In this document: piece by piece, positions 1 to 64,000 of the stretch
How positions within the stretch are numbered: the stretch's first letter is position 1
Layout of the letters: each line of letters begins with the position of its first letter
Assembly: GCA_965199825.1 (NCBI GenBank)
Contig: OZ241329.1
Location: 1,152,001 to 1,216,000 of the forward strand
Direction of reading: 5' to 3'
Origin: Bdellovibrionales bacterium
GTDB taxonomy: Bacteria > Bdellovibrionota > Bdellovibrionia > Bdellovibrionales > UBA1609
DNA length: 64,000 nt
Notes under the pieces: model-generated
Database searches by the model: none
Seen by the model: only the letters and a program-made list of their open reading frames with translations
Told to the model about the DNA's origin: nothing
Made by a program: the position numbers and the translations under genes

Positions 1-1006
1 CCTCAACCGAAATATTGATCCCTTCATCCAATTTGATTTCTGATCCCATAGGGATAACCGTTTCGTTTTTGTCGGTGAGCCAAGCATTAAATCCCTTAGG
101 ATTGGCGAGCGAATCGAGACTAAGGTAAAATCGCCCCTGCCTTAAAGCGGTACCAATTTTTAATCGATCCGAGGATGGATTGCCGGTGAGTTCAGTGGTG
201 AGTAAAACATGATTGCTCATCAATCCAAAAAGGGTGCGGTAACTCGGAAATGATAAGACATGTGAACCATAAATTTGAAGTTTAGATTCAGCATCAGAGC
301 CTGCAAATCCCACAAAGGTTCTTCGTGTTCCGAGATAATCCCAAAGATCGAGCTCTTGATAGGGATTTTCGAATAGTCTTAAAAAGGCGAGTCGCTCATT
401 AAAGGGCCAGATAAATAGAGTCCATAAAAAACTGAGTTTTGAATGAAGCCATGCATTTTGCCAAATCAGTTTTAAATTGATGATCTCCATTCCATCCATA
501 CCAATCGGAATTTCTCCGTTCCACTGAAAATTGGGTTTAAACGGATGGGCTAACACCAATATGCCGCTTTGGCGTGAACGATGGGATTGCGACAAAAGAT
601 CGGTGAGCATCACTTGGGCTTGGCCGGCACTCTTAATATTTGCGGTGACTGCGGCATCGAGCATTAAAATTCTTGAATTCAAGTAATTGTATTTACCATC
701 AACAAATACCAAAAGGTTATTGTGGTATCCCTCAACCCCGGTGGGTTGTTCGTACAAATTCAAGTCAGTCAGAAAAATAAAATCAAGCTCAGCCTCTTGA
801 GCTGCAGAGATTACGTCGCCAAAACTTCCTGTTCCGGTACTTAAATCGGTGTGGACATTGATCACTCCTTTGTAGTCGTGAAAACCTTTTGGGTTTTCGG
901 CCACCAGTTCTTTAGGAATGATTTTGATATCAACTCGGCTCAGAATTAATCCGTAGATAAAATAAAAAAATAAAAAACCAAGTGCGATTTTTTTTATTAA
1001 GGTCAA
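1..1006 (-). CDS. PHP-domain (histidinol-phosphatase-like) protein with N-terminal membrane anchor; runs off the left edge
   Basis: Not in ORF track. Manual translation from TTG at 1006 (overlaps upstream TGA): MTLIKKIALGFLFFIFIYG...KGVINVHTDLSTGTGSFGDVISAAQEAELDFIFLTD, a PHP-like motif. Confidence 0.6.
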   Translation of the reverse strand, partial: MTLIKKIALGFLFFYFIYGLILSRVDIKIIPKELVAENPKGFHDYKGVINVHTDLSTGTGSFGDVISAAQEAELDFIFLTDLNLYEQPTGVEGYHNNLLVFVDGKYNYLNSRILMLDAAVTANIKSAGQAQVMLTDLLSQSHRSRQSGILVLAHPFKPNFQWNGEIPIGMDGMEIINLKLIWQNAWLHSKLSFLWTLFIWPFNERLAFLRLFENPYQELDLWDYLGTRRTFVGFAGSDAESKLQIYGSHVLSFPSYRTLFGLMSNHVLLTTELTGNPSSDRLKIGTALRQGRFYLSLDSLANPKGFNAWLTDKNETVIPMGSEIKLDEGINISVE

Positions 1007-2316
1007 CGTGGGTCAACCTCGACCAATTCAAAATTGTGGGAAAGAGGGCTCCGATTGGCGATCACAAAATCTTTTTGATAGTCTTGCGGTAACATTTCAT
1101 TTGGCTCACTGATCCAAAAAAATTTTTGACCTTTCATCGGTTGAGATTGAGCAAAAAAATCATAGGCATCCACACGACTCGAACCTTTTAGTTTATATAT
1201 TTGGCGCCTTAAATCAAAACTGATACTTGCAGCCATCTGGTAGGATCGTCCGTAAATAGGATTTATTTCTTGGACCTGTTGAGCAAGATCAGCAAAGACT
1301 TTTGATTCACTCGATTTTGTAATTGGCAGCCATTGATAGCGGAGCTGACTCAATATTAAAATAATGGCGACCACCCAAAATCCAAAAGTGAAATTTAGGG
1401 TTTTTTTAAATTTCAATCCGTGAGAACTCGCAAGAGCAAGCACCGCGGGGAATGCAATAATGGGCCAGTTGATTTCGGGCCGTGACTTAAATGAAGTAAT
1501 CAAAAAAAACAAAAATGGAAATAGCGCAAAAAACCAGAGCTCCCAATTTTTTCTAGATCGAGGTGCTTGAGACAACAGCCACAGCACAGTGGGAAAAATA
1601 AGAAAAAGTTCTCCCAAAATATAAGTCCGTGTCCATTCGAATTCGTAAGGCTCACTTCCAATCCCATGATTGAGTTGGAAGGCAATCGAAGCCCAGTGAT
1701 TTTGAATATTCCAAATGAGGACGGGAAGACTCGCAAGGATCAGTCCAGGAATGAGGGCAACAGACCAAATCACAATGATCCTCATCGGGACACGTTCTGA
1801 TAAAAGCCAGATCAAGGCACACGGAAAAAATAAAACCATCACATATTTTGATAAAAATCCGAGTCCAAGACTGAATCCAAGATAAAACGCAAACTTCAAT
1901 TGTTTGGTGTCTATAAGTTTGGTCATCAAATAAAAACTCAATGACCAAAAAAACATCAGTGGCAAATCGGGTGTGACGATCACGCTGCCGGGTCCGGTCA
2001 AGGGGTGTAACGCAAATAAAATAGCCCATAAATAGAGTGAATCGGGAGAGAGATATTTTTTTAAACCCAAAAACCAAAACACGCCGGTCAGGTGGCCAAA
2101 TAAAACCGCAGGCCAGCGAACCGTTTCACCAAATGGTTCAAAGATTTGACCCACCCAAAAAAGCCAAGCCACAAAAGGGGGATGATCAAAAAAACTCCAC
2201 TGAAGATTATGACTCCATGCCCAGTAGTAGGCTTCGTCTGCAAACAGTGGAATAAAAGCCGAAACCAATAATTTTAAGATTAATGAGTAGCTAAATACTT
2301 TTTGTATTGGGGTCAC
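1003..2316 (-). CDS. ArnT/GT39 (PMT-like) membrane glycosyltransferase
   Basis: DEAYYW, DHPP, TPDLPL and SKY motifs; multiple TM segments. Confidence 0.8.
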   Translation of the reverse strand: MTPIQKVFSYSLILKLLVSAFIPLFADEAYYWAWSHNLQWSFFDHPPFVAWLFWVGQIFEPFGETVRWPAVLFGHLTGVFWFLGLKKYLSPDSLYLWAILFALHPLTGPGSVIVTPDLPLMFFWSLSFYLMTKLIDTKQLKFAFYLGFSLGLGFLSKYVMVLFFPCALIWLLSERVPMRIIVIWSVALIPGLILASLPVLIWNIQNHWASIAFQLNHGIGSEPYEFEWTRTYILGELFLIFPTVLWLLSQAPRSRKNWELWFFALFPFLFFLITSFKSRPEINWPIIAFPAVLALASSHGLKFKKTLNFTFGFWVVAIILILSQLRYQWLPITKSSESKVFADLAQQVQEINPIYGRSYQMAASISFDLRRQIYKLKGSSRVDAYDFFAQSQPMKGQKFFWISEPNEMLPQDYQKDFVIANRSPLSHNFELVEVDPR

Positions 2317-3137
2317 GGCAACTTAATTGTTTTGGGTTTACCAAGATCTCCTGGCACACCTGTGTCGCGACCATTGATAATGATGTCAATTGCGCCACCG
2401 TCGCTAGCTTCAACGTGAACCACACCTTTTGTTTTGATGGTGTGGACCTGGTCGGGTTGAAGTGTGATCTCAGTCACATCACCGCCGTTAACCTGAAATT
2501 TAAGGGTCACTTTATCCAAAGCCTCAAATATAATCTCGTTTTCGACATCACGTTTTTTTGGTGCGCTCGAAGGCTTGGGTTCTGGTTTTGGAGCTTCAAC
2601 TTTGGCTACAACTTCGGGTTTTGGAGTCAATGTAGGTGTTGGAATCGGAGTGGGCTCTATAGGAATCGTGATTGGCGATTCTGAGATGAGAGGTGTTGCT
2701 GAACTCACTGGACTCGAGATGGGAGCCGGGTCCGTTTGACGTTCGCGTTCATATTTTTCCATCAAGTTTCGCAACAAAAGAATGACCAAGATTAAAATAC
2801 CGATGGCTGAGATCGCAATTGCCTTGATAGTTCGGGCCCGCTTTTCGATATCTGGAAGAGCCGATGAGACAGTGGATTCTTTTGTTTGGATAACAGGCTG
2901 ATCGACAATGCTCTCTTCTTGGTAAGCCTTTAAGGTCGCCTCTGGATCAAGCTTCAAATAGCTTGCGTAAGAACGAATAAACCCGCGCAAAAATGTTCGT
3001 GCCGGAAGTTGAGCCTCATCGCCAGCTTCCATTGCGGCCAAAACTTTAAGATTAATTTTTGTGGCCATGCTCACTTCAATAAGTGAAACACCTAACTTTT
3101 CTCGTGCAGCTTTAAATTTTTCGCCCGTTTTTTTCAT
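2313..3137 (-). CDS. rodZ: RodZ-like protein (HTH + TM + DUF4115)
   Basis: N-terminal HTH with RGFIRSYASYLKLD, single TM, Pro-rich linker, C-terminal LGKP. Confidence 0.75.
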   Translation of the reverse strand: MKKTGEKFKAAREKLGVSLIEVSMATKINLKVLAAMEAGDEAQLPARTFLRGFIRSYASYLKLDPEATLKAYQEESIVDQPVIQTKESTVSSALPDIEKRARTIKAIAISAIGILILVILLLRNLMEKYERERQTDPAPISSPVSSATPLISESPITIPIEPTPIPTPTLTPKPEVVAKVEAPKPEPKPSSAPKKRDVENEIIFEALDKVTLKFQVNGGDVTEITLQPDQVHTIKTKGVVHVEASDGGAIDIIINGRDTGVPGDLGKPKTIKLP

Positions 3138-3874
3138 TTTAGCATTTCCATGATCATCCGCGCTTGAGGCGCATATTCGCTATTTTCATATTTAGCCAGA
3201 AACAAGGTCAGCCGGTCTACCGCATTATTTCGATCGCCTTTTTTAAAATAACTTAATCCCGAAAAAAACAACGGCTCATCGAAATTATTATCTCGACACA
3301 GCTGAGTGGCCTGATCAAGCGTTTTGGCGGCACGCTCAAAATTCTGAAGCTCATAATGTGTGCGCCCCATGAGGTTTGTGGCTCCGCAATCGTTAGAACG
3401 AAAATTTAAGGACTGATTGAGAGTTTTTTTGGCCAGTTGGAAATCTTTTTTCTTAAAGTATCCTACCGCAAGTGTGGTTAAGATCTGATCGGGTTTAGAA
3501 AAAGTAAGGTCATCCGCAGCAATTTTGAGCTGGGTAATCGCATCATCAAATCGACTTTGATCGATCAACATTTTGCCATAATAAAATCGGGCTTCGGTAA
3601 ATTTCTTGTCCAATTGCAGCGCTCTTTTGAAATGTTCCTCAGCCGTGGCAAAGTGCTCTCGAACAGAGTAGGCAAGACCCAGATACATCTGAATTTGTTT
3701 ATTTTTTGGATCTAATTTTTCGGCTAGTAGCAGTTCACCAAGAGCTTCAGGGTTTTTGTGATTCCCTAAGAGTGAAGCTCCGATTTGCAAATGGAGTTGG
3801 GCTTTTTTGACATCGGTTTTAGAAGCAGACACACAGCCACTTAAAAATACCATCAAGCACAACAAAAATTTCAT
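3134..3874 (-). CDS. TPR lipoprotein (PilF/PilW-like)
   Basis: Lipobox LSGC after probable ATG at 3874; TPR repeats; lies upstream of rodZ. Confidence 0.65.
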   Translation of the reverse strand: MKFLLCLMVFLSGCVSASKTDVKKAQLHLQIGASLLGNHKNPEALGELLLAEKLDPKNKQIQMYLGLAYSVREHFATAEEHFKRALQLDKKFTEARFYYGKMLIDQSRFDDAITQLKIAADDLTFSKPDQILTTLAVGYFKKKDFQLAKKTLNQSLNFRSNDCGATNLMGRTHYELQNFERAAKTLDQATQLCRDNNFDEPLFFSGLSYFKKGDRNNAVDRLTLFLAKYENSEYAPQARMIMEMLK

Positions 3875-3913
3875 AAACCTAAAGTAACAACAGTTTCTGA
3901 CATTATCCAATTA

Positions 3914-4966
3914 TCAATTTCGACGCTGCATAACGCAAAGAGTTTCGATATGCGCGGTTTGAGGAAACATATCAAAACCTTGAACACTTGTGATGACAAA
4001 GTCCTGCATCAAAGGCTCAAGATCGCGCACCAAAGTCATCGGCTGACAGCTGACATAGATCAGTGTCTCAACATTTTTTTGATTGAGTAAACCTTTGATC
4101 ACATTTGGAGTTATTCCCGCACGGGGAGGGTCTAGCAAAATCGTATCGCACAAAGTCCGATTTGATTCTAAATAAGTCTCAACATTCTCACACACAAATT
4201 TGATATGCGACTGCGCATGGGCTAATTGTTGAGCGAGCTGAATACTTGATTTTGAAAGCTCAACTCCTGTGACTTCACTCAAAGGTAAGTGCTGTGCAAT
4301 CGGAAATGTGAAATTTCCGTGACCACAGTAAAGATCCAATATTTTTTTTGAATCAGGAGAAATTGCGGCGAGCACCGCCGTGATCAGATTTTTATTTTGC
4401 TCGGTATTGACCTGCGAAAATGTTTGATTGTTTGAGTCGGTTACAGAAATTTCTTTGCGTTCAGTTGAGCGATCAATATTTTTCATTTGGTTAGTCACAG
4501 CGAGCTCGGTGATCGGGCAATCTTCGATCTCAACCAGCTTGTGACTGGATCTTGCAAAAAAGCCCATACGTCCATTTTTAAAATGCAATTGAATGCGGTT
4601 GCGATACCGGTAAGTCAAAGGGGAGGGCAAAAAATTTTTGAAAGTCGGATTCAGTTTTTGAAAAGTCCGCCGCAAGATTTTGTCTTTTTGATTAAGCTGT
4701 TCTTGATAGTCCACGTGTTGCCAATCGCATCCGCCGCACACTCCAAACACGGGGCATTGGGGTAAAGTGCGCGAAGCTCCAGATTCGATCACTGAGATCA
4801 CTTGGCCCACAGCAAATCGTTTTTTTCGTTCGATAATTTTTATTTCGACAAGATCGCCAGGAGCGGTGAAAGGAACAAAAATAACTTCACCGTTATGACG
4901 GCCAACTCCGCGGCCGCCATTGTAGGATAAACTCTCGATACGAACTTTAAGAATTGACGAGTTCAC
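3914..4966 (-). CDS. rlmD: 23S rRNA m5U methyltransferase (RlmD/TrmA family, TRAM domain)
   Basis: TRAM domain, CxxxxxCGGC, LDLYCGxGNF, DPPRAG, YVSC, DMFPQTxHIE; start re-estimated at GTG 4966. Confidence 0.85.
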
Positions 4967-5372
4967 TGGATTCGAAAAACAAACCGAGTTCGCGTTTTGC
5001 ACTCTCAGCACTGTCAGAGCCATGCACTGCATTTTCGCCCATGCTCCCACCAAATTCGGCACGCAAAGTTCCAGCCGCAGCTTTTTTAGGATCGGTTGCG
5101 CCCATGATTTCGCGATTGCGCAGCACCGCGTTTTCGCCTTTTAAAGCCATCAGCATCACTGGGCCTGAAGTCATAAATGTCACAAGCTCACCAAAAAATG
5201 GACGCTCTTTGTGTTCGGCATAAAACTCTTCACACTTTGATTTATTGAGGTGGACTAATTTTGCTCCAGCGACTTTTAGTCCGCTAGTTTCAAATTTGTG
5301 AATGATGGCTCCGATTGCACCTTTTTTGACGGCATCGGGCTTAATAATACTAAACGTAGTTTCTACGGACAT
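4947..5372 (-). CDS. ndk: Nucleoside diphosphate kinase
   Basis: [15 protein letters not shown] active-site motif. Confidence 0.97.
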
Positions 5373-5383
5373 TCGAACTCTCC

Positions 5384-6250
5384 TTATAAACTTGATTTTA
5401 ATGTGGATCCGAGATCAGCCGGACTTTGTGCAATATGGCAGCCCGCAGATCGAAGTGCATCAAATTTCGCTTGGGCTGTGCCTTTGCCGCCACTAATAAT
5501 TGCACCGGCATGACCCATTCGTTTTCCGGGAGGCGCAGTAGATCCTGCAATAAAGCAGGTGACAGGTTTTTTGAATTCTTTCTTGATGTATTCCGCAGCC
5601 TCTTCTTCGGCTGTTCCACCAATTTCGCCAATCATAATCACCGCATCGGTGCCAGCATCTTTATTAAACATTTCTAGTATATCAATAAAGTTTGTACCAT
5701 TCACGGGATCGCCGCCGATTCCAACACAACTACTTTGGCCAAGGCCGACTTTGGATAACTGATAAACCGCTTCGTAAGTCAACGTGCCTGAGCGCGAGAG
5801 CACCCCAATGCGTCCTGGTTTATGAATATGACCAGGCATAATTCCGATTTTGCATTCGCCGGGGGTAATAACGCCGGGACAGTTGGGTCCGATCAACCGA
5901 GTTTTTTTGCCCTTCATATAATTTTTTGTCTTAACCATATCCAAAACAGGGATGCCTTCGGTGATGCACACCACGAGTTCAAGACCAGCATCAACCGCTT
6001 CCATAATCGCATCGGCTGCGAAAGGAGGCGGAACATAAATCACACTTGCGGTTGCTCCCGTTTTTTCGACCGCATCGCGAACCGTATCAAAAACAGGAAG
6101 ACCAATGTGAGTGGTTCCACCTTTTCCTGGAGTCACCCCACCTACCATTTTGGTTCCATAGGCCACGGCTTGCTCAGAATGAAATGTTCCCTGTGCACCA
6201 GTAAATCCTTGGCAGATCACTTTGGTATTTTTATTTACAAGAATCGACAT
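5384..6250 (-). CDS. sucD: Succinyl-CoA synthetase alpha subunit
   Basis: QGFTG, GPNCPG, RMGHAGA. Confidence 0.97.
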
Positions 6251-7419
6251 CAGTGTGCTCCCTTAACTGCGGTTACGATTTTTTCTGCGGCATCGGTAAG
6301 ATCATCTGCAGGAGTGATATTTAAACCACTTTCTGCCAAGATCTTTTTGCCTAACTCAAAATTTGTTCCCTGGAGGCGAACTACAAGTGGAACACTTAAG
6401 CCGAGTTCACGGCTGGCGGCGATCACACCTTCGGCAATAATGTCGCACTTCATGATTCCACCAAAAATATTGACCAGAATTCCGCGAACGTTTTTATCTT
6501 TTAAAATCAGTTTGAAAGCATTGGTGACTTTTTCTTTATTTGCACCACCGCCCACATCCAAAAAGTTGGCCGGTGAACCGCCATGAAGTTTAATGATATC
6601 CATAGTGGCCATCGCAAGACCCGCACCGTTAACAAGACAGCCAATATTGCCGTCGAGTTTAATAAATGCCAGATCGTATTTACTCGCTTCGATTTCTGAG
6701 GGCTCTTCTTCGCTCAAATCGCGAAGTTCGACCACATCGGAATGGCGAAACAAAGCATTGCTATCAAAATTCATTTTTGCATCGAGCGTGATGATGTCGC
6801 CGTCTTTGGTCACAACAAGAGGATTGATTTCTGCCATCGAACAGTCACTGGCTTCGAACGCTTTATAAAGAGCCACAAATTGATTTGCGGCCTTGCTTGC
6901 CACTTTGTCTTTCATGCCGATCGCAAACGCAAGTTCGCGCGCCTGAAAGGGCATCAGACCGACTGCAGGATCAACCACCACTCGGGTGATTTTTTCTGGA
7001 GATTTATCGGCAACTTCTTCGATGTCCATTCCACCTTCGGAACTGGCGATCAAAGTCACTTTGCCAAAAACACGATCAACAAGTGCGGCCACATAATATT
7101 CTTTTTCGATGGCACAGCCTTGCTCAACTAAGACTTTTAAAACTTTTTTGCCCTCTGGTCCGGTTTGATGGGTAACAAGGGTCATACCAATAATGTTTTT
7201 GGCGTAGGTTTTAACTTCGTCTAAAGATTTTGCGACTTTTACGCCGCCACCTTTACCGCGACCGCCGGCATGAATTTGGGCTTTGACAACCCAAACCGAT
7301 CCGCCGAGTTCTTGCGCCGCTTTGACCGCGGCTTCGGGAGTGTCCGCAGTAATTCCTTTTAAGGTCGACACACCAAATTTACGTAAAAGTGCTTTGGCTT
7401 GATATTCATGAATATTCAT
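6250..7419 (-). CDS. sucC: Succinyl-CoA synthetase beta subunit
   Basis: [31 protein letters not shown]. Confidence 0.97.
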
Positions 7420-8363
7420 TAGAACTCCAATTTCTTAAGTGCTTCGACTAATTCGATCACTGCTTTTTTAGAATGCTCGAGTCCTGCGCGTTCGGTGTCA
7501 TTGAGTTTGACCTCAATCACTTTTTCTAAACCATTTCCACCAAGGCTGCACAATACACCAATAAACAAATCATTGATGCCGTACTCACCTTGTAAAAATG
7601 CAGCACAGGGAAGAACTCGTTTTTGATCGCGCAAAATACTCTCAGCCATTTGCACAGCACTGGCCGAGGGAGCGTAAAATGCAGATCCTGTTTTGAGTAG
7701 GCCAACAATTTCTGCGCCGCCATTGCGTGTGCGATCAACTAATGCTTGAACCCGATCTGCAGGCAAAAATTCTTGAAGTGGAATTCCACCAACCGAACAA
7801 TGGCGCGGCATTGGGACCATGGTATCGCCATGACCACCGAGCACAAATGCTTGGATATCTTTGACACTGACATTTGTTTCTTCAGCAATAAAAGATCGAA
7901 AGCGTGCAGAGTCTAAAACTCCAGCCATCCCAATCACTCGCTCTCGAGGAAATCCCAAAACATCTTTTGCAACAAAGGCCATTGCATCTAAAGGATTGCT
8001 GACAACAATCACAACACTTTGAGGTGCGTATTGTTTAATTCCCTTACACACTTCTTTCATAATTTTGGCGTTGGTTGAAAGTAAGTCATCACGGCTCATT
8101 CCAGGTTTACGCGGAATTCCAGCAGTCACAATCACCACATCAGAATCCGAAATGTCTTTGTAATCCGCAGTTCCAACAACGCGCGAATCAAAACCTTCAA
8201 CAGGTGAAGCCTCAAAAAGATCAAGGGCTTTTCCCTTTGCGACCCCTTCGTTCACATCGAGAAGGACCACATCGCCCAATTCTTTTGCGGCTGCCCAATG
8301 CGCGCATGTTGATCCAACAAATCCCGCACCAATCACAGAAATCTTTTTACGTTTGTGTCCCAT
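7419..8363 (-). CDS. mdh: Malate dehydrogenase (LDH-like)
   Basis: [25 protein letters not shown] 8363 preferred (GTG 8375 alternative). Confidence 0.95.
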
Positions 8364-8498
8364 ATCGAATGCCACCTTTCAGGTATTTTTTTAAAGCCCA
8401 TGTTATATCAGAGCGCCGTTTCGATCTTCAACTTCGCTACTCTGTGCAGCGAAGCGTTACCTTTACAATCCCAAACTCACAGAGCACACTGAACCAAT

Positions 8499-9092
8499 AT
8501 GAAAATGATGATCTCGATTTTAATTTCTTTTTTGGTAAACGGGCACGCGCAAATTTTAATGGACGATTCTCAAGGCACAACAAAGTCCAGTATGAGCATG
8601 CGTTCGGCTAATGATATTTATGATATGCGACGCTCGCATCGGGTGGGCGCCGGATTTTCGGCACTGGGCCCAAGTGGAGTGGCGGGACTTATCGTCGAGC
8701 TTAATTTTACGACCGAGAATAGTTTTGTCGGTGGTTTTGGAATGGGCTCAGATTTTCAGGCCTTCCATCTTCAGGTGAAACATGTGTTTGGCGGAAATTA
8801 TGTCAGTCCATATTTAAGTGGCGGAGTTGCACACTGGTACACACCGTCCCCTCAAGGGAATCTTGAAAAAACTCATCCTAGCTTTTTGGTCGACAGATTT
8901 TTGACCGCAGAAAAACGTCAAAGCGGAAATTTTCAGGAAAATATTTTGTTTCCCGCATTTGGAATTCAATATGTTCAGTTTTCTGGTGCTTATGCGGGTG
9001 CGAGTCTTTATGCCGAAGTCGATGCATTGTTTGATATTAATTCGCTAGTGATGGTGCCCACGGGCTCTGGCGGATTTCTTTATTACTTCTAA
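8499..9092 (+). CDS. Probable outer-membrane beta-barrel protein
   Basis: Signal-like N-terminus, alternating Gly/aromatic strands, C-terminal YYF. Confidence 0.5.
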   Translation: MKMMISILISFLVNGHAQILMDDSQGTTKSSMSMRSANDIYDMRRSHRVGAGFSALGPSGVAGLIVELNFTTENSFVGGFGMGSDFQAFHLQVKHVFGGNYVSPYLSGGVAHWYTPSPQGNLEKTHPSFLVDRFLTAEKRQSGNFQENILFPAFGIQYVQFSGAYAGASLYAEVDALFDINSLVMVPTGSGGFLYYF

Positions 9093-9103
9093 ATTTTAGA
9101 CAT

Positions 9104-9134
9104 AAAAAAACCCTTAAGCTTTTGACTTAAGGGT
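9104..9134 (-). terminator. Intrinsic terminator for the minus-strand small ORF
   Basis: ACCCTTAAG (9110-9118)/CTTAAGGGT (9126-9134) stem followed by a T-run on the minus strand. Confidence 0.75.
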
Positions 9135-9160
9135 CTCAAACACTCTGATTAACAGAGGAT

Positions 9161-9238
9161 TTACTTTTTCTTACGAGCAACTTTTTTAGTAGCTGTTTTT
9201 TTCTTTGATGCTTTTTTAGCAACTTTCTTTTTAGCCAT
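9161..9238 (-). CDS. 25-aa lysine-rich basic microprotein (histone H1-like composition)
   Basis: MAKKKVAKKASKKKTATKKVARKKK*; AGGAGG RBS upstream and terminator downstream; below ORF-track cutoff. Confidence 0.75.
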   Translation of the reverse strand: MAKKKVAKKASKKKTATKKVARKKK

Positions 9239-9368
9239 TTTCGGATCCTCCTGGGATGAGTTTCAATGTTGTTCACATTGTTGTTTCAATTCAAGTGTAC
9301 CTTGGCGACTTCATCGGTCAATAGAAAAAATTAAATATGTCATCGAAATTGCAATTCAAGGTCTAGCG

Positions 9369-10133
9369 ATGACAACTCAAAACATATTTGTGTTTACCAT
9401 GTGTTTGTTCGGATTGATGTCCGCACTTCGGTCACTTCATCAACTGAATGAATCTGCAATTTGCGAGCGTGATGATGTGAAAACAGCTGCAGCACTTCAC
9501 TGTTTTTTCTTAAGCGCGCCGATATTGATCTCAATATGGACACCCATATTTGCAATCGGGCTTATGGCTCTGCACATCTTAGGAACAACCCACATTTTAA
9601 AAATCGCCCTCTACTTCAAGTTCCGAAAGTTCGAGAACCAAAAGATTTTTTTCTTAAGCTTTTTGATTTTAAAGATGAAGGGAGGTCTTTCGCTCCGATC
9701 GGCAATCAAAGAACTCACTCTCGATTTTGAAAGTGGGCAAAAGTTTTTATATGTCTTTGCTCGCCAACTGCGCGAGACGCTTGAGACTGCAAAAGTCTCC
9801 CGCGGATTAAGCGAACTGCCCAATACTGCAGAACTGGCTCGAGAAATTCTGCAAGCCGAACAAAGTCCGCAACACTGCCTCAAGCGGTTGATCAACTTGC
9901 GTGAACGATTTAAAAAACAATTTTCTTTTCGACAAAGGTCCGGACAAGCGCTGACTCAGATTCGGGCGCAAACAATTATTCTTGGATTTCTTTATGGCGC
10001 CCTGATGGCGTTCGTCACTTACCAATATGGCATCAAACGGTTTGTGGAGCTGCGAGTGCTCTCAATTGTCCTGTTCGGTATCGGAGTAACTTCAGTTTTT
10101 TATTTGGGAGGTAAAATCAAATGGAAGGTTTAG
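9369..10133 (+). CDS. TadB-like (T2SSF-fold) membrane protein
   Basis: TM, then GLSLRSAI, then QIRAQ-TM-TM layout typical of TadB. Confidence 0.45.
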   Translation: MTTQNIFVFTMCLFGLMSALRSLHQLNESAICERDDVKTAAALHCFFLSAPILISIWTPIFAIGLMALHILGTTHILKIALYFKFRKFENQKIFFLSFLILKMKGGLSLRSAIKELTLDFESGQKFLYVFARQLRETLETAKVSRGLSELPNTAELAREILQAEQSPQHCLKRLINLRERFKKQFSFRQRSGQALTQIRAQTIILGFLYGALMAFVTYQYGIKRFVELRVLSIVLFGIGVTSVFYLGGKIKWKV

Positions 10134-10552
10134 CGCCGTCATATCAGTTTTTGCTGAATATTCGCTTAGCTCTTGAAAATGGAGTGGCATTGCGGACCGC
10201 TTTGATTAACGAAACCAAAAGTAAATCGGATGAGTTCCATCAAGAGGTAAGGCGTTGGCTCGCTTTCGAAGATCAAGCGCAGTCGATGCCACTCAATCAA
10301 ATTACACCCAATGCCTATCGACGATGTTTATTTCAAATTTTATCGCAAGGCTTGCGGGGTCAACCGGTGCATGCGGCTCTGATCGAAATCGAGGAAGAGT
10401 GGGACGAGAGCTGTCGGGATGATGTCGAACGCCATTTACAAAAACTTCCGATACTGATGCTTTTGCCACTTTTGTTTTTGCAGTTTCCGGCATTTTTACT
10501 TTTGTTACTCGGTCCAATCATTGGGGATTTCCTCGAAAGTTTACATATATGA
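10121..10552 (+). CDS. Short TadC-like membrane protein
   Basis: LENGVALRTAL and C-terminal KLPILMLLPLLFLQFPAFLLLLLGP as in TadC. Confidence 0.5.
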   Translation: MEGLAPSYQFLLNIRLALENGVALRTALINETKSKSDEFHQEVRRWLAFEDQAQSMPLNQITPNAYRRCLFQILSQGLRGQPVHAALIEIEEEWDESCRDDVERHLQKLPILMLLPLLFLQFPAFLLLLLGPIIGDFLESLHI

Positions 10553-10899
10553 AGTTCGTTGCTTTTTTATTATTAAAATTGGCGGTGGCGGGCGGTTTAT
10601 GCCAGCACCAGCTCGAAGATCGCGAAGTTCCGATTGCCTGTTTTGCCAAAATAAACAAAATCAAAAACCAGGAGCACCGCCAAATTTTTAGCGATATTTT
10701 AGAGCGGAGGTGTGCTGCGGCTGTAAATGAAGAATCGCGAGTTGAGCGGTTGGTGATCCTCGAAAAACATCCGATCTTATCGGCACAATGTCGAAAAGTG
10801 GTCTCAACAAGATTGCTAAAGATTATTTACCGCAACGAAGACGATGCCCCGGAGGAGATCGTAAAAGTCTTAAGCAATGACGGAACGCTATTTGAATAA
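10549..10899 (+). CDS. Hypothetical exported Cys-containing protein
   Basis: Coupled ORF (ATGA overlap), signal-like N-terminus, 4 Cys. Confidence 0.5.
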   Translation: MKFVAFLLLKLAVAGGLCQHQLEDREVPIACFAKINKIKNQEHRQIFSDILERRCAAAVNEESRVERLVILEKHPILSAQCRKVVSTRLLKIIYRNEDDAPEEIVKVLSNDGTLFE

Positions 10900-10908
10900 G
10901 ACAAAGTT

Positions 10909-12033
10909 GTGTCATCACCACTTTTACCCTCCACACAGTACGAAGTTCAGGATTATATCGGCCGCGGCCATTCGGCAGAGGTTTATCGCGCGATTCGGGT
11001 TGATCATTCTCTTGGTTTACAACAAACCGTGGCTCTTAAGATTCTTAACGATAAGACTCTTGTCGACGAGTTAAGACGCGAATTTGAGAGCTTAGCCCAA
11101 ATTAGGTCACGCTACTGCGTGCAGCTTTTTGGATTTGAGAATTGGCAAAATAGGCCAACGTTGGTGTTGGAATATGTTGACGGAGTCGATCTTGAAACAC
11201 TCCATCACGAGGGTCTTGAAGAATCTGAAATTACTGAGTTGCTGCGCCAAATTCAGTGCGGTCTTTTGGATTTAAGCGAGCAGGGTTTGTTTCATGGGGA
11301 TTTAAGCTTAAGAAATGTTTTGGTGGATAAATCGGGAACCGTTCGTCTCGTCGACTATGGTCACGCCAATTATTCCGAAGATCATATGTCTGTGACGGTT
11401 GATTATGTGGCGCCTGAAATTTTTAAAATGCAAAAACCAAATCTAAAAAGTGATTTGTTTTCGCTTGCGCGCCTCGAACAATTTTTGCGATTGAGCGGGT
11501 CGGCCACCGCAATTCTTTTTTATCAAAATTTAAATGAAGATCCTGAACAGCGAAAGCTTCTTCAACTCGAAGAAAATATGGCAGCACGAGAAAGCATAAA
11601 AAAACGGGTGCTCGAGATGAAGCTGCGACAACTTTCACGACGGGCATCCACGCTGCGCATTATCTTTGGTGCCTCAAACAAAACCAAAATAGTGCAGCAA
11701 CTCTCGATTGCGGCAATCGTCTGCCTGACTTTTATTTTGCCACAGAGTCAGTCGTCCACCATTCCACATCTTCAACACAAAATTGTGGCGCGACCCTTGG
11801 AGCCTGCTAAAAGCAAAATTGTTTTAGCTCAACCGGTAAACTTGTCGATTCGTACAAAAAATTGGATGCAGGTTGAAATCAACGGACAGAATTTAGGCTA
11901 TACACCAGTACTCACAAAGATTTCTCCTGGACCTATCCACATCCGTTGGCAGGGCGCTAAATCTCGCGGGCAAAGAACTTTGACTCTCCTTGAGGGACAA
12001 AATAAAGTTCTAAGCGATTCGTTCTTTCGCTAA
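10909..12033 (+). CDS. Hanks-type Ser/Thr protein kinase with TM and PEGA-like C-terminus
   Basis: GRGHSAEVY, VALK, HGDLSLRN, DYG, APE, SDLFSL; C-terminal VEINGQNLGYTP. Confidence 0.85.
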   Translation: MSSPLLPSTQYEVQDYIGRGHSAEVYRAIRVDHSLGLQQTVALKILNDKTLVDELRREFESLAQIRSRYCVQLFGFENWQNRPTLVLEYVDGVDLETLHHEGLEESEITELLRQIQCGLLDLSEQGLFHGDLSLRNVLVDKSGTVRLVDYGHANYSEDHMSVTVDYVAPEIFKMQKPNLKSDLFSLARLEQFLRLSGSATAILFYQNLNEDPEQRKLLQLEENMAARESIKKRVLEMKLRQLSRRASTLRIIFGASNKTKIVQQLSIAAIVCLTFILPQSQSSTIPHLQHKIVARPLEPAKSKIVLAQPVNLSIRTKNWMQVEINGQNLGYTPVLTKISPGPIHIRWQGAKSRGQRTLTLLEGQNKVLSDSFFR

Positions 12034-12053
12034 AAAATATCCTTGGGGGGAAA

Positions 12054-12251
12054 ATGCCGGCAAAAGAAAGCTCTCGTATCGAGTCGCTCGAAGTCTTAGT
12101 TGATGAACTTTTAAAAGACTCACCTGAAGAAAATCTTGTTCGCCAAAAGATGGAACAGATTGGTCTCGAATATCAAACCGATCCGGTGATTCGACTCAAT
12201 GATGTACTCCAAGCGCTTCGAGTTCCTGCACCCAAATTTAAGGATCTTTAA
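12054..12251 (+). CDS. Small hypothetical protein
   Basis: G-rich RBS; fills the gap between kinase and next gene. Confidence 0.55.
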   Translation: MPAKESSRIESLEVLVDELLKDSPEENLVRQKMEQIGLEYQTDPVIRLNDVLQALRVPAPKFKDL

Positions 12252-12253
12252 TA

Positions 12254-13420
12254 ATGAAAAAAAACGAATCGCTCGGATTTGAAACTCGGGCCATTCATGC
12301 GGGCCAACAACCTGATCCAACGACAGGTGCGATTATGACTCCTATTTATATGTCGTCGACATATGTGCAGCAGTCGCCGGGTCAGCATAAAGGTTATGAA
12401 TATTCTCGTACAAGCAATCCAACCCGACGCGCATTTGAAGATTGCATGGCCAGTCTCGAAGGCGGCGTGAGAGGTTTTGCTTTTGCCTCGGGTCTTGCGG
12501 CGACAACAACCGTGATGCATCTGCTGACCTCGGGCGATCATGTTGTTGCGGGCGATGATATGTACGGCGGTACATTTCGTTTGTTTGATAAAGTTTTAAA
12601 ACATCACGGTCTAGAATTTACTTATGCCGATTTGACTGTGCTTGATGAATTAAAAAAAGTGGTAAAACCAGAAACAAAACTGATCTGGCTTGAAACTCCC
12701 ACGAATCCCACCCTCAAGTTGGTCGACATTGCGGCGATTTGTGCTTTCGCTCGACCAAAAGGAATTTTGGTTGCGGTCGATAACACGTTCATGAGTCCGT
12801 ATTTTCAAAAACCACTGGAGCTCGGTGCCGATATTGTTGTGCACTCCACAACAAAATTCATCAATGGCCATAGCGATATTGTTGGCGGAATGGTTGTTAC
12901 GCGCACTCAAGATCTTGCAGAAAAGTTGGCTTTTTTAAGTAATGCAATGGGTGCGATCGGCTCTCCCATGGATGCTTTTTTTGGATTGAGAAGTTTAAAA
13001 ACATTGGCAGTTCGGATGCGCGCCCATCAAGAAAATGCCATGAAAGTCGCCGAATATCTCGAGCAACATTCTTCTGTCGAACGGGTTTTATATCCTGGGC
13101 TTAAAAGTCATCCCCAACATGAGCTTGCGGCAAAACAGATGAGCGGCTTTGGTGGGATGATCACATTTTTTATTCGTGGTGGATTGAGCGAAGCCAGAAC
13201 ATTTTTAGAAAACGTAAAACTTTTTGCCTTGGCCGAAAGCTTAGGTGGGGTCGAGTCCCTGATTGAGCATCCCGCAATCATGACACATGCGAGTGTTCCT
13301 GTAGCGATGCGCAAGAGTTTAGGGATTGATGACCAGTTGATTCGACTCAGTGTGGGGATAGAAAACGTTCGCGATCTCATTCATGACCTTGAGTTTGCTT
13401 TTACGAAGCGCCAAGGTTGA
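12254..13420 (+). CDS. Cystathionine gamma-synthase/gamma-lyase (Cys/Met PLP enzyme)
   Basis: YSRTSNPT, ETPTNP, DNTF, HSTTKFINGHSD, AESLGGVESL. Confidence 0.93.
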   Translation: MKKNESLGFETRAIHAGQQPDPTTGAIMTPIYMSSTYVQQSPGQHKGYEYSRTSNPTRRAFEDCMASLEGGVRGFAFASGLAATTTVMHLLTSGDHVVAGDDMYGGTFRLFDKVLKHHGLEFTYADLTVLDELKKVVKPETKLIWLETPTNPTLKLVDIAAICAFARPKGILVAVDNTFMSPYFQKPLELGADIVVHSTTKFINGHSDIVGGMVVTRTQDLAEKLAFLSNAMGAIGSPMDAFFGLRSLKTLAVRMRAHQENAMKVAEYLEQHSSVERVLYPGLKSHPQHELAAKQMSGFGGMITFFIRGGLSEARTFLENVKLFALAESLGGVESLIEHPAIMTHASVPVAMRKSLGIDDQLIRLSVGIENVRDLIHDLEFAFTKRQG

Positions 13421-13445
13421 CAGCACGAAACTGGGTCGGTACTTC
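13417..13445 (+). promoter_or_regulatory. Possible sigma70 promoter of tRNA-Phe
   Basis: TTGACA (13417-13422), 17 bp spacer, TACTTC (weak -10). Confidence 0.4.
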
Positions 13446-13466
13446 TGTGCGATCTTATTTCATTAA

Positions 13467-13542
<76 letters not shown>

Positions 13543-13547
13543 CTTCA

Positions 13548-14207
13548 TCACCCATTAAGTTTTAAAATTAGGTTTGAGCTGAGTTCGAGCTCACACGGAT
13601 TTTTTAATTTTTCTGCGAGGCCTTGCATTTGATAGCGCAGCCATTGCTTTTGTTTTTCGCTAAATAAGTTGGGGTTTGATTTGTTGAGGACACGAAATAA
13701 AACCTGATTCAATTTTCTTAAGCGTGCGGTGCGAATATCGAGTGAGCGTTCAAAATCGAAAGTCAGTTGGGTCGATTTGGTCAAATATTCCTCCGGCGCT
13801 ATTACATAAACCAAATATAAAAAGTGGGTGAGTGCTGCCATCGAGGAATATTCATCGGGTTCTTTTTCAATCACACGATCCAATAAAAAATTAATTTGGC
13901 GAATTCCTTGCGGCCCGTTGAGAATATAAACCGCATTGTCGGGCAGGAATGAATTTTCACCGTAGATAAACTTCCATTGGGCTTCAAAGGTGACACTGCT
14001 CGTGACTTTGACTTCAATAAATTCAATTTCAGCTACAAATGCAGAAGAGAGTGAGTTGAGTGTGGCTGAATTCAGCAAACCAACTCCTTGATTAAAACTT
14101 GCAATCGCATCGTGGGAGATATGTTCAAGTGTTGGGATATCAAACACCACTCGAATCTGTGAAGCCGAAGCTTCAAAGGCAAAAAAGAAAAAAATGAAAT
14201 ACTTCAC
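13548..14207 (-). CDS. Hypothetical exported protein
   Basis: AAGGAG RBS before GTG 14207; signal peptide ending AFEASA. Confidence 0.6.
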   Translation of the reverse strand: MKYFIFFFFAFEASASQIRVVFDIPTLEHISHDAIASFNQGVGLLNSATLNSLSSAFVAEIEFIEVKVTSSVTFEAQWKFIYGENSFLPDNAVYILNGPQGIRQINFLLDRVIEKEPDEYSSMAALTHFLYLVYVIAPEEYLTKSTQLTFDFERSLDIRTARLRKLNQVLFRVLNKSNPNLFSEKQKQWLRYQMQGLAEKLKNPCELELSSNLILKLNG

Positions 14208-14412
14208 GTCGTTTCTCCTTAGGGAGCTACGTTCCGTAGGGACTTGACCCAAGTCAAGATGTGGATGTGGCTGAAACAAGAATGAATAGGACTAATTTAT
14301 TCACAGGAAGTCTCAAGTTGAGGCCTTAAGATTGCAAACAATCCGACCATTAGGTTCGGCACCGCTTTAAAACTAAATTGACTGTGATTTGGGTCAAAAC
14401 CGGGAGGCAAAT

Positions 14413-14574
14413 ATGCACAATTTATTACTACCCACTTTAAATGCGGAGATTCTTTCATCCCTCCCAGACCACATCCAGAGCCGCACGGGATCTTCATCTG
14501 TTGTTTGGGTTATCGGATTTATCTTGGGAATGATTCTGTTGTCGGTGGTTTTGCCAAGATTAATGAGCCGTTAG
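14413..14574 (+). CDS. Small membrane protein
   Basis: GGAGG RBS before ATG 14413; one C-terminal TM. Confidence 0.5.
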   Translation: MHNLLLPTLNAEILSSLPDHIQSRTGSSSVVWVIGFILGMILLSVVLPRLMSR

Positions 14575-14888
14575 TCGATGTTGTTGTCCTGATCCACACT
14601 GCTGACCTCGATATTTGGAATATTGAGATCGCTCTCTTCGCCTAAAATAAATCCTTCAAGCGGGGCTCGTTCATTCAGATCGCCAGTTTCTTCGGAATTT
14701 CTGGTTTGTATTCCTGCACCAGCTGAAACTTCCACAGCGGGAAGCTCAGATTCTTCGATTAAATCATGCTTCGTTTGCATTGATGGGAAAGCCGAAGTCA
14801 TGCCCTCTTTGCGACGATGCTGCGGAACCGATGGGTATTGCAAATCCAGTTTTTGTTGATTGCGACGGTCATTTTCGGTTGTGGGCAT
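14571..14888 (-). CDS. Acidic hypothetical protein
   Basis: ORF directly downstream of the GST gene on the same strand. Confidence 0.5.
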   Translation of the reverse strand: MPTTENDRRNQQKLDLQYPSVPQHRRKEGMTSAFPSMQTKHDLIEESELPAVEVSAGAGIQTRNSEETGDLNERAPLEGFILGEESDLNIPNIEVSSVDQDNNID

Positions 14889-14896
14889 AACAAATC

Positions 14897-15526
14897 CTAT
14901 TTTACAGTTTTGGCCAGTTCGTATGCTTTTTTAACTGCAGGTCGTTGTGCCATTGTCTCAAACCATCTTTTGATATTTGAGAAGTCCGAAAGTTTTTGGC
15001 CCAGCATTTCGTATGGAGCAATCCAAGGATAAATTGCCATATCAGCAATTGAGTAAGTGTCAGCCACAAACTCTCGATTTGCGAGTCGATCGTTAAGCAC
15101 TTTGAAAAGACGCGCGGTCTCATTGACGTAACGCTCGATCGCATAAGGAACTTTTTCGGGAGCATGCTTTGAGAAATGAGAATTTTGTCCAGCCATAGGA
15201 CCTAAGCCCGCGACTTGCCAAAATAACCATTCTGAAACAGCAACTTTACCGCGATCATCGTGGGGAACAAATTTTTTGGCTTTTTCGGCAAGATACCAAA
15301 GGATTGCACCCGACTCGAACATCGAAATCGGACCTTTTTTATCTGCAGGTTCGTGATCAACTATCGCAGGCATTTTATTGTTGGGCGAGATCTTTAGGAA
15401 TTCCGACTTAAACTGCTCTTTGGCATTAATGTTTACCGGATGAAGCTTGTAAGGAAGTTGGGCTTCTTCGAGGAAAATTGTGATTTTGTGTCCGTTCGGA
15501 GTGGGCCAGTAGTATAAATCAATCAT
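14897..15526 (-). CDS. Glutathione S-transferase-like disulfide oxidoreductase (YfcG/Ure2 class)
   Basis: MIDLYYWPTPNG, SPNNKMPAI, FESGAIL, YSIADMA. Confidence 0.9.
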   Translation of the reverse strand: MIDLYYWPTPNGHKITIFLEEAQLPYKLHPVNINAKEQFKSEFLKISPNNKMPAIVDHEPADKKGPISMFESGAILWYLAEKAKKFVPHDDRGKVAVSEWLFWQVAGLGPMAGQNSHFSKHAPEKVPYAIERYVNETARLFKVLNDRLANREFVADTYSIADMAIYPWIAPYEMLGQKLSDFSNIKRWFETMAQRPAVKKAYELAKTVK

Positions 15527-15581
15527 AATGGCCGCAGCGTACATCCGTGCGGCCAAAATATAAAACATTTTTTTTAAAGGA

Positions 15582-16358
15582 CTAGTGGGTACTCAAAATT
15601 TCCTTATTGGTTTCGCGTACGATCGAGCCACCCTCTAAGCTTACAGTCTGATGTGAATAAATCGTAGCCTCTTGACTGCATGGAAAAAGAGTTGAAGCCG
15701 AGCTGTCAGTCAAAATGTTCACATCAACAACAGATAAAGTTTGTTGTGAGCAGTTGGACCGCGCGCCATAACGCTTGATGATTCGATTTGCTGGAATCAG
15801 TTTACCCGAATCTGTCGAAAAAAATCCGCTCTCGATTGTTTGGTTGACTGCAGTTGTCATGTTTAAATCACAGGGAGATGAAGGGATTGGCGCATCAGTT
15901 TCACCGTAAGTTTCAAAGTGATTGCCAGCCGCATCTCTAAAAAATTCGGTTTTACTTCGGATTGGATGTGGCCAGATGTCCTCTTTGGTATATTTGTCGT
16001 AGCTTGTCTTACTATCCGCAGACCGAGTGATTACGATCAGCCCTTTGGTCGTTTGATGAATTGGATTTTGACCCTCATAGTTCTCATGAAGCTCACGAAT
16101 ATAGATAAACTTTTTTTGTTTTGTAAGACAGCTCACAAAATCTTCAGGTCTTTTTAGTAGAAGCTGATCTTGCAAGAAATCTTCTAGAGATTGAAAGACC
16201 TTTACCGATCTATCAGGATTAAATCGATCATCATGAAAAGTGGTTTGGTGATATCCACCCAGCGATTCATCGAATGAGCCACCTGATGGATGATCAATAA
16301 AAGTTTTTTTCTCACAACCAAAAGAAAGCAATAATAAGAGCGGGAGCCATTTGTTCAT
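15582..16358 (-). CDS. Hypothetical lipoprotein
   Basis: MNKWLPLLLLLSFGC lipobox-like signal. Confidence 0.6.
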   Translation of the reverse strand: MNKWLPLLLLLSFGCEKKTFIDHPSGGSFDESLGGYHQTTFHDDRFNPDRSVKVFQSLEDFLQDQLLLKRPEDFVSCLTKQKKFIYIRELHENYEGQNPIHQTTKGLIVITRSADSKTSYDKYTKEDIWPHPIRSKTEFFRDAAGNHFETYGETDAPIPSSPCDLNMTTAVNQTIESGFFSTDSGKLIPANRIIKRYGARSNCSQQTLSVVDVNILTDSSASTLFPCSQEATIYSHQTVSLEGGSIVRETNKEILSTH

Positions 16359-16456
16359 ATAAGAGTCCTTTCTTTAACGAACAACAGAACTCACTCCAAG
16401 ACTGATGCCGAGGCGGTAGGTCCGTTTAATGCCTTAATAGGAATGAAGATATGAAA

Positions 16457-17377
16457 TTAGGTGTGGGCCGATGACAATTTTTGGCTGCAGATGCGGGTCT
16501 TAAAGAGCAACATCGAGAGACCAACAAGCACAAGAGCAGTCGCAAATAAAAAACGTAAGGTGACGGGCTCGTTTGCAAGCCCCCATCCTAATCCCACTGC
16601 AATCACCGGATTTACCAATGTGTAAGTGCTCAAAGCGTGAGGCTCAACACTGCGACCCAAGAACGAAAAAGCACCAAACGCAACAACAGACCCAAAAATA
16701 GTCAGATAGGCCCATGCCCAAAATGAAGTTGAGCTGACTTGAGAAATCTGAAACCCAAAAATTTCGCCCGTGGTGATGGCAATCAGCATCACAACAAGTC
16801 CACCAAAAAAAAGTTGGGCGCCGGCATAGCTAAATGGACTTTTTGTTTTAGCAATTTTACGTTGAAGATGAATTCCAGTAGCCCACAACCAACTCGACGC
16901 CAAAACCAGAAACACTGCAAACTGTTCAGCACCCGCATTTGTTTGCTGTTCAGAGGCAATGAACGCCACACCAACAAGTCCGATCAGTGCACCCAAAATT
17001 TTCCTGGGTCCTGGCCAACTTTCGCCAAAAAAAAGTGGACCAAACATCATCACCCAAATCGGCATGGCGCCGATAATCACTGCGGCAATTCCTGAGGAAA
17101 CCCATTTTTCGCTGTAGGTCACCGTGGCATTTGCAATCATCAGCAGTGCGCCGCTTAAAAATGAATATTTGATTTCGGATTTCGAGAGTTGAGGTTCTTT
17201 AAAATAGCGGCCAATGCCCGCCATGATCAATCCTGCCAACAAGACTCGGGTTGCGGCCATGGTCCAAGGTGGGATGGTTTCGATCGCAAAACGAATCCCG
17301 AGATAGGTCGATCCCCAAACAACATAAACCGCAAAAAAGGCGAAAATATACTTTGGCTTCAAGAAGTTTGCATACAA
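16457..17377 (-). CDS. EamA/DMT transporter (YedA-like)
   Basis: VYVVWGSTYLGIR, NPVIAVGLG; ~10 TM. Confidence 0.9.
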   Translation of the reverse strand: MYANFLKPKYIFAFFAVYVVWGSTYLGIRFAIETIPPWTMAATRVLLAGLIMAGIGRYFKEPQLSKSEIKYSFLSGALLMIANATVTYSEKWVSSGIAAVIIGAMPIWVMMFGPLFFGESWPGPRKILGALIGLVGVAFIASEQQTNAGAEQFAVFLVLASSWLWATGIHLQRKIAKTKSPFSYAGAQLFFGGLVVMLIAITTGEIFGFQISQVSSTSFWAWAYLTIFGSVVAFGAFSFLGRSVEPHALSTYTLVNPVIAVGLGWGLANEPVTLRFLFATALVLVGLSMLLFKTRICSQKLSSAHT

Positions 17378-17442
17378 GCTTGCATCGTTTTAGCCAAGGA
17401 ATTAAACCGGAGAACGAATACCAATTTGATGAAGGATTAAAA

Positions 17443-17895
17443 ATGAAATCAGTAACCGAATTTTGGAGTTTTAATTTGGCCAAAGGCTTAACCGCTAAGG
17501 AAGCTTTGGCTGCAGAAGGTAAATCGCCTGAAGAGATTCAAACCAGCATTGGCGAAAAATTTAAAATGGAAGGCGATAAACTAAAGCACTTTGTAAATGC
17601 GCTTGAAGTTGTGAGCCAAAATCCCGAAGGACTCAGCCGTGTGCTTGTTGTTGGTTTGGCTGAAGGCGAAAAAGTGCCGCTAAAATCGGTACAAGTTGAA
17701 GAATTTTATTATGTGCCTGAGTTCACAATTGCTCCTAAAGCTGTTGTTGGAAAAATTGATCGCAAAAATCAAGACAAAGGCAAAAAAGGTAAGGGCGGCC
17801 CCAAAGAATCTCCATGGGGACTTTCACCTGAGCAAAAGGCTGCTAAAAAAGGACCTCGTAAAGCAGAGGCACCTGCAACTCCTGAGAAAAAATAA
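17443..17895 (+). CDS. Hypothetical protein with basic C-terminal tail
   Basis: AAGGA RBS before ATG 17443; followed by a hairpin. Confidence 0.65.
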   Translation: MKSVTEFWSFNLAKGLTAKEALAAEGKSPEEIQTSIGEKFKMEGDKLKHFVNALEVVSQNPEGLSRVLVVGLAEGEKVPLKSVQVEEFYYVPEFTIAPKAVVGKIDRKNQDKGKKGKGGPKESPWGLSPEQKAAKKGPRKAEAPATPEKK

Positions 17896-17917
17896 GCTGA
17901 CGTACAGCGATCATTTG

Positions 17918-17943
17918 AGGCCCCGTTTTTTAGCGGGGTCTTT
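17918..17943 (+). terminator. Probable intrinsic terminator
   Basis: GGCCCCG-TTTTTTAG-CGGGGTC stem-loop followed by TTT. Confidence 0.55.
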
Positions 17944-18041
17944 GGGCGGACTTCAAGGTTTGCTTAATCATCCGTAATCTCTGAATCCAACGACGATCGT
18001 TTGCAAATTGCATAAAGTTTTGCCCCAAAGTTTGGCGGCAT

Positions 18042-18848
18042 TCAATGTCGATGATGGGCACGATGATGACCCGAACACAAAATCGTCAGATTCTCGATTT
18101 CATCTGTACCACCCTGTGATTTTGGATGTTGATGATGGATATCAAGATGTCTTTGCTGCGTGCATCTTTCACCATTTTCATCGATGTGGGTACATTGGCC
18201 GTCATACTTTTGATGGAGCTTACGTTTGATGGTGATTTTCGAAGTGCTTTTGGGCGGGCACGATTTTTTGAGCGGATCCAATTTCTCAAGTAATAGCTGA
18301 GTGGCGTGATCGTGGACATCTTGAATAGAGGCGGCTCGTTTTAGTTTTTGACTTAAAAGATCTTGGGCTCTTTGAATCTCTTTAAATTTTTCTTCGCTCA
18401 CCGCATAGGTGATTTGGATCAGAATTGTTTCGCCCACCTGTTTGTATCGTGCCCGCTCGGGAATTGCTTTTTCGGGATGGGCTTTGGCGATTTGTTTTTC
18501 TAAATTTCTTTTTGTGCCCTTGGCATGGTCGCACCATTCGAGAACATTGTCTGAAGTGATGATACTTGCGATGCGGTTAATTTTAGAAACAGAAAGTTCG
18601 CCCGTTTCCATTTGGGTTTTAAGTTCAGGAACTTCAGTAAATTTCTTTGCGAGCTTATTAAAGATGCTTGCCAGTTCCTCTGACATTTTGAGCTGCTTGG
18701 TTGAATACTCAAAAAGCGAATGACAGCCAAATTTATAATAGCTTCTGTTGCGCCACACTTGCTCTAAAGCATTCAACAATTCCATTTCGGTTTTGCGATG
18801 ATTCTTTGCTGCGATCACTGCGGTTTCGTGGATTTTTTGGTGACTCAT
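18042..18848 (-). CDS. HNH endonuclease-domain protein, copy 1 (helical N-terminal domain + C-terminal HNH)
   Basis: QCT...RCTQQRHLDIHHQHPKSQGGTDEIENLTILCSGHH HNH/Zn motif; FGCHSLFEY N-terminal motif; AGGAG RBS. Confidence 0.85.
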   Translation of the reverse strand: MSHQKIHETAVIAAKNHRKTEMELLNALEQVWRNRSYYKFGCHSLFEYSTKQLKMSEELASIFNKLAKKFTEVPELKTQMETGELSVSKINRIASIITSDNVLEWCDHAKGTKRNLEKQIAKAHPEKAIPERARYKQVGETILIQITYAVSEEKFKEIQRAQDLLSQKLKRAASIQDVHDHATQLLLEKLDPLKKSCPPKSTSKITIKRKLHQKYDGQCTHIDENGERCTQQRHLDIHHQHPKSQGGTDEIENLTILCSGHHRAHHRH

Positions 18849-18873
18849 TAAATATCTCCTATTTACTGAGTTA

Positions 18874-18882
18874 AATATAACA
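18874..18882 (-). promoter_or_regulatory. Extended -10 promoter of HNH copy 1
   Basis: TGTTATATT on minus strand; equivalent TGATATACT precedes copy 2. Confidence 0.5.
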
Positions 18883-19060
18883 TGAGTTTTTTTAAGAGCA
18901 TTTTTGATAGGACTCGACTGTTTGTGGAGATCAAGTTTTTGCTGGAGAGTTTGGCTTAAGGTGCGTTTGTGAAGTGCGTGTGTTTCAAAAAGAATCGGAT
19001 GTTTTCAAAAACAAATCCTTGGGCATTTTAAGACACCTAAATTTGCGTCAATATTTTTTT

Positions 19061-19264
19061 TGGGCGGGCACGATAATTTGTTTACCTCATCCGCGGTAGG
19101 CACGAACACTTATCTACCGCTATGGGCGGGCACGACGAATTATGAATCCATCCTGGGCGGGCACGATACTTTCGCAGCCTCATTGGGCGGGCACGACAAT
19201 CCACAACCCCCACTCGAAGCGGGAACGACAATGCACAACCCCCACTCGAAGCGGGCACGACAAT
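19061..19264 (+). repeat. Interspaced repeat array: 7 x (TGG)GCGGGCACGA core, 30-32 bp period, ~17-21 nt variable intervening sequence
   Basis: CACGA/AACGA cores at 19069, 19101, 19131, 19162, 19192, 19224, 19256. Confidence 0.85.
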
Positions 19265-19372
19265 CTAAAAATCCAACCCAATACTGCAACAACAGCCGGC
19301 TCTGGCGAAGGGGCCCAAATAGTCACTTTCAAAAATCATCTAGATCCTGATTGCTCTGATCGGGCATTCGAC

Positions 19373-20542
19373 TTGCTCATAAGCTTGTTGGTGATTTTAA
19401 TTTTACTTTTACTTCATTTAAAGGCTTTTGCGGGCTGCAACGGTTTGCCGTTGTGCCATTTTACGCTTGCGGTTGTTAATGACGATCAAAAGCCAACACT
19501 GATCACAAGTCAGTATCGCTTTCGTCCGCCCCAAAAAGGCTATCCTACTTTAGTTTATATTCCTGGCGGACCGGGTGAAAAGGCTTCCGATAAAAGTTTT
19601 GATGCGTTTTTTGATTCTCCTCCACAGTTTGGGGTTCTCCTCACCGATCCTCCCTTTATCGACATGCAAAGTAGCGATAAATTTAAAAAACTGATGACCT
19701 CACAGTTTGTGGCAGATGTTGTGTCAAAGGCGATTGAGGATGCAGGAGTTGAATCTAACTATATTTTGTTTGCTGATTCCTATGGAACAGTTCCGGCTAC
19801 GATCTTGGCTTCGCAAAAAAAACCGCGTGCGGTTGTTTTAGAGGGAGTGGTCGGCAAGGCTCGGACCTATGACGATTACCGCAATGGATTTCTCAACCAA
19901 GAAACCGAGATCCTGACGCGACTTAAAAATAAAGTTGTTAAAACTTATAATGCTCGGGTGAATTTATTTTTGGATCGCGGATCTTTAAGTGGCGATCAAG
20001 CGTGGGCGATACTACAAACGGTTTTGATCGATCGACATCATAATGGAAAGATTTGGCTTGAAACATTGGCCGAGCAAAGCACCCAACTTCGAATTCCTAA
20101 TTTTTTAAAAATGCTTAAAGATGTTTTTATGCTGAGTGTGGCAAAACATTTTGGCTCATCCCAGTTAAATCTGAATCAGGTTATCAACTGTCGAGAACTT
20201 TACTATGCCGAAGGTCACACCGATGAAACCTGTGACGGATCACCCAAAACTCTTTTTGATTCCGCTCAATATCAGATTCAATCGCCTGTCATTTATGTGG
20301 TTGGGGAAAATGATCCGATCACTCCTGATAACGGTTTTTATCATTATTCCAATCAAAAGACCGACCAAAAGTGGTTGGTACTTGTGAACGATGCGGGGCA
20401 TGCCCCATTGTCGGTGGAATTAAAAAACTGTGCGGTTGATTTTTGGAATAGTTTTATTGATCAAAATAATCTTGATGGTGCTGCACAAGTTTTAAAAAAC
20501 TGCGGCCGCACTTCTGGCAATAAAAAAATGGCGTCGAAGTAG
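19373..20542 (+). CDS. Secreted alpha/beta hydrolase (proline iminopeptidase-like)
   Basis: YIPGGPG, nucleophile elbow ADSYG, GENDP, AGH; signal peptide; start likely TTG 19373 or GTG 19391 (track ORF extends into the array). Confidence 0.75.
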   Translation: MLISLLVILILLLLHLKAFAGCNGLPLCHFTLAVVNDDQKPTLITSQYRFRPPQKGYPTLVYIPGGPGEKASDKSFDAFFDSPPQFGVLLTDPPFIDMQSSDKFKKLMTSQFVADVVSKAIEDAGVESNYILFADSYGTVPATILASQKKPRAVVLEGVVGKARTYDDYRNGFLNQETEILTRLKNKVVKTYNARVNLFLDRGSLSGDQAWAILQTVLIDRHHNGKIWLETLAEQSTQLRIPNFLKMLKDVFMLSVAKHFGSSQLNLNQVINCRELYYAEGHTDETCDGSPKTLFDSAQYQIQSPVIYVVGENDPITPDNGFYHYSNQKTDQKWLVLVNDAGHAPLSVELKNCAVDFWNSFIDQNNLDGAAQVLKNCGRTSGNKKMASK

Positions 20543-20603
20543 GGGCGCACAACCCGACAATTGTCTTGTTGAGCAAACATCCAAAATCAATGACACTGTT
20601 TGG

Positions 20604-21101
20604 GTGATCATCATTTTATTTATACTCCAAGCCTTTGCCACCGAAGTCTGTTTTTCACCGGATCAACCTTGTGACGAAAAACTGAGCGCCTTGTTGAGCG
20701 AGGCCAAAAAATCAATTTCAATCGCGATATATGATATCAATCTTGAACAGGTGATCCACCAACTGATCAAAGCCAAGCTCAGGGGCGTGAACGTTCGAGT
20801 GGTTGCCGATAAAAGACAAAGCAAGGGATCGCACTCGGCGGTATCCACTTTGGTCAAAGCCAATGTTCCGGTTCGGTTTGGTCGCCAAAGGGGAATCATG
20901 CACGACAAGTTTACAATCGTGGATGATCAAACTCTTCAGACCGGGTCGTTTAATTATACCCACCACGCAGCAACCGCAAATCAGGAAAATCAAATTTATT
21001 TAACCGACCTTGAGGTAATTAAGAAATTTGGTGAGCGATTTGAAAAGATTTGGATGGGTGCTGGCCCTACAATTCCGCGCAGAGTCTCTAGCGAAAATTA
21101 A
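20604..21101 (+). CDS. Secreted phospholipase D-family (Nuc-like) nuclease
   Basis: Single HKD motif HDKFTIVD...TGSFN; ENQ; short signal peptide. Confidence 0.85.
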   Translation: MIIILFILQAFATEVCFSPDQPCDEKLSALLSEAKKSISIAIYDINLEQVIHQLIKAKLRGVNVRVVADKRQSKGSHSAVSTLVKANVPVRFGRQRGIMHDKFTIVDDQTLQTGSFNYTHHAATANQENQIYLTDLEVIKKFGERFEKIWMGAGPTIPRRVSSEN

Positions 21102-21127
21102 AATAATCGGCTAAGACCTTTAACTTC

Positions 21128-22129
21128 ATGACCGAAAAAATGTTGCTCCACCATCTTTATCAAAACCCTTTTGTTCTGGCACCTATGGCCGGAATTACCG
21201 ACTGCTCTTTTCGCTCATTCATGCGCGAGATGGGCTGTGGAATTGTGGTTACCGAGTTGGTCTCGGCCATGGGTTTAAAATACAGTTCTGAAAAAACTCG
21301 GGCGCTGATGGCTTACGAAGAATCACAACGCCCCATTGGCATTCAACTCTTTGGAGAAGATTTAGAGAGTTTTAGTTTTGCTGCTCGCGAAGCCGAAATT
21401 GCGGGTGCCGATTTTGTTGATTTGAATTTTGGTTGTCCCGTTCCCAAGGTTGTTAAAAAGGGAGCGGGTGCTGCAATGCTCAAAGACCTCAAACAACTGG
21501 CTGAAGTCTTAAGAACGGTGAAACAAGCGGTTAACATTCCGGTGACTATAAAAATCAGAACAGGTTGGGATGAGCTCTCTCGTAACGCTCATGAGATCGT
21601 CAAGATTGCTGCGAACGAAGGTATAACTTGGGTGGCCATCCATGGACGCACTCGCGCGCAAGGTTACAGTGGACAAGCGGATTGGGATTATATTCGCTAT
21701 GTGAAATCGGTAAGTCCTATTCCTGTCTTGGGCAATGGCGATATTCACTCAGGCTCTCAGGCGCGCATGCGTTTGGATTCAAGTTTGTGTGACGGGGTTT
21801 TGATTGGTCGAGGATGTTTAAAAAATCCTTGGATCTTTCGAGAGGCCAAAGGCCAAGAGGTGGAAAAAAATTATGAAGATGTTTTGTTGAAATTGATTGA
21901 GCATTTAAAGAAATTTAATTCTGAGCGGATTGTGATGTTACAGATCAAAAAATTCGCCACTTGGTATTCGGCGGGATTTCCAGAATCTTCGGCCTTTCGT
22001 TCGACCGTTTTTAAAATGAAAGAGTCTGACCAATTGATCGAGGCGGTATTTGATTACTACCGCTCTTTGAAAGGCTACTTGCAAAAGGATACAAGCCAAG
22101 AAGCCTTTTTGATGGGTGGCCATGGTTAA
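21128..22129 (+). CDS. dusB: tRNA-dihydrouridine synthase B
   Basis: LAPMAG, DLNFGCP, KIRTGW, HGRTR, NGDI. Confidence 0.9.
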   Translation: MTEKMLLHHLYQNPFVLAPMAGITDCSFRSFMREMGCGIVVTELVSAMGLKYSSEKTRALMAYEESQRPIGIQLFGEDLESFSFAAREAEIAGADFVDLNFGCPVPKVVKKGAGAAMLKDLKQLAEVLRTVKQAVNIPVTIKIRTGWDELSRNAHEIVKIAANEGITWVAIHGRTRAQGYSGQADWDYIRYVKSVSPIPVLGNGDIHSGSQARMRLDSSLCDGVLIGRGCLKNPWIFREAKGQEVEKNYEDVLLKLIEHLKKFNSERIVMLQIKKFATWYSAGFPESSAFRSTVFKMKESDQLIEAVFDYYRSLKGYLQKDTSQEAFLMGGHG

Positions 22130-22130
22130 T

Positions 22131-23447
22131 TTATTTGGATTTAAAAATCTTCCAAGCCTTTAAATTATTGTAGGCCTGGGCCACCTCAAAATCATTGCGT
22201 AGCAATTTTGTTTTATCCGAAAGTGCTTCTTTTTCTTTTACAGAATCAGTACTCCACCAAGTTCCTTTGGCCCGTTTCTTTGTTTTCCCTTCGACCGCTT
22301 TGACTTCGGCATCACCTAAAAGATGGCCTTCCATATCTTGCTCGCGCCGACCTTCATCCGCCTTGAGTGTGGCTTTTTTTAATATCTCGTTATCGATCGG
22401 ATCAAACACGATATCAGGATCGATGCCGAGGGCTTGGATCGATCGACCTTTTGGAGTGTAATAGCGTGCCACTGTCAGTTTTAATCCTGATCCATCGCCG
22501 AGCTTGATTACCGATTGGACCGAGCCTTTACCAAAACTGCGTTGGCCCATAATCACCGCGCGATTGTTATCTTGGAGTGCACCGGCCAAAATTTCTGATG
22601 CACTTGCGGTGTACTCATCGATTAAAACGATAATTGGAAAGTCGGGCATGGTGCCTTGTTTCTTGGCGCGGATGATTTCTTTTTCTTTGGGATCACGCCC
22701 GATGGTGCTGACGATAATTCCCTCGTCTAAAAACATATCGCTGATCTGGACGGCTTGATCGAGTAAACCCCCTGGGTTTTTTCGCACATCTAGAATAAGT
22801 CCATTTATCTTTTGATGTTTTTTGGTGTGATCTTTAAAAATTTTGTCGAGCTCACCGGCTGATGTTTCAATAAAACTTGTGAGTTTGACATAGGCATAAC
22901 CATCATCAAGATCGGTGTACTTGGCAGATTTCAATTTGACAGTGGCGCGCTCAAGAGTAAATGCTTTTGGTTTATCAAAACCTTCGCGGTAAATTCCGAG
23001 CATCACTTGGCCTTTTTTGTTTTCGCGCATTTTGAGTGCGGCGTCGGCAAGGCTTAATCCTTTAGTGGACTCATTGTTGATTTCTACAATTTTGTCTCCG
23101 GGCTGGATGCCGGCCTTAAATGCGGGAGTGTCTTCAATAGGTGAGATGACGGTGAGGACTCCATCTTGGATGGTGATCTCAACCCCAAAACCACCAAACT
23201 CGCCCGAGGTTTCGGATTTAAATTCACTGAACTTTTCTGATTCCATAAAGCTCGAGTGGGGATCTAATTCGCGGAGCATTCCTTTGATCCCGCCATAGAT
23301 TAATTTTTTGGTGTCGACCTCTTCAACGTAATATTGCTGAATCAGATTCAACACTTTGGCAAAAAGCTGAAGGTCTTGGTAGCGTTCGGCAGCGAAGGCT
23401 GTGCTAAAGCAAACAGCGCCAATCATCAGCCAATATTTCATTTTCAT
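22131..23447 (-). CDS. ctpA: C-terminal processing peptidase (S41A)
   Basis: LDPHS, PDZ domain, NPGGLL, ASASEI, GKGSVQ; start re-estimated at ATG 23447. Confidence 0.9.
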   Translation of the reverse strand: MKMKYWLMIGAVCFSTAFAAERYQDLQLFAKVLNLIQQYYVEEVDTKKLIYGGIKGMLRELDPHSSFMESEKFSEFKSETSGEFGGFGVEITIQDGVLTVISPIEDTPAFKAGIQPGDKIVEINNESTKGLSLADAALKMRENKKGQVMLGIYREGFDKPKAFTLERATVKLKSAKYTDLDDGYAYVKLTSFIETSAGELDKIFKDHTKKHQKINGLILDVRKNPGGLLDQAVQISDMFLDEGIIVSTIGRDPKEKEIIRAKKQGTMPDFPIIVLIDEYTASASEILAGALQDNNRAVIMGQRSFGKGSVQSVIKLGDGSGLKLTVARYYTPKGRSIQALGIDPDIVFDPIDNEILKKATLKADEGRREQDMEGHLLGDAEVKAVEGKTKKRAKGTWWSTDSVKEKEALSDKTKLLRNDFEVAQAYNNLKAWKIFKSK

Positions 23448-23457
23448 TTTAGCTCCC

Positions 23458-24525
23458 TCAAAAGTTGTTGGCCTGATTCTCCGGTTTGTTTTTGATCCAA
23501 GGAAGCGGATCAATTGCGTCAGAAAAATGCCGAATTTCGAAATAGACTCCATTGATTTTATGAAAGGGTGAAAAGCTGGTAAACCCCAAAACTTCACCTT
23601 CGTTCACATCATCGTTCAATTTTAACCGTAGATTACTTAAAGTCCCGTAGACCGTGTGATAATGATCGCCATGATCGACGATAACGACAAGACCATTTCC
23701 GGGGAGGGGTCCGCTAAAAACCACTTTGCCGCGATGAACCGAGCGTACTGCAGCACCTTGCGAGCTCTCTAAAAATAAACCCTTATGAGACAACTTGTAA
23801 TGAAGCTCTGGGTTTTCGATAAAGCCATATTCCTGTCGGACTGGACCTTCTGTTGGCGTGACTAAAAGTCCTTTGCGCTCAAAAAATGCTGTTTCATAAA
23901 CCACGTCTGAATCTTTGCGCAGATCTTTAATCTGCATGAGCGCCTGCTGCTGATGGGTCTGAAGTTTTTCGAGCAATGCCGATTTTGATTTTTGCTCAAA
24001 CTCGAGCAAACCTTCTTGCCCCTTTAAATCGATCTGAATTTTGGCAAGCCGTTCGACTTTGGTTTTCAACATCTCGCGATGTTCACGAAGAGTTGTTAAG
24101 TTGAGCTGAAAGTCTTTGATCAATTCGAGATCGCGCTCGGAAACCAATTTTAAAAATTTAGTATGACGAAAGAGATCATTCGCATTGAATGACGAAAATA
24201 AAAGTCTCAAGGTGGATTGAAAATTCATGCGGTACATCGCACTCAATCTGCGCGACAGATGAAGACGTTGCGAATCCATTTTGCTTTCAAGAGTTCCAAT
24301 CATTTTTGCAAGACCGCGAGCATCGTTTTTTGCCAGCAGCATCTTGTCGGTCAGAGCTCCCCGTTTTTGGCTCATCGATTTCATTTTTTTATTGATGGAA
24401 TAAAGAGTACCTAAGACTTCGCGATTTTTTATTTCGTCTTGCGACAGCCGAGTTTTTATTTCCTCAAAGGACGGCTTGACACTGACGGTTGCGGCAACGG
24501 CCACACTCAGAAAAAGTCGGATCAA
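23458..24525 (-). CDS. envC: EnvC-like coiled-coil + M23 murein hydrolase activator
   Basis: Long coiled coil, HKGLF, IVDHG, YFEIR; follows ftsX; start likely TTG 24525. Confidence 0.8.
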   Translation of the reverse strand: MIRLFLSVAVAATVSVKPSFEEIKTRLSQDEIKNREVLGTLYSINKKMKSMSQKRGALTDKMLLAKNDARGLAKMIGTLESKMDSQRLHLSRRLSAMYRMNFQSTLRLLFSSFNANDLFRHTKFLKLVSERDLELIKDFQLNLTTLREHREMLKTKVERLAKIQIDLKGQEGLLEFEQKSKSALLEKLQTHQQQALMQIKDLRKDSDVVYETAFFERKGLLVTPTEGPVRQEYGFIENPELHYKLSHKGLFLESSQGAAVRSVHRGKVVFSGPLPGNGLVVIVDHGDHYHTVYGTLSNLRLKLNDDVNEGEVLGFTSFSPFHKINGVYFEIRHFSDAIDPLPWIKNKPENQANNF

Positions 24526-25415
24526 GATGTCGACCTTTCTGCAGCAGCCCATCCTGAGGCTTGGGTCTGGACGCAGAAGTAAGCCGAGAGCCAACCAAAA
24601 AATCCACCAAGACCTATAAATCCCATGCTTTGAAAAAGACTTAAAAATTGAAGATTCAATTTCCAAAGAGCAATGCTGTCTTCAAAAAATTGGAGTTGCC
24701 AATGGTAAAACCCATAACAAAAAAGAATGGCAAAGAGAGATGCAGCACTTCCGATAAATGCACCTTCAGCCAAAAAAGGAGCTTTAATCATTCGTGAGGT
24801 TGCACCGACCAATTCTAAAATTTCGATTTCGTCGCGCCGTTGTGAAATTGCCGAACGGATAGAGAAGCTCACAATAAATAAACTCGCGACCAATAACAGC
24901 GCCATCAAAAAATTAGAGGCACGAGCAAAGGTTTTGATAAAAGTAAGATAATTTTCGATCCAGCCTTGACCATAGGAGACTTCGTCGACTCCGTCCATTT
25001 GGGTCAGTGCCGAAGTTAGGGATTGAACACTCTGGTTGGGTTTAAGCTTAGTCTCAAAACTTGCGGGCAATGGATTTCCAAAATCGGCATCCGACAAAAG
25101 CCCTGCTGAATAAAGGCCCATTTCAATCTTAAATTTTTTAGCCGCCTCTGATTTTTCGACAAAATTGATGCTCTCAAACTGATTTGAGCTTTCTAATTTT
25201 TGACGAATCTTTTTTAAAGCTTCGGGCGAGATCATGTCGCGAAGATAAACCGTGTATTGCACCGACTCGCCCCAAACCTCAAAAACATGCTGCAAGTTTT
25301 TTTGCACACAAAAAAAACTGGCAATCACAAAGAATGTGGCGGTGAGTACAAAAAGGGTTGTGGTTTGTGTTGTGGGATGATGACGAAAACTGCGTTTGAT
25401 GTTTTGCAAAATCAT
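24522..25415 (-). CDS. ftsX: Cell division permease FtsX
   Basis: NPLPAS, RRDEIEILELVGAT...PFLAEG. Confidence 0.92.
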   Translation of the reverse strand: MILQNIKRSFRHHPTTQTTTLFVLTATFFVIASFFCVQKNLQHVFEVWGESVQYTVYLRDMISPEALKKIRQKLESSNQFESINFVEKSEAAKKFKIEMGLYSAGLLSDADFGNPLPASFETKLKPNQSVQSLTSALTQMDGVDEVSYGQGWIENYLTFIKTFARASNFLMALLLVASLFIVSFSIRSAISQRRDEIEILELVGATSRMIKAPFLAEGAFIGSAASLFAILFCYGFYHWQLQFFEDSIALWKLNLQFLSLFQSMGFIGLGGFFGWLSAYFCVQTQASGWAAAERSTS

Positions 25416-26077
25416 CGTCGTTGACCTGCTTCGATGTTGCCACTGCGTATCTCAACCACGCGGCGGTTATAGGATTTTACGAGAGAATCATCGTGAGTTG
25501 CGATAAACACGGTTGTGCCTTGAGCATTGACCCGATCAAACAAGCCCATGATTTCTCGTGAAAGATCTCGGTCTAAATTTCCGGTGGGCTCATCCGCGAT
25601 CAGCACGCCCGGCTGATGAATCAGAGCTCGAGCAATGGCCACACGCTGTTGCTCTCCTCCACTCAAATGCTCAGGGTAGACATCATGTTTAAATGAAAGT
25701 GCAACTTGATCTAAAATTTCATGCACTCTTTTTTGGATCATCTGGGGGCGGTCGCCCCGAATTACAAGTGGAAGCGCCACATTTTCAAAAACGGTGCGTG
25801 TTTTTAATAAACGAAAATCTTGATAGACCACACCGATGCGGCGACGAAGATAAGGTATTTTATTTTTTGATATTTGGTTGAGATCAAAACCTGCAACGTT
25901 CACTTGACCCGAAGTTGCCTTATCGTATCCAGAAAGAAGGCGAAACAGAGTGGTTTTTCCAGCCCCGCTGGGACCGGTAAGAAAAACGAATTCACCTTTA
26001 CCTATTTCGAGATTTATATCTGAGAGAGCCTGCACAGGGCCGGGATAGCTTTTGTAGGTGTGAGAAAAAGAGATCAT
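25412..26077 (-). CDS. ftsE: Cell division ATPase FtsE
   Basis: GPSGAGKT, LRRRIGVVYQDFRLL, LSGGEQQR, ADEPTGNLD. Confidence 0.95.
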   Translation of the reverse strand: MISFSHTYKSYPGPVQALSDINLEIGKGEFVFLTGPSGAGKTTLFRLLSGYDKATSGQVNVAGFDLNQISKNKIPYLRRRIGVVYQDFRLLKTRTVFENVALPLVIRGDRPQMIQKRVHEILDQVALSFKHDVYPEHLSGGEQQRVAIARALIHQPGVLIADEPTGNLDRDLSREIMGLFDRVNAQGTTVFIATHDDSLVKSYNRRVVEIRSGNIEAGQRR

Positions 26078-26097
26078 GCTCTTATTCTAACGAAAGT

Positions 26098-26352
26098 TTA
26101 AAATAATTGTCCCGAAACCAAAAGATCTAGAATTTTGTCGTGTTGGAATCTCATCGCCATACGAATGGCCGATGTCCCCGCCGCAGGACCACCTGGCAAG
26201 ACTTGGGTATAGGGTGTCTTAATACTTTTAACAACCGCACCATTCTTGAAGACACGACTGACTAAATAAGGATTGTCGAATCCCCAGTCTTCGGTTTGAA
26301 CGTGGTATGCGTAACCCGTCACCATCACATCAGAATTGTAGCCCTTTTCCAA
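26098..26352 (-). CDS. Small hypothetical protein
   Basis: GGAGG RBS, TTG start; YHVQTEDWG motif. Confidence 0.65.
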   Translation of the reverse strand: MEKGYNSDVMVTGYAYHVQTEDWGFDNPYLVSRVFKNGAVVKSIKTPYTQVLPGGPAAGTSAIRMAMRFQHDKILDLLVSGQLF

Positions 26353-26416
26353 TCAGCCCTCCGTTTAAAAAACTATAGGGCTTGGTCCAGACGAAATTAA
26401 GTATGAAAGCGGCGCG

Positions 26417-27070
26417 CTACAACTTTGCGGGTGCGGGAGGTTGAGAAATTTGGTGTGACGCCTTCTGGACCCCACGAACAAAAGCCCGAAAAGCTTCGGG
26501 AGCGTCAAGATGTTGGTCGATCGCATCTTCGATCGTAACGATTTTGTCTTTGGATTCGAGTCGTTTCGAATTTAGCCAGCTCAACATAGGAACCGAAATA
26601 CCAACCATCGAGGCCATGACTGCCGACACCATTCCGCCCGCAGCAACAGGAACTACCGCTAACAAATGCACCCACTGGGCAATTAAAAATAAATCAACCG
26701 CGGCCATTGCGCCTGTGCCGGCTAAAAATTTACGCTCATTCGCTTCATGAAAGTTTTTGAGCTGGAGCTGAGTTTCTTGAGCCACCAATTTGTTAAATTT
26801 ATTTTGGACATCGAACGAAGTCAGATTCATAGCCGGAGTTACTGGAGTACATTTAAGATCAGGCCGTTTTATGAAATCATTGAGCTGTGCATGGGTCTGA
26901 ATTTTTGGATCGTATTGGCAAACCTCAAAAACTGTCATATTTGAGTCGTAAACAGTTTTTGTTAATATTACGTGATGGGTAGAAGAAATCTGGTACGCCT
27001 CTCTGACCGGCAAAGAGTTTGTGAAGGCAGAGGCGAGTACAGTGGTAAGGCTAGCAATTAAATTAATCAT
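26417..27070 (-). CDS. Hypothetical exported/membrane protein
   Basis: Signal peptide plus hydrophobic hairpin. Confidence 0.55.
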   Translation of the reverse strand: MINLIASLTTVLASAFTNSLPVREAYQISSTHHVILTKTVYDSNMTVFEVCQYDPKIQTHAQLNDFIKRPDLKCTPVTPAMNLTSFDVQNKFNKLVAQETQLQLKNFHEANERKFLAGTGAMAAVDLFLIAQWVHLLAVVPVAAGGMVSAVMASMVGISVPMLSWLNSKRLESKDKIVTIEDAIDQHLDAPEAFRAFVRGVQKASHQISQPPAPAKL

Positions 27071-27103
27071 ACATCCCTATTTAGCAGAATATATGCCAAC
27101 CTT

Positions 27104-27664
27104 TTAAAGAGGACTGACCACCAGCTCCGGATTTTTGAGTTCGTTTTGCAAAATACTTTGAATCGCATCAAGAGTTCCCATCATCGCTGAGGGACATCCC
27201 CCACATGCTCCTTGATAGATCACTTTGAGCTCATTATTTTCGAGCGAGATTACCTCGATGTCGCCTCCATCTGCCTGAAGACCGGGTCGAATGGTGCGAT
27301 CCAAAATTTCTTCAACCTGTTGGCGCTCAGCACTTAAACTACTGCGGTCAATGGTGGGATGAGATTTTTGGTCACTCAGCTGAAAATCTGGATTGTGAAT
27401 ATCGCCGCGAGTTTTGATTACCGACTCGACTTGATCGGCAACGATATCATCATTGAGTTCACCGGTGTGGGTCACACTCATTGTGTTTTGAAACAGATGC
27501 ACTTGGGTCACTCCGGGGATCTGAAAAACACTCTCAACCATTTTAAGTCCATCGGCTTGCTTGGGATCTGTAAAGGTGGCCTTGCCCTCATTTTTTAGAG
27601 GACGATTGACAATAAATTTCATCGCCATCGGATTTGGTGTTGGCTGCATCGAAACTTCGATCAT
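27104..27664 (-). CDS. NfuA/NifU-C Fe-S scaffold (Nfu_N + NifU C-terminal)
   Basis: TPNPMAMKF, RPGLQADGGD, GACGGCP. Confidence 0.9.
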   Translation of the reverse strand: MIEVSMQPTPNPMAMKFIVNRPLKNEGKATFTDPKQADGLKMVESVFQIPGVTQVHLFQNTMSVTHTGELNDDIVADQVESVIKTRGDIHNPDFQLSDQKSHPTIDRSSLSAERQQVEEILDRTIRPGLQADGGDIEVISLENNELKVIYQGACGGCPSAMMGTLDAIQSILQNELKNPELVVSPL

Positions 27665-28866
27665 AAAAACATCTCCCTCGATTTTTTAAACGCCCTAATA
27701 AATTTAAAAATTTCATCTTCGGTGTTGTAGATGCTCAATGACGCCCGCATTAAACCTGAAACACCAAAACGAGTCATCAAAGGTTGAGCACAGAGATGGC
27801 CCGCACGCACCGCGATTCCTTGTTGATCTAAAATATGTGCCGCATCCGAAGGATGTACACCTGGAACGCTAAACGAAGTCACCGACGTTTTTTCGCCACC
27901 AGAGCCATAGATGTTGACCTCTTCGCTTTGAATCGCCTCTTCAAATTTTTTGCCGAGATGATGTTTGTAGTCGCAAAGACTTTCGAGTTTTTGTTGATCG
28001 ACAAAATCCAAGGCGGCTCCAAGACCAAGCACTCCGCTGATATTGGGGGTTCCGGCCTCAAACCGATAAGGCGCATTGAGATAAGTTGTTCCCCCAAAAC
28101 TCACATCCGCAATCATAGACCCACCCGATTGATAGGGCGGCATTTGATTGAGCAAAGCTTCGCGGCCATACAAAACCCCAACTCCAAATGGGCCAAAAAT
28201 TTTGTGGCCCGAGAACGCTAAAAAATCACAATCGAGTTTTTGCACATCTGTTTTAAGTGCTGCGATACTTTGTGCAGCATCCACTACGGTAACAGCACCC
28301 ACTTTTTTTGCGGCAGCAATCAATTGCTCGATGGGATAAATAAGTCCGGTCACATTTGAGATGTGCGCTGCCGATACCAGTTTTGTTTTTTCAGATATCG
28401 GTGCGCGTGAAAGATCCCACTGGCCATTATCTAAAATTGGCAGCACACGAATGATGAGATCTTTTTCTTGAGCGATGATTTGCCAAGGGACAATATTGGA
28501 ATGATGTTCAACTTCGGTCAGCAAAATCTCATCGCCCGGTTTTAAAAATTTGCGAACATAACTTTGGGCAATCAGGTTGAGGCTTTCGGTAGTGCCCTTG
28601 GTAAAAATAATTTCTCGATTGGACCGAGCATTTATAAATTGGGCCACATGAGTGCGGACCGCTTCGTATTTTTCGGTACCTTCGTTCCCAAAGTAATGAG
28701 CACCGCGATGAATGTTTGCGGCCGACATGCTGTTGTACTTTTCCATTGTCTCGGTCACAACCCGAGGTTTTAGGGTCGTTGCTGCATTATCAAAGTAGAT
28801 CAGCGGATGACCACGCACTTGGCTGCTCAATTGAGCGAAGTGCGATCGAATATTTTCGATATTCAT
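27661..28866 (-). CDS. sufS: Cysteine desulfurase SufS
   Basis: YFDNAATT, EHHSN, FSGHK, RAGHLCA. Confidence 0.93.
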   Translation of the reverse strand: MNIENIRSHFAQLSSQVRGHPLIYFDNAATTLKPRVVTETMEKYNSMSAANIHRGAHYFGNEGTEKYEAVRTHVAQFINARSNREIIFTKGTTESLNLIAQSYVRKFLKPGDEILLTEVEHHSNIVPWQIIAQEKDLIIRVLPILDNGQWDLSRAPISEKTKLVSAAHISNVTGLIYPIEQLIAAAKKVGAVTVVDAAQSIAALKTDVQKLDCDFLAFSGHKIFGPFGVGVLYGREALLNQMPPYQSGGSMIADVSFGGTTYLNAPYRFEAGTPNISGVLGLGAALDFVDQQKLESLCDYKHHLGKKFEEAIQSEEVNIYGSGGEKTSVTSFSVPGVHPSDAAHILDQQGIAVRAGHLCAQPLMTRFGVSGLMRASLSIYNTEDEIFKFIRAFKKSREMFL

Positions 28867-29660
28867 TTGCGCCCCAGAGCACTCACAAATTGGGCTTCTA
28901 AAGCACGAATCGACTTTTCAACTTTTTTTTGCACTTGAGTTCTGAACTCAAGACCTTCAATAAAAAAGAAAATTTCATTAATAAAACTCTCAGATATCAA
29001 GCGCACAGAATCGCCTAAAGAAAGCCCTCGGCTTTGAAGGTAAAACAATTGCTCAGGGTCCATTTGCCCAACGGTTGCGCCGTGGGCGGCTTTGACATCA
29101 TCAGCTAGGATTTCGAGTTCGGGCATAGTTTCAATATGTGCTCGTGGCCCTAAAAGTAAAGCCGCACTTTTTTGTTTTGAATCTACTTTTTGGGCAAATG
29201 GCGCAATATGAATTCGACCACGAAAAAAGGCTTCGCCCTGCTCAGAAATCAGCGCCTTAAAGAGCTGCTCACTTTGTCCTAAGGGCGCAAAGTGCATCAT
29301 TTCGACCTCAGTTTTTGTTGAGGCTAGAGGCTCTATCAATGAAAGTCCATAATATCGGCTTAATGCTTTTTGTTCATTTTGTTTGAGAGTGGTTTTTAAT
29401 TCACCCAGCGCACTCACCGTAAAAATGGAGGCGGTGCTCTCTTGAGCTTGATCAATAATCAAATGATTTTTGACCTGATCCAAAAGAGAAATTCGAACAT
29501 GCTGAACCGAACTTTTTGCACCCAACGATAAACGGGTTGTACCTTCGCCACTGCAAATTTCTAAAATATTGAGATGCACATTTGGGGCGATATTAAGGGT
29601 TCGCTCAAATGCGGTATCCAACACTACAGTTTGATGATGAAAACTCTGATCCAGATTCAT
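28863..29660 (-). CDS. sufD: SufD Fe-S assembly protein (short)
   Basis: [27 protein letters not shown]. Confidence 0.88.
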   Translation of the reverse strand: MNLDQSFHHQTVVLDTAFERTLNIAPNVHLNILEICSGEGTTRLSLGAKSSVQHVRISLLDQVKNHLIIDQAQESTASIFTVSALGELKTTLKQNEQKALSRYYGLSLIEPLASTKTEVEMMHFAPLGQSEQLFKALISEQGEAFFRGRIHIAPFAQKVDSKQKSAALLLGPRAHIETMPELEILADDVKAAHGATVGQMDPEQLFYLQSRGLSLGDSVRLISESFINEIFFFIEGLEFRTQVQKKVEKSIRALEAQFVSALGRK

Positions 29661-29661
29661 A

Positions 29662-30423
29662 TTAATGGAGCGTTCTCGTGATCCAGTCATAGCCTTCTTT
29701 TTCGAGTTTTAAGGCCAGCGACCGATCTCCGCTTTTGACAATTCTGCCATCAATCAATACATGGACAAAATCAGGAACGATATAATCCAAAAGTCGTTGA
29801 TAGTGAGTGATTAACAAAATCGCATTGTTTTTATTTTTTAGTTTGCTAACACCGTCGCCCACAATTTTGAGCGAATCAATATCAAGCCCCGAATCGGTCT
29901 CATCCAAAATCGCCAGACGAGGATTAAGGATAGCCATTTGCAAAATTTCGTTTCGCTTTTTTTCACCGCCCGAGAAACCTTCGTTCACCGCGCGATCAAA
30001 AAACTGTGGGTCCATTTCGACAATCTGAGATTTTTTGCGAGCAAAATCATAAAAATCACTTTCATTCATTTCGGGAGCACCCTGATATTTGCAAATCGAA
30101 TTAAAGGCGGTTCGCAAAAAAGTCAGGTTGCTTACGCCCGGAACTTCTACCGGGTATTGGTAAGCTAAAAAAACACCTTCTTTGGCGCGCTCGTCAGGCG
30201 ACATCTCGAGCAAATTTTTTGGCTGCAGATTGACGTCATACAAAACTTCGCCACCGGTGACCGTATAGCTCGGGTGGCCTGCTAAAATTTTTGACAAGGT
30301 ACTTTTACCCGAACCGTTGGGGCCCATGATTGCATGGACTTCGCCCGCATTGATTTTAAGATTGAGCCCTTTAAGGACTTCCTTATCTTCGACTCGTGAT
30401 TTTAAATCTGTAATCGTAATCAT
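29662..30423 (-). CDS. sufC: SufC ATPase
   Basis: GPNGSGKS, FSGGEKKRNE, LDETDSGLD. Confidence 0.95.
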   Translation of the reverse strand: MITITDLKSRVEDKEVLKGLNLKINAGEVHAIMGPNGSGKSTLSKILAGHPSYTVTGGEVLYDVNLQPKNLLEMSPDERAKEGVFLAYQYPVEVPGVSNLTFLRTAFNSICKYQGAPEMNESDFYDFARKKSQIVEMDPQFFDRAVNEGFSGGEKKRNEILQMAILNPRLAILDETDSGLDIDSLKIVGDGVSKLKNKNNAILLITHYQRLLDYIVPDFVHVLIDGRIVKSGDRSLALKLEKEGYDWITRTLH

Positions 30424-31848
30424 TTATCCCACACTATTTTCTAATTTCATTTCGATCAATTTGACCGCTTCAACACTAAATTCAAGTGGCAGCTCTTTAA
30501 AAACATCTTTGCAAAATCCATTCACCAAGAGTGAGATCGCTTGCTCTTGATCGAGCCCACGCGATTGCAAATAAAAAAGCTGATCCTCGCTCAATCGTGA
30601 CGTGCTCGCCTCGTGCTCAACAATGGTGGAGCTATTTTTGACATCAATAACCGGAAAGGTATTGGCACGACTTTGATCGCCCACCAACATCGAATCACAT
30701 TGCGAATAATTTCTGGCGTTATGAGCCGATGGCAGCACTCGCACAAGTCCACGATAAGAATTATTTGAGCGATCGGTAGAGATCCCTTTGCTAATAATCG
30801 TGCTCTTGGTGTTTTTTCCGATGTGGATCATTTTTGTACCGGTATCGGCTTGCATTCGATCATGAGTCAAAGCCACAGAATAAAATGCACCCACCGAATT
30901 ATCACCTTGGAGTATCACGCTTGGATATTTCCACGTGATTGAACTTCCGGCTTCCACTTGAGTCCAAGAAATTTTTGAATTCTTGCCCGCGCATTTTCCG
31001 CGTTTGGTCACAAAATTGTAAATGCCACCGCGACCTTCACGATCACCCGCATACCAATTTTGAACCGTTGAATATTTAATCTCAGCACCTTCAAGAGCAA
31101 TCAACTCCACACATGCAGCATGGAGCTGGTTGTTGTCGCGTTGGGGAGCGGTGCAACCCTCGAGGTAATTTACAAAACTATTTTCATCAGCAATCAAAAG
31201 AGTGCGCTCAAATTGTCCGGTGTCTTTGGCATTGATTCTAAAATAGGTCGAGAGATCAATCGGGCAACGAACACCTTTGGGAATATAACAAAACGATCCA
31301 TCGGTAAAAACCGCGGCATTGAGTGCTGCAAAAAAATTATCGCGCGCCGGAATGACCGATCCCAAATATTTTTTAACAAGATCGGGATACTCTCTGATCG
31401 CCTCAGAAATTGAGCAAAAGATCACACCATGTTTTTTTAAAACATCTTGATGGGTTGTTCCCACCGAAACGCTATCAAACACCGCATCGATCGCGACCCC
31501 AGAAATTCTTTTTTGTTCGCTTAATGGGATACCTAGACGCTCAAATGTTTTGATGAGTTCGGGATCCATTTCATCCAAAGATTTTTTGGTCTCTTGTTTT
31601 TTTGGCGCAGAATAATAAGAAACGGCTTGATAATCGATGGGCTCATACTCAGCCGTTGACCAATGAGGCTCTTTCATCCCTTGCCAAATTTTAAAAGCTT
31701 TTAGCCGTTGCTCGAGCATCCACTCTGGTTCTGATTTCTTATTTGAAATAAAACGGATCACGTCTTCATTGAGTCCCTTAGGAGCCGTATCGCTTTCAAC
31801 ATCAGAAATAAAACCGTATTTGTATTCACGCTCTAGTGGTTCTTTCAT
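30424..31848 (-). CDS. sufB: SufB Fe-S assembly protein
   Basis: YKYGF, GQFERTL, EGCTAP, HEAS. Confidence 0.95.
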
Positions 31849-32248
31849 TTTTGATAAGCTCCTTAATGGTCACATTTTGATAAAAAACTTTTAATCGTCG
31901 ATTCAGTTCGCTGAGTGAAGATTGCAAATTACAAGTGTCAGAAAGATCGCAACTCTTTTTTTCGTGAAGGCAGCGAGTGATATGCTTTGGCCCTTCGATG
32001 ATTTCGACCAAATCAAGCAGCGACACTTTAGATAAATTTTTAGTCAAAAAATATCCGCCGTAGGCCCCTTGCTCAGACTTTAAAAGACCTCGTTGTGCCA
32101 TTGCCTGCATCACTCGTGCGGTCGCATCAAAGGGAGCGCCGGTGAGCTCGACCACTTCTTTTGCGGTGGTGAGTTTCGATTTTCCCTTATCACTCATCAC
32201 TCGCAGAGCCATCAGCGCGTATTCAACTTTGCGATTCAGAGGTTTCAT
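31826..32248 (-). CDS. Rrf2/IscR-family transcriptional regulator
   Basis: EYAL, GAYGGY, three Cys ([14 protein letters not shown]); heads the suf operon. Confidence 0.85.
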
Positions 32249-32327
32249 TTGATTGAAAACTAATTGATTACGCGCAGAATAGCAATTAAATAGGTCTTTT
32301 TTTAGCGTAATTCATTTTGAAAAGGTT

Positions 32328-33089
32328 GTGAGTGTTGTGTTGAGAATTTTTGCAATTTCGATTTCGTCCATTGCAGCAGTTGGTCTTGTGATTTGTATGA
32401 TGCGAGTCGCGGGATTAACCACCGGGTATGCGCCCCTTCATCACCCTTTTTCAGATCTTGAGCATCCCATTGTGGCTTTAGGTGGTGATGGTGATCCCCA
32501 AGATTCTCTTGAAGCCTACGACCGCGCTCTGGCCTTGGGATCTCAAGTGGTTTTAGGGATTCATGCTAATCGCAGTCTTGATGGAGTGTGGATCGCTTCG
32601 ACCAATGATCGACTTCAAGTGGAGAATTATGACGGGAAAACTTTAAAGATCTCGGATGTTGTTCAACGCTACACTGAGCCGGTTTTATACATTGAGGTTC
32701 GGGTGCGATTTCCTCAAGTGATGCATGAGCTGGTAAAAGTTCTCGATCCAAAGGACAAAGAAGAACGGTTCGTGATTCACAGCGCGTATGCTACCGCTTC
32801 GCGTGAGATTCGAAAAATCAGACCTCTGTGGCTTTATGGATCTGACCCCTCAACCATTGTTCGCTTTTTAACAATGAGCTCCATTTATCTTGAAACGATC
32901 ACCGATCTCAAAGCGGACCTTGTGGTTTCCCCAATAGAACTGCGCGGTCGGCCGGTTTTTACTCCCCGGGTAATTCAAGAAATTGAACGGCGACAAAAGT
33001 TGATCATGGTAGAAGAGCCAGAAAATTTTCCGCCTCAAGCATTCGGCGTTGTGACGACAAAGGTCAGGAAGCTGTTGAATTCAAAGTAA
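32328..33089 (+). CDS. Glycerophosphodiester phosphodiesterase-like protein (degenerate)
   Basis: QDSLEAYDRAL, SLDGVWI, YIEVR, GVVT resemble GDPD, but the HRG motif is absent. Confidence 0.5.
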   Translation: MSVVLRIFAISISSIAAVGLVICMMRVAGLTTGYAPLHHPFSDLEHPIVALGGDGDPQDSLEAYDRALALGSQVVLGIHANRSLDGVWIASTNDRLQVENYDGKTLKISDVVQRYTEPVLYIEVRVRFPQVMHELVKVLDPKDKEERFVIHSAYATASREIRKIRPLWLYGSDPSTIVRFLTMSSIYLETITDLKADLVVSPIELRGRPVFTPRVIQEIERRQKLIMVEEPENFPPQAFGVVTTKVRKLLNSK

Positions 33090-33105
33090 TTCGTGGTTAG
33101 CCTTT

Positions 33106-33816
33106 TTGGATATGACACCACAGATTGCAATCAACACCGGAATTTTAAATGCCCTTACTTCGGCAAATATTGTCGTCCAACTGACGCTTTTAATTTTAGC
33201 GACACTCTCTGTCCTTTCATGGGCGGTGATTGTTTCTAAACGGCGCCAGTTTAGTCGAACCATATCTGCGAACGAACCGTTTTTGGATAATTTTTGGAAG
33301 GCGGGATCTTTAGAGGAAATTTTTAATACTCTCAAAGAATATCCCACTTCGAATATGGCCAATGTGTTTCGTGCCGGCTATACCGAGCTCAAAAAAATCG
33401 CCGATTCAAAGCTTGCCAAAAACAGTGAGTCGGGACCACTGCTCTCGGGTCTTGATAATTTGGAGCGCGCTTTAAGAAAATCGATCGACAATGAAATCGC
33501 CGAGCTTGAAACCTACCTCCCACTTTTAGCAACCACAGGAAGTACAGGGCCGTTCATTGGATTATTCGGAACGGTTTGGGGAATCATGGGCGCGTTTCAT
33601 AAAATAGGGGCGACAGGGATGGCAAGCCTTGCGGTGGTGGCACCCGGAATTTCTGAAGCCTTGGTTGCAACTGGAGTTGGATTATTCGCCGCCATTCCGG
33701 CAACCGTAGCTTACAACGTCTTTGTGACGAAGCTTCGAAAAGAAGAGATTGCACTTCAAAGTTTTTCTGCCGATTTTTTAAATATCGCTAAACGTAATTT
33801 TTTTCGGGATAACTAA
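33106..33816 (+). CDS. tolQ: TolQ
   Basis: GSTGPFIGLFGTVWGIM, VAPGISEAL. Confidence 0.92.
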   Translation: MDMTPQIAINTGILNALTSANIVVQLTLLILATLSVLSWAVIVSKRRQFSRTISANEPFLDNFWKAGSLEEIFNTLKEYPTSNMANVFRAGYTELKKIADSKLAKNSESGPLLSGLDNLERALRKSIDNEIAELETYLPLLATTGSTGPFIGLFGTVWGIMGAFHKIGATGMASLAVVAPGISEALVATGVGLFAAIPATVAYNVFVTKLRKEEIALQSFSADFLNIAKRNFFRDN

Positions 33817-34238
33817 TGGCAATGTCGTCGCCCCGAGGTTCGCGGGTTGCATTCAGTGAGATCAATATTACACCCCTTGTAGATGTGATGTTGGTGCTGT
33901 TGATTATTTTTATGGTCACCGCTCCGATGATGCAACAAGGGCTAGATGTCGACTTGCCAGAAACTGCAAGCACCGGTGTTGCTACCAATGACGAGCCTTT
34001 TGTTTTGGTCATCAAGAAAGATCGCGAGATGCGAGCGGGCGAAGCGGTTTTGAATATCGATAACCTTGCCACCAAACTTCAGGCTATTTTTGCGACTCGT
34101 AAAAATAAACAAATTTATATCCAAGCAGACAAACAGGTTGATTACGGTTTTGTTGCTGAAGCCATGGGTGAGATTCGGGCTGCAGGGATTTTTCAGATTG
34201 GATTGATCACCAATCCGAGCACGCGTCATCGTGAATGA
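33816..34238 (+). CDS. tolR: TolR
   Basis: EINITPLVDVMLVLLIIFM. Confidence 0.92.
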   Translation: MAMSSPRGSRVAFSEINITPLVDVMLVLLIIFMVTAPMMQQGLDVDLPETASTGVATNDEPFVLVIKKDREMRAGEAVLNIDNLATKLQAIFATRKNKQIYIQADKQVDYGFVAEAMGEIRAAGIFQIGLITNPSTRHRE

Positions 34239-34917
34239 TTTGGCTTTTCGTAAAGCAATTACGGTTTCGCTTATTGGTCATGCCTTCTTGGTCATTCTTT
34301 TGCTTTGTCGCACTTTCTTTTTGCCTTCGGAGTCGCTGGATCTAAAAAATTCGATTCGTGTCGACATGGTCGGCTTGCCAGATAAAATTCGCTCGCAACC
34401 TGAGGCCTCAGCACCCACTGCGCCCCAACCGGTCAAAATCGCAAAACCCGAAACCCCTAAAGAGGGCATAAAACCCGGGGCTAAAGTTGCTGAAAAAAAA
34501 GCGCTCGATCGATTGAAGGCGATGGAAGCGATCGATAAGTTAAAAACATCTTCGGACGCACCCCAAAAACCAAAAGAGCAGACCTTTAAAGGGAATGTCG
34601 TTAACAGCGGCGATAGTCTTTCGGGTTTGGAGAAGATTCAGTTCAACGAATACTTCACAGCGGTTAAAAATAAACTTCGCGAAAATTTTCATCTGCCCAA
34701 GTGGCTGGTTGATGCCAACCTTCGTGCACAGGCCATGGCACTGATTGATGAAAATGGATTTGTTATTCATCGCGAAATTGTGAAGAGTTCAGGTAACGAT
34801 GTGTTTGACGGAATGATATTGGATAGTATCGATAAGTCATCGCCCTTTACACCGCCCCCGGCTCGATTAAAAACAGTCCTTCAATTTAAAGGCGTGGTTT
34901 TTAACTTTCCAGATTAA
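34231..34917 (+). CDS. tolA: TolA/TonB-like protein
   Basis: SLxxH TM motif, Pro/Lys linker, SSGNDVFD; lies between tolR and tolB. Confidence 0.8.
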   Translation: MNDLAFRKAITVSLIGHAFLVILLLCRTFFLPSESLDLKNSIRVDMVGLPDKIRSQPEASAPTAPQPVKIAKPETPKEGIKPGAKVAEKKALDRLKAMEAIDKLKTSSDAPQKPKEQTFKGNVVNSGDSLSGLEKIQFNEYFTAVKNKLRENFHLPKWLVDANLRAQAMALIDENGFVIHREIVKSSGNDVFDGMILDSIDKSSPFTPPPARLKTVLQFKGVVFNFPD

Positions 34918-34928
34918 GGAGTTTTTGT

Positions 34929-36269
34929 ATGTTGAGTTTTATCTTTTTATTGAGCGCCGCATTTGCCCAAGAAAAAATCTATATCGATGTGGGCCAAGCC
35001 CAAGTTCGCCAAAGTGTTTTGGCTCTTCCACCGCTTAAATCTCAGGGCAGTGTGAGCGGAGTCGGTAATGATATTTTTAAGGTGATCTCCAATGATCTTG
35101 AAGCCACCGGATTATTTCAAATTTTAAAACCTGAGGCTTTTCTTGAAGACACTGCAGCTACCGGATTAAAGCCTGCTCCTGGCGAGCCCGGCGGTTTTGA
35201 TTTTGCTAAATGGAAGCCTCAGCAAACCGACTTTTTGATTCGGGGTGGATATAAAGTTGATGGGGCAAAGCTCACACTTGAAATGTATATTTACTATGTG
35301 CCGCAAGCCAAATTGTTGCTTGGCCGCACCTACGAGGGCCAAGTGGATATCGCCAGAAAAATGGCTCACACTTACGCCAACGATGTATTAAAAGCCTTAA
35401 CGGGTAAACAAGGAATGTTTTTAACTCGTATTGCAGTCTCGAGTGATCGTGCGGATAAAAAGACCAAAGAAATATTTGTGATGGATTGGGACGGCGAGAA
35501 TATAAAACAAATCTCTCAACATCAGTCGATTGCGATTTCGCCAGCGTGGTCTGAGGATTCAACGAAAGTTGCCTATACCGCTTTTGCCTTTCACAAATCA
35601 GCACAAGTGCGAAACGCCGATGTTTTTGTCTATGAGTTGCTAACAGGCAAAAGATTTTTGGTTTCGTATAAAAAAGGAATCAATTCAGGCGCCTGTTTCG
35701 CTCCAGGGAACACCGACATATTTTTAACAATCTCCACCGAAGGCACGCCTGATATTTATCGCATGAGCCTTGATGGAAAATCCTCAACTTCGATTACTAA
35801 GGGGCCAAACGGGGCGATGAACGTGGAACCTGCGGTTTCGCCAGATGGAAAAAAACTTGCCTTTTCATCCGATCGTTCTGGCAAACCGATGATTTACACC
35901 ATGGATAGCGACGGCAAAAATGCGAAGCGCATCACTTTTGGGGGCAAGTACAATTCCACTCCAACTTGGTCGCCGGATGGAAAAGTGTTGGCCTTTGCAG
36001 GATATGAAAAAGATCATTTCGATATTTTTACCATCAACGTGGATGGCACCGGGCTTAAGCGATTGACCGAAGCCACCCGCATTGACACCAAAAAACCGGC
36101 AACGAATGAAGATCCCACCTTTTCGCCGGATGGGCGGCATGTGATGTTTATTAGCGACCGTACCGGCACTAAGCAGCTTTGGATTGTGAACTCAGACGGC
36201 TCAAATGAGCGACGTATCACAACCGATAAATTTAATTATTTTAAACCCAAATGGTCTAACTTTCCCTAA
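34929..36269 (+). CDS. tolB: TolB
   Basis: TolB N-domain plus PD40 repeats (PAWS, SPDG). Confidence 0.92.
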   Translation: MLSFIFLLSAAFAQEKIYIDVGQAQVRQSVLALPPLKSQGSVSGVGNDIFKVISNDLEATGLFQILKPEAFLEDTAATGLKPAPGEPGGFDFAKWKPQQTDFLIRGGYKVDGAKLTLEMYIYYVPQAKLLLGRTYEGQVDIARKMAHTYANDVLKALTGKQGMFLTRIAVSSDRADKKTKEIFVMDWDGENIKQISQHQSIAISPAWSEDSTKVAYTAFAFHKSAQVRNADVFVYELLTGKRFLVSYKKGINSGACFAPGNTDIFLTISTEGTPDIYRMSLDGKSSTSITKGPNGAMNVEPAVSPDGKKLAFSSDRSGKPMIYTMDSDGKNAKRITFGGKYNSTPTWSPDGKVLAFAGYEKDHFDIFTINVDGTGLKRLTEATRIDTKKPATNEDPTFSPDGRHVMFISDRTGTKQLWIVNSDGSNERRITTDKFNYFKPKWSNFP

Positions 36270-36281
36270 ACGGAGCTTCAG

Positions 36282-36935
36282 ATGATCACATTTTTTATAG
36301 CAACACTTTTGAGCGTGTCCTTTGCCCAAATCCCGGTTAAAAAAGTCGACACCAAAGAAAAAACCAAAACAGAATCGAAAGGAACTTCAAAAAAAATGTT
36401 TGTTATTTTTGAAATCGAACAAGACGGAAAAAGTTTAGGAAAAATCAAAGCCAAACTCTTTGATAAATATGCACCCAACACGGTGGATAACTTTGTGGGT
36501 CTTGCAGAAGGCACCAAAGAATCCACAATCAAAGATCCCAAGACTGGTAAACCAAGTAAAGCCAAGCGCCATTTTTATGATGGTCTGATTTTTCACCGAG
36601 TGATTCCAGGATTTATGATTCAAGGCGGAGATCCTGAGGGCAAAGGTTATGGCGACCCTGGCTATAAATTTAAAGATGAATTTTCGCCTTATGCCAAACA
36701 TGACAAACCCGGCATGCTCTCGATGGCGAACTCAGGAGCTAACACCAATGGTTCGCAATTTTTTATTACTTTAGACGCGGTTCCGCATCTGGATAATAAA
36801 CATTCTGTGTTTGGTGAGGTCGTTGAAGGCCTTGATGTGGTCAAGGCCATTGCGGCGGTTCCAAGAGATCGATCCAATGATATGCCTAAGTCGCCCGTGA
36901 TTATGAAAAAGCTCACAATCGAGCGAGAAAACTAA
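36282..36935 (+). CDS. Exported cyclophilin-type PPIase
   Basis: [33 protein letters not shown]. Confidence 0.93.
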
Positions 36936-38257
36936 TCCGTCGAAACGCATCCCAATCGGTCATTGCGATATTCGGATTTTGAACTCCAAAATCCAATGAC
37001 CGAGGCAATCACTTCTTTATCGTCATTGGTCCGAACTCTAAAAACGTTCGGATCAAAATGCACCATCTCTCGACAAGCCTGATCACTGAGTCCCGAAACA
37101 TACCGGCAAGAGCAATAAAAATGTGATGTCAGTCGTGAACCCAACTGAACAAGTGAGCTCGAGGTTGTATCCATACTTAATGGATCGGCTTCGTCACGCA
37201 AATCGTAATACTGTTTGGTGGGAGCATTCATCGGTTTTAAGCTTGGCGCGACTTCGGCAACCATCAGTCTTAAAAATTGCGAGATATCAAAATCGTCGTG
37301 TTGATCATCACCAAATCGGACCGCCACCAATTGCATCGAGGGGATCACAATCAAATACTGTCCGCGGAGTCCTACGGCCATATAGGTGTCGCTGGGAATT
37401 TCATTATTCAGCGCGACGGTTGGTTTTCTAAAATGTTTGAGTGGCACAGTGCTATCCGCAAATTCAGATGTCAGTTTAAAATTGGTGTTGGGTGCGGTGA
37501 GGTAATCAATCCAACTTGCCGGTACCAATTGTTTGCCGTCAATTTGACCTTTATTTAAGTAGAATTGGCCGAATTTTAAAAGATCCCTGGCGCTAATATA
37601 AATCAGAGCTCCGCCAACATAAAGCCCCGACATGTCCTGCTCGAAAGTCACTTCGGTGATATTCAAAGGATCAAAAAGATTTTTCCACGGATTTTCGTCG
37701 GGACCCCAAACCGATTTTAGTAAGCCCGTGAGTGCGGTGGAATCTCCGGTTGAATAGCTATAAACAGTTCCATGTTTATTGGCAAAAGGCAGATTTAAAA
37801 AATAGCGAAACATATCAAAGCGCCCGGGGCCCGCAAGCATTTGAGCAACCGTGATTTTGGCTTGATCTGAAGTTTTTGGATTCTCGTTCCACTTGATTCC
37901 ACTCGACCAATTTAACAGATCTTCCACTGTGATTTGGCAGTGTTCATTGGACACCCAATCGGAATGACCCTTACACACGCTATCTTGCAGAGTGATTTGA
38001 CCCTTTTCAATCGCCATTCCGATCATTGTGGCGGTGAAACTTTTGGTAACTGACCAAGCGATATGTCGACTTTCTGGTTTGTAGCCGCGGGCATAACGCT
38101 CAACAAGGGTTTGGCCTCCGCGATTGACGATCAAGGCGTCGGATTGAGCGGCTCCTGAAATTCCATTTCGTGAAAAAACATAGCGCTCCATTTCTGTTTC
38201 GCCAAAAGCAGATGACGTTGCAAAAAAAAGTAGAAAACAAAATATTGATTTTAGCAT
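36932..38257 (-). CDS. Beta-lactamase-like serine hydrolase (CubicO/AmpC family)
   Basis: SVTK (SxxK), YSYS, GLRGQ; start re-estimated at ATG 38257. Confidence 0.85.
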
Positions 38258-38340
38258 TTTAAAAACCCCCATCCTTAGTGTGAGAGGGACTTTCAAAGGA
38301 TTAAAGCCAAAAAAGTGCGTCACGACTAAAGGCTGGATAT

Positions 38341-38985
38341 TCAGTATATCGCAGCATCTTGAGATAAAATTACGATGTCCAATCGCTCTTCACCTGTGCG
38401 GCTTGAAGAGATCACATCACCCGGCTCAAGTTGAAATGCCGAGATTAAAAAGCGAGCGCTACTTGTCGATCGCAAAGAGCTAATGTCACGATCTGCACCA
38501 TAAACTTCGAGTAGGAGATGGCGATGGAGTGTTTTTACAAAGGCTCCAAACTTGGTAAGAATTTGGGCTCCCGCTTTTGAGAATTTTGCTGTCTGCGGCG
38601 CAAAGACTTTGCTGGCATCAAAGCTAATCCGAACTCCCATTTCTTCAGCTGCGATATCTAGGACCAATGGGCTTTTTTTAAAATGGGTTTCGACAAATTC
38701 TTCGAGATCTCTTTGAAGTTCCGAATCTCCTTGGCGGTAGGAGGGGATGGGGGGCTCGATCGGTGAGTTGAGTTTTTCGGCTTCATTGGTTTGGGCTTTG
38801 CCACTGCCGCTGCCGCCGCTTGCTTTGATTAAATATTTTTTTACCGATTCTTCGAACTCTTTGGTTTTTTGCGAATCTCTTTCAGAGGTCGCATAAAGCA
38901 CCACAAAAAATGCAAATAACAGCGTGATAAAATCGGCGTAAGAAACAAGCCATCGTTCGGAGGGGCCATCTTCTTCTTCGGTCAT
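38341..38985 (-). CDS. motB: Flagellar stator MotB (degenerate C-terminal domain)
   Basis: WLVSYADFITLLFAFFVVLY. Confidence 0.85.
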   Translation of the reverse strand: MTEEEDGPSERWLVSYADFITLLFAFFVVLYATSERDSQKTKEFEESVKKYLIKASGGSGSGKAQTNEAEKLNSPIEPPIPSYRQGDSELQRDLEEFVETHFKKSPLVLDIAAEEMGVRISFDASKVFAPQTAKFSKAGAQILTKFGAFVKTLHRHLLLEVYGADRDISSLRSTSSARFLISAFQLEPGDVISSSRTGEERLDIVILSQDAAIY

Positions 38986-39734
38986 AGTGGCAACTCGGTG
39001 TATGAGCGCATTTTTTCTTCGATGATATAGGGGTTAAGACCACTTGCGATTCCGATCGCAGCTTCGACAATCATATGTTTGATTTCGGTTTCGATCTTGA
39101 TCGATTTTCTCACTTTATTAGCAATAGGAATAAAAATAAGGTTGGCAGAGCCGACTCCATAAATTGTTGCAACGAATGCAACCGCAATCCCTCGCCCCAG
39201 TGCCGAAGTGTCTGAGAGATTCGACATCACATGAATCAGACCAAGGACGGCTCCCAAAATTCCGACGGTAGGTGCAAAGCCACCGGCATCGTTCCAAACC
39301 TTTACTCCTTGCATGAGGCGTGTTTCGGTCACTTGCATTTCGCTATCGAAAATCTTTTTTAAACTCTCAGCCTCAACTCCATCGATCATGTAGCGAAATA
39401 CATTTTTCATATAGCTCGATGAAAATCCATTGATCTTAGTTTCCAGCGACAAGAGCGATTCTCTGCGTGCGGTTTGAGAGGCAGTTATAAGTTCTTGAGC
39501 AATGCGCTTGCGATCTTTTAAGGCTTGGTTGCGCATGGAGCGTTTAAACAAACGAATTGCTAAACGGACGTCTGGCATTCCGTGCGACATCAAGACCGCA
39601 CCAAAAGTTCCGCCAAACACAATGAGTGCAGCGGTTCCTTGAATGAGCGAGGCAATGTGACCCCCGTCGATAAAATTGCCAAGGAGAATGCCGCCTAGGC
39701 TAAGGGTGAGTCCGAGTACTGTTGCTGCGTCCAT
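38982..39734 (-). CDS. motA: Flagellar stator MotA
   Basis: ARRESLLSLE, APTVGILGAVLGLI, AFVATIYG. Confidence 0.92.
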   Translation of the reverse strand: MDAATVLGLTLSLGGILLGNFIDGGHIASLIQGTAALIVFGGTFGAVLMSHGMPDVRLAIRLFKRSMRNQALKDRKRIAQELITASQTARRESLLSLETKINGFSSSYMKNVFRYMIDGVEAESLKKIFDSEMQVTETRLMQGVKVWNDAGGFAPTVGILGAVLGLIHVMSNLSDTSALGRGIAVAFVATIYGVGSANLIFIPIANKVRKSIKIETEIKHMIVEAAIGIASGLNPYIIEEKMRSYTELPL

Positions 39735-39916
39735 GCCGCTCCCAAAAGAGATTTGTATTTAAAAATTTTTGTTTTGATTTCGCTCAATGCTGTTTTGACT
39801 AAAAGAGTTTTGCCATCAAAAAATGTGATCAAACAGTCTGGGCAAGCCTCGACAAAACGAATGTGGTCGGGGTTTACCAAAACCAAATCTCCATTCATGC
39901 GCTCAAGCTCAATCAT
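39695..39916 (-). CDS. flbD: Flagellar FlbD-family protein
   Basis: MIELERMNG..LVNPDHIRFVEACPD..IT; directly upstream of motA. Confidence 0.8.
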   Translation of the reverse strand: MIELERMNGDLVLVNPDHIRFVEACPDCLITFFDGKTLLVKTALSEIKTKIFKYKSLLGAAWTQQQYSDSPLA

Positions 39917-39962
39917 ATAAATACTTTTACACAAGCCTTTAAGCTTGTATATCTGATGCTCT

Positions 39963-40931
39963 ATGAAAGCCTTGGTAACCGGAGCATCAGGATTTGTTGG
40001 AACATGGTTGGTTCGAGCGCTACGCGAGTCAGGGACCAAAGTCCGTGTTCTCAGTCGTGGTCCTATTTCGGTGGGTGACGATGTCGAAGTCTTTCAAGGT
40101 GATATCACAGACCCGCTCAGTACCAGACGTGCGTGCGATGGTATAGATACGGTCTATCATCTTGCTGGAGTTGTGGGTTACTCAAAAAAAATGCGCGCCC
40201 AAATGGAAAAGGTCAATGTCCTCGGCACCAAATGTATGGTGGATGCGGCTCTTGAGGCCAATGTTTCAAAATTTTTGATGATGTCCTCAGTGGTTGCTGT
40301 GGGGGCAAGTTTTGATAAAACAGTTCTAAATGAAGAGTCCCCCTATACCATCGCTCACCTTAATCTTGGATATTTTGAAACTAAACGTGCAGCTGAAATC
40401 TACGTGCGTAAAGCATTTGAAGACAGAGGATTACCTTCTGTCATTGTGAATCCCTCGACCATCTATGGGCCAGGCGATGCAAAAAAAGGGAGTCGCGGAG
40501 TTCAGCTTAAAGTCGCCCGTGGCAAGATCCCGTTTTATACCGGCGGCGGGGTGAGCGTGATCGGAATTGATGAGCTCATTCCTGCGGTCATCGAGGCAGC
40601 CCAACACGGACGGCTTGGAGAACGCTACATTCTCTCGGGCGAAAATATCACCATACAACATTTGTTTGATCTTATCGCCGAGTGTGCGGGCATCAAACCT
40701 CCTTCGATTTATTTGCCCAACCCCGTGGTGCACGCCTTAGGCGCTCTAGGCGAAGGTCTAGAAAAAGTGGGCCTTAAAGGTCCGTTGAACCGCGAAAATG
40801 CATGGACCTCGACTCTGTTTCATTGGTTTGACTGCAGCAAAGCCCAAAAGGAGTTAGGATTAAAATCCAAACCCGCGGGACTTGCGATCGAGGAGAGTGT
40901 CAAATGGATGAAAGACAATAAGCTCATATGA
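39963..40931 (+). CDS. NAD-dependent epimerase/dehydratase (extended SDR, HpnA-like)
   Basis: TGASGFVG, YFETK, VNPSTIYGPGD. Confidence 0.85.
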   Translation: MKALVTGASGFVGTWLVRALRESGTKVRVLSRGPISVGDDVEVFQGDITDPLSTRRACDGIDTVYHLAGVVGYSKKMRAQMEKVNVLGTKCMVDAALEANVSKFLMMSSVVAVGASFDKTVLNEESPYTIAHLNLGYFETKRAAEIYVRKAFEDRGLPSVIVNPSTIYGPGDAKKGSRGVQLKVARGKIPFYTGGGVSVIGIDELIPAVIEAAQHGRLGERYILSGENITIQHLFDLIAECAGIKPPSIYLPNPVVHALGALGEGLEKVGLKGPLNRENAWTSTLFHWFDCSKAQKELGLKSKPAGLAIEESVKWMKDNKLI

Positions 40932-41827
40932 AAATGTTCATCCGATTTTTGCTCGCACTTATTCTTTTACCCATTTCGATTATTGGTCTGTGTGTGGTCG
41001 CAGTTGCACTCGTTGTCCTCATGGCGCCAGATGTGCGCACTCTCAAAGGATGCATGATTACAAACATGCATCATGTGGACTTGTGTCCAAAAAATAAAGA
41101 CTATGTGCCGCTCAAGAACATTTCACGAATTGCAATCGAGGCGGTGCTTGCTTCTGAAGACACCACTTTTTATCAGCATAATGGCTTTGATTGGTTTGAG
41201 ATAAAAAATAGCATTTCAAAAGACATGAACAAAAAGGGTTTTGCTCGAGGCGGCTCGACGATCACTCAGCAATTGGCAAAAAATGTGTTTTTAACCGGCG
41301 AGAAATCTTTGTTGCGCAAAGGGCGCGAAGCTTTTTTGACCTATGAACTCGAGAAAAATTTTAGCAAAGATGAGATTCTCGAAAAGTATTTTAATGTTGT
41401 CGAGCTCGGACCAAATATATTTGGGATTAAACCGGCTGCGGCCTATTATTTTAAAAAAGCACCGAGTGAACTCAATATCCTTGAGGCTACTTTTTTGGCT
41501 TTCTTGTTGCCCAATCCCAAGGGCTATCACAAATCGTTTCGCGACAAAAAACTCACTCCCTTTGCACGCTCTCGCATTGTCGAATTGAGCAGTCGATTAA
41601 TGCATTTTCATAAAACCACACCGGAGATGTATGAGCGTGTGCAAGAACTTGTCGATCGATTTCCTTGGAGCGGCATCACCACTGCCGAGCTTGAGCAAAA
41701 ACCTATTCATGAAGTGAGCGAAGCTCCGGTTGAGGCTGTTGCTCCCTCAACCGAAGAGCAATCAACTGATGAGACGATTCTCGAGGCGCCGCAGCCCCAG
41801 CTCAGTAAAAATCCAACCGATCCCTAG
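40928..41827 (+). CDS. mtgA: Monofunctional peptidoglycan transglycosylase (GT51)
   Basis: EDTTFYQHNG, GGSTITQQLAKN, RKGRE, KDEILEKYFN. Confidence 0.9.
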   Translation: MKMFIRFLLALILLPISIIGLCVVAVALVVLMAPDVRTLKGCMITNMHHVDLCPKNKDYVPLKNISRIAIEAVLASEDTTFYQHNGFDWFEIKNSISKDMNKKGFARGGSTITQQLAKNVFLTGEKSLLRKGREAFLTYELEKNFSKDEILEKYFNVVELGPNIFGIKPAAAYYFKKAPSELNILEATFLAFLLPNPKGYHKSFRDKKLTPFARSRIVELSSRLMHFHKTTPEMYERVQELVDRFPWSGITTAELEQKPIHEVSEAPVEAVAPSTEEQSTDETILEAPQPQLSKNPTDP

Positions 41828-42520
41828 TAAGACCAAAATATTTATTCCTAAAGTGATATTCCAGTCGTTACTCAAAATCAGACGAACCCCACTGACCGCA
41901 TGAGTGAGCGGCGAGATCCAAATTACTTTTTGAATCACCATGGGTAGAGTTGCGATCGGAAAGTAAGTCCCACTAAAAAAATAGATCGGCATCAGCACCC
42001 CGGTTTGGGTGTAGATAAACCAGTCGTAATTTTTTGCAAAAGTGGTGATCAACAAACCAAAGGCGGCAAAAATCCAGGCTGTGAGAAATGCTAAACACAA
42101 TGCCGGAAATATAGTCCAAGATCCAATGAGTCCCTGAGAAAAAGCGGCAACCGCCACACCAGTGGCACTCAATAAACCTTTGCTCGCCGCCCACCAAATT
42201 TCACCAAAGCCAATATCTCGCGGCATAATGGGCGTGAGCAAAATTGCGGTAAAGGTTTGTTGGTGGGTCAGTTTGGTGTAGCTGCTGTAAGTGGTTTCGT
42301 AAAACGAAACGAGCATACTTGTTGCCATCATCAATGCGGGAAAAAAGAATTCGGCATAAGACATTCCGTTAATCTCGCCGACGTATCCGCCAAGTCCATA
42401 CCCAATCGCATATAAAAAAAGTAAGGGCTCAACAACAACCCACAAAATCGAGACCCAAATGTTATAGCGAAAGTACAAAAAATTTCTGCGCCAGACGCTA
42501 AAAGTTCCACGGCGAAACAT
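41762..42520 (-). CDS. ABC-2 permease (NodJ-like)
   Basis: EPLLFL, FSGTYFP, SPLTHAV. Confidence 0.85.
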   Translation of the reverse strand: MFRRGTFSVWRRNFLYFRYNIWVSILWVVVEPLLFLYAIGYGLGGYVGEINGMSYAEFFFPALMMATSMLVSFYETTYSSYTKLTHQQTFTAILLTPIMPRDIGFGEIWWAASKGLLSATGVAVAAFSQGLIGSWTIFPALCLAFLTAWIFAAFGLLITTFAKNYDWFIYTQTGVLMPIYFFSGTYFPIATLPMVIQKVIWISPLTHAVSGVRLILSNDWNITLGINILVLLGIGWIFTELGLRRLENRLIS

Positions 42521-42521
42521 T

Positions 42522-43451
42522 TTAAGTTCCTTCTCGTAATTCGTAACCGGCGAGTTTTAAAAACACATCATCCATATTGGATTTACGCACCAAAATATCT
42601 TCACTCGAAATCAGCTTTAAAGCTTCTTTGCCTTCGCGTCCCTCGGGCACAAACAGGCGCACCCGATTATTGAGAATCTGATATTCATAATGGGTTTTGA
42701 TTTTGTTCACATGATAATCCAGATCGGAAGCCGCAATCCGAAATTCCACAACCTCGTGGCCCACATGAGCACGAATCAGATCTTTTGGTTTGCCCGCACA
42801 AAGAATTTTTCCTTTATCGAGGATGACCAAGCGATCACAAATGCGTTCGGCCTCTTCCATGTAGTGAGTGGTCAGCACTAAAGTTTTACCATTTGATTTC
42901 ATTTGATGAAGTGCTTCCCAAATCCAAAATCGGGCCTGCGGATCAAGGCCAGTCGTAGGCTCATCGAGAAATAAAATTTCGGGCTCGCTCATTAAGGACC
43001 GCGCAATTGCAAGACGGCGCTTCATTCCACCACTTAATGTATTGACCGAGCGATCTTCAAAATCCTCAAGCCGCAAAAACCGTAGGAGCTCACGCGCGCG
43101 CGCCAAAGCCTTGGTCGGTTTGATTCCAAAGTAATGAGAATAAATCAGAAGATTATCCAAAACACTAAAGTCGGTATCAAGCCCATCTTCTTGAGGCACC
43201 ACACCAATGCGGGTTTTGATCTGCTCAATATTCGTTTGGACATTTTGGCCAAGGATAAAGAGTTGACCCGCAGTCACGCGAGAAAGCCCATACATCATCT
43301 TTAATGTTGAACTTTTACCTGCGCCGTTTGGACCAAGAATTCCAAAGCATTCGCCCCGCTCGATTTCGAGCTCGATGCCATCGACTACCGATTCTTGGTC
43401 ATATTTTTTGACCAAGCTCCGACATTCGATGACCACATCTCGTTTTGTCAT
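42522..43451 (-). CDS. ABC ATPase (NodI-like)
   Basis: GPNGAGKS, LSGGMKRRL, LDEPTTGLDPQAR. Confidence 0.9.
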   Translation of the reverse strand: MTKRDVVIECRSLVKKYDQESVVDGIELEIERGECFGILGPNGAGKSSTLKMMYGLSRVTAGQLFILGQNVQTNIEQIKTRIGVVPQEDGLDTDFSVLDNLLIYSHYFGIKPTKALARARELLRFLRLEDFEDRSVNTLSGGMKRRLAIARSLMSEPEILFLDEPTTGLDPQARFWIWEALHQMKSNGKTLVLTTHYMEEAERICDRLVILDKGKILCAGKPKDLIRAHVGHEVVEFRIAASDLDYHVNKIKTHYEYQILNNRVRLFVPEGREGKEALKLISSEDILVRKSNMDDVFLKLAGYELREGT

Positions 43452-43486
43452 ACTTGAATTGAGCTCTGAAAAGGCTCAAAGGTCAA

Positions 43487-44764
43487 TCAGCTGATTGACG
43501 CTTTTTCGATTAGGAAATTTGCCACTTTTTCTTCAGTCAGCTGAAAATTGAGTCGCGATGCCATCTCTTTTTTCTGATAAAATTCGGCAATGCGAGCGCG
43601 CTCGATCCCTGTGCTTTCGGCGTGCTGGGTAATCCGAGCTTCAAATTCTTCAGAGGTTGCACGAAGATTTTTTTGGTCTGCGAGAGCATCCACCAAAAAG
43701 GTGCACTGGACCATAAACTTAGCTGAGTCGGTAAAATCATTGGACCATTTGGTTTTGTAATCTTCAAATTCGGCCTCAGAGTATTGGCCTTCTTGCTTCA
43801 TTCGATCTTGCACATCTTTTTGGAGAGTCTCGATTTGTTGTTGTAACAACGAAGCAGGAACCGCAACTGGATTGGCATCGACAAATGCGCGCATCACTTT
43901 GTTTTTAACATCCTCTTGAATCCGGCGTTCTTCACCCGCAACAAGATCGGCTTTAATTTCTGCACGCAGCTCGTCCATATTGGCTTTGCCATTTTTCTTT
44001 GCGAACTCTTCATTAATTTCGGGGAAACGTTTGGTTTTGAGTTGTTTCAATTTCATCTGAAATTGAGCGGGCTTTCCGGCCACATCGGCTGCGTGATAAT
44101 CATCTGGAAATTTGACCGAAATGTCGCGTGAGTCGCCAACCTTCATGCCGATAATTCCATCTTCAAATCCAGGAATTGATCGCCCGCTGCCGAGCTCCAG
44201 TGGATAATCCTGGGCTTCGCCCTGTTCCATCGGCGCACCATCAATAAATCCTTTGAAGTCGACAATGACCACATCGCCAGTTTGGGCGCCGCGGTCTTCA
44301 AATACGGTGACCTCCTCGGCTTGTCGCTCTTGCAAATTTTTAAGCAAGCTCTCAATACTCTCATTGGTGATTTCGTATTTTTCTTTTTCGACTTTGAGGC
44401 CTTCAACTTTTTTGATTTGAATCTCGGGTCGAATCTCGAGTTCAGCGGTGTAACTAAAATCACTTTCTTCGCTAAAAGGAGCAAGATCCACTTTTGGAAA
44501 TCCAATAGGCTCAAGTTGGTGCTCTTCAAGCGCCTTTTGATAAGAATCAGAAACCAAATCTTGAATAACATCTTGCTCAACTCTGTCGCGGTAAAGAGAG
44601 CGGATGGTTGTCATCGGCGCTTTACCTGGGCGAAAGCCCTTTATCGTGGCATTCCGTTGAATTCCCCGATAGACTTTGTCGAATGCAGTACGTACATCTT
44701 CGGCGGGAACTTGAATCGAGAGTTTACGTGATAAACCGTCGAGCGTATCGAGTGTGGATTTCAT
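43487..44764 (-). CDS. tig: Trigger factor
   Basis: GFRPGKAP signature; FKBP-like domain. Confidence 0.95.
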   Translation of the reverse strand: MKSTLDTLDGLSRKLSIQVPAEDVRTAFDKVYRGIQRNATIKGFRPGKAPMTTIRSLYRDRVEQDVIQDLVSDSYQKALEEHQLEPIGFPKVDLAPFSEESDFSYTAELEIRPEIQIKKVEGLKVEKEKYEITNESIESLLKNLQERQAEEVTVFEDRGAQTGDVVIVDFKGFIDGAPMEQGEAQDYPLELGSGRSIPGFEDGIIGMKVGDSRDISVKFPDDYHAADVAGKPAQFQMKLKQLKTKRFPEINEEFAKKNGKANMDELRAEIKADLVAGEERRIQEDVKNKVMRAFVDANPVAVPASLLQQQIETLQKDVQDRMKQEGQYSEAEFEDYKTKWSNDFTDSAKFMVQCTFLVDALADQKNLRATSEEFEARITQHAESTGIERARIAEFYQKKEMASRLNFQLTEEKVANFLIEKASIS

Positions 44765-44809
44765 AAAAGTCTACATATTCAATGCGTGTTTCAAAGGCAA
44801 GGAAATGAT

Positions 44810-45628
44810 GTGAAGCTTCTCTTCGTCACAGGTAAGGGCGGCGTCGGCAAATCCACTCTCGCAGCCGCTCTCGCACTCAAAAACGCCAAGAGCGGAAACA
44901 AGACCCTGCTGGTAGAGCTTGGGGATCAATCCTATTTTGAAAATTGGCTTTCGATCCCCATTGGGCATGATCCGACATCGCACATTCATCCCAACCTTTT
45001 TTTTAGTCGTTGGGAGGCCTCAGCCTGCCTCAAGGAATACCTGACCCATTATCTCAAGGTCGAGACCTTGGTGAATCTCTTTTTCCAAAACAAAGTGATG
45101 AAAACTTTGCTGCAAGCCGCACCGGCACTCAAAGAAATTTCGCTACTCGGAAAAATCACCAGCGGCATTCGCAAAATTGGACCCCCGTTAGTGTATGACT
45201 GCGTGGTGATCGACTGTTTTTCGACCGGTCATTTTAAGGCCTTGATACAAGCTCCAAAAGGATTGAGCGAAGCTGTTAAATTTGGCCCCATGGGCGAGCA
45301 ATGCCGATCGATTCTTAATGTGATAAAAGATAAAACCATTTGCTCCTATCATCTGGTTTGTTTGCCCGAAGAGTTGCCGGTGATTGAAACAAAGGAACTT
45401 GAGCAATTTTTAAAATCCGAATTGGGTGTTGAGCCCTTGCAAATATTAAATCGGATGTGGCCAATCCCACCTGTTCTTATTGAAGGCACTCCTTATTTTG
45501 AATTTCTAAAAGCCCGCCAACAATCACAAAAAGACAGTGCTAAAGAATTACCTCGAGCACTCAAAGCTCCCCTGGTTTTTGAAAGTTCACCACATGAAAT
45601 CCTAAATCAACTGAGCGAGAAAATATGA
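44810..45628 (+). CDS. ArsA/Get3-family ATPase (1)
   Basis: VTGKGGVGKST, DCFSTGH, PEELPV. Confidence 0.85.
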   Translation: MKLLFVTGKGGVGKSTLAAALALKNAKSGNKTLLVELGDQSYFENWLSIPIGHDPTSHIHPNLFFSRWEASACLKEYLTHYLKVETLVNLFFQNKVMKTLLQAAPALKEISLLGKITSGIRKIGPPLVYDCVVIDCFSTGHFKALIQAPKGLSEAVKFGPMGEQCRSILNVIKDKTICSYHLVCLPEELPVIETKELEQFLKSELGVEPLQILNRMWPIPPVLIEGTPYFEFLKARQQSQKDSAKELPRALKAPLVFESSPHEILNQLSEKI

Positions 45629-46650
45629 AGATCATCATTTGTGCGGGAACAGGCGGAGTTGGAAAAACCACCGTGTCGGCAAGTCTTGGACTTTGTTTTG
45701 CTCATCAAGGCAAAAAAGTTTTGGTCCTCACGCTGGATCCAGCACGGCGTTTGATTTCGGCCTTGGGGCTTGATTCGTCAGACGAAGAAATTCGTGTGGA
45801 CCTCAAAACAAAAGGCGAGCTGTGGGCATCGATGATCGACCCGGCAAAAATTTTTGATCGCTTTATTCACCGAGTTTCGACTTCGGAAACTCAGGCTCAA
45901 AAACTGTTAAAAAATCCACTTTATTTTCAGCTGAGCCGTTCGCTCAATGGATCGCAGGAGTTCACTAGCCTTGAGCGACTTTTGGAGGCCTGGGAAAGCA
46001 AAAAATATAATTTGATCATTCTCGACACTCCACCCTCACAGCATGCGGTGGATTTTTTAAAAGCGCCTGAACAAATTTTTTCGCTCTTTCAAGATTCGAT
46101 TACGAAATGGTTTATCCAAAAAAATGGTGGCCTTCTCAACTCAATTTTTCATCGTGGTACTCAAGCGGTATTGAGTGCCTTAGAGCGGATCACTGGATCG
46201 CAATTTGTTGGCGAGCTTTCCGACTTTTTTGCGAGCATGAGTGATATGCAGCAAGTTGTGGCCAGTCGAAGTATTCGTGTGCATCAACTTTTAACCCAAG
46301 CCGAAACATCATTTTTACTTGTAACCGGATATGACGAAGCCAAACTGCGCGAGGCCCAAATGTTTGCCAAAGAGATTCGTCGTGGTGGCTACAAGCTCGG
46401 GGGTGTGGTTATCAATCGCTCATTTCCTGAAGAGCAAAAGAGCAGTGGCTTGCCAAAAGAAAATAAAGAGTTTTACCAAAATGTAAAAAACTATTTTGCT
46501 CACAAAATTAAGCTCTGCGATGACTTCGCACGCGAACTTAAATTACCGGTGACCCGATTGCCTGATTTTACTAAATCAATTCAAGGTCTCGATGGCATCA
46601 AGATGATCGCTGAAGAGCTGAAGAGTTCAAATATTATGGAGAAACTATGA
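45625..46650 (+). CDS. ArsA/Get3-family ATPase (2)
   Basis: GTGGVGKTT, DPARRL, DTPPS. Confidence 0.88.
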   Translation: MKIIICAGTGGVGKTTVSASLGLCFAHQGKKVLVLTLDPARRLISALGLDSSDEEIRVDLKTKGELWASMIDPAKIFDRFIHRVSTSETQAQKLLKNPLYFQLSRSLNGSQEFTSLERLLEAWESKKYNLIILDTPPSQHAVDFLKAPEQIFSLFQDSITKWFIQKNGGLLNSIFHRGTQAVLSALERITGSQFVGELSDFFASMSDMQQVVASRSIRVHQLLTQAETSFLLVTGYDEAKLREAQMFAKEIRRGGYKLGGVVINRSFPEEQKSSGLPKENKEFYQNVKNYFAHKIKLCDDFARELKLPVTRLPDFTKSIQGLDGIKMIAEELKSSNIMEKL

Positions 46651-47699
46651 GAATTTATTTATGTGCAGTTTTAATCTTAAGCTTGGGCTGTGCCTCATCG
46701 AAAAAAAGAGAATCGACTGCGACCCCCGCGCCAGATTCAAGAGTGATGGTGGAATTTGAAAAGGGGCTAAAATATCTTGAAGAAGAAAAATACGAGATGG
46801 CGGCTCGCACTCTTGATCAGCTGCTCGTCGATAAACCGGCCTCTGAATTTGACTTGGTCGTTTCATTTAATGCCGCCGCTGCACGCGAAGGGATGAAAGA
46901 TTGCAAAGGTGCAGCTGAGCGCTATCGCCGAATTTTTAATGTGGCAAAAACAAAGTTTGAACCGATCGCCAATCAAGCCCTTTATCGCCTGAGTTATGCT
47001 TACGAGTGTTTAGGTGCCGACGCCAAGGTGATCAGCAGCCTGCTTGATCTTAGAAAAAAAACCAATGGCATTGCCGAAGATATTAGTCTTGCAGAAATTC
47101 CTGCGCGCCTTGCCGCAGCCTACGCCAGAGTCGAAAATCGCGACCTCTCACTGCAGTACTATGATCTCGCAAATCAAGGACTCAATCAATTGCGAGTCAA
47201 TTTTCGCTCACGTGCAAAATATGATGATGTGATGGCGCGCACTCTTTTTTATATGGGACGTCTGACCCTTCCTGATGAAAGAGCAAAAGTAAAACCAAAA
47301 GCCTATCTTGAAAACGTAAGGGCGTTGCAACCTTATCTTGTTCAAGCGGTAATTATGGATGTTCCAACTTGGTCGCAAAAGTCTTATCAACAATTGAGCA
47401 ATGCCTACGCTCGCCTCTGGGATTACGTTGAGCAAGTCAAGAGCAGCGAAACCAAAGATGTTTTGCTCAAAGAAGTAGAAGATCGCAATGCACGACTTGC
47501 AATTGCACGTGAGGCGATGATTTCATTGGGCACCTTGCGCAAAATGGTAACCACCGTGCCGATAAAACCGCAAAGTGTTCCGGGCGAAATGCTGCAGTTT
47601 ATCGATGGACAAGATAAGCGCTTTCAAAGCTTATTAAGTGCAAATGCGGTAACCACATTGCCCTCGCTCGAGTCGCAAAAAAGACATCAGGTGAAGTGA
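46647..47699 (+). CDS. TPR-like lipoprotein
   Basis: LSLGC lipobox; helical repeats. Confidence 0.6.
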   Translation: MRIYLCAVLILSLGCASSKKRESTATPAPDSRVMVEFEKGLKYLEEEKYEMAARTLDQLLVDKPASEFDLVVSFNAAAAREGMKDCKGAAERYRRIFNVAKTKFEPIANQALYRLSYAYECLGADAKVISSLLDLRKKTNGIAEDISLAEIPARLAAAYARVENRDLSLQYYDLANQGLNQLRVNFRSRAKYDDVMARTLFYMGRLTLPDERAKVKPKAYLENVRALQPYLVQAVIMDVPTWSQKSYQQLSNAYARLWDYVEQVKSSETKDVLLKEVEDRNARLAIAREAMISLGTLRKMVTTVPIKPQSVPGEMLQFIDGQDKRFQSLLSANAVTTLPSLESQKRHQVK

Positions 47700-48928
47700 T
47701 GGACCAATCGCAAATTCATCATAAAATTGTTCATCGTTTGGATGTGATTACAAATTGGTTTCAGCAGCAACAAAAAGGTTTAAAATTTCCGTTTTACTCC
47801 AGCTTTGATTTGCGAGATTCGGGTTTTAAAGTTGTTCCTGTTGATGCAAATATTTTTCCTGCAGGATTTAACAATATTTGTCGGGCCGATCGTGATTCGA
47901 GTGTGGAGTTGGTCAGAGAATACTTGGCTCGCCATTACCCAGAAAAATCACAAAAAATTGTGCTGTTAACTGAGGAGCACACCAACAATCCTTATTACTG
48001 GGACAATGTGAGCACCATAAAATTTCTGCTTGAAAAAGCAGGGCGCACGGTGCGACTTGCGATTCCGCGCGAACTTTCGACACCTCTAAGTTTAAAGAGT
48101 GCATCGGGACAAATGGTCGATGTTTTTTCGGCCCGTCGCGAGGGCGAATCGATCACGGTTGACGGCATGACTCCAGATTTAATTATTAGTAACAACGATT
48201 TTTCAGAAAGTTATTCCGAATGGGCCGAAAATTTAAAAACGCCCATCAACCCACCCCATGATTTGGGCTGGCATCGAAGACGCAAAGATCATTTTTTTAA
48301 AATATACAACCAATTGGCCATCGAGTTTGCTCGATTGATTGAGGTTGATCCCTTTTATTTTCATGTCGAAACCACAGTCTTCGAAAACTTTGGTGAGGAG
48401 CGCAGGCAAGAACTTGCACAAGATGTGGATCTTTTTTTAACCAATTTAAAAGATCAATATGCTGCACAAAATATTTCAAATGAGCCATTTGCCTTTATAA
48501 AAAACAATGCGGGCACCTATGGGCTCGGAGTCACTCAAGTGCATTCCTCAAAAGAAGTTTTAGAATGGAATTACAAAGCTCGCAAAAAAATGAAAGCGGC
48601 CAAAGGTGGACGCGGAGTCGATGAGGTCATCATTCAAGAGGGCGTCCCTACGATTGTCACCGCCTCTGGTGCAACCGCAGAGCCTGCGATTTATATGTTG
48701 GGATGTCAGCTTGCCGGAGGATTTTTGCGAACTCACAATCAAAAAAATAACGAAGAGAGTTTAAACAGTCCGGGAGCGATTTATCAAAAGCTTTGCATCT
48801 CGGATCTCAATGTCAGCGTGGAGGGTCATCCAATGGAAAATGTTTATGGGTGGGTGGCGCGCTTGAGTTGCCTCAGCATTGCGCGCGAAGCTAAGGAGTA
48901 TGGCGTTCAATTTCCGGGGTATAACTAA
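47696..48928 (+). CDS. gshA: Glutamate-cysteine ligase, ATP-grasp-like GshA type
   Basis: FYSSFDLRDSGFKVVPVDANIFPAGFNN, EEHTNNPYY, GTYGLG, IQEGV, LNSPG. Confidence 0.85.
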   Translation: MMDQSQIHHKIVHRLDVITNWFQQQQKGLKFPFYSSFDLRDSGFKVVPVDANIFPAGFNNICRADRDSSVELVREYLARHYPEKSQKIVLLTEEHTNNPYYWDNVSTIKFLLEKAGRTVRLAIPRELSTPLSLKSASGQMVDVFSARREGESITVDGMTPDLIISNNDFSESYSEWAENLKTPINPPHDLGWHRRRKDHFFKIYNQLAIEFARLIEVDPFYFHVETTVFENFGEERRQELAQDVDLFLTNLKDQYAAQNISNEPFAFIKNNAGTYGLGVTQVHSSKEVLEWNYKARKKMKAAKGGRGVDEVIIQEGVPTIVTASGATAEPAIYMLGCQLAGGFLRTHNQKNNEESLNSPGAIYQKLCISDLNVSVEGHPMENVYGWVARLSCLSIAREAKEYGVQFPGYN

Positions 48929-48931
48929 TTT

Positions 48932-49567
48932 ATGAAAGCTGCGGTCTTTTCAATTTGTTTATGTTTTGGAATTTTGTGTTCGTTTTTATCCTGGAATAGC
49001 ATGGTCTACATCTATGTTGGTGATTCGCGAACTCCGGCTGCAGTCCCGCAGCATCTGGATTTATCCAATCTCCAAGGCACTTCGCTCACTCTTGCTTCGC
49101 GCGATCGATTATTTAGTCATGCTCGTTTGATAAAAGAAAACGAAGTCACTGGCATTGAGCTCGGAAATTTTTTGGTCAAATCCGACACGGGCGAAAAAAA
49201 CTTTGCTTGTCACACCTATCAGCGCATTCAACTCAAGTATCAAGCGGTGGGTGAAGCTGTGAGCGGCGAAATCCCTGAGATGTCGATTGAAGGTCCGTGT
49301 TTGATGTCTGACAACGTCAACACGCTTAAGCCCTTATGGATTCCGCAATCTCGATTGATTGCAACTCATCCACATGATTACGCCATCGATTATGAAGAGC
49401 ATGGTGTGCAAATGAATTTTCAATTTAAAAATATGGGAAATTCGTGGCCGGAGCAGTGGGTATTGTTAGGGGCTCGGTTATATGATCCCGATCAACAGGG
49501 ATCAGAATTAGCAATCAATGCACAGGGTGTGCGGCTTCCCCTCAACTGGTCAGCGAATCGAAAGTAA
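48932..49567 (+). CDS. Hypothetical membrane-anchored protein
   Basis: N-terminal TM; co-oriented with gshA. Confidence 0.55.
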   Translation: MKAAVFSICLCFGILCSFLSWNSMVYIYVGDSRTPAAVPQHLDLSNLQGTSLTLASRDRLFSHARLIKENEVTGIELGNFLVKSDTGEKNFACHTYQRIQLKYQAVGEAVSGEIPEMSIEGPCLMSDNVNTLKPLWIPQSRLIATHPHDYAIDYEEHGVQMNFQFKNMGNSWPEQWVLLGARLYDPDQQGSELAINAQGVRLPLNWSANRK

Positions 49568-50317
49568 ATTTAAAAAAGTCGACATTGATCGATTGCTGCT
49601 GTTTGCAAGATTCGCAATCAACGCATGATCCACACCGCGCTCTTTTAAAAGATACCAATAAAATCCACCTTCAATAAATTGCTCAAAGGTCAAAGCCGAG
49701 AGTTGAATCCCATCATCGGTACTCGAGGCAGCGGCGGCATAGCTCAGCGCCATCAACACACCCGATTTCCAATTTTTGATATTCTTTTCGGGGATCATAT
49801 TAAAAACGAGGGTGATCAAGGGTTCAATTAGCATGATCTGCAGATGAGTGCTGTAAGGCTGTGCTTTGATATCCAGCATTCGCATATTGAGCTCGGCCGG
49901 GCTTAAACCCTGTCCAAATAAAAGATCAATTGCAGTCTCACCAATCAAGACCATTTGGGCTTGCATAACTGTTTTGGTGTACGAAGGTTCATCCTTATTC
50001 AGATCAGTAGTTGTGACCAAATATTTTTTGATGTGATCAAAGATGCGCGCGCCCACAAGATTCACCGCCACACCAGGAATGTTGGCGGGATAAGTCGAAA
50101 GGGCCTTTGTGAGAGCGTTGCGTGTTTGTGGATCCACCGAAAGCGTGCCGTTCGAAAAATTAACTTTTCCATTGTCAGTGATTGCCCCCATCCCAAGCGC
50201 AAATACGCCAGACCCAGCAAGCAAACTTAAGCACATCGAACGCCGCGAAATTGTTTTAGGCGCTTCAGCCGCAAAGGATTGGGTGGATAGCAATAAGATG
50301 AGAGCGAACTTAAACAT
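49550..50317 (-). CDS. Exported/membrane protein with degenerate CPBP (CAAX/Abi)-like C-terminus
   Basis: Probable ATG 50317 (MFKFALILLLSTQSFA signal); C-terminal GGFYWYLLKERGVDHALIANLAN; the longer track ORF reads through the repeat. Confidence 0.5.
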   Translation of the reverse strand: MFKFALILLLSTQSFAAEAPKTISRRSMCLSLLAGSGVFALGMGAITDNGKVNFSNGTLSVDPQTRNALTKALSTYPANIPGVAVNLVGARIFDHIKKYLVTTTDLNKDEPSYTKTVMQAQMVLIGETAIDLLFGQGLSPAELNMRMLDIKAQPYSTHLQIMLIEPLITLVFNMIPEKNIKNWKSGVLMALSYAAAASSTDDGIQLSALTFEQFIEGGFYWYLLKERGVDHALIANLANSSNRSMSTFLNLLSIR

Positions 50318-50448
50318 ATCCTGGGTGTAGCGATCAGCATGCCGAGTGGGCTGCCGTAAGGCTGCCTCTGGCCTGGTATTGCTGATAAAATTTGCTTTGG
50401 TGTGCCGCAAATTGGCTTTTTTGGGTTGTTGCTGAGAGACGGCCGGTT

Positions 50449-50929
50449 TGTCGTGCCCGCTCAAGGTGTCGTGCCCGCTCATGTTGTCGTGCCCGCTCAT
50501 GTTGTCGTGCCCGCTCATGTTGTCGTGCCCGCTCAAAGTGTCGTGCCCGCTCAAAGTGTCGTGCCCACTCAAAGTGTCGTGCCCGCTCAAGGTGTCGTGC
50601 CCACTCAAAGTGTCGTGCCCGCTCAAGGTGTCGTGCCCGCTCAAAGTGTCGTGCCCACTCAAAGTGTCGTGCCCGCTCAAAGTGTCGTGCCCGCTCAAAG
50701 TGTCGTGCCCGCTCAAAGTGTCGTGCCCACTCAAAGTGTCGTGCCCGCTCAAAGTGTCGTGCCCGCTCAAAGTGTCGTGCCCGCTCAAAGTGTCGTGCCC
50801 GCTCAAAGTGTCGTGCCCGCTCAAAGTGTCGTGCCCGCTCAAAGTGTCGTGCCCGCTCAAAGTGTCGTGCCCGCTCAAAGTGTCGTGCCCGCTCAAAGTG
50901 TCGTGCCCGCTCAAAGTGTCGTACCCGCT
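50449..50929 (-). repeat. 18-bp tandem repeat, 26 full units + 1 degenerate; unit GAGCGGGCACGACACTTT on minus strand
   Basis: TGTCGTGCCCGCTCAAAG every 18 bp from 50449 to 50917. Confidence 0.97.
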
Positions 50930-51216
50930 GACTCCAGATAAAATCCTGAACCAAAACTAAACACCTCCGGAGTTTGCAAAAATACTCAAGAATCACTTTC
51001 AGTAAGACGTGCGAAGTGCGTGTCACCACAAATTCTTTAAATTAATATTGACGCGTTTTTGCAGCTTCGGGAGCAGGACTTATTTGGTCACTATTGAATC
51101 AGGGGTCTTCAAAGCTCAATCTGCGGATATAACCTGGTCCAAATCAAAATAACCCACCGTAATTTTCAAAATAAAAATCACACGTGCTCGTTCAAAAAAT
51201 CAAAATAAATAACCCA

Positions 51217-51225
51217 TGATATACT
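51217..51225 (+). promoter_or_regulatory. Extended -10 promoter of HNH copy 2
   Basis: TGATATACT then AAACAGGAGA RBS, mirrored upstream of copy 1. Confidence 0.5.
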
Positions 51226-51248
51226 TCTTCTTTAAACAGGAGAAGTTT

Positions 51249-52067
51249 ATGGATCATTCTAAAATTCATTTCCAAGCAGTAACGGCTGCGGCCAACCACC
51301 GCAAAACAGAAATGGATTTACTTAACGCTTTAGAAATCGTATGGCGAAATAAAACGTATTATGAGTTTGGGTGCCAATCTTTGTTTGAATATTCAACCCA
51401 ACAACTTAAATTATCTGATGAGCTCGCGAGCATCTTTAATAAACTAGCAAAAAAATTTATTGAAGTGCCTGAACTTAAAACTCACATTGCATCAGGTGAA
51501 ATTTCAATTTCAAAGGGCAATCGAGTTTGCAGTGTGATCACCCCAGAAAATGCCGAAGAATGGCTGGCGAAAGCCAAAGGTACAAAACGAAATCTTGAAA
51601 AGGAAATCGCGAAAGCACAACCTGAAAAGGCAATCCCTGAGCGGGCACGATATCGTAAAGCAGGCGACACCGTTAGAATTCAAATTTCTTACTCTGTCAC
51701 CGAAGACGAATTTAAAGAGCTCGAAAGAGCAAAAGATTTAATGAGCCAAAAATTAGGTCGAACGGCCACAACCAACGATGTTTGTGTGCGAGCGGTAAAA
51801 ACACTCTTACAAAAAATAGATCCGCTCGAAAAGTCGTGCCTGGTTCAAACTGCGGGCACGATCAACTTAACCGTAAAACTAAAACGGAAAGTTCATCACA
51901 ATCACAATAGCCAGTGCACTTACCGAGATGAAAGTGGCAAGCGCTGCACTCAGCGGCGTCACCTTGATATCCATCACATCACCCCGACATCACTAGGTGG
52001 TACCAACGACGAAAACAATCTCACAATTTTTTGTTCGGGACATCATCGTGCCCACCACCGCCATTAG
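51249..52067 (+). CDS. HNH endonuclease-domain protein, copy 2 (paralog of 18042-18848)
   Basis: RCTQRRHLDIHHITPTSLGGTNDENNLTIFCSGHHRAHHRH; colinear with copy 1; AGGAG RBS before ATG 51249. Confidence 0.85.
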   Translation: MDHSKIHFQAVTAAANHRKTEMDLLNALEIVWRNKTYYEFGCQSLFEYSTQQLKLSDELASIFNKLAKKFIEVPELKTHIASGEISISKGNRVCSVITPENAEEWLAKAKGTKRNLEKEIAKAQPEKAIPERARYRKAGDTVRIQISYSVTEDEFKELERAKDLMSQKLGRTATTNDVCVRAVKTLLQKIDPLEKSCLVQTAGTINLTVKLKRKVHHNHNSQCTYRDESGKRCTQRRHLDIHHITPTSLGGTNDENNLTIFCSGHHRAHHRH

Positions 52068-53086
52068 CGAAACGTCAAAAAAACTTTACTGTAATCTTGG
52101 GCCAAATCTACCGCGGCCATAAACTCGAGCGAGTCCACCCAAGGAATTAGCACTCGATAGGCCACGCCGGCGGTCCCATGAACCGCACCTTTAAAACCTT
52201 CGGTGCGCGAATTGGCGTAGTAGCATCCGAGCAGAAGAGTGCCTTTGGAATCTTTAAACCAAGGCGTTTTAAATCCCAAACGAGGGTCAACCACAAGATC
52301 GCGACCTTTTGGAATGTGAACGATGGTATCATAACTGGGTGCCATTCCACCTGATGTCTGCCCAATTAAATTTAAATCGAAAGTGAAAGAAGTTTGATCT
52401 TCAAAAGGGCGATAACCTGCACCTAAAGCAAAAATCCACGGCAAATGAACACCAATCTGATCCATGTACGATGGTGATTGTAGGGTCCGATCCACATGGG
52501 AGTCCAGAGGCGTTCGAAACCAAGAGCCAAAACTTAAAACTGAATTATGAAGGTATAATCCACCAAAGGTAAAACCGATCGAGGGATCCTGTTGCGCATG
52601 AATCTGACCACTGTCGGCGGAGGACATCAGAGTTTCTGTATGTAAAAAGCCGGTCAATGCTACGCCAATATGAATTTTTTTAGATAAAGCATAGGATAAA
52701 GGAATACTTAAAAAATAATTATGAGCTGTGGTTTGTAAATTGGAAGTTTGTGAAACAGAAATGTTGTCTTCGGTATATGAAATACCATAGCCAAATTTTC
52801 CATTCGAAAAGGCAAGTGCTCCTAAGCCGGTGTCTTGAGACACCCTGTTGTTTCCGGTAATTCCATTTTCCAAACTATTTGATGTTGAAAAATCAAAATC
52901 AAAATCCCAAAATTCATCTTGTGATGTCAGAGCTGCAGGGTTTTGAAAAAACCCGTGATCAAAATCTGGGTCGCCCGCACAAGCACCGCCAATGGCCGCA
53001 CAGAAAGCACCTTTAGGGTATTCGGAGGTAAATAGATCGTATTCAATAGCAAAGACTTTAAAAATTAAAAGATAAAATAAAATCAT
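52064..53086 (-). CDS. Probable outer-membrane beta-barrel protein (FadL/PorV-like)
   Basis: Signal peptide, NPAAL motif, amphipathic strands, C-terminal LTFR. Confidence 0.55.
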   Translation of the reverse strand: MILFYLLIFKVFAIEYDLFTSEYPKGAFCAAIGGACAGDPDFDHGFFQNPAALTSQDEFWDFDFDFSTSNSLENGITGNNRVSQDTGLGALAFSNGKFGYGISYTEDNISVSQTSNLQTTAHNYFLSIPLSYALSKKIHIGVALTGFLHTETLMSSADSGQIHAQQDPSIGFTFGGLYLHNSVLSFGSWFRTPLDSHVDRTLQSPSYMDQIGVHLPWIFALGAGYRPFEDQTSFTFDLNLIGQTSGGMAPSYDTIVHIPKGRDLVVDPRLGFKTPWFKDSKGTLLLGCYYANSRTEGFKGAVHGTAGVAYRVLIPWVDSLEFMAAVDLAQDYSKVFLTFR

Positions 53087-53089
53087 AAC

Positions 53090-54910
53090 TTAAATTCCAC
53101 ACACCTTTGTAAATTCAGCGTGATCTAATTTTGCAGAATATGTATTTAAGTCTTTACTCACTTCAAGGTCACTTAATGTTTGAAAGCGCTGGTAGGGAAG
53201 TTCAAGTTGCTCAATTTTAATGACATAGGATTTGTAAAACAGCGGCAATACATCAACCAAGTCGAGTTCCAATCCTGAGGGCTTGAGCGATTCAAATTCA
53301 AAGCCCGAGTAATAACGATTTTCTGCATCATCATAGACAGCGACGAAATGCCCGCGTGCAGAGATCTCAGGAACTGTTCCTAAGATTGTTTTTTTAGAGC
53401 GCAGGCGGAAATGATGATTGTCGAGTTCCAAAAATTCAAAGCCCTTGGCTAAGCGGAGTCGCTCAAGAAAGACCTCATTCAAAGATTTTTCTTGAGCTCG
53501 ATCAATCGTTCGATTCAGGCGAATCGATTTAACACAATTGTCATAGCGCGAGTTGTTTGAGTAAAACACTGGGGCAGAACTTAATTCTGGACCTTGAAGA
53601 CCTTCTTTTAAAATATAAAGCCGGTCTGCGAGTGGACGTCCTTGCCGAAAAGAGTTGTGACACTCCTCTGTATTGCAATTAAAGAAATTTTTTGAGGAAC
53701 CGTTGAGCCAGGGCTGAATCTCCCAGGTCATATGAGAGGGATAAAGAACTTGAGATCCTGCAGGAATATTTCGTGAGGCGAAATAAAATTTTCTTCCCCA
53801 TTCGGGTTGAAGCAAGGCCCCTCGTTCAGAGATTGCGACAGGCGCAAGGATTCCAAAATAACAATAGATAAGTGCAGCCGCTGCAACCAAAGGTCGAAGC
53901 ATTTTTTGATTTATAAATTGGGTCGAATAGACCAATAAAATCAAAACCTGGGGGAGAAATATAAAAAAATATCTTTCGTAAGTTCGTGCATTGTCCGTAA
54001 TTAAGAGCCCAAAACTTTGTATTAAAAATGGCAAACCAACAAGATAAAACGAAAATTTGTGACTGCGCCAATTGAAGGCCACTGCAACTGTGGCGACAAT
54101 CGTCATCAAGAGGGCGACTGCTCCAAAAACGACATTTGTGCCAAAGGCATTGTACCAAAAAGTCCAAAGTAGTTTTGTATGTGAGATTTGAGCATTGCCG
54201 GCATGGGCTACAAAGGGTTCGAAAATGGCTTGAATAACTTTTGTTCCACCAGGATTCAAAATGGTAAAAAGGATTCCGCAAATCCAGATTGCCCAAGTTT
54301 TTCTAAACAGTGCTTCAATGAATTCTTTAAGAGAGCGATGGTTGCCAACAAATAAAGCACCGACCGACACCCACCAAAATAATGCCGAAAATTTAATAAA
54401 AATCCCACATGTCAGGTAAAAATAAAGTCTTGTAGCTCTGAGTGGTTGAGTTTGGCTCCGTGCAACCTCATAAAATGTGCATAAACAAAAAAACAATAAA
54501 GAAGGCTCGCAATAAGATGAAAATCCATAATAAATCATCAAGGGTTGAGTAAAAAGCCCTAGTGACAAGACAACAGCAAGACCACGATGTAAGCGAGGCT
54601 GTATCAGCTTTAGTATTTTGATAAAGATTAAAAAAGAACCGATATAAAATAATACATTTAAAACTCGGAAGCCAATATGAGTTTTGCCAAAGAGAACGAT
54701 GTCTACGGCCTGAACGATCATCACTAAAAAAGGTTTATCAAAAAAATAACTAGTGAGAAAAATATCACCAGTCAAAAAGCGAAGTGCCGCACCGATGTAG
54801 TATCCTTCGTCCATAAAAAATACGGGCGAAGTTAAGGCCTGAAAGCCCTTAACAAAAAGCACTAAAATTCCTATTAATGTAAATATCCAAAAACTAAAAG
54901 AACGAAGCAT
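53090..54910 (-). CDS. ArnT/GT39-like membrane glycosyltransferase
   Basis: DEGYY, DKP, IKFS, ERYF; many TM segments. Confidence 0.7.
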   Translation of the reverse strand: MLRSFSFWIFTLIGILVLFVKGFQALTSPVFFMDEGYYIGAALRFLTGDIFLTSYFFDKPFLVMIVQAVDIVLFGKTHIGFRVLNVLFYIGSFLIFIKILKLIQPRLHRGLAVVLSLGLFTQPLMIYYGFSSYCEPSLLFFCLCTFYEVARSQTQPLRATRLYFYLTCGIFIKFSALFWWVSVGALFVGNHRSLKEFIEALFRKTWAIWICGILFTILNPGGTKVIQAIFEPFVAHAGNAQISHTKLLWTFWYNAFGTNVVFGAVALLMTIVATVAVAFNWRSHKFSFYLVGLPFLIQSFGLLITDNARTYERYFFIFLPQVLILLVYSTQFINQKMLRPLVAAAALIYCYFGILAPVAISERGALLQPEWGRKFYFASRNIPAGSQVLYPSHMTWEIQPWLNGSSKNFFNCNTEECHNSFRQGRPLADRLYILKEGLQGPELSSAPVFYSNNSRYDNCVKSIRLNRTIDRAQEKSLNEVFLERLRLAKGFEFLELDNHHFRLRSKKTILGTVPEISARGHFVAVYDDAENRYYSGFEFESLKPSGLELDLVDVLPLFYKSYVIKIEQLELPYQRFQTLSDLEVSKDLNTYSAKLDHAEFTKVCGI

Positions 54911-54911
54911 T

Positions 54912-55637
54912 TTAATTCTTCCGAGAAACCTGCCCCGGAGCAGCTTGGTCGGTTGGATAAATCATTAATTCCTGAACACAAACACGTTGAGGTCTTTCGA
55001 GAACCCAAAGAATTGTGTCGGCAATATCAGAGGCTTTAAGAGGAGTCATACCTTCGTACACCTCACGGGCCTTTTCCAAATCGCCCAAACGGACTTGAGA
55101 AAATTCGGTCTCAACCATACCAGGCTCAATATTTGTAACTCGCACGGGTGAGCCCAAAAGATCTAAACGAAGGCCCTCGGTAAAGGCGCGAACCGCAAAT
55201 TTTGTGGCGCAATAAACCGCACCACCTGGATAAACATAGCGGCCCGCGACCGATCCAATATTGATGATATGAGCACTCGGTAATTTTAAAAGCTGCGGTA
55301 AAAACTGGCGGGTGATTTCGAAAAGGGCTTTGATATTGGTATCAATCATCTGATCCCAATCGGAGGCCTTGGCTTCGAAAACTTTTTGGGTGCCGAGGGC
55401 CAGGCCCGCATTATTGATTAAGATGTTTACATCACCACATTGGTTAACCAGCTCTTTTAAATCACTGCGGATGTCGCAAGCATAGAAGCGTGCGCCCAAT
55501 TCACCAGCCAGTTTTTCTAAACGATCGCGACGCCGGCCAACTAAAACAACAGCATAACCTCGAGCTGCCAAAACACGGGCGGTGGCTTCGCCTATTCCGC
55601 TGCTTGCTCCGGTAATGAGGGCTGTACCATTGTTCAC
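54912..55637 (-). CDS. Short-chain dehydrogenase (YdfG-like)
   Basis: TGASSGIG, NNAG, YCATK, IEPGMVET. Confidence 0.9.
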   Translation of the reverse strand: MNNGTALITGASSGIGEATARVLAARGYAVVLVGRRRDRLEKLAGELGARFYACDIRSDLKELVNQCGDVNILINNAGLALGTQKVFEAKASDWDQMIDTNIKALFEITRQFLPQLLKLPSAHIINIGSVAGRYVYPGGAVYCATKFAVRAFTEGLRLDLLGSPVRVTNIEPGMVETEFSQVRLGDLEKAREVYEGMTPLKASDIADTILWVLERPQRVCVQELMIYPTDQAAPGQVSRKN

Positions 55638-57115
55638 CCCAGCATCCGTGCAAGCTCAACAAATGTTCTGATCATCACTCCAGTAGCCCCTTTTTTGGGA
55701 ACATAGGGCAAGCGGTTGGAGGTGTTCCAAGCGGTTCCTGCGATGTCAAAATGTGCCCATGGAATTGAAGGATCAACGAATTCACCTAAGAATGCAGCTG
55801 CAGTGCTTGAGCCTGCGCCTTTTCCGCTTGAGATATTGCAAAGGTCTGCGTGATTGCCCTTCATATCTTCAAGATGCTGTTCGTGGATAGGCATTGGCCA
55901 CACAAGTTCGCCCGTATGGGATGCTGCTGTTTGGATTTCGCCCATTAAATTTTGATCACGTGTAAATACGCCTGTGTGAATATTGCTTAGAGCCACAACC
56001 ATTGCGCCTGTTAAAGTCGCCGCATCAAATATAGCTTGGGGCTTAAGTTCGGTGGCGTAGGAAAGGGCGTCCATCAAAATCAATCGGCCTTCAGCATCGG
56101 TATTAAAAATCTCAACTGTTTTGCCATTGCGTGCGGTTACAATATCGCCGGGTTTATTTGCTCCAGGACCCACCATATTTTCGGAGCTCGGAATAAGTCC
56201 GATCACATTTACTTTTAATTTTAGTTTTGCAATCGCAAGTAAAGCACCAATAACGTTGGCACCGCCACACATGTCATAAATCATCTCTTCCATTTGTGCA
56301 GAGGGCTTAATGCTCACGCCGCCGCAATCGAAAGTAAGGCCTTTACCCACAAAGCACACTGGCTTTTGTTTTTGTGAGCCGCCTCGATATTCCATGATGA
56401 TAAATCTTGGATCTTTGTCGCTCCCAAGTGCCACACTATAAAGTCCACCCATGCGCTCACGCTTAATTCGGGCTTTATCCCAAACGGTGACTTTTAGTTT
56501 TTGAATTCCTTTGGCGGCGTTGACCGTCTCGCGCGCCAATATTTCTGGAGTCATCATATTTCCAGGCTGGTCACCCAGACGTCTTGCGAAGTGCACCGAC
56601 TCAATTAAGATCTTTGCCGTCTTCACTTGAGCTTCAAATTCCGCAGGACCATTAAAAAACAAACTTAAAGTTTTTGTGTCTTTTGGTTTTTTTGATTTGT
56701 AGTCATCAAAATTATAATCAGAAAGATAAATTCCCTCGGCAAATGCCTGAACCATCTCGCCAGATCTTAAATCTTTAATTTTGCTCAAGGCTTCAAGATC
56801 GACCAACACATTTTCAAAAAGTTTTGAACTTTTTAAGGCCTGAAAGGTATGAGCACCGAGGGCTCTTAACCCTTCGGAGGTTAAATCTTTGGCCGCACCT
56901 AGACCCATCACCAAAATATTTAGCCCTTCTGGATTTTGGCGAAACAGGATCGATTCCTTTTTATCTCCACCAAATGTTTTATCTAAAAAACTTTGGCGAA
57001 TCAGATTGGCGGCGGTTCGCTCAAGATGCGAAAGCTCGGGTCGATCTGTCGACTTTTCACAAAAGGTGACTATTGTTTTGGGTGCGGTCTTGCGGAAGTT
57101 GATTGTCAAACTCAT
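55634..57115 (-). CDS. pepA: Leucyl aminopeptidase (M17)
   Basis: GKGLTFD, NTDAEGRL, ATLTGA, HFDIAG; start re-estimated at ATG 57115. Confidence 0.93.
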   Translation of the reverse strand: MSLTINFRKTAPKTIVTFCEKSTDRPELSHLERTAANLIRQSFLDKTFGGDKKESILFRQNPEGLNILVMGLGAAKDLTSEGLRALGAHTFQALKSSKLFENVLVDLEALSKIKDLRSGEMVQAFAEGIYLSDYNFDDYKSKKPKDTKTLSLFFNGPAEFEAQVKTAKILIESVHFARRLGDQPGNMMTPEILARETVNAAKGIQKLKVTVWDKARIKRERMGGLYSVALGSDKDPRFIIMEYRGGSQKQKPVCFVGKGLTFDCGGVSIKPSAQMEEMIYDMCGGANVIGALLAIAKLKLKVNVIGLIPSSENMVGPGANKPGDIVTARNGKTVEIFNTDAEGRLILMDALSYATELKPQAIFDAATLTGAMVVALSNIHTGVFTRDQNLMGEIQTAASHTGELVWPMPIHEQHLEDMKGNHADLCNISSGKGAGSSTAAAFLGEFVDPSIPWAHFDIAGTAWNTSNRLPYVPKKGATGVMIRTFVELARMLG

Positions 57116-57340
57116 TGAGAAAATCCTTTGTTGAGACAAAAGTTGAGTTTTGGAGATCACTGCCCAAAGCGTCAAGTGTAAAAATGGACTTATAGTGAGG
57201 TCTTGCCAACGCGCCAAAAGGATTCATATTTCAAAACACTGCGAAAGCCGAGGATAATTGAAAAACGATTCGCTTGTTTAGCGAATGAAAAATACAATAA
57301 TAGAAGTTGCATCAAAGCAGTTTCAAAAATGAGGTGAATT

Positions 57341-57949
57341 TTGGCTCTTGTACCCATAGTGATTGAACAGACTCCTCGCGGAGAGCGAAGCTACGACATC
57401 TATTCTCGTCTTCTTAAAGACCGTATTATCATTTTGGGAACACCCGTGAGTGATGACATTGCGAATAGCATTATTGCCCAAATGTTCTTTTTAGAGATGG
57501 AAAATCCCGAAAAAGACATTCATCTTTACATTAACTCACCTGGTGGAAGCGTCAGTGCGGGGCTTGCAATCTATGATATTATGCAATTTGTGAAATGTGA
57601 CATCAGCACGTATTGTATAGGGATGGCTGCAAGTATGGGTTCACTCTTATTGTGTGCGGGCACTAAAGGAAAAAGATACGTATTGCCTCACGCGCGCCTT
57701 ATGATACATCAGCCGCACAATATGGGTGGCGGTATTTCAGGACAAGTGAGCGATATCGAAATTCAAGCTCGTGAAATGGTGAGTATCAAAAAGAAGCTCA
57801 CCGAAATTTATGTCAAGCATACCGGTAAAACGTTCGAAGAGTTAACAACAGCAATGGATCGAGATAACTATCTCAGTGCAGACGATGCCAAAGAGTATGG
57901 GCTTGTGGATCATGTGGTTAAAGATCGAAAAGTTGCAAAACAAGGGTAA
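57341..57949 (+). CDS. clpP: ClpP protease
   Basis: [29 protein letters not shown]. Confidence 0.97.
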
Positions 57950-57952
57950 ATA

Positions 57953-59257
57953 ATGAGCAAAGAAAAAACTTACGGAACGCTTTGCTGTAGCTTTTGCGGT
58001 AAAAGTCAAAAAGAAGTCAAAAAGCTGATTGCTGGTCCAGGTGTTTATATCTGTGATGAGTGTATTGAGCTTTGTAACGACATTATCGCCGAAGAACGTG
58101 AGCGCGAAGAGAGCACAAAAGTCAGCCTCAAGGTTCCAAAGCCCATCGATATCAAATCGTATCTCGATGACTATGTGATTGGCCAAGAGACTGCCAAAAA
58201 AGCTTTGTCTGTTGCGGTTCATAACCACTACAAGCGCATCAATAATATTTCTAAAAATAAAAAGCGCGACGAAGTTGAAATTTCTAAGAGTAACATTTTG
58301 CTGATTGGTCCAACCGGGTCTGGCAAAACTTTGCTTGCCCAAACTATCGCAAAAATTTTGAATGTGCCTTTTGCTATGGCCGATGCGACCGCCTTAACCG
58401 AAGCTGGTTACGTGGGCGAAGATGTCGAAAACGTGGTGTTGAGTTTACTTCAAGCTGCTGATTACGATGTCGAAAAAGCCCAAAAAGGTGTGATCTACAT
58501 CGATGAAATCGATAAGATTTCACGCAAATCTGAGAACCCTTCGATCACCCGCGATGTGAGTGGTGAGGGCGTGCAACAAGCCTTATTAAAAATTCTTGAA
58601 GGTACAGTTGCCAACCTTCCACCTAAGGGTGGTCGCAAACATCCACAACAAGAATTTATTCAGGTCGATACCTCGAATATTTTATTTATCGTTGGTGGAG
58701 CATTCGTTGGCCTTGATAAAATTATCGAAAATCGTATCTCAAATAAAGCGATGGGAATTGCCGCAGACATTCGTACAACCGAAGAGCGCAAAGCCGAACG
58801 CAATGTTTTATCAAAAATCGAACCTGATGATCTCATTCGTTTTGGTTTGATTCCAGAATTCATTGGACGTTTGCCCGTACTCGCGATCCTAGACCCTCTT
58901 GATGAAGCGGCGTTGATGGATATTTTGGTCAAACCAAAAAATGCTCTTACCAAGCAGTATCAAAAACTTTTTAGCTATGAAAACGTCGAGCTGATTTTTC
59001 AAGATGCAGCAGTGCGCGCAATAGCCAAAGAGGCAATCAAGCGCAACACTGGTGCACGCGGACTGCGCGGGGTCATAGAAACCGCAATGTTGGAGATCAT
59101 GTTCGAAATTCCTTCCAAGCCCAATGTCAAAGAATGTATAATTTCTGAAGAGGTCATCACTAAAGGTGAAAAACCTCAGCTGACTTTGGGTCGGGATCGC
59201 GGAGATGAAGAACCTTCCGGCAACGGTCAAGGTGGAAATTCTGCCGAGAGCGCCTAA
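57953..59257 (+). CDS. clpX: ClpX ATPase
   Basis: CSFCGK zinc finger, [18 protein letters not shown]. Confidence 0.97.
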
Positions 59258-59301
59258 AGTCTAGAAGCAAACAGACTTTTTTTGTTCCTCAAAGGAGTTT
59301 T

Positions 59302-61776
59302 ATGAGCCAGAGCTCAAGCGGTACAGGTAGCGCGACACCAGCGCAACTGCCCCTTCTTCCGTTACGTGATCTTATTATATTCCCGCATATGATGATGCCT
59401 CTCTTCGTTGGTCGAGAAAAAAGCATCAACGCTCTTGAAGAGGCAATGAGTAAACAATCTGATATTGTTTTGGCTGCACAAAAAGATGCAAAAACAAACA
59501 ATCCAGAACCAAAAGATGTTTACTCAGTCGGAACTGTTGGAACTATCATCCAACTTTTGCGTCTACCTGACGGAACCGTAAAGGTTTTGGTCGAAGGCAA
59601 ACGCAGAGTTAAAATTCGCGAGTTTGTCCAAACCGACAATTTCTTTATTGTGGCGGTGGATGATCTTTTAGAAATCAACGCGAATGAAACCGAATCTCGC
59701 GCACTGATGCGTTCGGTAAAAACAACTTTTGAAACTTACGTCAAACTCAACAAACGAATTCCGCCAGAAATTTTAATGCGTGTGAGCACCATCGAAGAGA
59801 TTGGTGAGCTTGCCGACATTATTGTAGCTCAACTGAATTTGAAACTTGAAGACAAGCAACGCATCCTCGAAATTTCGGATCCAGGGCTACGTCTTGAAGA
59901 ACTTTTGAATTTGATGACCGGCGAAATTGAAATTCTTGAAGTAGAAAAAAAGATTCGCAATCGTGTCAAAAAACAAATGGAGCGCTCGCAAAAAGAATAT
60001 TATTTGAACGAGCAAATGCAGGCGATTCAAAAAGAACTTGGTGAAAAAGACGACTACCAAGCCGAGCTGCAAGAATTAGAAGAGCGAGCTTCAAAGAAAA
60101 AATGGAGCAAAGAAGCGGGCGATCGCATCCGCAAGGAAATCAAAAAGTTAAAAATGATGTCGCCGATGAGTGCCGAAGCAACCGTTGTAAGAAATTACAT
60201 CGACTGGATGCTCGATTTACCATGGCATGATTACTCTGAAGAAAAACATGACATCACCGAAGCCGAACGCATTTTGGACGAAGATCATTGGGGATTAGAA
60301 AAAGTTAAAGAACGGATCCTTGAGCATCTTGCGGTGCAATCGCTAACCGAAAAGTTGCGTGGGCCTATCTTGTGTCTTGCTGGTCCTCCTGGAGTTGGAA
60401 AAACCTCTTTAGCAAGGTCGATTGCAAAATCATTAAATCGTCCTTTTGCCCGTATCTCCTTGGGTGGTGTACGTGACGAAGCCGAAATTCGTGGGCATCG
60501 CAAAACTTACGTTGGAGCCATGCCTGGTAAAATTATTCAGTCGATGCGAAAAGTCGAAAAAGGAAATCCACTGATTCTTTTAGATGAAGTGGACAAGATG
60601 AGCATGGATTTCCGCGGCGATCCCTCAGCAGCATTATTGGAAGTTTTGGACCCCGAACAGAATGGAACATTTCAAGATCATTACTTAGAAGTGGATTACG
60701 ATTTATCGAATGTGATGTTTTTAACAACAGCCAATTCGCTTCATCCCATTCCACGTCCTTTGCTGGATCGAATGGAAATCATCCATCTTGAAGGTTATAT
60801 CGAGAGCGAAAAATTCAATATCGCCCAAAAATATTTGGTTCCTAAACAAATTGAGATGCACGGAATCAAGGATTACCGCATCACATTTACTGAGCCTGCA
60901 ACCCGCGAAATCATACGCTCGTACACGCGTGAAGCCGGGGTCAGAAATCTTGAGCGACAGATTGCAACCGTTTGCCGAAAAGTTGCCCGCGAAATCGTTC
61001 GCGAAGAACTTAAAGGCGGCATGAAGAAAAAAGCGGCCAACAAAGAGGCTCTCAAAAAACGCGGCTACGTCGTCACACCAAAACGGGTGCTCGAATTTTT
61101 AGGTCCTAACCGACACAAATTTGGCAAGATCGAAGGACAAAACGAAATCGGTATGGTCAACGGCATGGCGTGGACCGAAGTCGGTGGAGACCTGCTCGTT
61201 GTTGAGGTCAGTGTTGTGCCAGGTCGAGGAAAGTTCACGGTTACTGGTCAGTTAGGTGATGTGATGAAGGAGTCGTGTTCGGCAGCGATGTCGTACGTTC
61301 GGTCACGCGGACCCCTGTTTGGATTCGATAAAGAATTTTATAACAGCATTGATGTCCACATTCACGTTCCCGAAGGATCCATTCCAAAAGATGGTCCATC
61401 GGCAGGGATTGCAATCACGACCTCGATTGTTTCAGCGATCACAAAAATTCCTGTGAAGCGAACTGTAGCGATGACCGGTGAAGTGACCTTGCGTGGTCGA
61501 GTTCTTCCTATCGGCGGCTTAAAGGAAAAAGTTTTGGCCGCCCATCGTGGCGGAATCCGTACGATCATTTGTCCAAAAGAAAACGAAAAAGATCTCAAAG
61601 ATATTCCAAAAGAAGTGATGAAGGATTTGAAAGTGATGCTTGTTGATCACGTCGATCAAGTCTTGGTGAATGCTCTCGATATTAAGAACGCGAAAGAACT
61701 CTTTAAGCTCAACAAAGAGCGAGCCATGGGTCTTCGTGCGCAGTATACGGGTCATTCCATGCAACAGCCCCACTAA
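59302..61776 (+). CDS. lon: Lon protease
   Basis: [22 protein letters not shown]. Confidence 0.97.
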
Positions 61777-61787
61777 CCGGGGGGCTG

Positions 61788-62882
61788 TTGGCAGATATCC
61801 GCGCTAAATTGTTGTTTGATGTCGGCGAACTCTACGCCGACAGTGGCGACTTCACTCGCGCCATAGATCGGTTAAAAGCGTCAAGTGAAGTGGGCAAGAT
61901 CACCAACGACAGCGCGATTTATTTTCGCAGCCAAAACCTTTTACTCCAAATTTATATCGAGCTTGAGGATAATGAAAAAATCCACGAGCTCAAAAACGAA
62001 GTGCACGATCAAATCGTGCACTGTTATTTTGATTTGGGAGCTAGCGCCTACCAAACTCTTTCGCTCTGCGCAGGATCCCAAAGGCAATGGCGTCTGGCCC
62101 TTGGTTATATGGAAAAATCTTTTGCCGCGGCTTTATTGGCTAAAGATAAATTTCAAATGTGTGAGTGCCTGTTTGGTCTGGCCAATATTTATTATCATCT
62201 GCGCTTATTCGATCGGGCGCTTCAAGAGCTGGAGCGGCTCAAAGTCTTTTTCGAAATTTTTGATCTACCAAGAATTAAAATCTTGAGCCAGATTCTGCAT
62301 GGCCGAATTTTTGAGCAGTGCTCAAGACACGCCGAAGCTTTAGACATTTACCTGCAATGTTTTAAAACCTTGAAGCAGCAAAAAAGTTTTTATTTCTTGG
62401 TCAAAGTGCTTTTGGCAATGGGCCGGGTCTCGCGCGAGTTGAATGATCATGCCCTCTCCGAAAATTATTTGCAGATGGCAGCTCATCTCGTCGATCCCGA
62501 AAATCTCAAAAGCACCCATCGCCAGATTTTAAAAGAAGTAAATGTCATCAAGCCCTTTCAAGAAGTGTCGTTCGATTTGATCTTCGAAAATCCAGCCAGC
62601 GTGCTCGAAAAAAGCAAAGGCCGAATCGATTTCGGAAAGCAGCATGTTCTGTTTGAACTCCTGCGCACCCTTGCCCAAAAGCCCGGCGAAGTGATCAGCA
62701 AGGAAGAGCTCGTGCACAGAGTGTGGAAGCAAGCGTATGTGCCACGTGTGCATAACAATAAGGTCTACGTGACCATGACTCGGCTGAAGCGAATGATCGA
62801 ACCCGATTGCAGCAACCCCCATTACATTTTTCGAGCTCGAGACGGTTATTTTTTGAGTAAGACTTGTAAGGTTTTGCTTTAG
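61788..62882 (+). CDS. TPR + C-terminal OmpR-type winged-helix regulator
   Basis: TPR-like helices; PGEVISKEELVHRVW...VYVTMTRLKRMIEPD. Confidence 0.8.
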   Translation: MADIRAKLLFDVGELYADSGDFTRAIDRLKASSEVGKITNDSAIYFRSQNLLLQIYIELEDNEKIHELKNEVHDQIVHCYFDLGASAYQTLSLCAGSQRQWRLALGYMEKSFAAALLAKDKFQMCECLFGLANIYYHLRLFDRALQELERLKVFFEIFDLPRIKILSQILHGRIFEQCSRHAEALDIYLQCFKTLKQQKSFYFLVKVLLAMGRVSRELNDHALSENYLQMAAHLVDPENLKSTHRQILKEVNVIKPFQEVSFDLIFENPASVLEKSKGRIDFGKQHVLFELLRTLAQKPGEVISKEELVHRVWKQAYVPRVHNNKVYVTMTRLKRMIEPDCSNPHYIFRARDGYFLSKTCKVLL

Positions 62883-62975
62883 GTTTTTAGCGAGCGAGGG
62901 TGAGAGTTGAAACGTAGTTCGTGAGGAGTAGAGTTTTAAACGGTTGGTCGGAAAAAGGTTTAGCGTGTTTCGAAA

Positions 62976-63017
62976 GTAGTGTGTGGTCTAATTGAAATTA
63001 GACCTTCGCTCACACTA
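62976..63017. repeat. GTAG-led imperfect palindrome upstream of HUH transposase
   Basis: TAGTGTG/CACACTA outer stem; GGTCTAAT-TGAA-ATTAGACC inner stem. Confidence 0.6.
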
Positions 63018-63098
63018 AACAAAAAATATTTGTAGTGTTGATTAAAAAGTTGTAAGTTTCTTTTGACGAATAATTAGAATTTGTTTATAATTCCAAAC

Positions 63099-63631
63099 AT
63101 GAAACAAGACTCTCTTTTTAAAACCAAAGTTCCGCATTCGGTGGTGAACTCTACCGAAAGCGAAGCGGCCGTGGCCCAAGACCCCTTGCCACAAATCAAT
63201 CGATGCATCTAGTTTTGCGTTCATCAAAAGCAAAGGGTAAATTGTCATTTCTGACATCAGAAAATAAAACGTTGATCGACTTTTACGTTAAGAAATTTGC
63301 AAATCAATTTAGGATTCGGATACTCGGATTAGCAAATGTTGGAAACCACATTCATTTGCATTTAAAACTTTCCAATCGATTTTTTTATAAATCGTTTATT
63401 CGTGCGCTAAATTCTGCCATCGTTACCGGAATTAGAAAATTAAATAGTTGGATTAAAATTGAGGGCAAGTTTTTTGATGAGCGTCCCTTTACCCGCATTT
63501 CATCGGGTCTAAGCGATTTTGAAAATATCTGTCGTTATGTTCAGATCAATATCCTCCAAGGCCAGGGCATTGCGCGCAGTGTGGCCGAAGCCTTTGTGAA
63601 ATCAGCGCGGAATTTCAGGCGGTCAGGATAA
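63099..63631 (+). pseudogene. HUH (Y1, IS200/RAYT-like) transposase with an apparent 1-nt frameshift near the 5' end
   Basis: GNHIHL HUH motif, RPFTR, YVQIN tyrosine; ATG 63099 is out of frame with the AFGGEL...RPL...MHLVLRS body. Confidence 0.6.
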
Positions 63632-63822
63632 GGTTGTCACAATTTTTAGACTTAGACGTCTTGGCAGACGCACAGAACTAGGTCTTAAGATTTGCCATAA
63701 CAAACGGGCTGGTCGATCGCATGTAGGCATTATTCGCTCCGAAACGACCACAAAATCAAATTTGACGGTCTTTTGGTAGACATCCCTCAGATTTTCCCAT
63801 ATCTATATCGACTCATTTCAGC

Positions 63823-63898
63823 AGGGAATTAGCTCAGTTGGTAGAGCGCCACCCTTACAAGGTGGATGTCGTCGGTTCGAGCCCGGCATTCCCTACCA
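63823..63898 (+). tRNA. tRNA-Val(TAC)
   Basis: 76-nt cloverleaf AGGGAAT...ATTCCCT-ACCA, anticodon loop CTTACAA, GGTTCGA T-loop. Confidence 0.97.
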
Positions 63899-64000
63899 AA
63901 TAAATTGCATGGCACCACGTTTAAGCGAAACTCGATCTGAGTTTTGAGATGCAAAACTTATCAATTTTATACTAACTCGAAATTCATCAAATTATTGTTT

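Follow-up and report, generated by a model that had tools for sequence, protein, structure and literature searches.

A family of dispersed genes in the genome of a predatory bacterium of the Bdellovibrionota is described here, and we consider it quite probable that its products bind a short DNA site which is written both upstream of and inside their own genes. In the window, that is, the whole analysed stretch of 64,000 nucleotides, two such genes are found (P0001 and P0002; Table 1). The preliminary description of this DNA had taken them for paralogous ORFs of ~270 aa with a C-terminal HNH domain, and in fact they are 65% identical, both end in CSGHHRAHHRH as it had noted, and both give a Pfam HNH match above the cut-off. 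The mirror geometry ascribed to the two loci amounts to two oppositely oriented members of a larger set, as 27 paralogs including these two are scattered over the genome. It is likely that the predicted protein recognises its own motif, because this motif stands upstream and in the coding sequence of all copies, with other motifs at the same places in relatives.

Table 1. Features of the two loci, numbered from the first letter of the window
Feature	Positions	Strand	Remarks
Gene copy 1 (P0001, 268 aa)	18042..18848	-	predicted ParB-type DNA-binding domain, ribbon-helix-helix, HNH; fold taken from paralog P0002
Intragenic motif, 3' end of copy 1, His-Arg-Ala-His codons	18054..18063	+	2 mismatches to 10-mer
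Intragenic motif, RHH-HNH linker of copy 1, Ser-Cys-Pro codons	18254..18263	+	exact
Intragenic motif, copy 1, Glu-Arg-Ala-Arg codons	18447..18456	-	exact
Extended -10-like box (TGnTAnnnT), copy 1	18874..18882	-	function predicted from consensus
-35-like box (TTGACG), copy 1	19046..19051	-	169 bp ahead of -10 box TG
Upstream array 1	19061..19264	+	seven motif copies (five exact, two degenerate), irregular spacings 30-32 and 62
Upstream array 2	50449..50929	-	26.7 head-to-tail 18-bp units, one motif each
Second motif	50961..50972	+	found again next to arrays and some Y1 genes
-35-like box (TTGACG), copy 2	51048..51053	+	169 bp ahead of -10 box TG
Extended -10-like box, copy 2	51217..51225	+	
Gene copy 2 (P0002, 272 aa)	51249..52067	+	predicted ParB/KorB-like DBD 14-125, RHH 144-196, HNH 202-272
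Intragenic motif, copy 2, Glu-Arg-Ala-Arg codons	51641..51650	+	exact
Linker site of copy 2	51834..51861	.	interrupted inverted repeat of a degenerate reverse and an exact forward copy, 8 bp between them
Intragenic motif, 3' end of copy 2, His-Arg-Ala-His codons	52046..52055	-	one mismatch

The model of P0002 predicts a ParB/KorB-type DNA-binding domain (DBD), a ribbon-helix-helix (RHH) and an HNH nuclease, with structural matches that include the HNH endonucleases 4h9d and 5h0o, and these three parts fully take up the 268-272 aa of P0001 and P0002. There is no room for a CTPase domain ahead of the DBD, which begins at about residue 14 (the elements of the model begin at residue 3), and no Pfam match to the N-terminal CTPase (ParBc) was obtained in P0001, P0002 or 78 homologs. 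The HNH active site and the zinc ligands are invariant in the 78 homologs and intact in 26 of the 27 paralogs; moreover, the family gene copies are under purifying selection.

The arrays lie ~210-320 bp upstream as described before, the distance from start codon to proximal motif copy being 216 and 321 bp. In the window 42 motif matches (at most one mismatch) are counted vs 2.74 expected, a number reached by 0 of 100 shuffles, and genome-wide 276 of the 300 exact copies either lie within or next to a family gene or belong to a cluster, so that the motif is enriched there and not simply abundant. All 27 paralogs carry the motif upstream, in a single orientation (157:1). The view that gene and array form one dispersed unit is borne out to this extent, but arrays also exist without a gene: 118 of the 300 exact copies belong to gene-less clusters, and the 10 inspected are intergenic. 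The repeats themselves are diverse, with 114 distinct units of 16-130 bp, the minimal one of 16 bp equalling one predicted footprint; the final two units of array 1 are a 32-bp duplication, site-bounded duplications of more than 100 bp are seen, and sites are repeated in the linkers as well. Beside the arrays a second motif recurs, for which 16 of 52 pattern matches are no more than 300 bp away from the first one, a proximity that covers 2.7% of the genome.

The full motif had not been seen by eye in the rest of the window, yet it is present inside both genes, exactly at 18254, 18447, 51641 and 51852 and with one mismatch at 52046. These intragenic copies are conserved at the DNA level: they occupy fixed codons, which take the first five places when 82 codons are ranked by synonymous conservation among the paralogs, and at the 3'-end motif the Arg codon is the same in 26/26 paralogs and the Ala codon in 25/26. 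Both halves of the linker site are present in P0002 only among the 27 paralogs.

Of the 280 genomes of the order, 96 have homologs of this large and unassigned family, which reaches 11,919 clusters at 50% identity (E<=1e-10); no family match was found in the phage and plasmid collections. Relatives carry, in the same linker position, different parS/NBS-like palindromes of 16-20 bp without loop. The linker palindrome is matched upstream at the same locus in 15/58 cases, vs 4/138 when the comparison is with paralogs and 7/580 when it is with other genomes, a concordance and covariation that speak indirectly for sequence-specific binding of the palindrome. Homologs elsewhere do not lack upstream arrays outright, a result which had been named as fatal to the proposed module, but long tandem arrays of the exact window motif occur in this genome only of 301 searched; most relatives have one or few copies of another site, and long arrays are missing in most many-copy relatives. 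At one informative locus the unit is present, and in sister species the genes on either side of it are direct neighbours; there the empty junctions in G119 and G203 are without a site, and G253 carries a different insert, with a solo site ~380 bp inside it.

Altogether, of the two options offered in the preliminary description, the one in which the protein recognises the repeats as DNA sites is favoured indirectly, as predicted binding, by the ParB-type fold, the conservation of the motif within the gene and the locus-matched palindromes. Fold and palindromes could also suggest that the host has domesticated the family, as a factor for chromosome organisation or for diversification (Noc/NBS- or parS-like), whose protein marks origin-proximal sites and for which the arrays are landing pads selected by the host. 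The purifying selection is consistent with it, and 20 of the 27 family genes are in the origin-proximal half of the genome (p=0.02; dnaA at 972 kb). However, a ParB CTPase domain is missing ahead of the DBD, the family was found in only about a third of the genomes of the order and is patchy at orthologous loci, and paralogs within genome G203 carry different linker sites, so we regard such a role as very unlikely.

The motifs might instead be written or copied by the Y1 (RAYT-like) enzymes that reside in the same genome, or by some process of the host, the HNH protein not being their reader. In fact an oriented repeat of their own lies upstream of 14 of the 17 Y1 genes (38 of the 47 repeat matches are close to a Y1 gene and share one orientation), one gene-less array is directly upstream of a Y1 gene, and the second motif is common to both families. 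Nevertheless the two families keep distinct motifs, that of the HNH family being near just 1 of the 17 Y1 genes, and the selection on the motif within HNH-gene codons together with the locus-matched sites ties it to the HNH gene. Moreover, full palindromes of the motif number 0 in this genome, and a REP-type hairpin is not possible. The probability of this explanation is small.

Between the arrays and the genes there is a leader of fixed length, ~200 bp, with a conserved second element, namely a -35-like and an extended -10-like box ~168 bp apart in 76 of 125 loci. In its fixed length such a leader resembles an omega-RNA locus, and the HNH stretch is weakly IscB-like (33.5 and 28.8 bits vs a cut-off of 175, with the HNH stretch alone aligned), which recalls the second option of the preliminary description, a guide or antitoxin RNA array in the manner of type III TA, TIGR or OMEGA systems; the leader, too, might be transcribed in this way. 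The evidence turns against this option. The array units are irregular (16 to more than 100 bp), of 65 spacers only 6 have a match elsewhere, which in 4 cases is another array, and no consensus promoter was found pointing into either array. For the leader, the folding z-scores average -0.28 and +0.09, the best helix is no better than column-shuffled nulls, and RNAalifold gives 0 pairs on the sense strand; Rfam gives no match in the arrays, and no family save the neighbouring 6S RNA and tRNA genes. Neither RuvC nor bridge helix nor Nop fold is seen in the predicted structure or the domain searches, and no Cas1 was found. An RNA-based system is therefore extremely unlikely.

As for what the bound sites would do, we suppose that the predicted ParB-type domain reads a site of 16-18 bp, the RHH making dimers whose paired DBDs would contact the site like ParB on parS, while the HNH domain likely nicks nearby DNA. 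Binding upstream and within the gene would repress its own promoter, probably by looping, and thereby keep the nuclease scarce. Repair of occasional nicks beside bound sites would lead to local tandem duplications of 16-130 bp and to gene conversion among the copies, slippage would then extend perfect tandems, and leader plus gene would rarely be copied ectopically, by which the unit spreads. The family would on this account be a selfish, self-repressing element encoding a site-specific candidate nickase, whose DNA site is duplicated locally, RAYT/REP-like with unrelated chemistry. Judged from sequence, the whole model has about an even chance, less than that of binding taken alone, because the steps of nick-driven amplification and spread are added.

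Another view of the same sites is that they are operators and decoys only: a toxic, self-repressing nuclease would be held on DNA sites as by a "DNA antitoxin", slippage-grown arrays would be kept to soak up the protein of 27 genes, and loss of the sites on the chromosome, e.g. in phage attack, would release the nuclease. The position of the sites, just upstream of the promoter-like boxes and inside the gene, suits such a role, as do the intergenic gene-less arrays, the one-footprint minimal unit, the invariant HNH residues and the purifying selection. Against it, the PADLOC matches are confined to the HNH stretch, no partner gene is seen beside family genes, whose neighbours differ between loci, the site-bounded long duplications and repeated linker sites are hard to get by slippage alone, and most many-copy relatives do without long arrays; we hold it to be possible, though rather unlikely. 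The selfish-element model can be carried further, to a new selfish class of thousands of predicted ParB-reader/HNH nickases, each with a 16-18-bp target in its own gene, breeding its minisatellites and switched on only when ~148 bp looped or wrapped out joins the split -35/-10 pair, and this extended form appears doubtful.

No description of such an element was found in the literature searched, and the known systems are alike in part only. The substrate of RAYTs, which are HUH/Y1 enzymes, is a single-strand hairpin with a tetranucleotide foot, whereas the present family has an HNH enzyme with a predicted double-strand ParB-type reader, 27 gene copies and direct upstream repeats, not inverted 20-40-bp hairpin pairs. 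Y1_Tnp (PF01797; HUH motif and catalytic tyrosine) has no match in P0001 or P0002, nor among the families listed for the 78 homologs. For RAYT/TnpA-REP systems (REPtrons, REPINs) the available part of the sources likewise describes a nuclease gene that stands alone between copies of its cognate short sequence, which spreads elsewhere in the genome too, as with the gene-less clusters and the G253 solo site here, and in RAYT subclass 2.4 REPs are inside the gene, according to the accessible portion of 10.1101/279083. ParB-parS and Noc-NBS (KorB, Spo0J) have the predicted DBD fold and 16-bp palindromes varying in sequence with the protein (PMC7383237, available part), in a form similar to those of the relatives; unlike them, the family has no CTPase domain, no ParA partner seen, a fused HNH, and sites in or beside its own gene. 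OMEGA IscB/HEARO, TIGR-Tas and type III TA likewise combine an HNH domain, or a fixed-length non-coding region or repeats beside a gene, but RuvC, bridge helix, Nop, structured RNA and regular repeat-spacer units are not seen here. A homing enzyme cuts alleles that lack its gene and leaves its own locus uncut, while the family gene retains several intact sites and is absent from the phage and plasmid collections searched; what is shared with free-standing HNH homing or nicking endonucleases (I-HmuI type) is a small zinc-binding HNH fused to a separate DNA reader, and strand-specific nicking has been shown for phage HNHEs (gamma, Gme, GVE2) in the accessible text of PMC3592412. Dispersed multicopy HNH-type genes also occur in mycobacteria as 13E12/REP13E12 (DUF222, PF02720, plus HNH). 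The 13E12 proteins end in an HNH domain. DUF222 has no match in P0001 or P0002; it gives weak matches (E 0.002) in 2 of the 78 homologs and is on 12-14% of the members of Atlas clusters neighbouring P0002, from which the two families would be distant kin at most. The 13E12 loci are hotspots of gene conversion and of inversion (PMC13061034, PMC13157036) and are bound by LexA (PMC3381160), and the available parts of these sources mention no cognate site or split leader for them.

What has been annotated as "HNH hypothetical protein" becomes directly testable, because the candidate target of each member is legible in its own gene. If binding holds, nature offers in this family a library of compact reader-nuclease pairs (~270 aa) whose sites are long and diverse, as well as a large natural experiment on specificity change in ParB-type domains. 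Should the -35/-10 pair work as a promoter, its design would be unusual, as throughout an order the two boxes stand ~148 bp further apart than they should. If the arrays are driven by nicking, this would give a mechanism by which minisatellites of a particular sequence arise in bacteria, and a clue to the recombination hotspots, so far unexplained, of the distantly related 13E12 loci; and if the selfish-nickase class should be true, it would be a bacterial parallel to motif-driven minisatellite hotspots.

The two HNH genes with their domains and identical C-termini, as well as both repeat arrays, lie in the window where the preliminary description had placed them, and comparison of the flanks bore out that their neighbouring genes differ; what that reading by eye missed is that both genes contain copies of the motif too. 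Altogether, GCGGGCACGA has 42 matches in the window at no more than one mismatch against 2.74 expected. The feature is real and broader than first reported. The genome-wide count against gene distance that had been proposed gave, for this 2.84 Mb genome (the window's contig being 2.78 Mb), 300 exact copies of the 10-mer motif versus 4-17 expected under Markov models, of which 118 lie upstream of family genes and 39 within them, with 1 more on the downstream side; gene-less clusters account for a further 118, and 24 stand alone. Ten of the gene-less arrays were inspected, and all are intergenic and built of 16-20-bp tandem units. Among 301 genomes of the order, tandem pairs of the exact motif were found in this one only.

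The family, which combines a predicted ParB/KorB-type DNA-binding domain (DBD), a ribbon-helix-helix (RHH) and an HNH nuclease, has its taxonomic home in Bdellovibrionota, as judged from named relatives and Atlas clusters. The genome carries 27 near-complete paralogs, 24 of them open (the others have an internal stop, an internal deletion and no HNH domain, respectively), and one additional HNH-only pseudogene. Each of the 27 has at least one motif copy upstream, the 7-letter core of these copies being oriented relative to the gene at 157:1. In the origin-proximal half of the chromosome sit 20 of the 27 genes (p 0.02); a domesticated chromosome factor is nevertheless an improbable reading of the family. 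As side observations, one paralog array abuts a 6S RNA gene, two paralogs end beside tRNA genes, and a reverse transcriptase is found on a 12-kb side contig that possibly lies outside this chromosome.

Coordinates of the family genes, arrays and associated features (C1 and C2, contigs of this genome; L, homolog loci)
Feature	Sequence	Position	Strand	Remark
HNH gene, P0001	window	18042-18848	-	268 aa
HNH gene, P0002	window	51249-52067	+	272 aa
Array 1	window	19061-19264	+	irregular spacing
Array 2	window	50449-50929	-	18-bp tandem, 26.7 copies
Neighbouring ORF	window	19142-20542	+	open frame runs through array; true start probably beyond it
Neighbouring ORF	window	49550-50914	-	open frame runs through array; true start probably beyond it
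Y1/RAYT-like gene	window	63203-63631	+	one of three without upstream 13-bp repeat
Second motif	window	50961-50972
Second motif, other copies include	C1	near 246440, 512617, 565261, 1133691, 1575874, 1599282
Third 10-bp word	C1	1538562, 1576486, 2055392, 2565505
Divergent paralogs	C1	798436-799110, 804218-805042
60-70-bp repeat, further cluster	C1	982-985 kb
Paralog array abutting 6S RNA gene; paralogs ending beside tRNA genes		L029:145-317, L021:285-367
Reverse transcriptase	C2	1384-1863		within 1,291-aa frame

Upstream of the genes the leader is of fixed length. Of the 27 paralogs, 25 have a TTGAC box bordered by A/T tracts and, 168-171 bp further on, the TG of an extended -10-like box; the stretch separating the two is nearly free of indels and poorly conserved in sequence. 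In relatives the pair is found at 165-177 bp in 76 of 125 loci (25 of 46 genomes), nine other distance windows holding it in 0-3 loci; 17 of 1,418 control upstream regions have it, 16 of them belonging to family genes, and a matrix scan returned the 25 paralogs and three weak places only. The corresponding distance in a normal sigma-70 promoter is about 20 bp, so the leader has an extra ~148 bp, or 14 helical turns. No canonical -10 was found after the TTGAC box; the box may act as a genuine -35 that looping brings into reach, or may instead bind some other factor. No RNA structure was detected in the leader, and that the arrays are RNA guides seems very improbable. In two divergent paralogs the leader is short and of another kind, lacking the 168-bp box pair, and a separate 60-70-bp repeat lies upstream of them. 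We found no account of these sites or of the leader in the literature, judged mostly from titles and the openings of abstracts.

Within the coding sequence the motif occupies fixed codons across the paralogs: one position is Glu-Arg-Ala-Arg (nt 392), another falls in the RHH-HNH linker, and the third, His-Arg-Ala-His, is 3'-terminal. In the linker, 14 paralogs carry a reverse copy at nt 585 and 10 a forward copy at nt 603; P0002 has both orientations and two paralogs neither. When the 82 conserved degenerate codon columns are ranked by synonymous conservation, motif codons take the first 5 places (0.91-1.0, the median being 0.5); identity at fourfold sites averages 38%. Judged from this codon usage, the motif is under selection as DNA within the gene. 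The HNH-only pseudogene starts at the linker site immediately after array-like sequence, as would be expected from deletion between same-oriented sites. Separately, the ENA protein P0015 is a mosaic of two of the paralogs whose changeover falls at about residues 100-155, close to the Glu-Arg-Ala-Arg site; it is either a recombinant or an assembly chimera.

Of 130 homolog loci collected, 93 offered both a linker that could be located and 500 bp or more of upstream sequence, and these linkers contain 16-20-bp palindromes, similar in form to the parS and NBS consensus in the consulted part of PMC7383237. Pairing at 7 or more of 9 positions is seen in 58 of the 93, where N-terminal coding controls give 11 and shuffles 10-22; at 8 or more it is seen in 25, the N-terminal control giving 0. 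Of 30 well-defined sites, 26 have the dyad in one and the same reading-frame phase. The dyad lies mostly 40-50 codons ahead of the catalytic His, likewise in the present genome, whose motif appears to be half of a palindrome of this type, the other half being degenerate. The linker site is matched (at least 14/16) in its own upstream region in 15 of the 58 loci (7 genomes; 8 of the 15 in one, G203), with no such match in 43. For paralogs of the same genome that have another site the figure is 4/138, and for other genomes it is 7/580; moreover, linker and upstream region have a 12-mer in common in 19 of 93 loci against 1.8 and 4. Across 23 distinct sites, the distance between sites correlates with that between DBDs at r 0.54 (0.43 with HNH distance removed), with RHH at 0.31 and with HNH at 0.37 (partial 0.07); that the site tracks the DBD more than the other domains is only suggestive, the correlation being clade-confounded. 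Site-bounded duplications occur in relatives too, as 107-123-bp units 3' of the gene in G089 and as three or four sites in the linkers of G265. Many homologs in relatives also have microsatellites of 6-8-bp units next to them or upstream, often at contig ends (L004 and L017 of G009, L083-type loci, and G270, G221, G089 and G137), which suggests general repeat instability next to family genes. The G203 paralogs L118-L126 have in common a ~100-bp hairpin-containing block upstream of the site, which amounts to a lineage-specific left extension.

Between close paralogs, homology begins at the upstream motif nearest the gene and ends near the stop codon, one pair having a 521-bp identical tract in common; neither terminal repeats nor target duplications were seen. 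In genus g22, the genes flanking a G192 copy are adjacent to each other in G100, G119 and G203; no family gene was found there in the examined parts of the inserts of other g22 species, and G253 has a solo family-type site at this locus. Since the G192 insert also contains two other genes and the junction is variable, the locus shows gain or loss of a family copy and does not indicate the mechanism.

The family belongs to none of the systems tested. It would work like RAYT/REP but does not qualify for membership; in RAYT subclass 2.4, REPs are described within the gene in the part of 10.1101/279083 consulted. As compared with ParB, it has a predicted ParB-type reader but no CTPase. The closest named protein kin are mycobacterial 13E12/DUF222 loci, a weak kinship with DUF222 matches in 2 of 78 homologs; the consulted portions of PMC13061034, PMC13157036 and PMC3381160 describe these as conversion and inversion hotspots without defined function.

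The same genome holds 17 Y1/RAYT-like HUH loci, 14 of which have upstream their own oriented 13-bp direct repeat with irregular spacers and no REP hairpins; 38 of the 47 matches to this repeat lie near Y1 genes, all in the same orientation. The HNH-family motif stands beside 1 of the 17, and it is improbable that a host process or the Y1 enzymes write it. The common anatomy of these unrelated nucleases fits each amplifying its own site and leaves room for a shared host process. Besides, a second, asymmetric and palindrome-like motif recurs beside arrays and some Y1 genes, and of a third, 10-bp word the genome has 15 copies, 4 of which each border an array.

The anatomy of gene and site is strongly established and backed by controls, and the mechanism is what we infer from it. 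The sites could be a decoy or 'DNA-antitoxin', at roughly one chance in four. To the self-repressing, amplifying nuclease we give about even chances: a dimer would bind its site via the predicted ParB-type domains, use the upstream and intragenic sites to repress its own promoter, and occasionally nick beside the bound site, and repair of the nick would lead to tandem duplication, conversion and rare spread.

Follow-up and report, generated by a model that had tools for sequence, protein, structure and literature searches.

A short DNA word kept inside a multicopy HNH gene of a Bdellovibrionales bacterium, the likely docking site of the gene's own protein

Stand-alone multicopy genes that join a DUF222-related N-terminus to an HNH domain at the C-terminus are known from mycobacteria as DUF222-HNH or REP13E12 genes, and one study treats them as a repetitive element (PMC10589994). 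The gene family considered here is likewise multicopy, dispersed on the chromosome and equipped with a C-terminal HNH domain, and most likely belongs to a DUF222-related HNH element, although the protein encoded in the window (the whole 64-kb stretch of DNA analysed) has no DUF222 match itself. With an E limit of 1, Pfam DUF222 matches 6 of the 24 related N-domains (best E 3.1e-8); it is found in none of 27 full-length proteins at E 0.01, and an Atlas cluster with 12% DUF222 scores 0.94. No mechanism for this known gene family appears in the open-access literature searched, in which neither a cognate DNA site, intragenic motif or array for the DUF222-HNH family nor a description of an HNH gene paired with a site of its own was found.

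The ParB-parS, Noc-NBS and KorB-operator systems resemble this family in the predicted DNA-binding fold, and the palindromes found in relatives of the gene match parS and NBS in size and layout (parS, TGTTTCAC-GTGAAACA; NBS, TATTTCCC-GGGAAATA; PMC7383237). The palindromes bound by ParB, Noc and KorB measure 13-16 bp, and palindromes of this kind occur in the relatives. ParB-HNH fusions involve the CTPase fold (PMC12704722). The protein studied here, in contrast, leaves no space for a CTPase domain and includes an HNH domain; it is encoded in many copies, and within its own gene lies a site that reads as an asymmetric half-site. REP/RAYT and IS200/IS605 systems combine an HUH transposase with short repeats. 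As in those systems, a short word is clustered at an enzyme gene and scattered in intergenic arrays; however, the enzyme here is of the HNH type without a Y1 match, the word forms no hairpin, and the Y1 family of this genome has an upstream word of its own. This second multicopy family comprises 17 Y1 (IS200-like) transposase-related loci, one in the window (63122-63565, plus strand), one at G000:C1:247000-247539 and 15 more; Pfam Y1 matches the window copy, and the word ATGACATTGCCC stands upstream of many of the loci. Free-standing HNH homing and nicking endonucleases likewise join a small HNH domain to a separate DNA-binding part. Homing enzymes cut the empty allele, and the intact site is missing from the element, whereas here the sites lie within the element, and the three site patterns tested are missing from nine empty loci of diverged species. 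Phage relatives of the free-standing enzymes nick one strand (PMC3592412). From CRISPR, TIGR and OMEGA systems the locus differs in its irregular spacing, its local duplications, and its unstructured leader without an Rfam match.

In the window the word GGGCACGA has 37 occurrences where 1.49 would be expected (at most four in 100 shuffles): 3 in HNH gene 1, 5 in the array upstream of that gene, 26 in the tandem array of 18-nt units and 3 in gene 2. The motif has the form TCGTGCCC(R)C; it reads as TCGTGCCC on the coding strand in the array units, the linker and the HRAH sites alike, and is inverted at the ERAR site. The features are listed here by coordinates, strand and content.

18042..18848, minus: HNH gene copy 1, 268 aa, with predicted ParB/KorB-like helix-turn-helix (HTH, about 1-128), ribbon-helix-helix (about 141-192), linker and HNH domain (205-268)
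18447..18458, plus: intragenic site 1, at the ERAR codons; TCGTGCCC read from the non-coding strand, inverted relative to the array; 16 of 24 paralogs have it exactly
18248..18264, minus: intragenic site 2, linker KSCP codons; array orientation; this form in 12 paralogs, the inverse form 20 nt further in 10 (AGT codons)
18055..18064, minus: intragenic site 3, HRAH codons at the 3' end of the gene; exact in 23 of 24 paralogs
18856..18884, minus: likely extended -10 promoter TGnTAnnnT (18874-18882) and ribosome-binding site (18856-18860), with function proposed from sequence
18849..19051, minus: fixed-length leader with TTGAC at 19047-19051; divergent sequence, T-tracts then A-tracts
19058..19265, minus: array upstream of copy 1, with seven motif units (five exact, two degenerate), variable spacers and a 32-nt tandem duplication at the end
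51249..52067, plus: HNH gene copy 2, 272 aa, with TTGAC at 51048-51052
51643-51650, 51854-51861 (inverse linker form, AGT codons) and 52046-52053: motif sites of copy 2, with a one-mismatch remnant at 51834-51841
50449..50929, plus: array upstream of copy 2, in which an 18-nt unit with the motif is repeated in tandem 26.7 times

Re-reading of the sequence located the motif within gene 1 at all three sites reported by the first-pass annotation, with GAGCGGGCACGA on the gene strand at the ERAR codons (18447-18458), TGGGCACGAT in the HHRAHH codons (18055-18064), and identity over 17 nt between 18248-18264 and 19058-19074; the codons beside ERAR differ synonymously in copy 2, as it had said. The identity between linker and array is real but is not a general feature, being restricted to one recent clade: beyond the linker 8-mer the match to the array extends for 9 nt in three near-identical copies and for 1-3 nt in the other nine sense-linker copies, and the 17-nt identity is one event common to the three recent copies. 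Retention of the motif in copy 2 likewise holds for the ERAR codons but not for the KSCPP-type linker site, which is replaced by the one-mismatch remnant and an exact inverse site. The internal sites of gene 1 lie at 18056, 18256 and 18447, and such sites are 191-211 nt apart in all paralogs, near the 200-nt length of the leader. On the other side of array 1, the frame of a neighbouring alpha/beta hydrolase (19142-20542, plus strand) extends back into the array, and its true start is probably further downstream.

The two copies of the window alone are too few to show constraint, and the 28 loci found by tblastn in the 2.84-Mb genome were therefore used; the 24 of at least 260 aa were codon-aligned, and 4 truncated or split loci were omitted. 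Divergence among these paralogs is given by a median dS of 1.97 and dN/dS of 0.12 (218 computable pairs). When synonymous changes are counted on the protein tree, the slowest seven of 106 four- or six-fold degenerate columns are S196, R263, A264, R134, A133, G203 and R132, all of them motif codons, with 0-0.11 changes per column against a median of 0.36 (permutation p ~1e-5, which overstates independence because the paralogs are related). The suppression of synonymous substitution that the first-pass annotation had proposed is thus found at the motif codons, which are the lowest of the degenerate columns. Arginine columns within the motif have 0-0.11 changes per step, against at least 0.30 in the 12 other arginine columns, and conservation ends at the edge of the motif, with P130, Y135, G260 and H265 varying normally. 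The exact 8-mer is kept at the HRAH site in 23, at the linker in 22 and at the ERAR site in 16 of the 24 full-length copies, and two of the copies that have lost the ERAR site carry a new one, exact or nearly so, 19 nt downstream. At the linker the word changes orientation: 12 copies carry it forward, encoding S-C-P, and 10 carry it reversed, encoding A/E-G-T. As the linker word is kept in both orientations with different peptides, it is the DNA word and not the peptide that is maintained, and the codon comparison supports selection at the DNA level on the motif within the coding sequence.

The full-length protein is modelled with a pLDDT of 90.6 and consists of three parts. Folded alone, the N-terminal domain reaches a pLDDT of 93.7, and the DNA-binding domains of ParB, KorB and Spo0J occupy four of its top five structural rows, with middling scores (Z 6.0-6.5, below 8; 91-110 residues; rmsd 2.9-4.7). 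Foldseek gave no significant match for this domain (E >1), Pfam HTH_ParB is found in 7 of 24 related N-domains (best E 7.7e-5), and hhalign against a ParB-type profile gives 77.9% with E 1.8e-5. Residues 141-192 match ribbon-helix-helix proteins (Z ~5), and residues 205-268 match HNH domains, with IscB as the top structural row (Z 7.3 over 57 residues). HNH PF01844 is above the cut-off in the window protein (E 8.8e-6) and is matched by 27 of 27 members, in which H239, N253 and three cysteines are invariant. Only HNH-type families match repeatedly in Pfam, and no transposase family (DDE, HUH, serine or tyrosine) does; nor is there a Pfam match for the CTPase (ParBc) domain, the 268-aa model being filled by the HTH, ribbon-helix-helix and HNH parts. 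From these models, the ParB/KorB-like HTH is predicted to read the site, the ribbon-helix-helix part to dimerise the protein, and the HNH domain to nick near the site. A scan of genome contigs with the single protein returned seven loci, all of them short matches to the 149-179 helix (a stretch with a weak DnaJ match), and was not used. A specificity code between recognition helix and site was sought in about 40 proteins with hand-assigned sites and rejected, as related proteins have arms in common and nothing beyond. The chromosome also carries two parS-like sites (G000:C1:964355 and 964918) beside its parB gene (962701-963000), unrelated to the motif.

Upstream of the gene, the distance from the last motif to the start codon is 140-348 nt in the 27 loci with a 5' part, and TTGAC is separated from the extended -10 by 168-171 nt in 24 of 28 loci. 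The extended -10 and the ribosome-binding site are conserved in paralogs and relatives, and TTGAC lies at a comparable distance in 21 of 73 relatives. No folding signal was found in the leader of 25 copies (z-score means -0.13 and +0.10 on the two strands), nor did the region give any Rfam match near the gathering score. In both leaders of the window (18849-19051 and 51048-51248) T-tracts occupy the first half and are followed by A-tracts in the other, in a loosely mirror-symmetric layout. The leader may be a wrapped or bent segment of DNA; in a search for helical phasing of its tracts, 10.5 nt was not the top period. Homology among four recent copies starts about 6 nt before the proximal motif and stops at the stop codon, about 14 nt past the HRAH 8-mer.

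The genome contains 522 copies of the 8-mer, of which 234 lie within 1.5 kb of the 28 loci, and 61 are isolated, against a background expectation of 46-60. Away from HNH genes there are 18 motif clusters, and nine of these are intergenic arrays of 11-39 units without an HNH gene:

G000:C1:246215-246855
G000:C1:484400-484722
G000:C1:751483-751756
G000:C1:808687-809770
G000:C1:953715-953902
G000:C1:1355531-1355998
G000:C1:1538411-1538773
G000:C1:1575773-1576478
G000:C1:1618395-1618845

These nine lie between host genes, several of them 90-220 nt before one, and one has a unit common to arrays at HNH loci. Spacing of the motif in arrays is never below 16 nt and peaks at 16-20 nt, with 49 distinct units of 16-20 nt. 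Array spacers recur locally and do not match foreign DNA: of 63, 12 recur at the same locus, 6 at another HNH locus and 4 elsewhere as 18-21-nt matches. A single depth-2 contig from the sequencing runs has a differing array unit, on coverage too thin for use. At the loci starting at 535332 and 576436 (G000:C1, minus strand) the downstream arrays are duplicated 3' ends of the gene from the HRAH site. Two further copies are broken at the linker, one (G000:C1:799110, minus) breaking off just after the linker site and the other (1029866, plus) starting at the linker, which suggests recombination at that site. Among 401 genomes of the phylum, a three-unit array of the motif is found in two, the source genome and, as one short repeat, G178.

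The gene is present in 20 of 40 related genomes. Homologs with other motifs do not keep the codons in question: TCGTGCCC is found in the gene of none of 63 non-redundant relatives, several of which carry a motif of their own. A linker inverted repeat occurs in 29 of the 63 (such repeats number 3.1 per kb in the linker codons and 0.9 per kb elsewhere in the gene), and under a strict test its arms are also found in the flanks of the same locus in only 4 of those 29. An identical inverted-repeat site in at least two of the three zones (upstream, linker, downstream) is found at 8 of 59 loci, against a mean of 0.08 over 12 zone swaps; the other 51 have no two-zone match under this strict filter. 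The sites of relatives are full palindromes of 14-22 bp whose words vary by lineage (e.g., CCTGTC-GCGC-GACAGG, TGTGC-CCGG-GCACA and TCGTC-GATC-GACGA), and many relatives have one upstream palindrome and no array. Paralogs of genome G036 have three different site centres, and in G015 the palindrome GTTCTTAAGAAC has 12 copies, 6 of them as pairs flanking three genes on both sides, with none in the sister species G307. In the genus g46, 5 of 11 loci examined have the site twice, once about 50 nt ahead of TTGAC and once in the linker, and two orthologs have the centre altered in both copies together (AAG in G333, AAA in G428). The full palindrome TCGTGC-N4-GCACGA does not occur in the chromosome studied here, and from the comparison the present motif reads as a half-site, the left arm and centre of a palindrome of the TCGTGC-CCGG-GCACGA type; an asymmetric half-site would explain why either half can serve in the linker and why the arrays are head-to-tail. 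Long simple-sequence runs lie directly upstream of the left site in several relatives (L174:600-1200, L212, L215, L175 and L024), and simple repeats are found upstream of 6 of 61 genes of relatives against 2 of 4145 control windows, a hint only, as the control is from this genome alone. No relative of the protein was found in viral contigs, phages or plasmids.

Presence of the gene varies within g46, where 23 of 31 genomes are positive, with 0-14 gene matches per genome. Of two syntenic spots, the first, which is intergenic, holds the gene in 11 of the genomes fetched (in three of them as a split or truncated copy) and lacks it in 6; the second holds it in 2 and lacks it in 3. Three site patterns are found at none of nine empty and nine of 13 filled g46 loci, where the filled count is partly circular since the patterns were derived from filled loci, and where the empty loci come from diverged species about 70-90% alike. 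Most proteins at the first spot (those with site A) form one group, but one lies outside it, and at the second spot the two proteins are not related to each other. This points to loss as well as to independent arrival; by this grouping, an old insertion that was later lost would explain part of the pattern. Neither a target duplication nor a precise insertion junction was found in this genome or at the g46 syntenic loci, no empty allele was found in contigs from the sequencing runs (both unique flanks being covered in two of four), and in the search for an empty site of G015 in its sister genome only one flank was found. A model with target-site duplication was rejected for this genome by reasoning, as conserved His codons, missing at the upstream sites, follow the site on the right.

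That the motif (TCGTGCCCGC) is a binding site of the gene's own protein seems quite probable overall. The reading we favour, with a little more confidence than doubt, is that it is the likely docking site of that protein in a likely selfish mobile element and has a role in the element's spread. The data directly support DNA-level constraint, clustering at gene copies, lineage-specific sites at matching positions and syntenic presence and absence. The element would be laid out as a site array, the fixed 200-nt leader, the gene with its internal sites, and a further site. Protein bound at the upstream and internal sites would pair them and nick, and this pairing and nicking would be needed for copying to new loci, so that copies with intact sites multiply. 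Repair of a nick beside the left site would duplicate 16-20 nt including the site and enlarge the array, the 16-20-nt arrays then being scars of duplication and repair. Repression of the gene may be a further effect of the bound complex. A site that lies mid-gene is not an element end; internal transposition enhancers, as in phage Mu, are a precedent for intragenic sites. In its fullest form the proposal is a transposase-free element whose ParB-HTH/ribbon-helix-helix/HNH protein pairs its own sites at the left end, in the gene and at the right end and nicks in order to copy itself, in a lineage that moved from a palindrome to an asymmetric half-site and so writes tandem arrays across the chromosome, with protein and site co-evolving; this we advance tentatively, as possible but more doubtful than its core.

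The claim of an own binding site is common to a narrower account, in which the sites are operators for self-repression only, upstream and intragenic sites being looped over the promoter to silence a toxic nuclease while the gene spreads by another route. Operators both upstream of and within a gene are known in lac and gal, and here the upstream and linker sites bracket the promoter in this genome and in relatives, the fold resembles the repressor KorB and ribbon-helix-helix repressors, and the leader has a fixed length with positioned A/T tracts. Both accounts may hold; self-repression as the whole explanation is rather unlikely, since it leaves unexplained the homology of recent copies that starts at the site, the sites after the stop codon, the orphan arrays and the 16-20-nt tandem expansions. 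A process without selection, in which nicking at the site sets off gene conversion over short tracts, exchanged among copies and arrays, and so homogenises these bases, would account for the g46 centre base changed in both copies of a locus together, the 17-nt identity in one clade and the array units common to distant loci. It is nonetheless improbable, as conversion tracts are usually longer than the conserved stretch, isolated sites in the genome are about as frequent as the background predicts, and a mutated site that escapes cutting should persist, so that conversion would be expected to erode sites.

Pairing of array RNA with the mRNA was among the mechanisms listed by the first-pass annotation, which had spoken of a DNA/RNA motif. 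The nucleotide motif in the coding sequence stands, and recognition by the gene's own protein, as end recognition or autoregulation, fits; RNA pairing does not. That array-derived small RNAs pair with the mRNA or guide the HNH protein in a CRISPR-, TIGR- or IscB-like manner is very improbable in spite of the repeat-spacer look of array 1, IscB as the top structural row of the HNH domain and the fixed 200-nt leader: that leader is unstructured and without a near-threshold Rfam match, the spacers are local duplications of irregular length, the word has only 8-10 nt and occurs in both orientations within one gene, many relatives have an upstream palindrome but no array, and extended complementarity to the own array is confined to one clade, the context being no better for the own array than for other arrays (p 0.15 at the ERAR site, 0.59 at the end site and 0.17 at the antisense-linker site). 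Self-targeting in the sense of destruction of the own gene, also on that list, would be expected to favour loss of the site, not its retention. Just as improbable is a host protein or process that reads the motif (uptake, a Chi-like function, methylation or a regulator). The nine long arrays between host genes without an HNH gene speak for it; there is, however, no genome-wide excess outside clusters, sites differ among paralogs of one genome (G036) and between sister species (G015 with 12, G307 with none), the host parS is a different word, and the motif is near only one of 17 Y1-transposase-like loci.

DUF222-type HNH genes are widespread repeats without an assigned mechanism, and a named site makes binding, cutting and mobility directly testable. 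The present genome is an unusually clean case, with 24 paralogs, synonymous sites at saturation and a word whose reversal of orientation alters the peptide. If nicking by the protein takes place at its site, small sequence-specific nickases could be drawn from the family, each with its target written in its own gene, and this would account for a type of tandem-repeat array in these predatory bacteria; if protein and site co-evolve, the family would represent a natural library of compact site-specific nickases.
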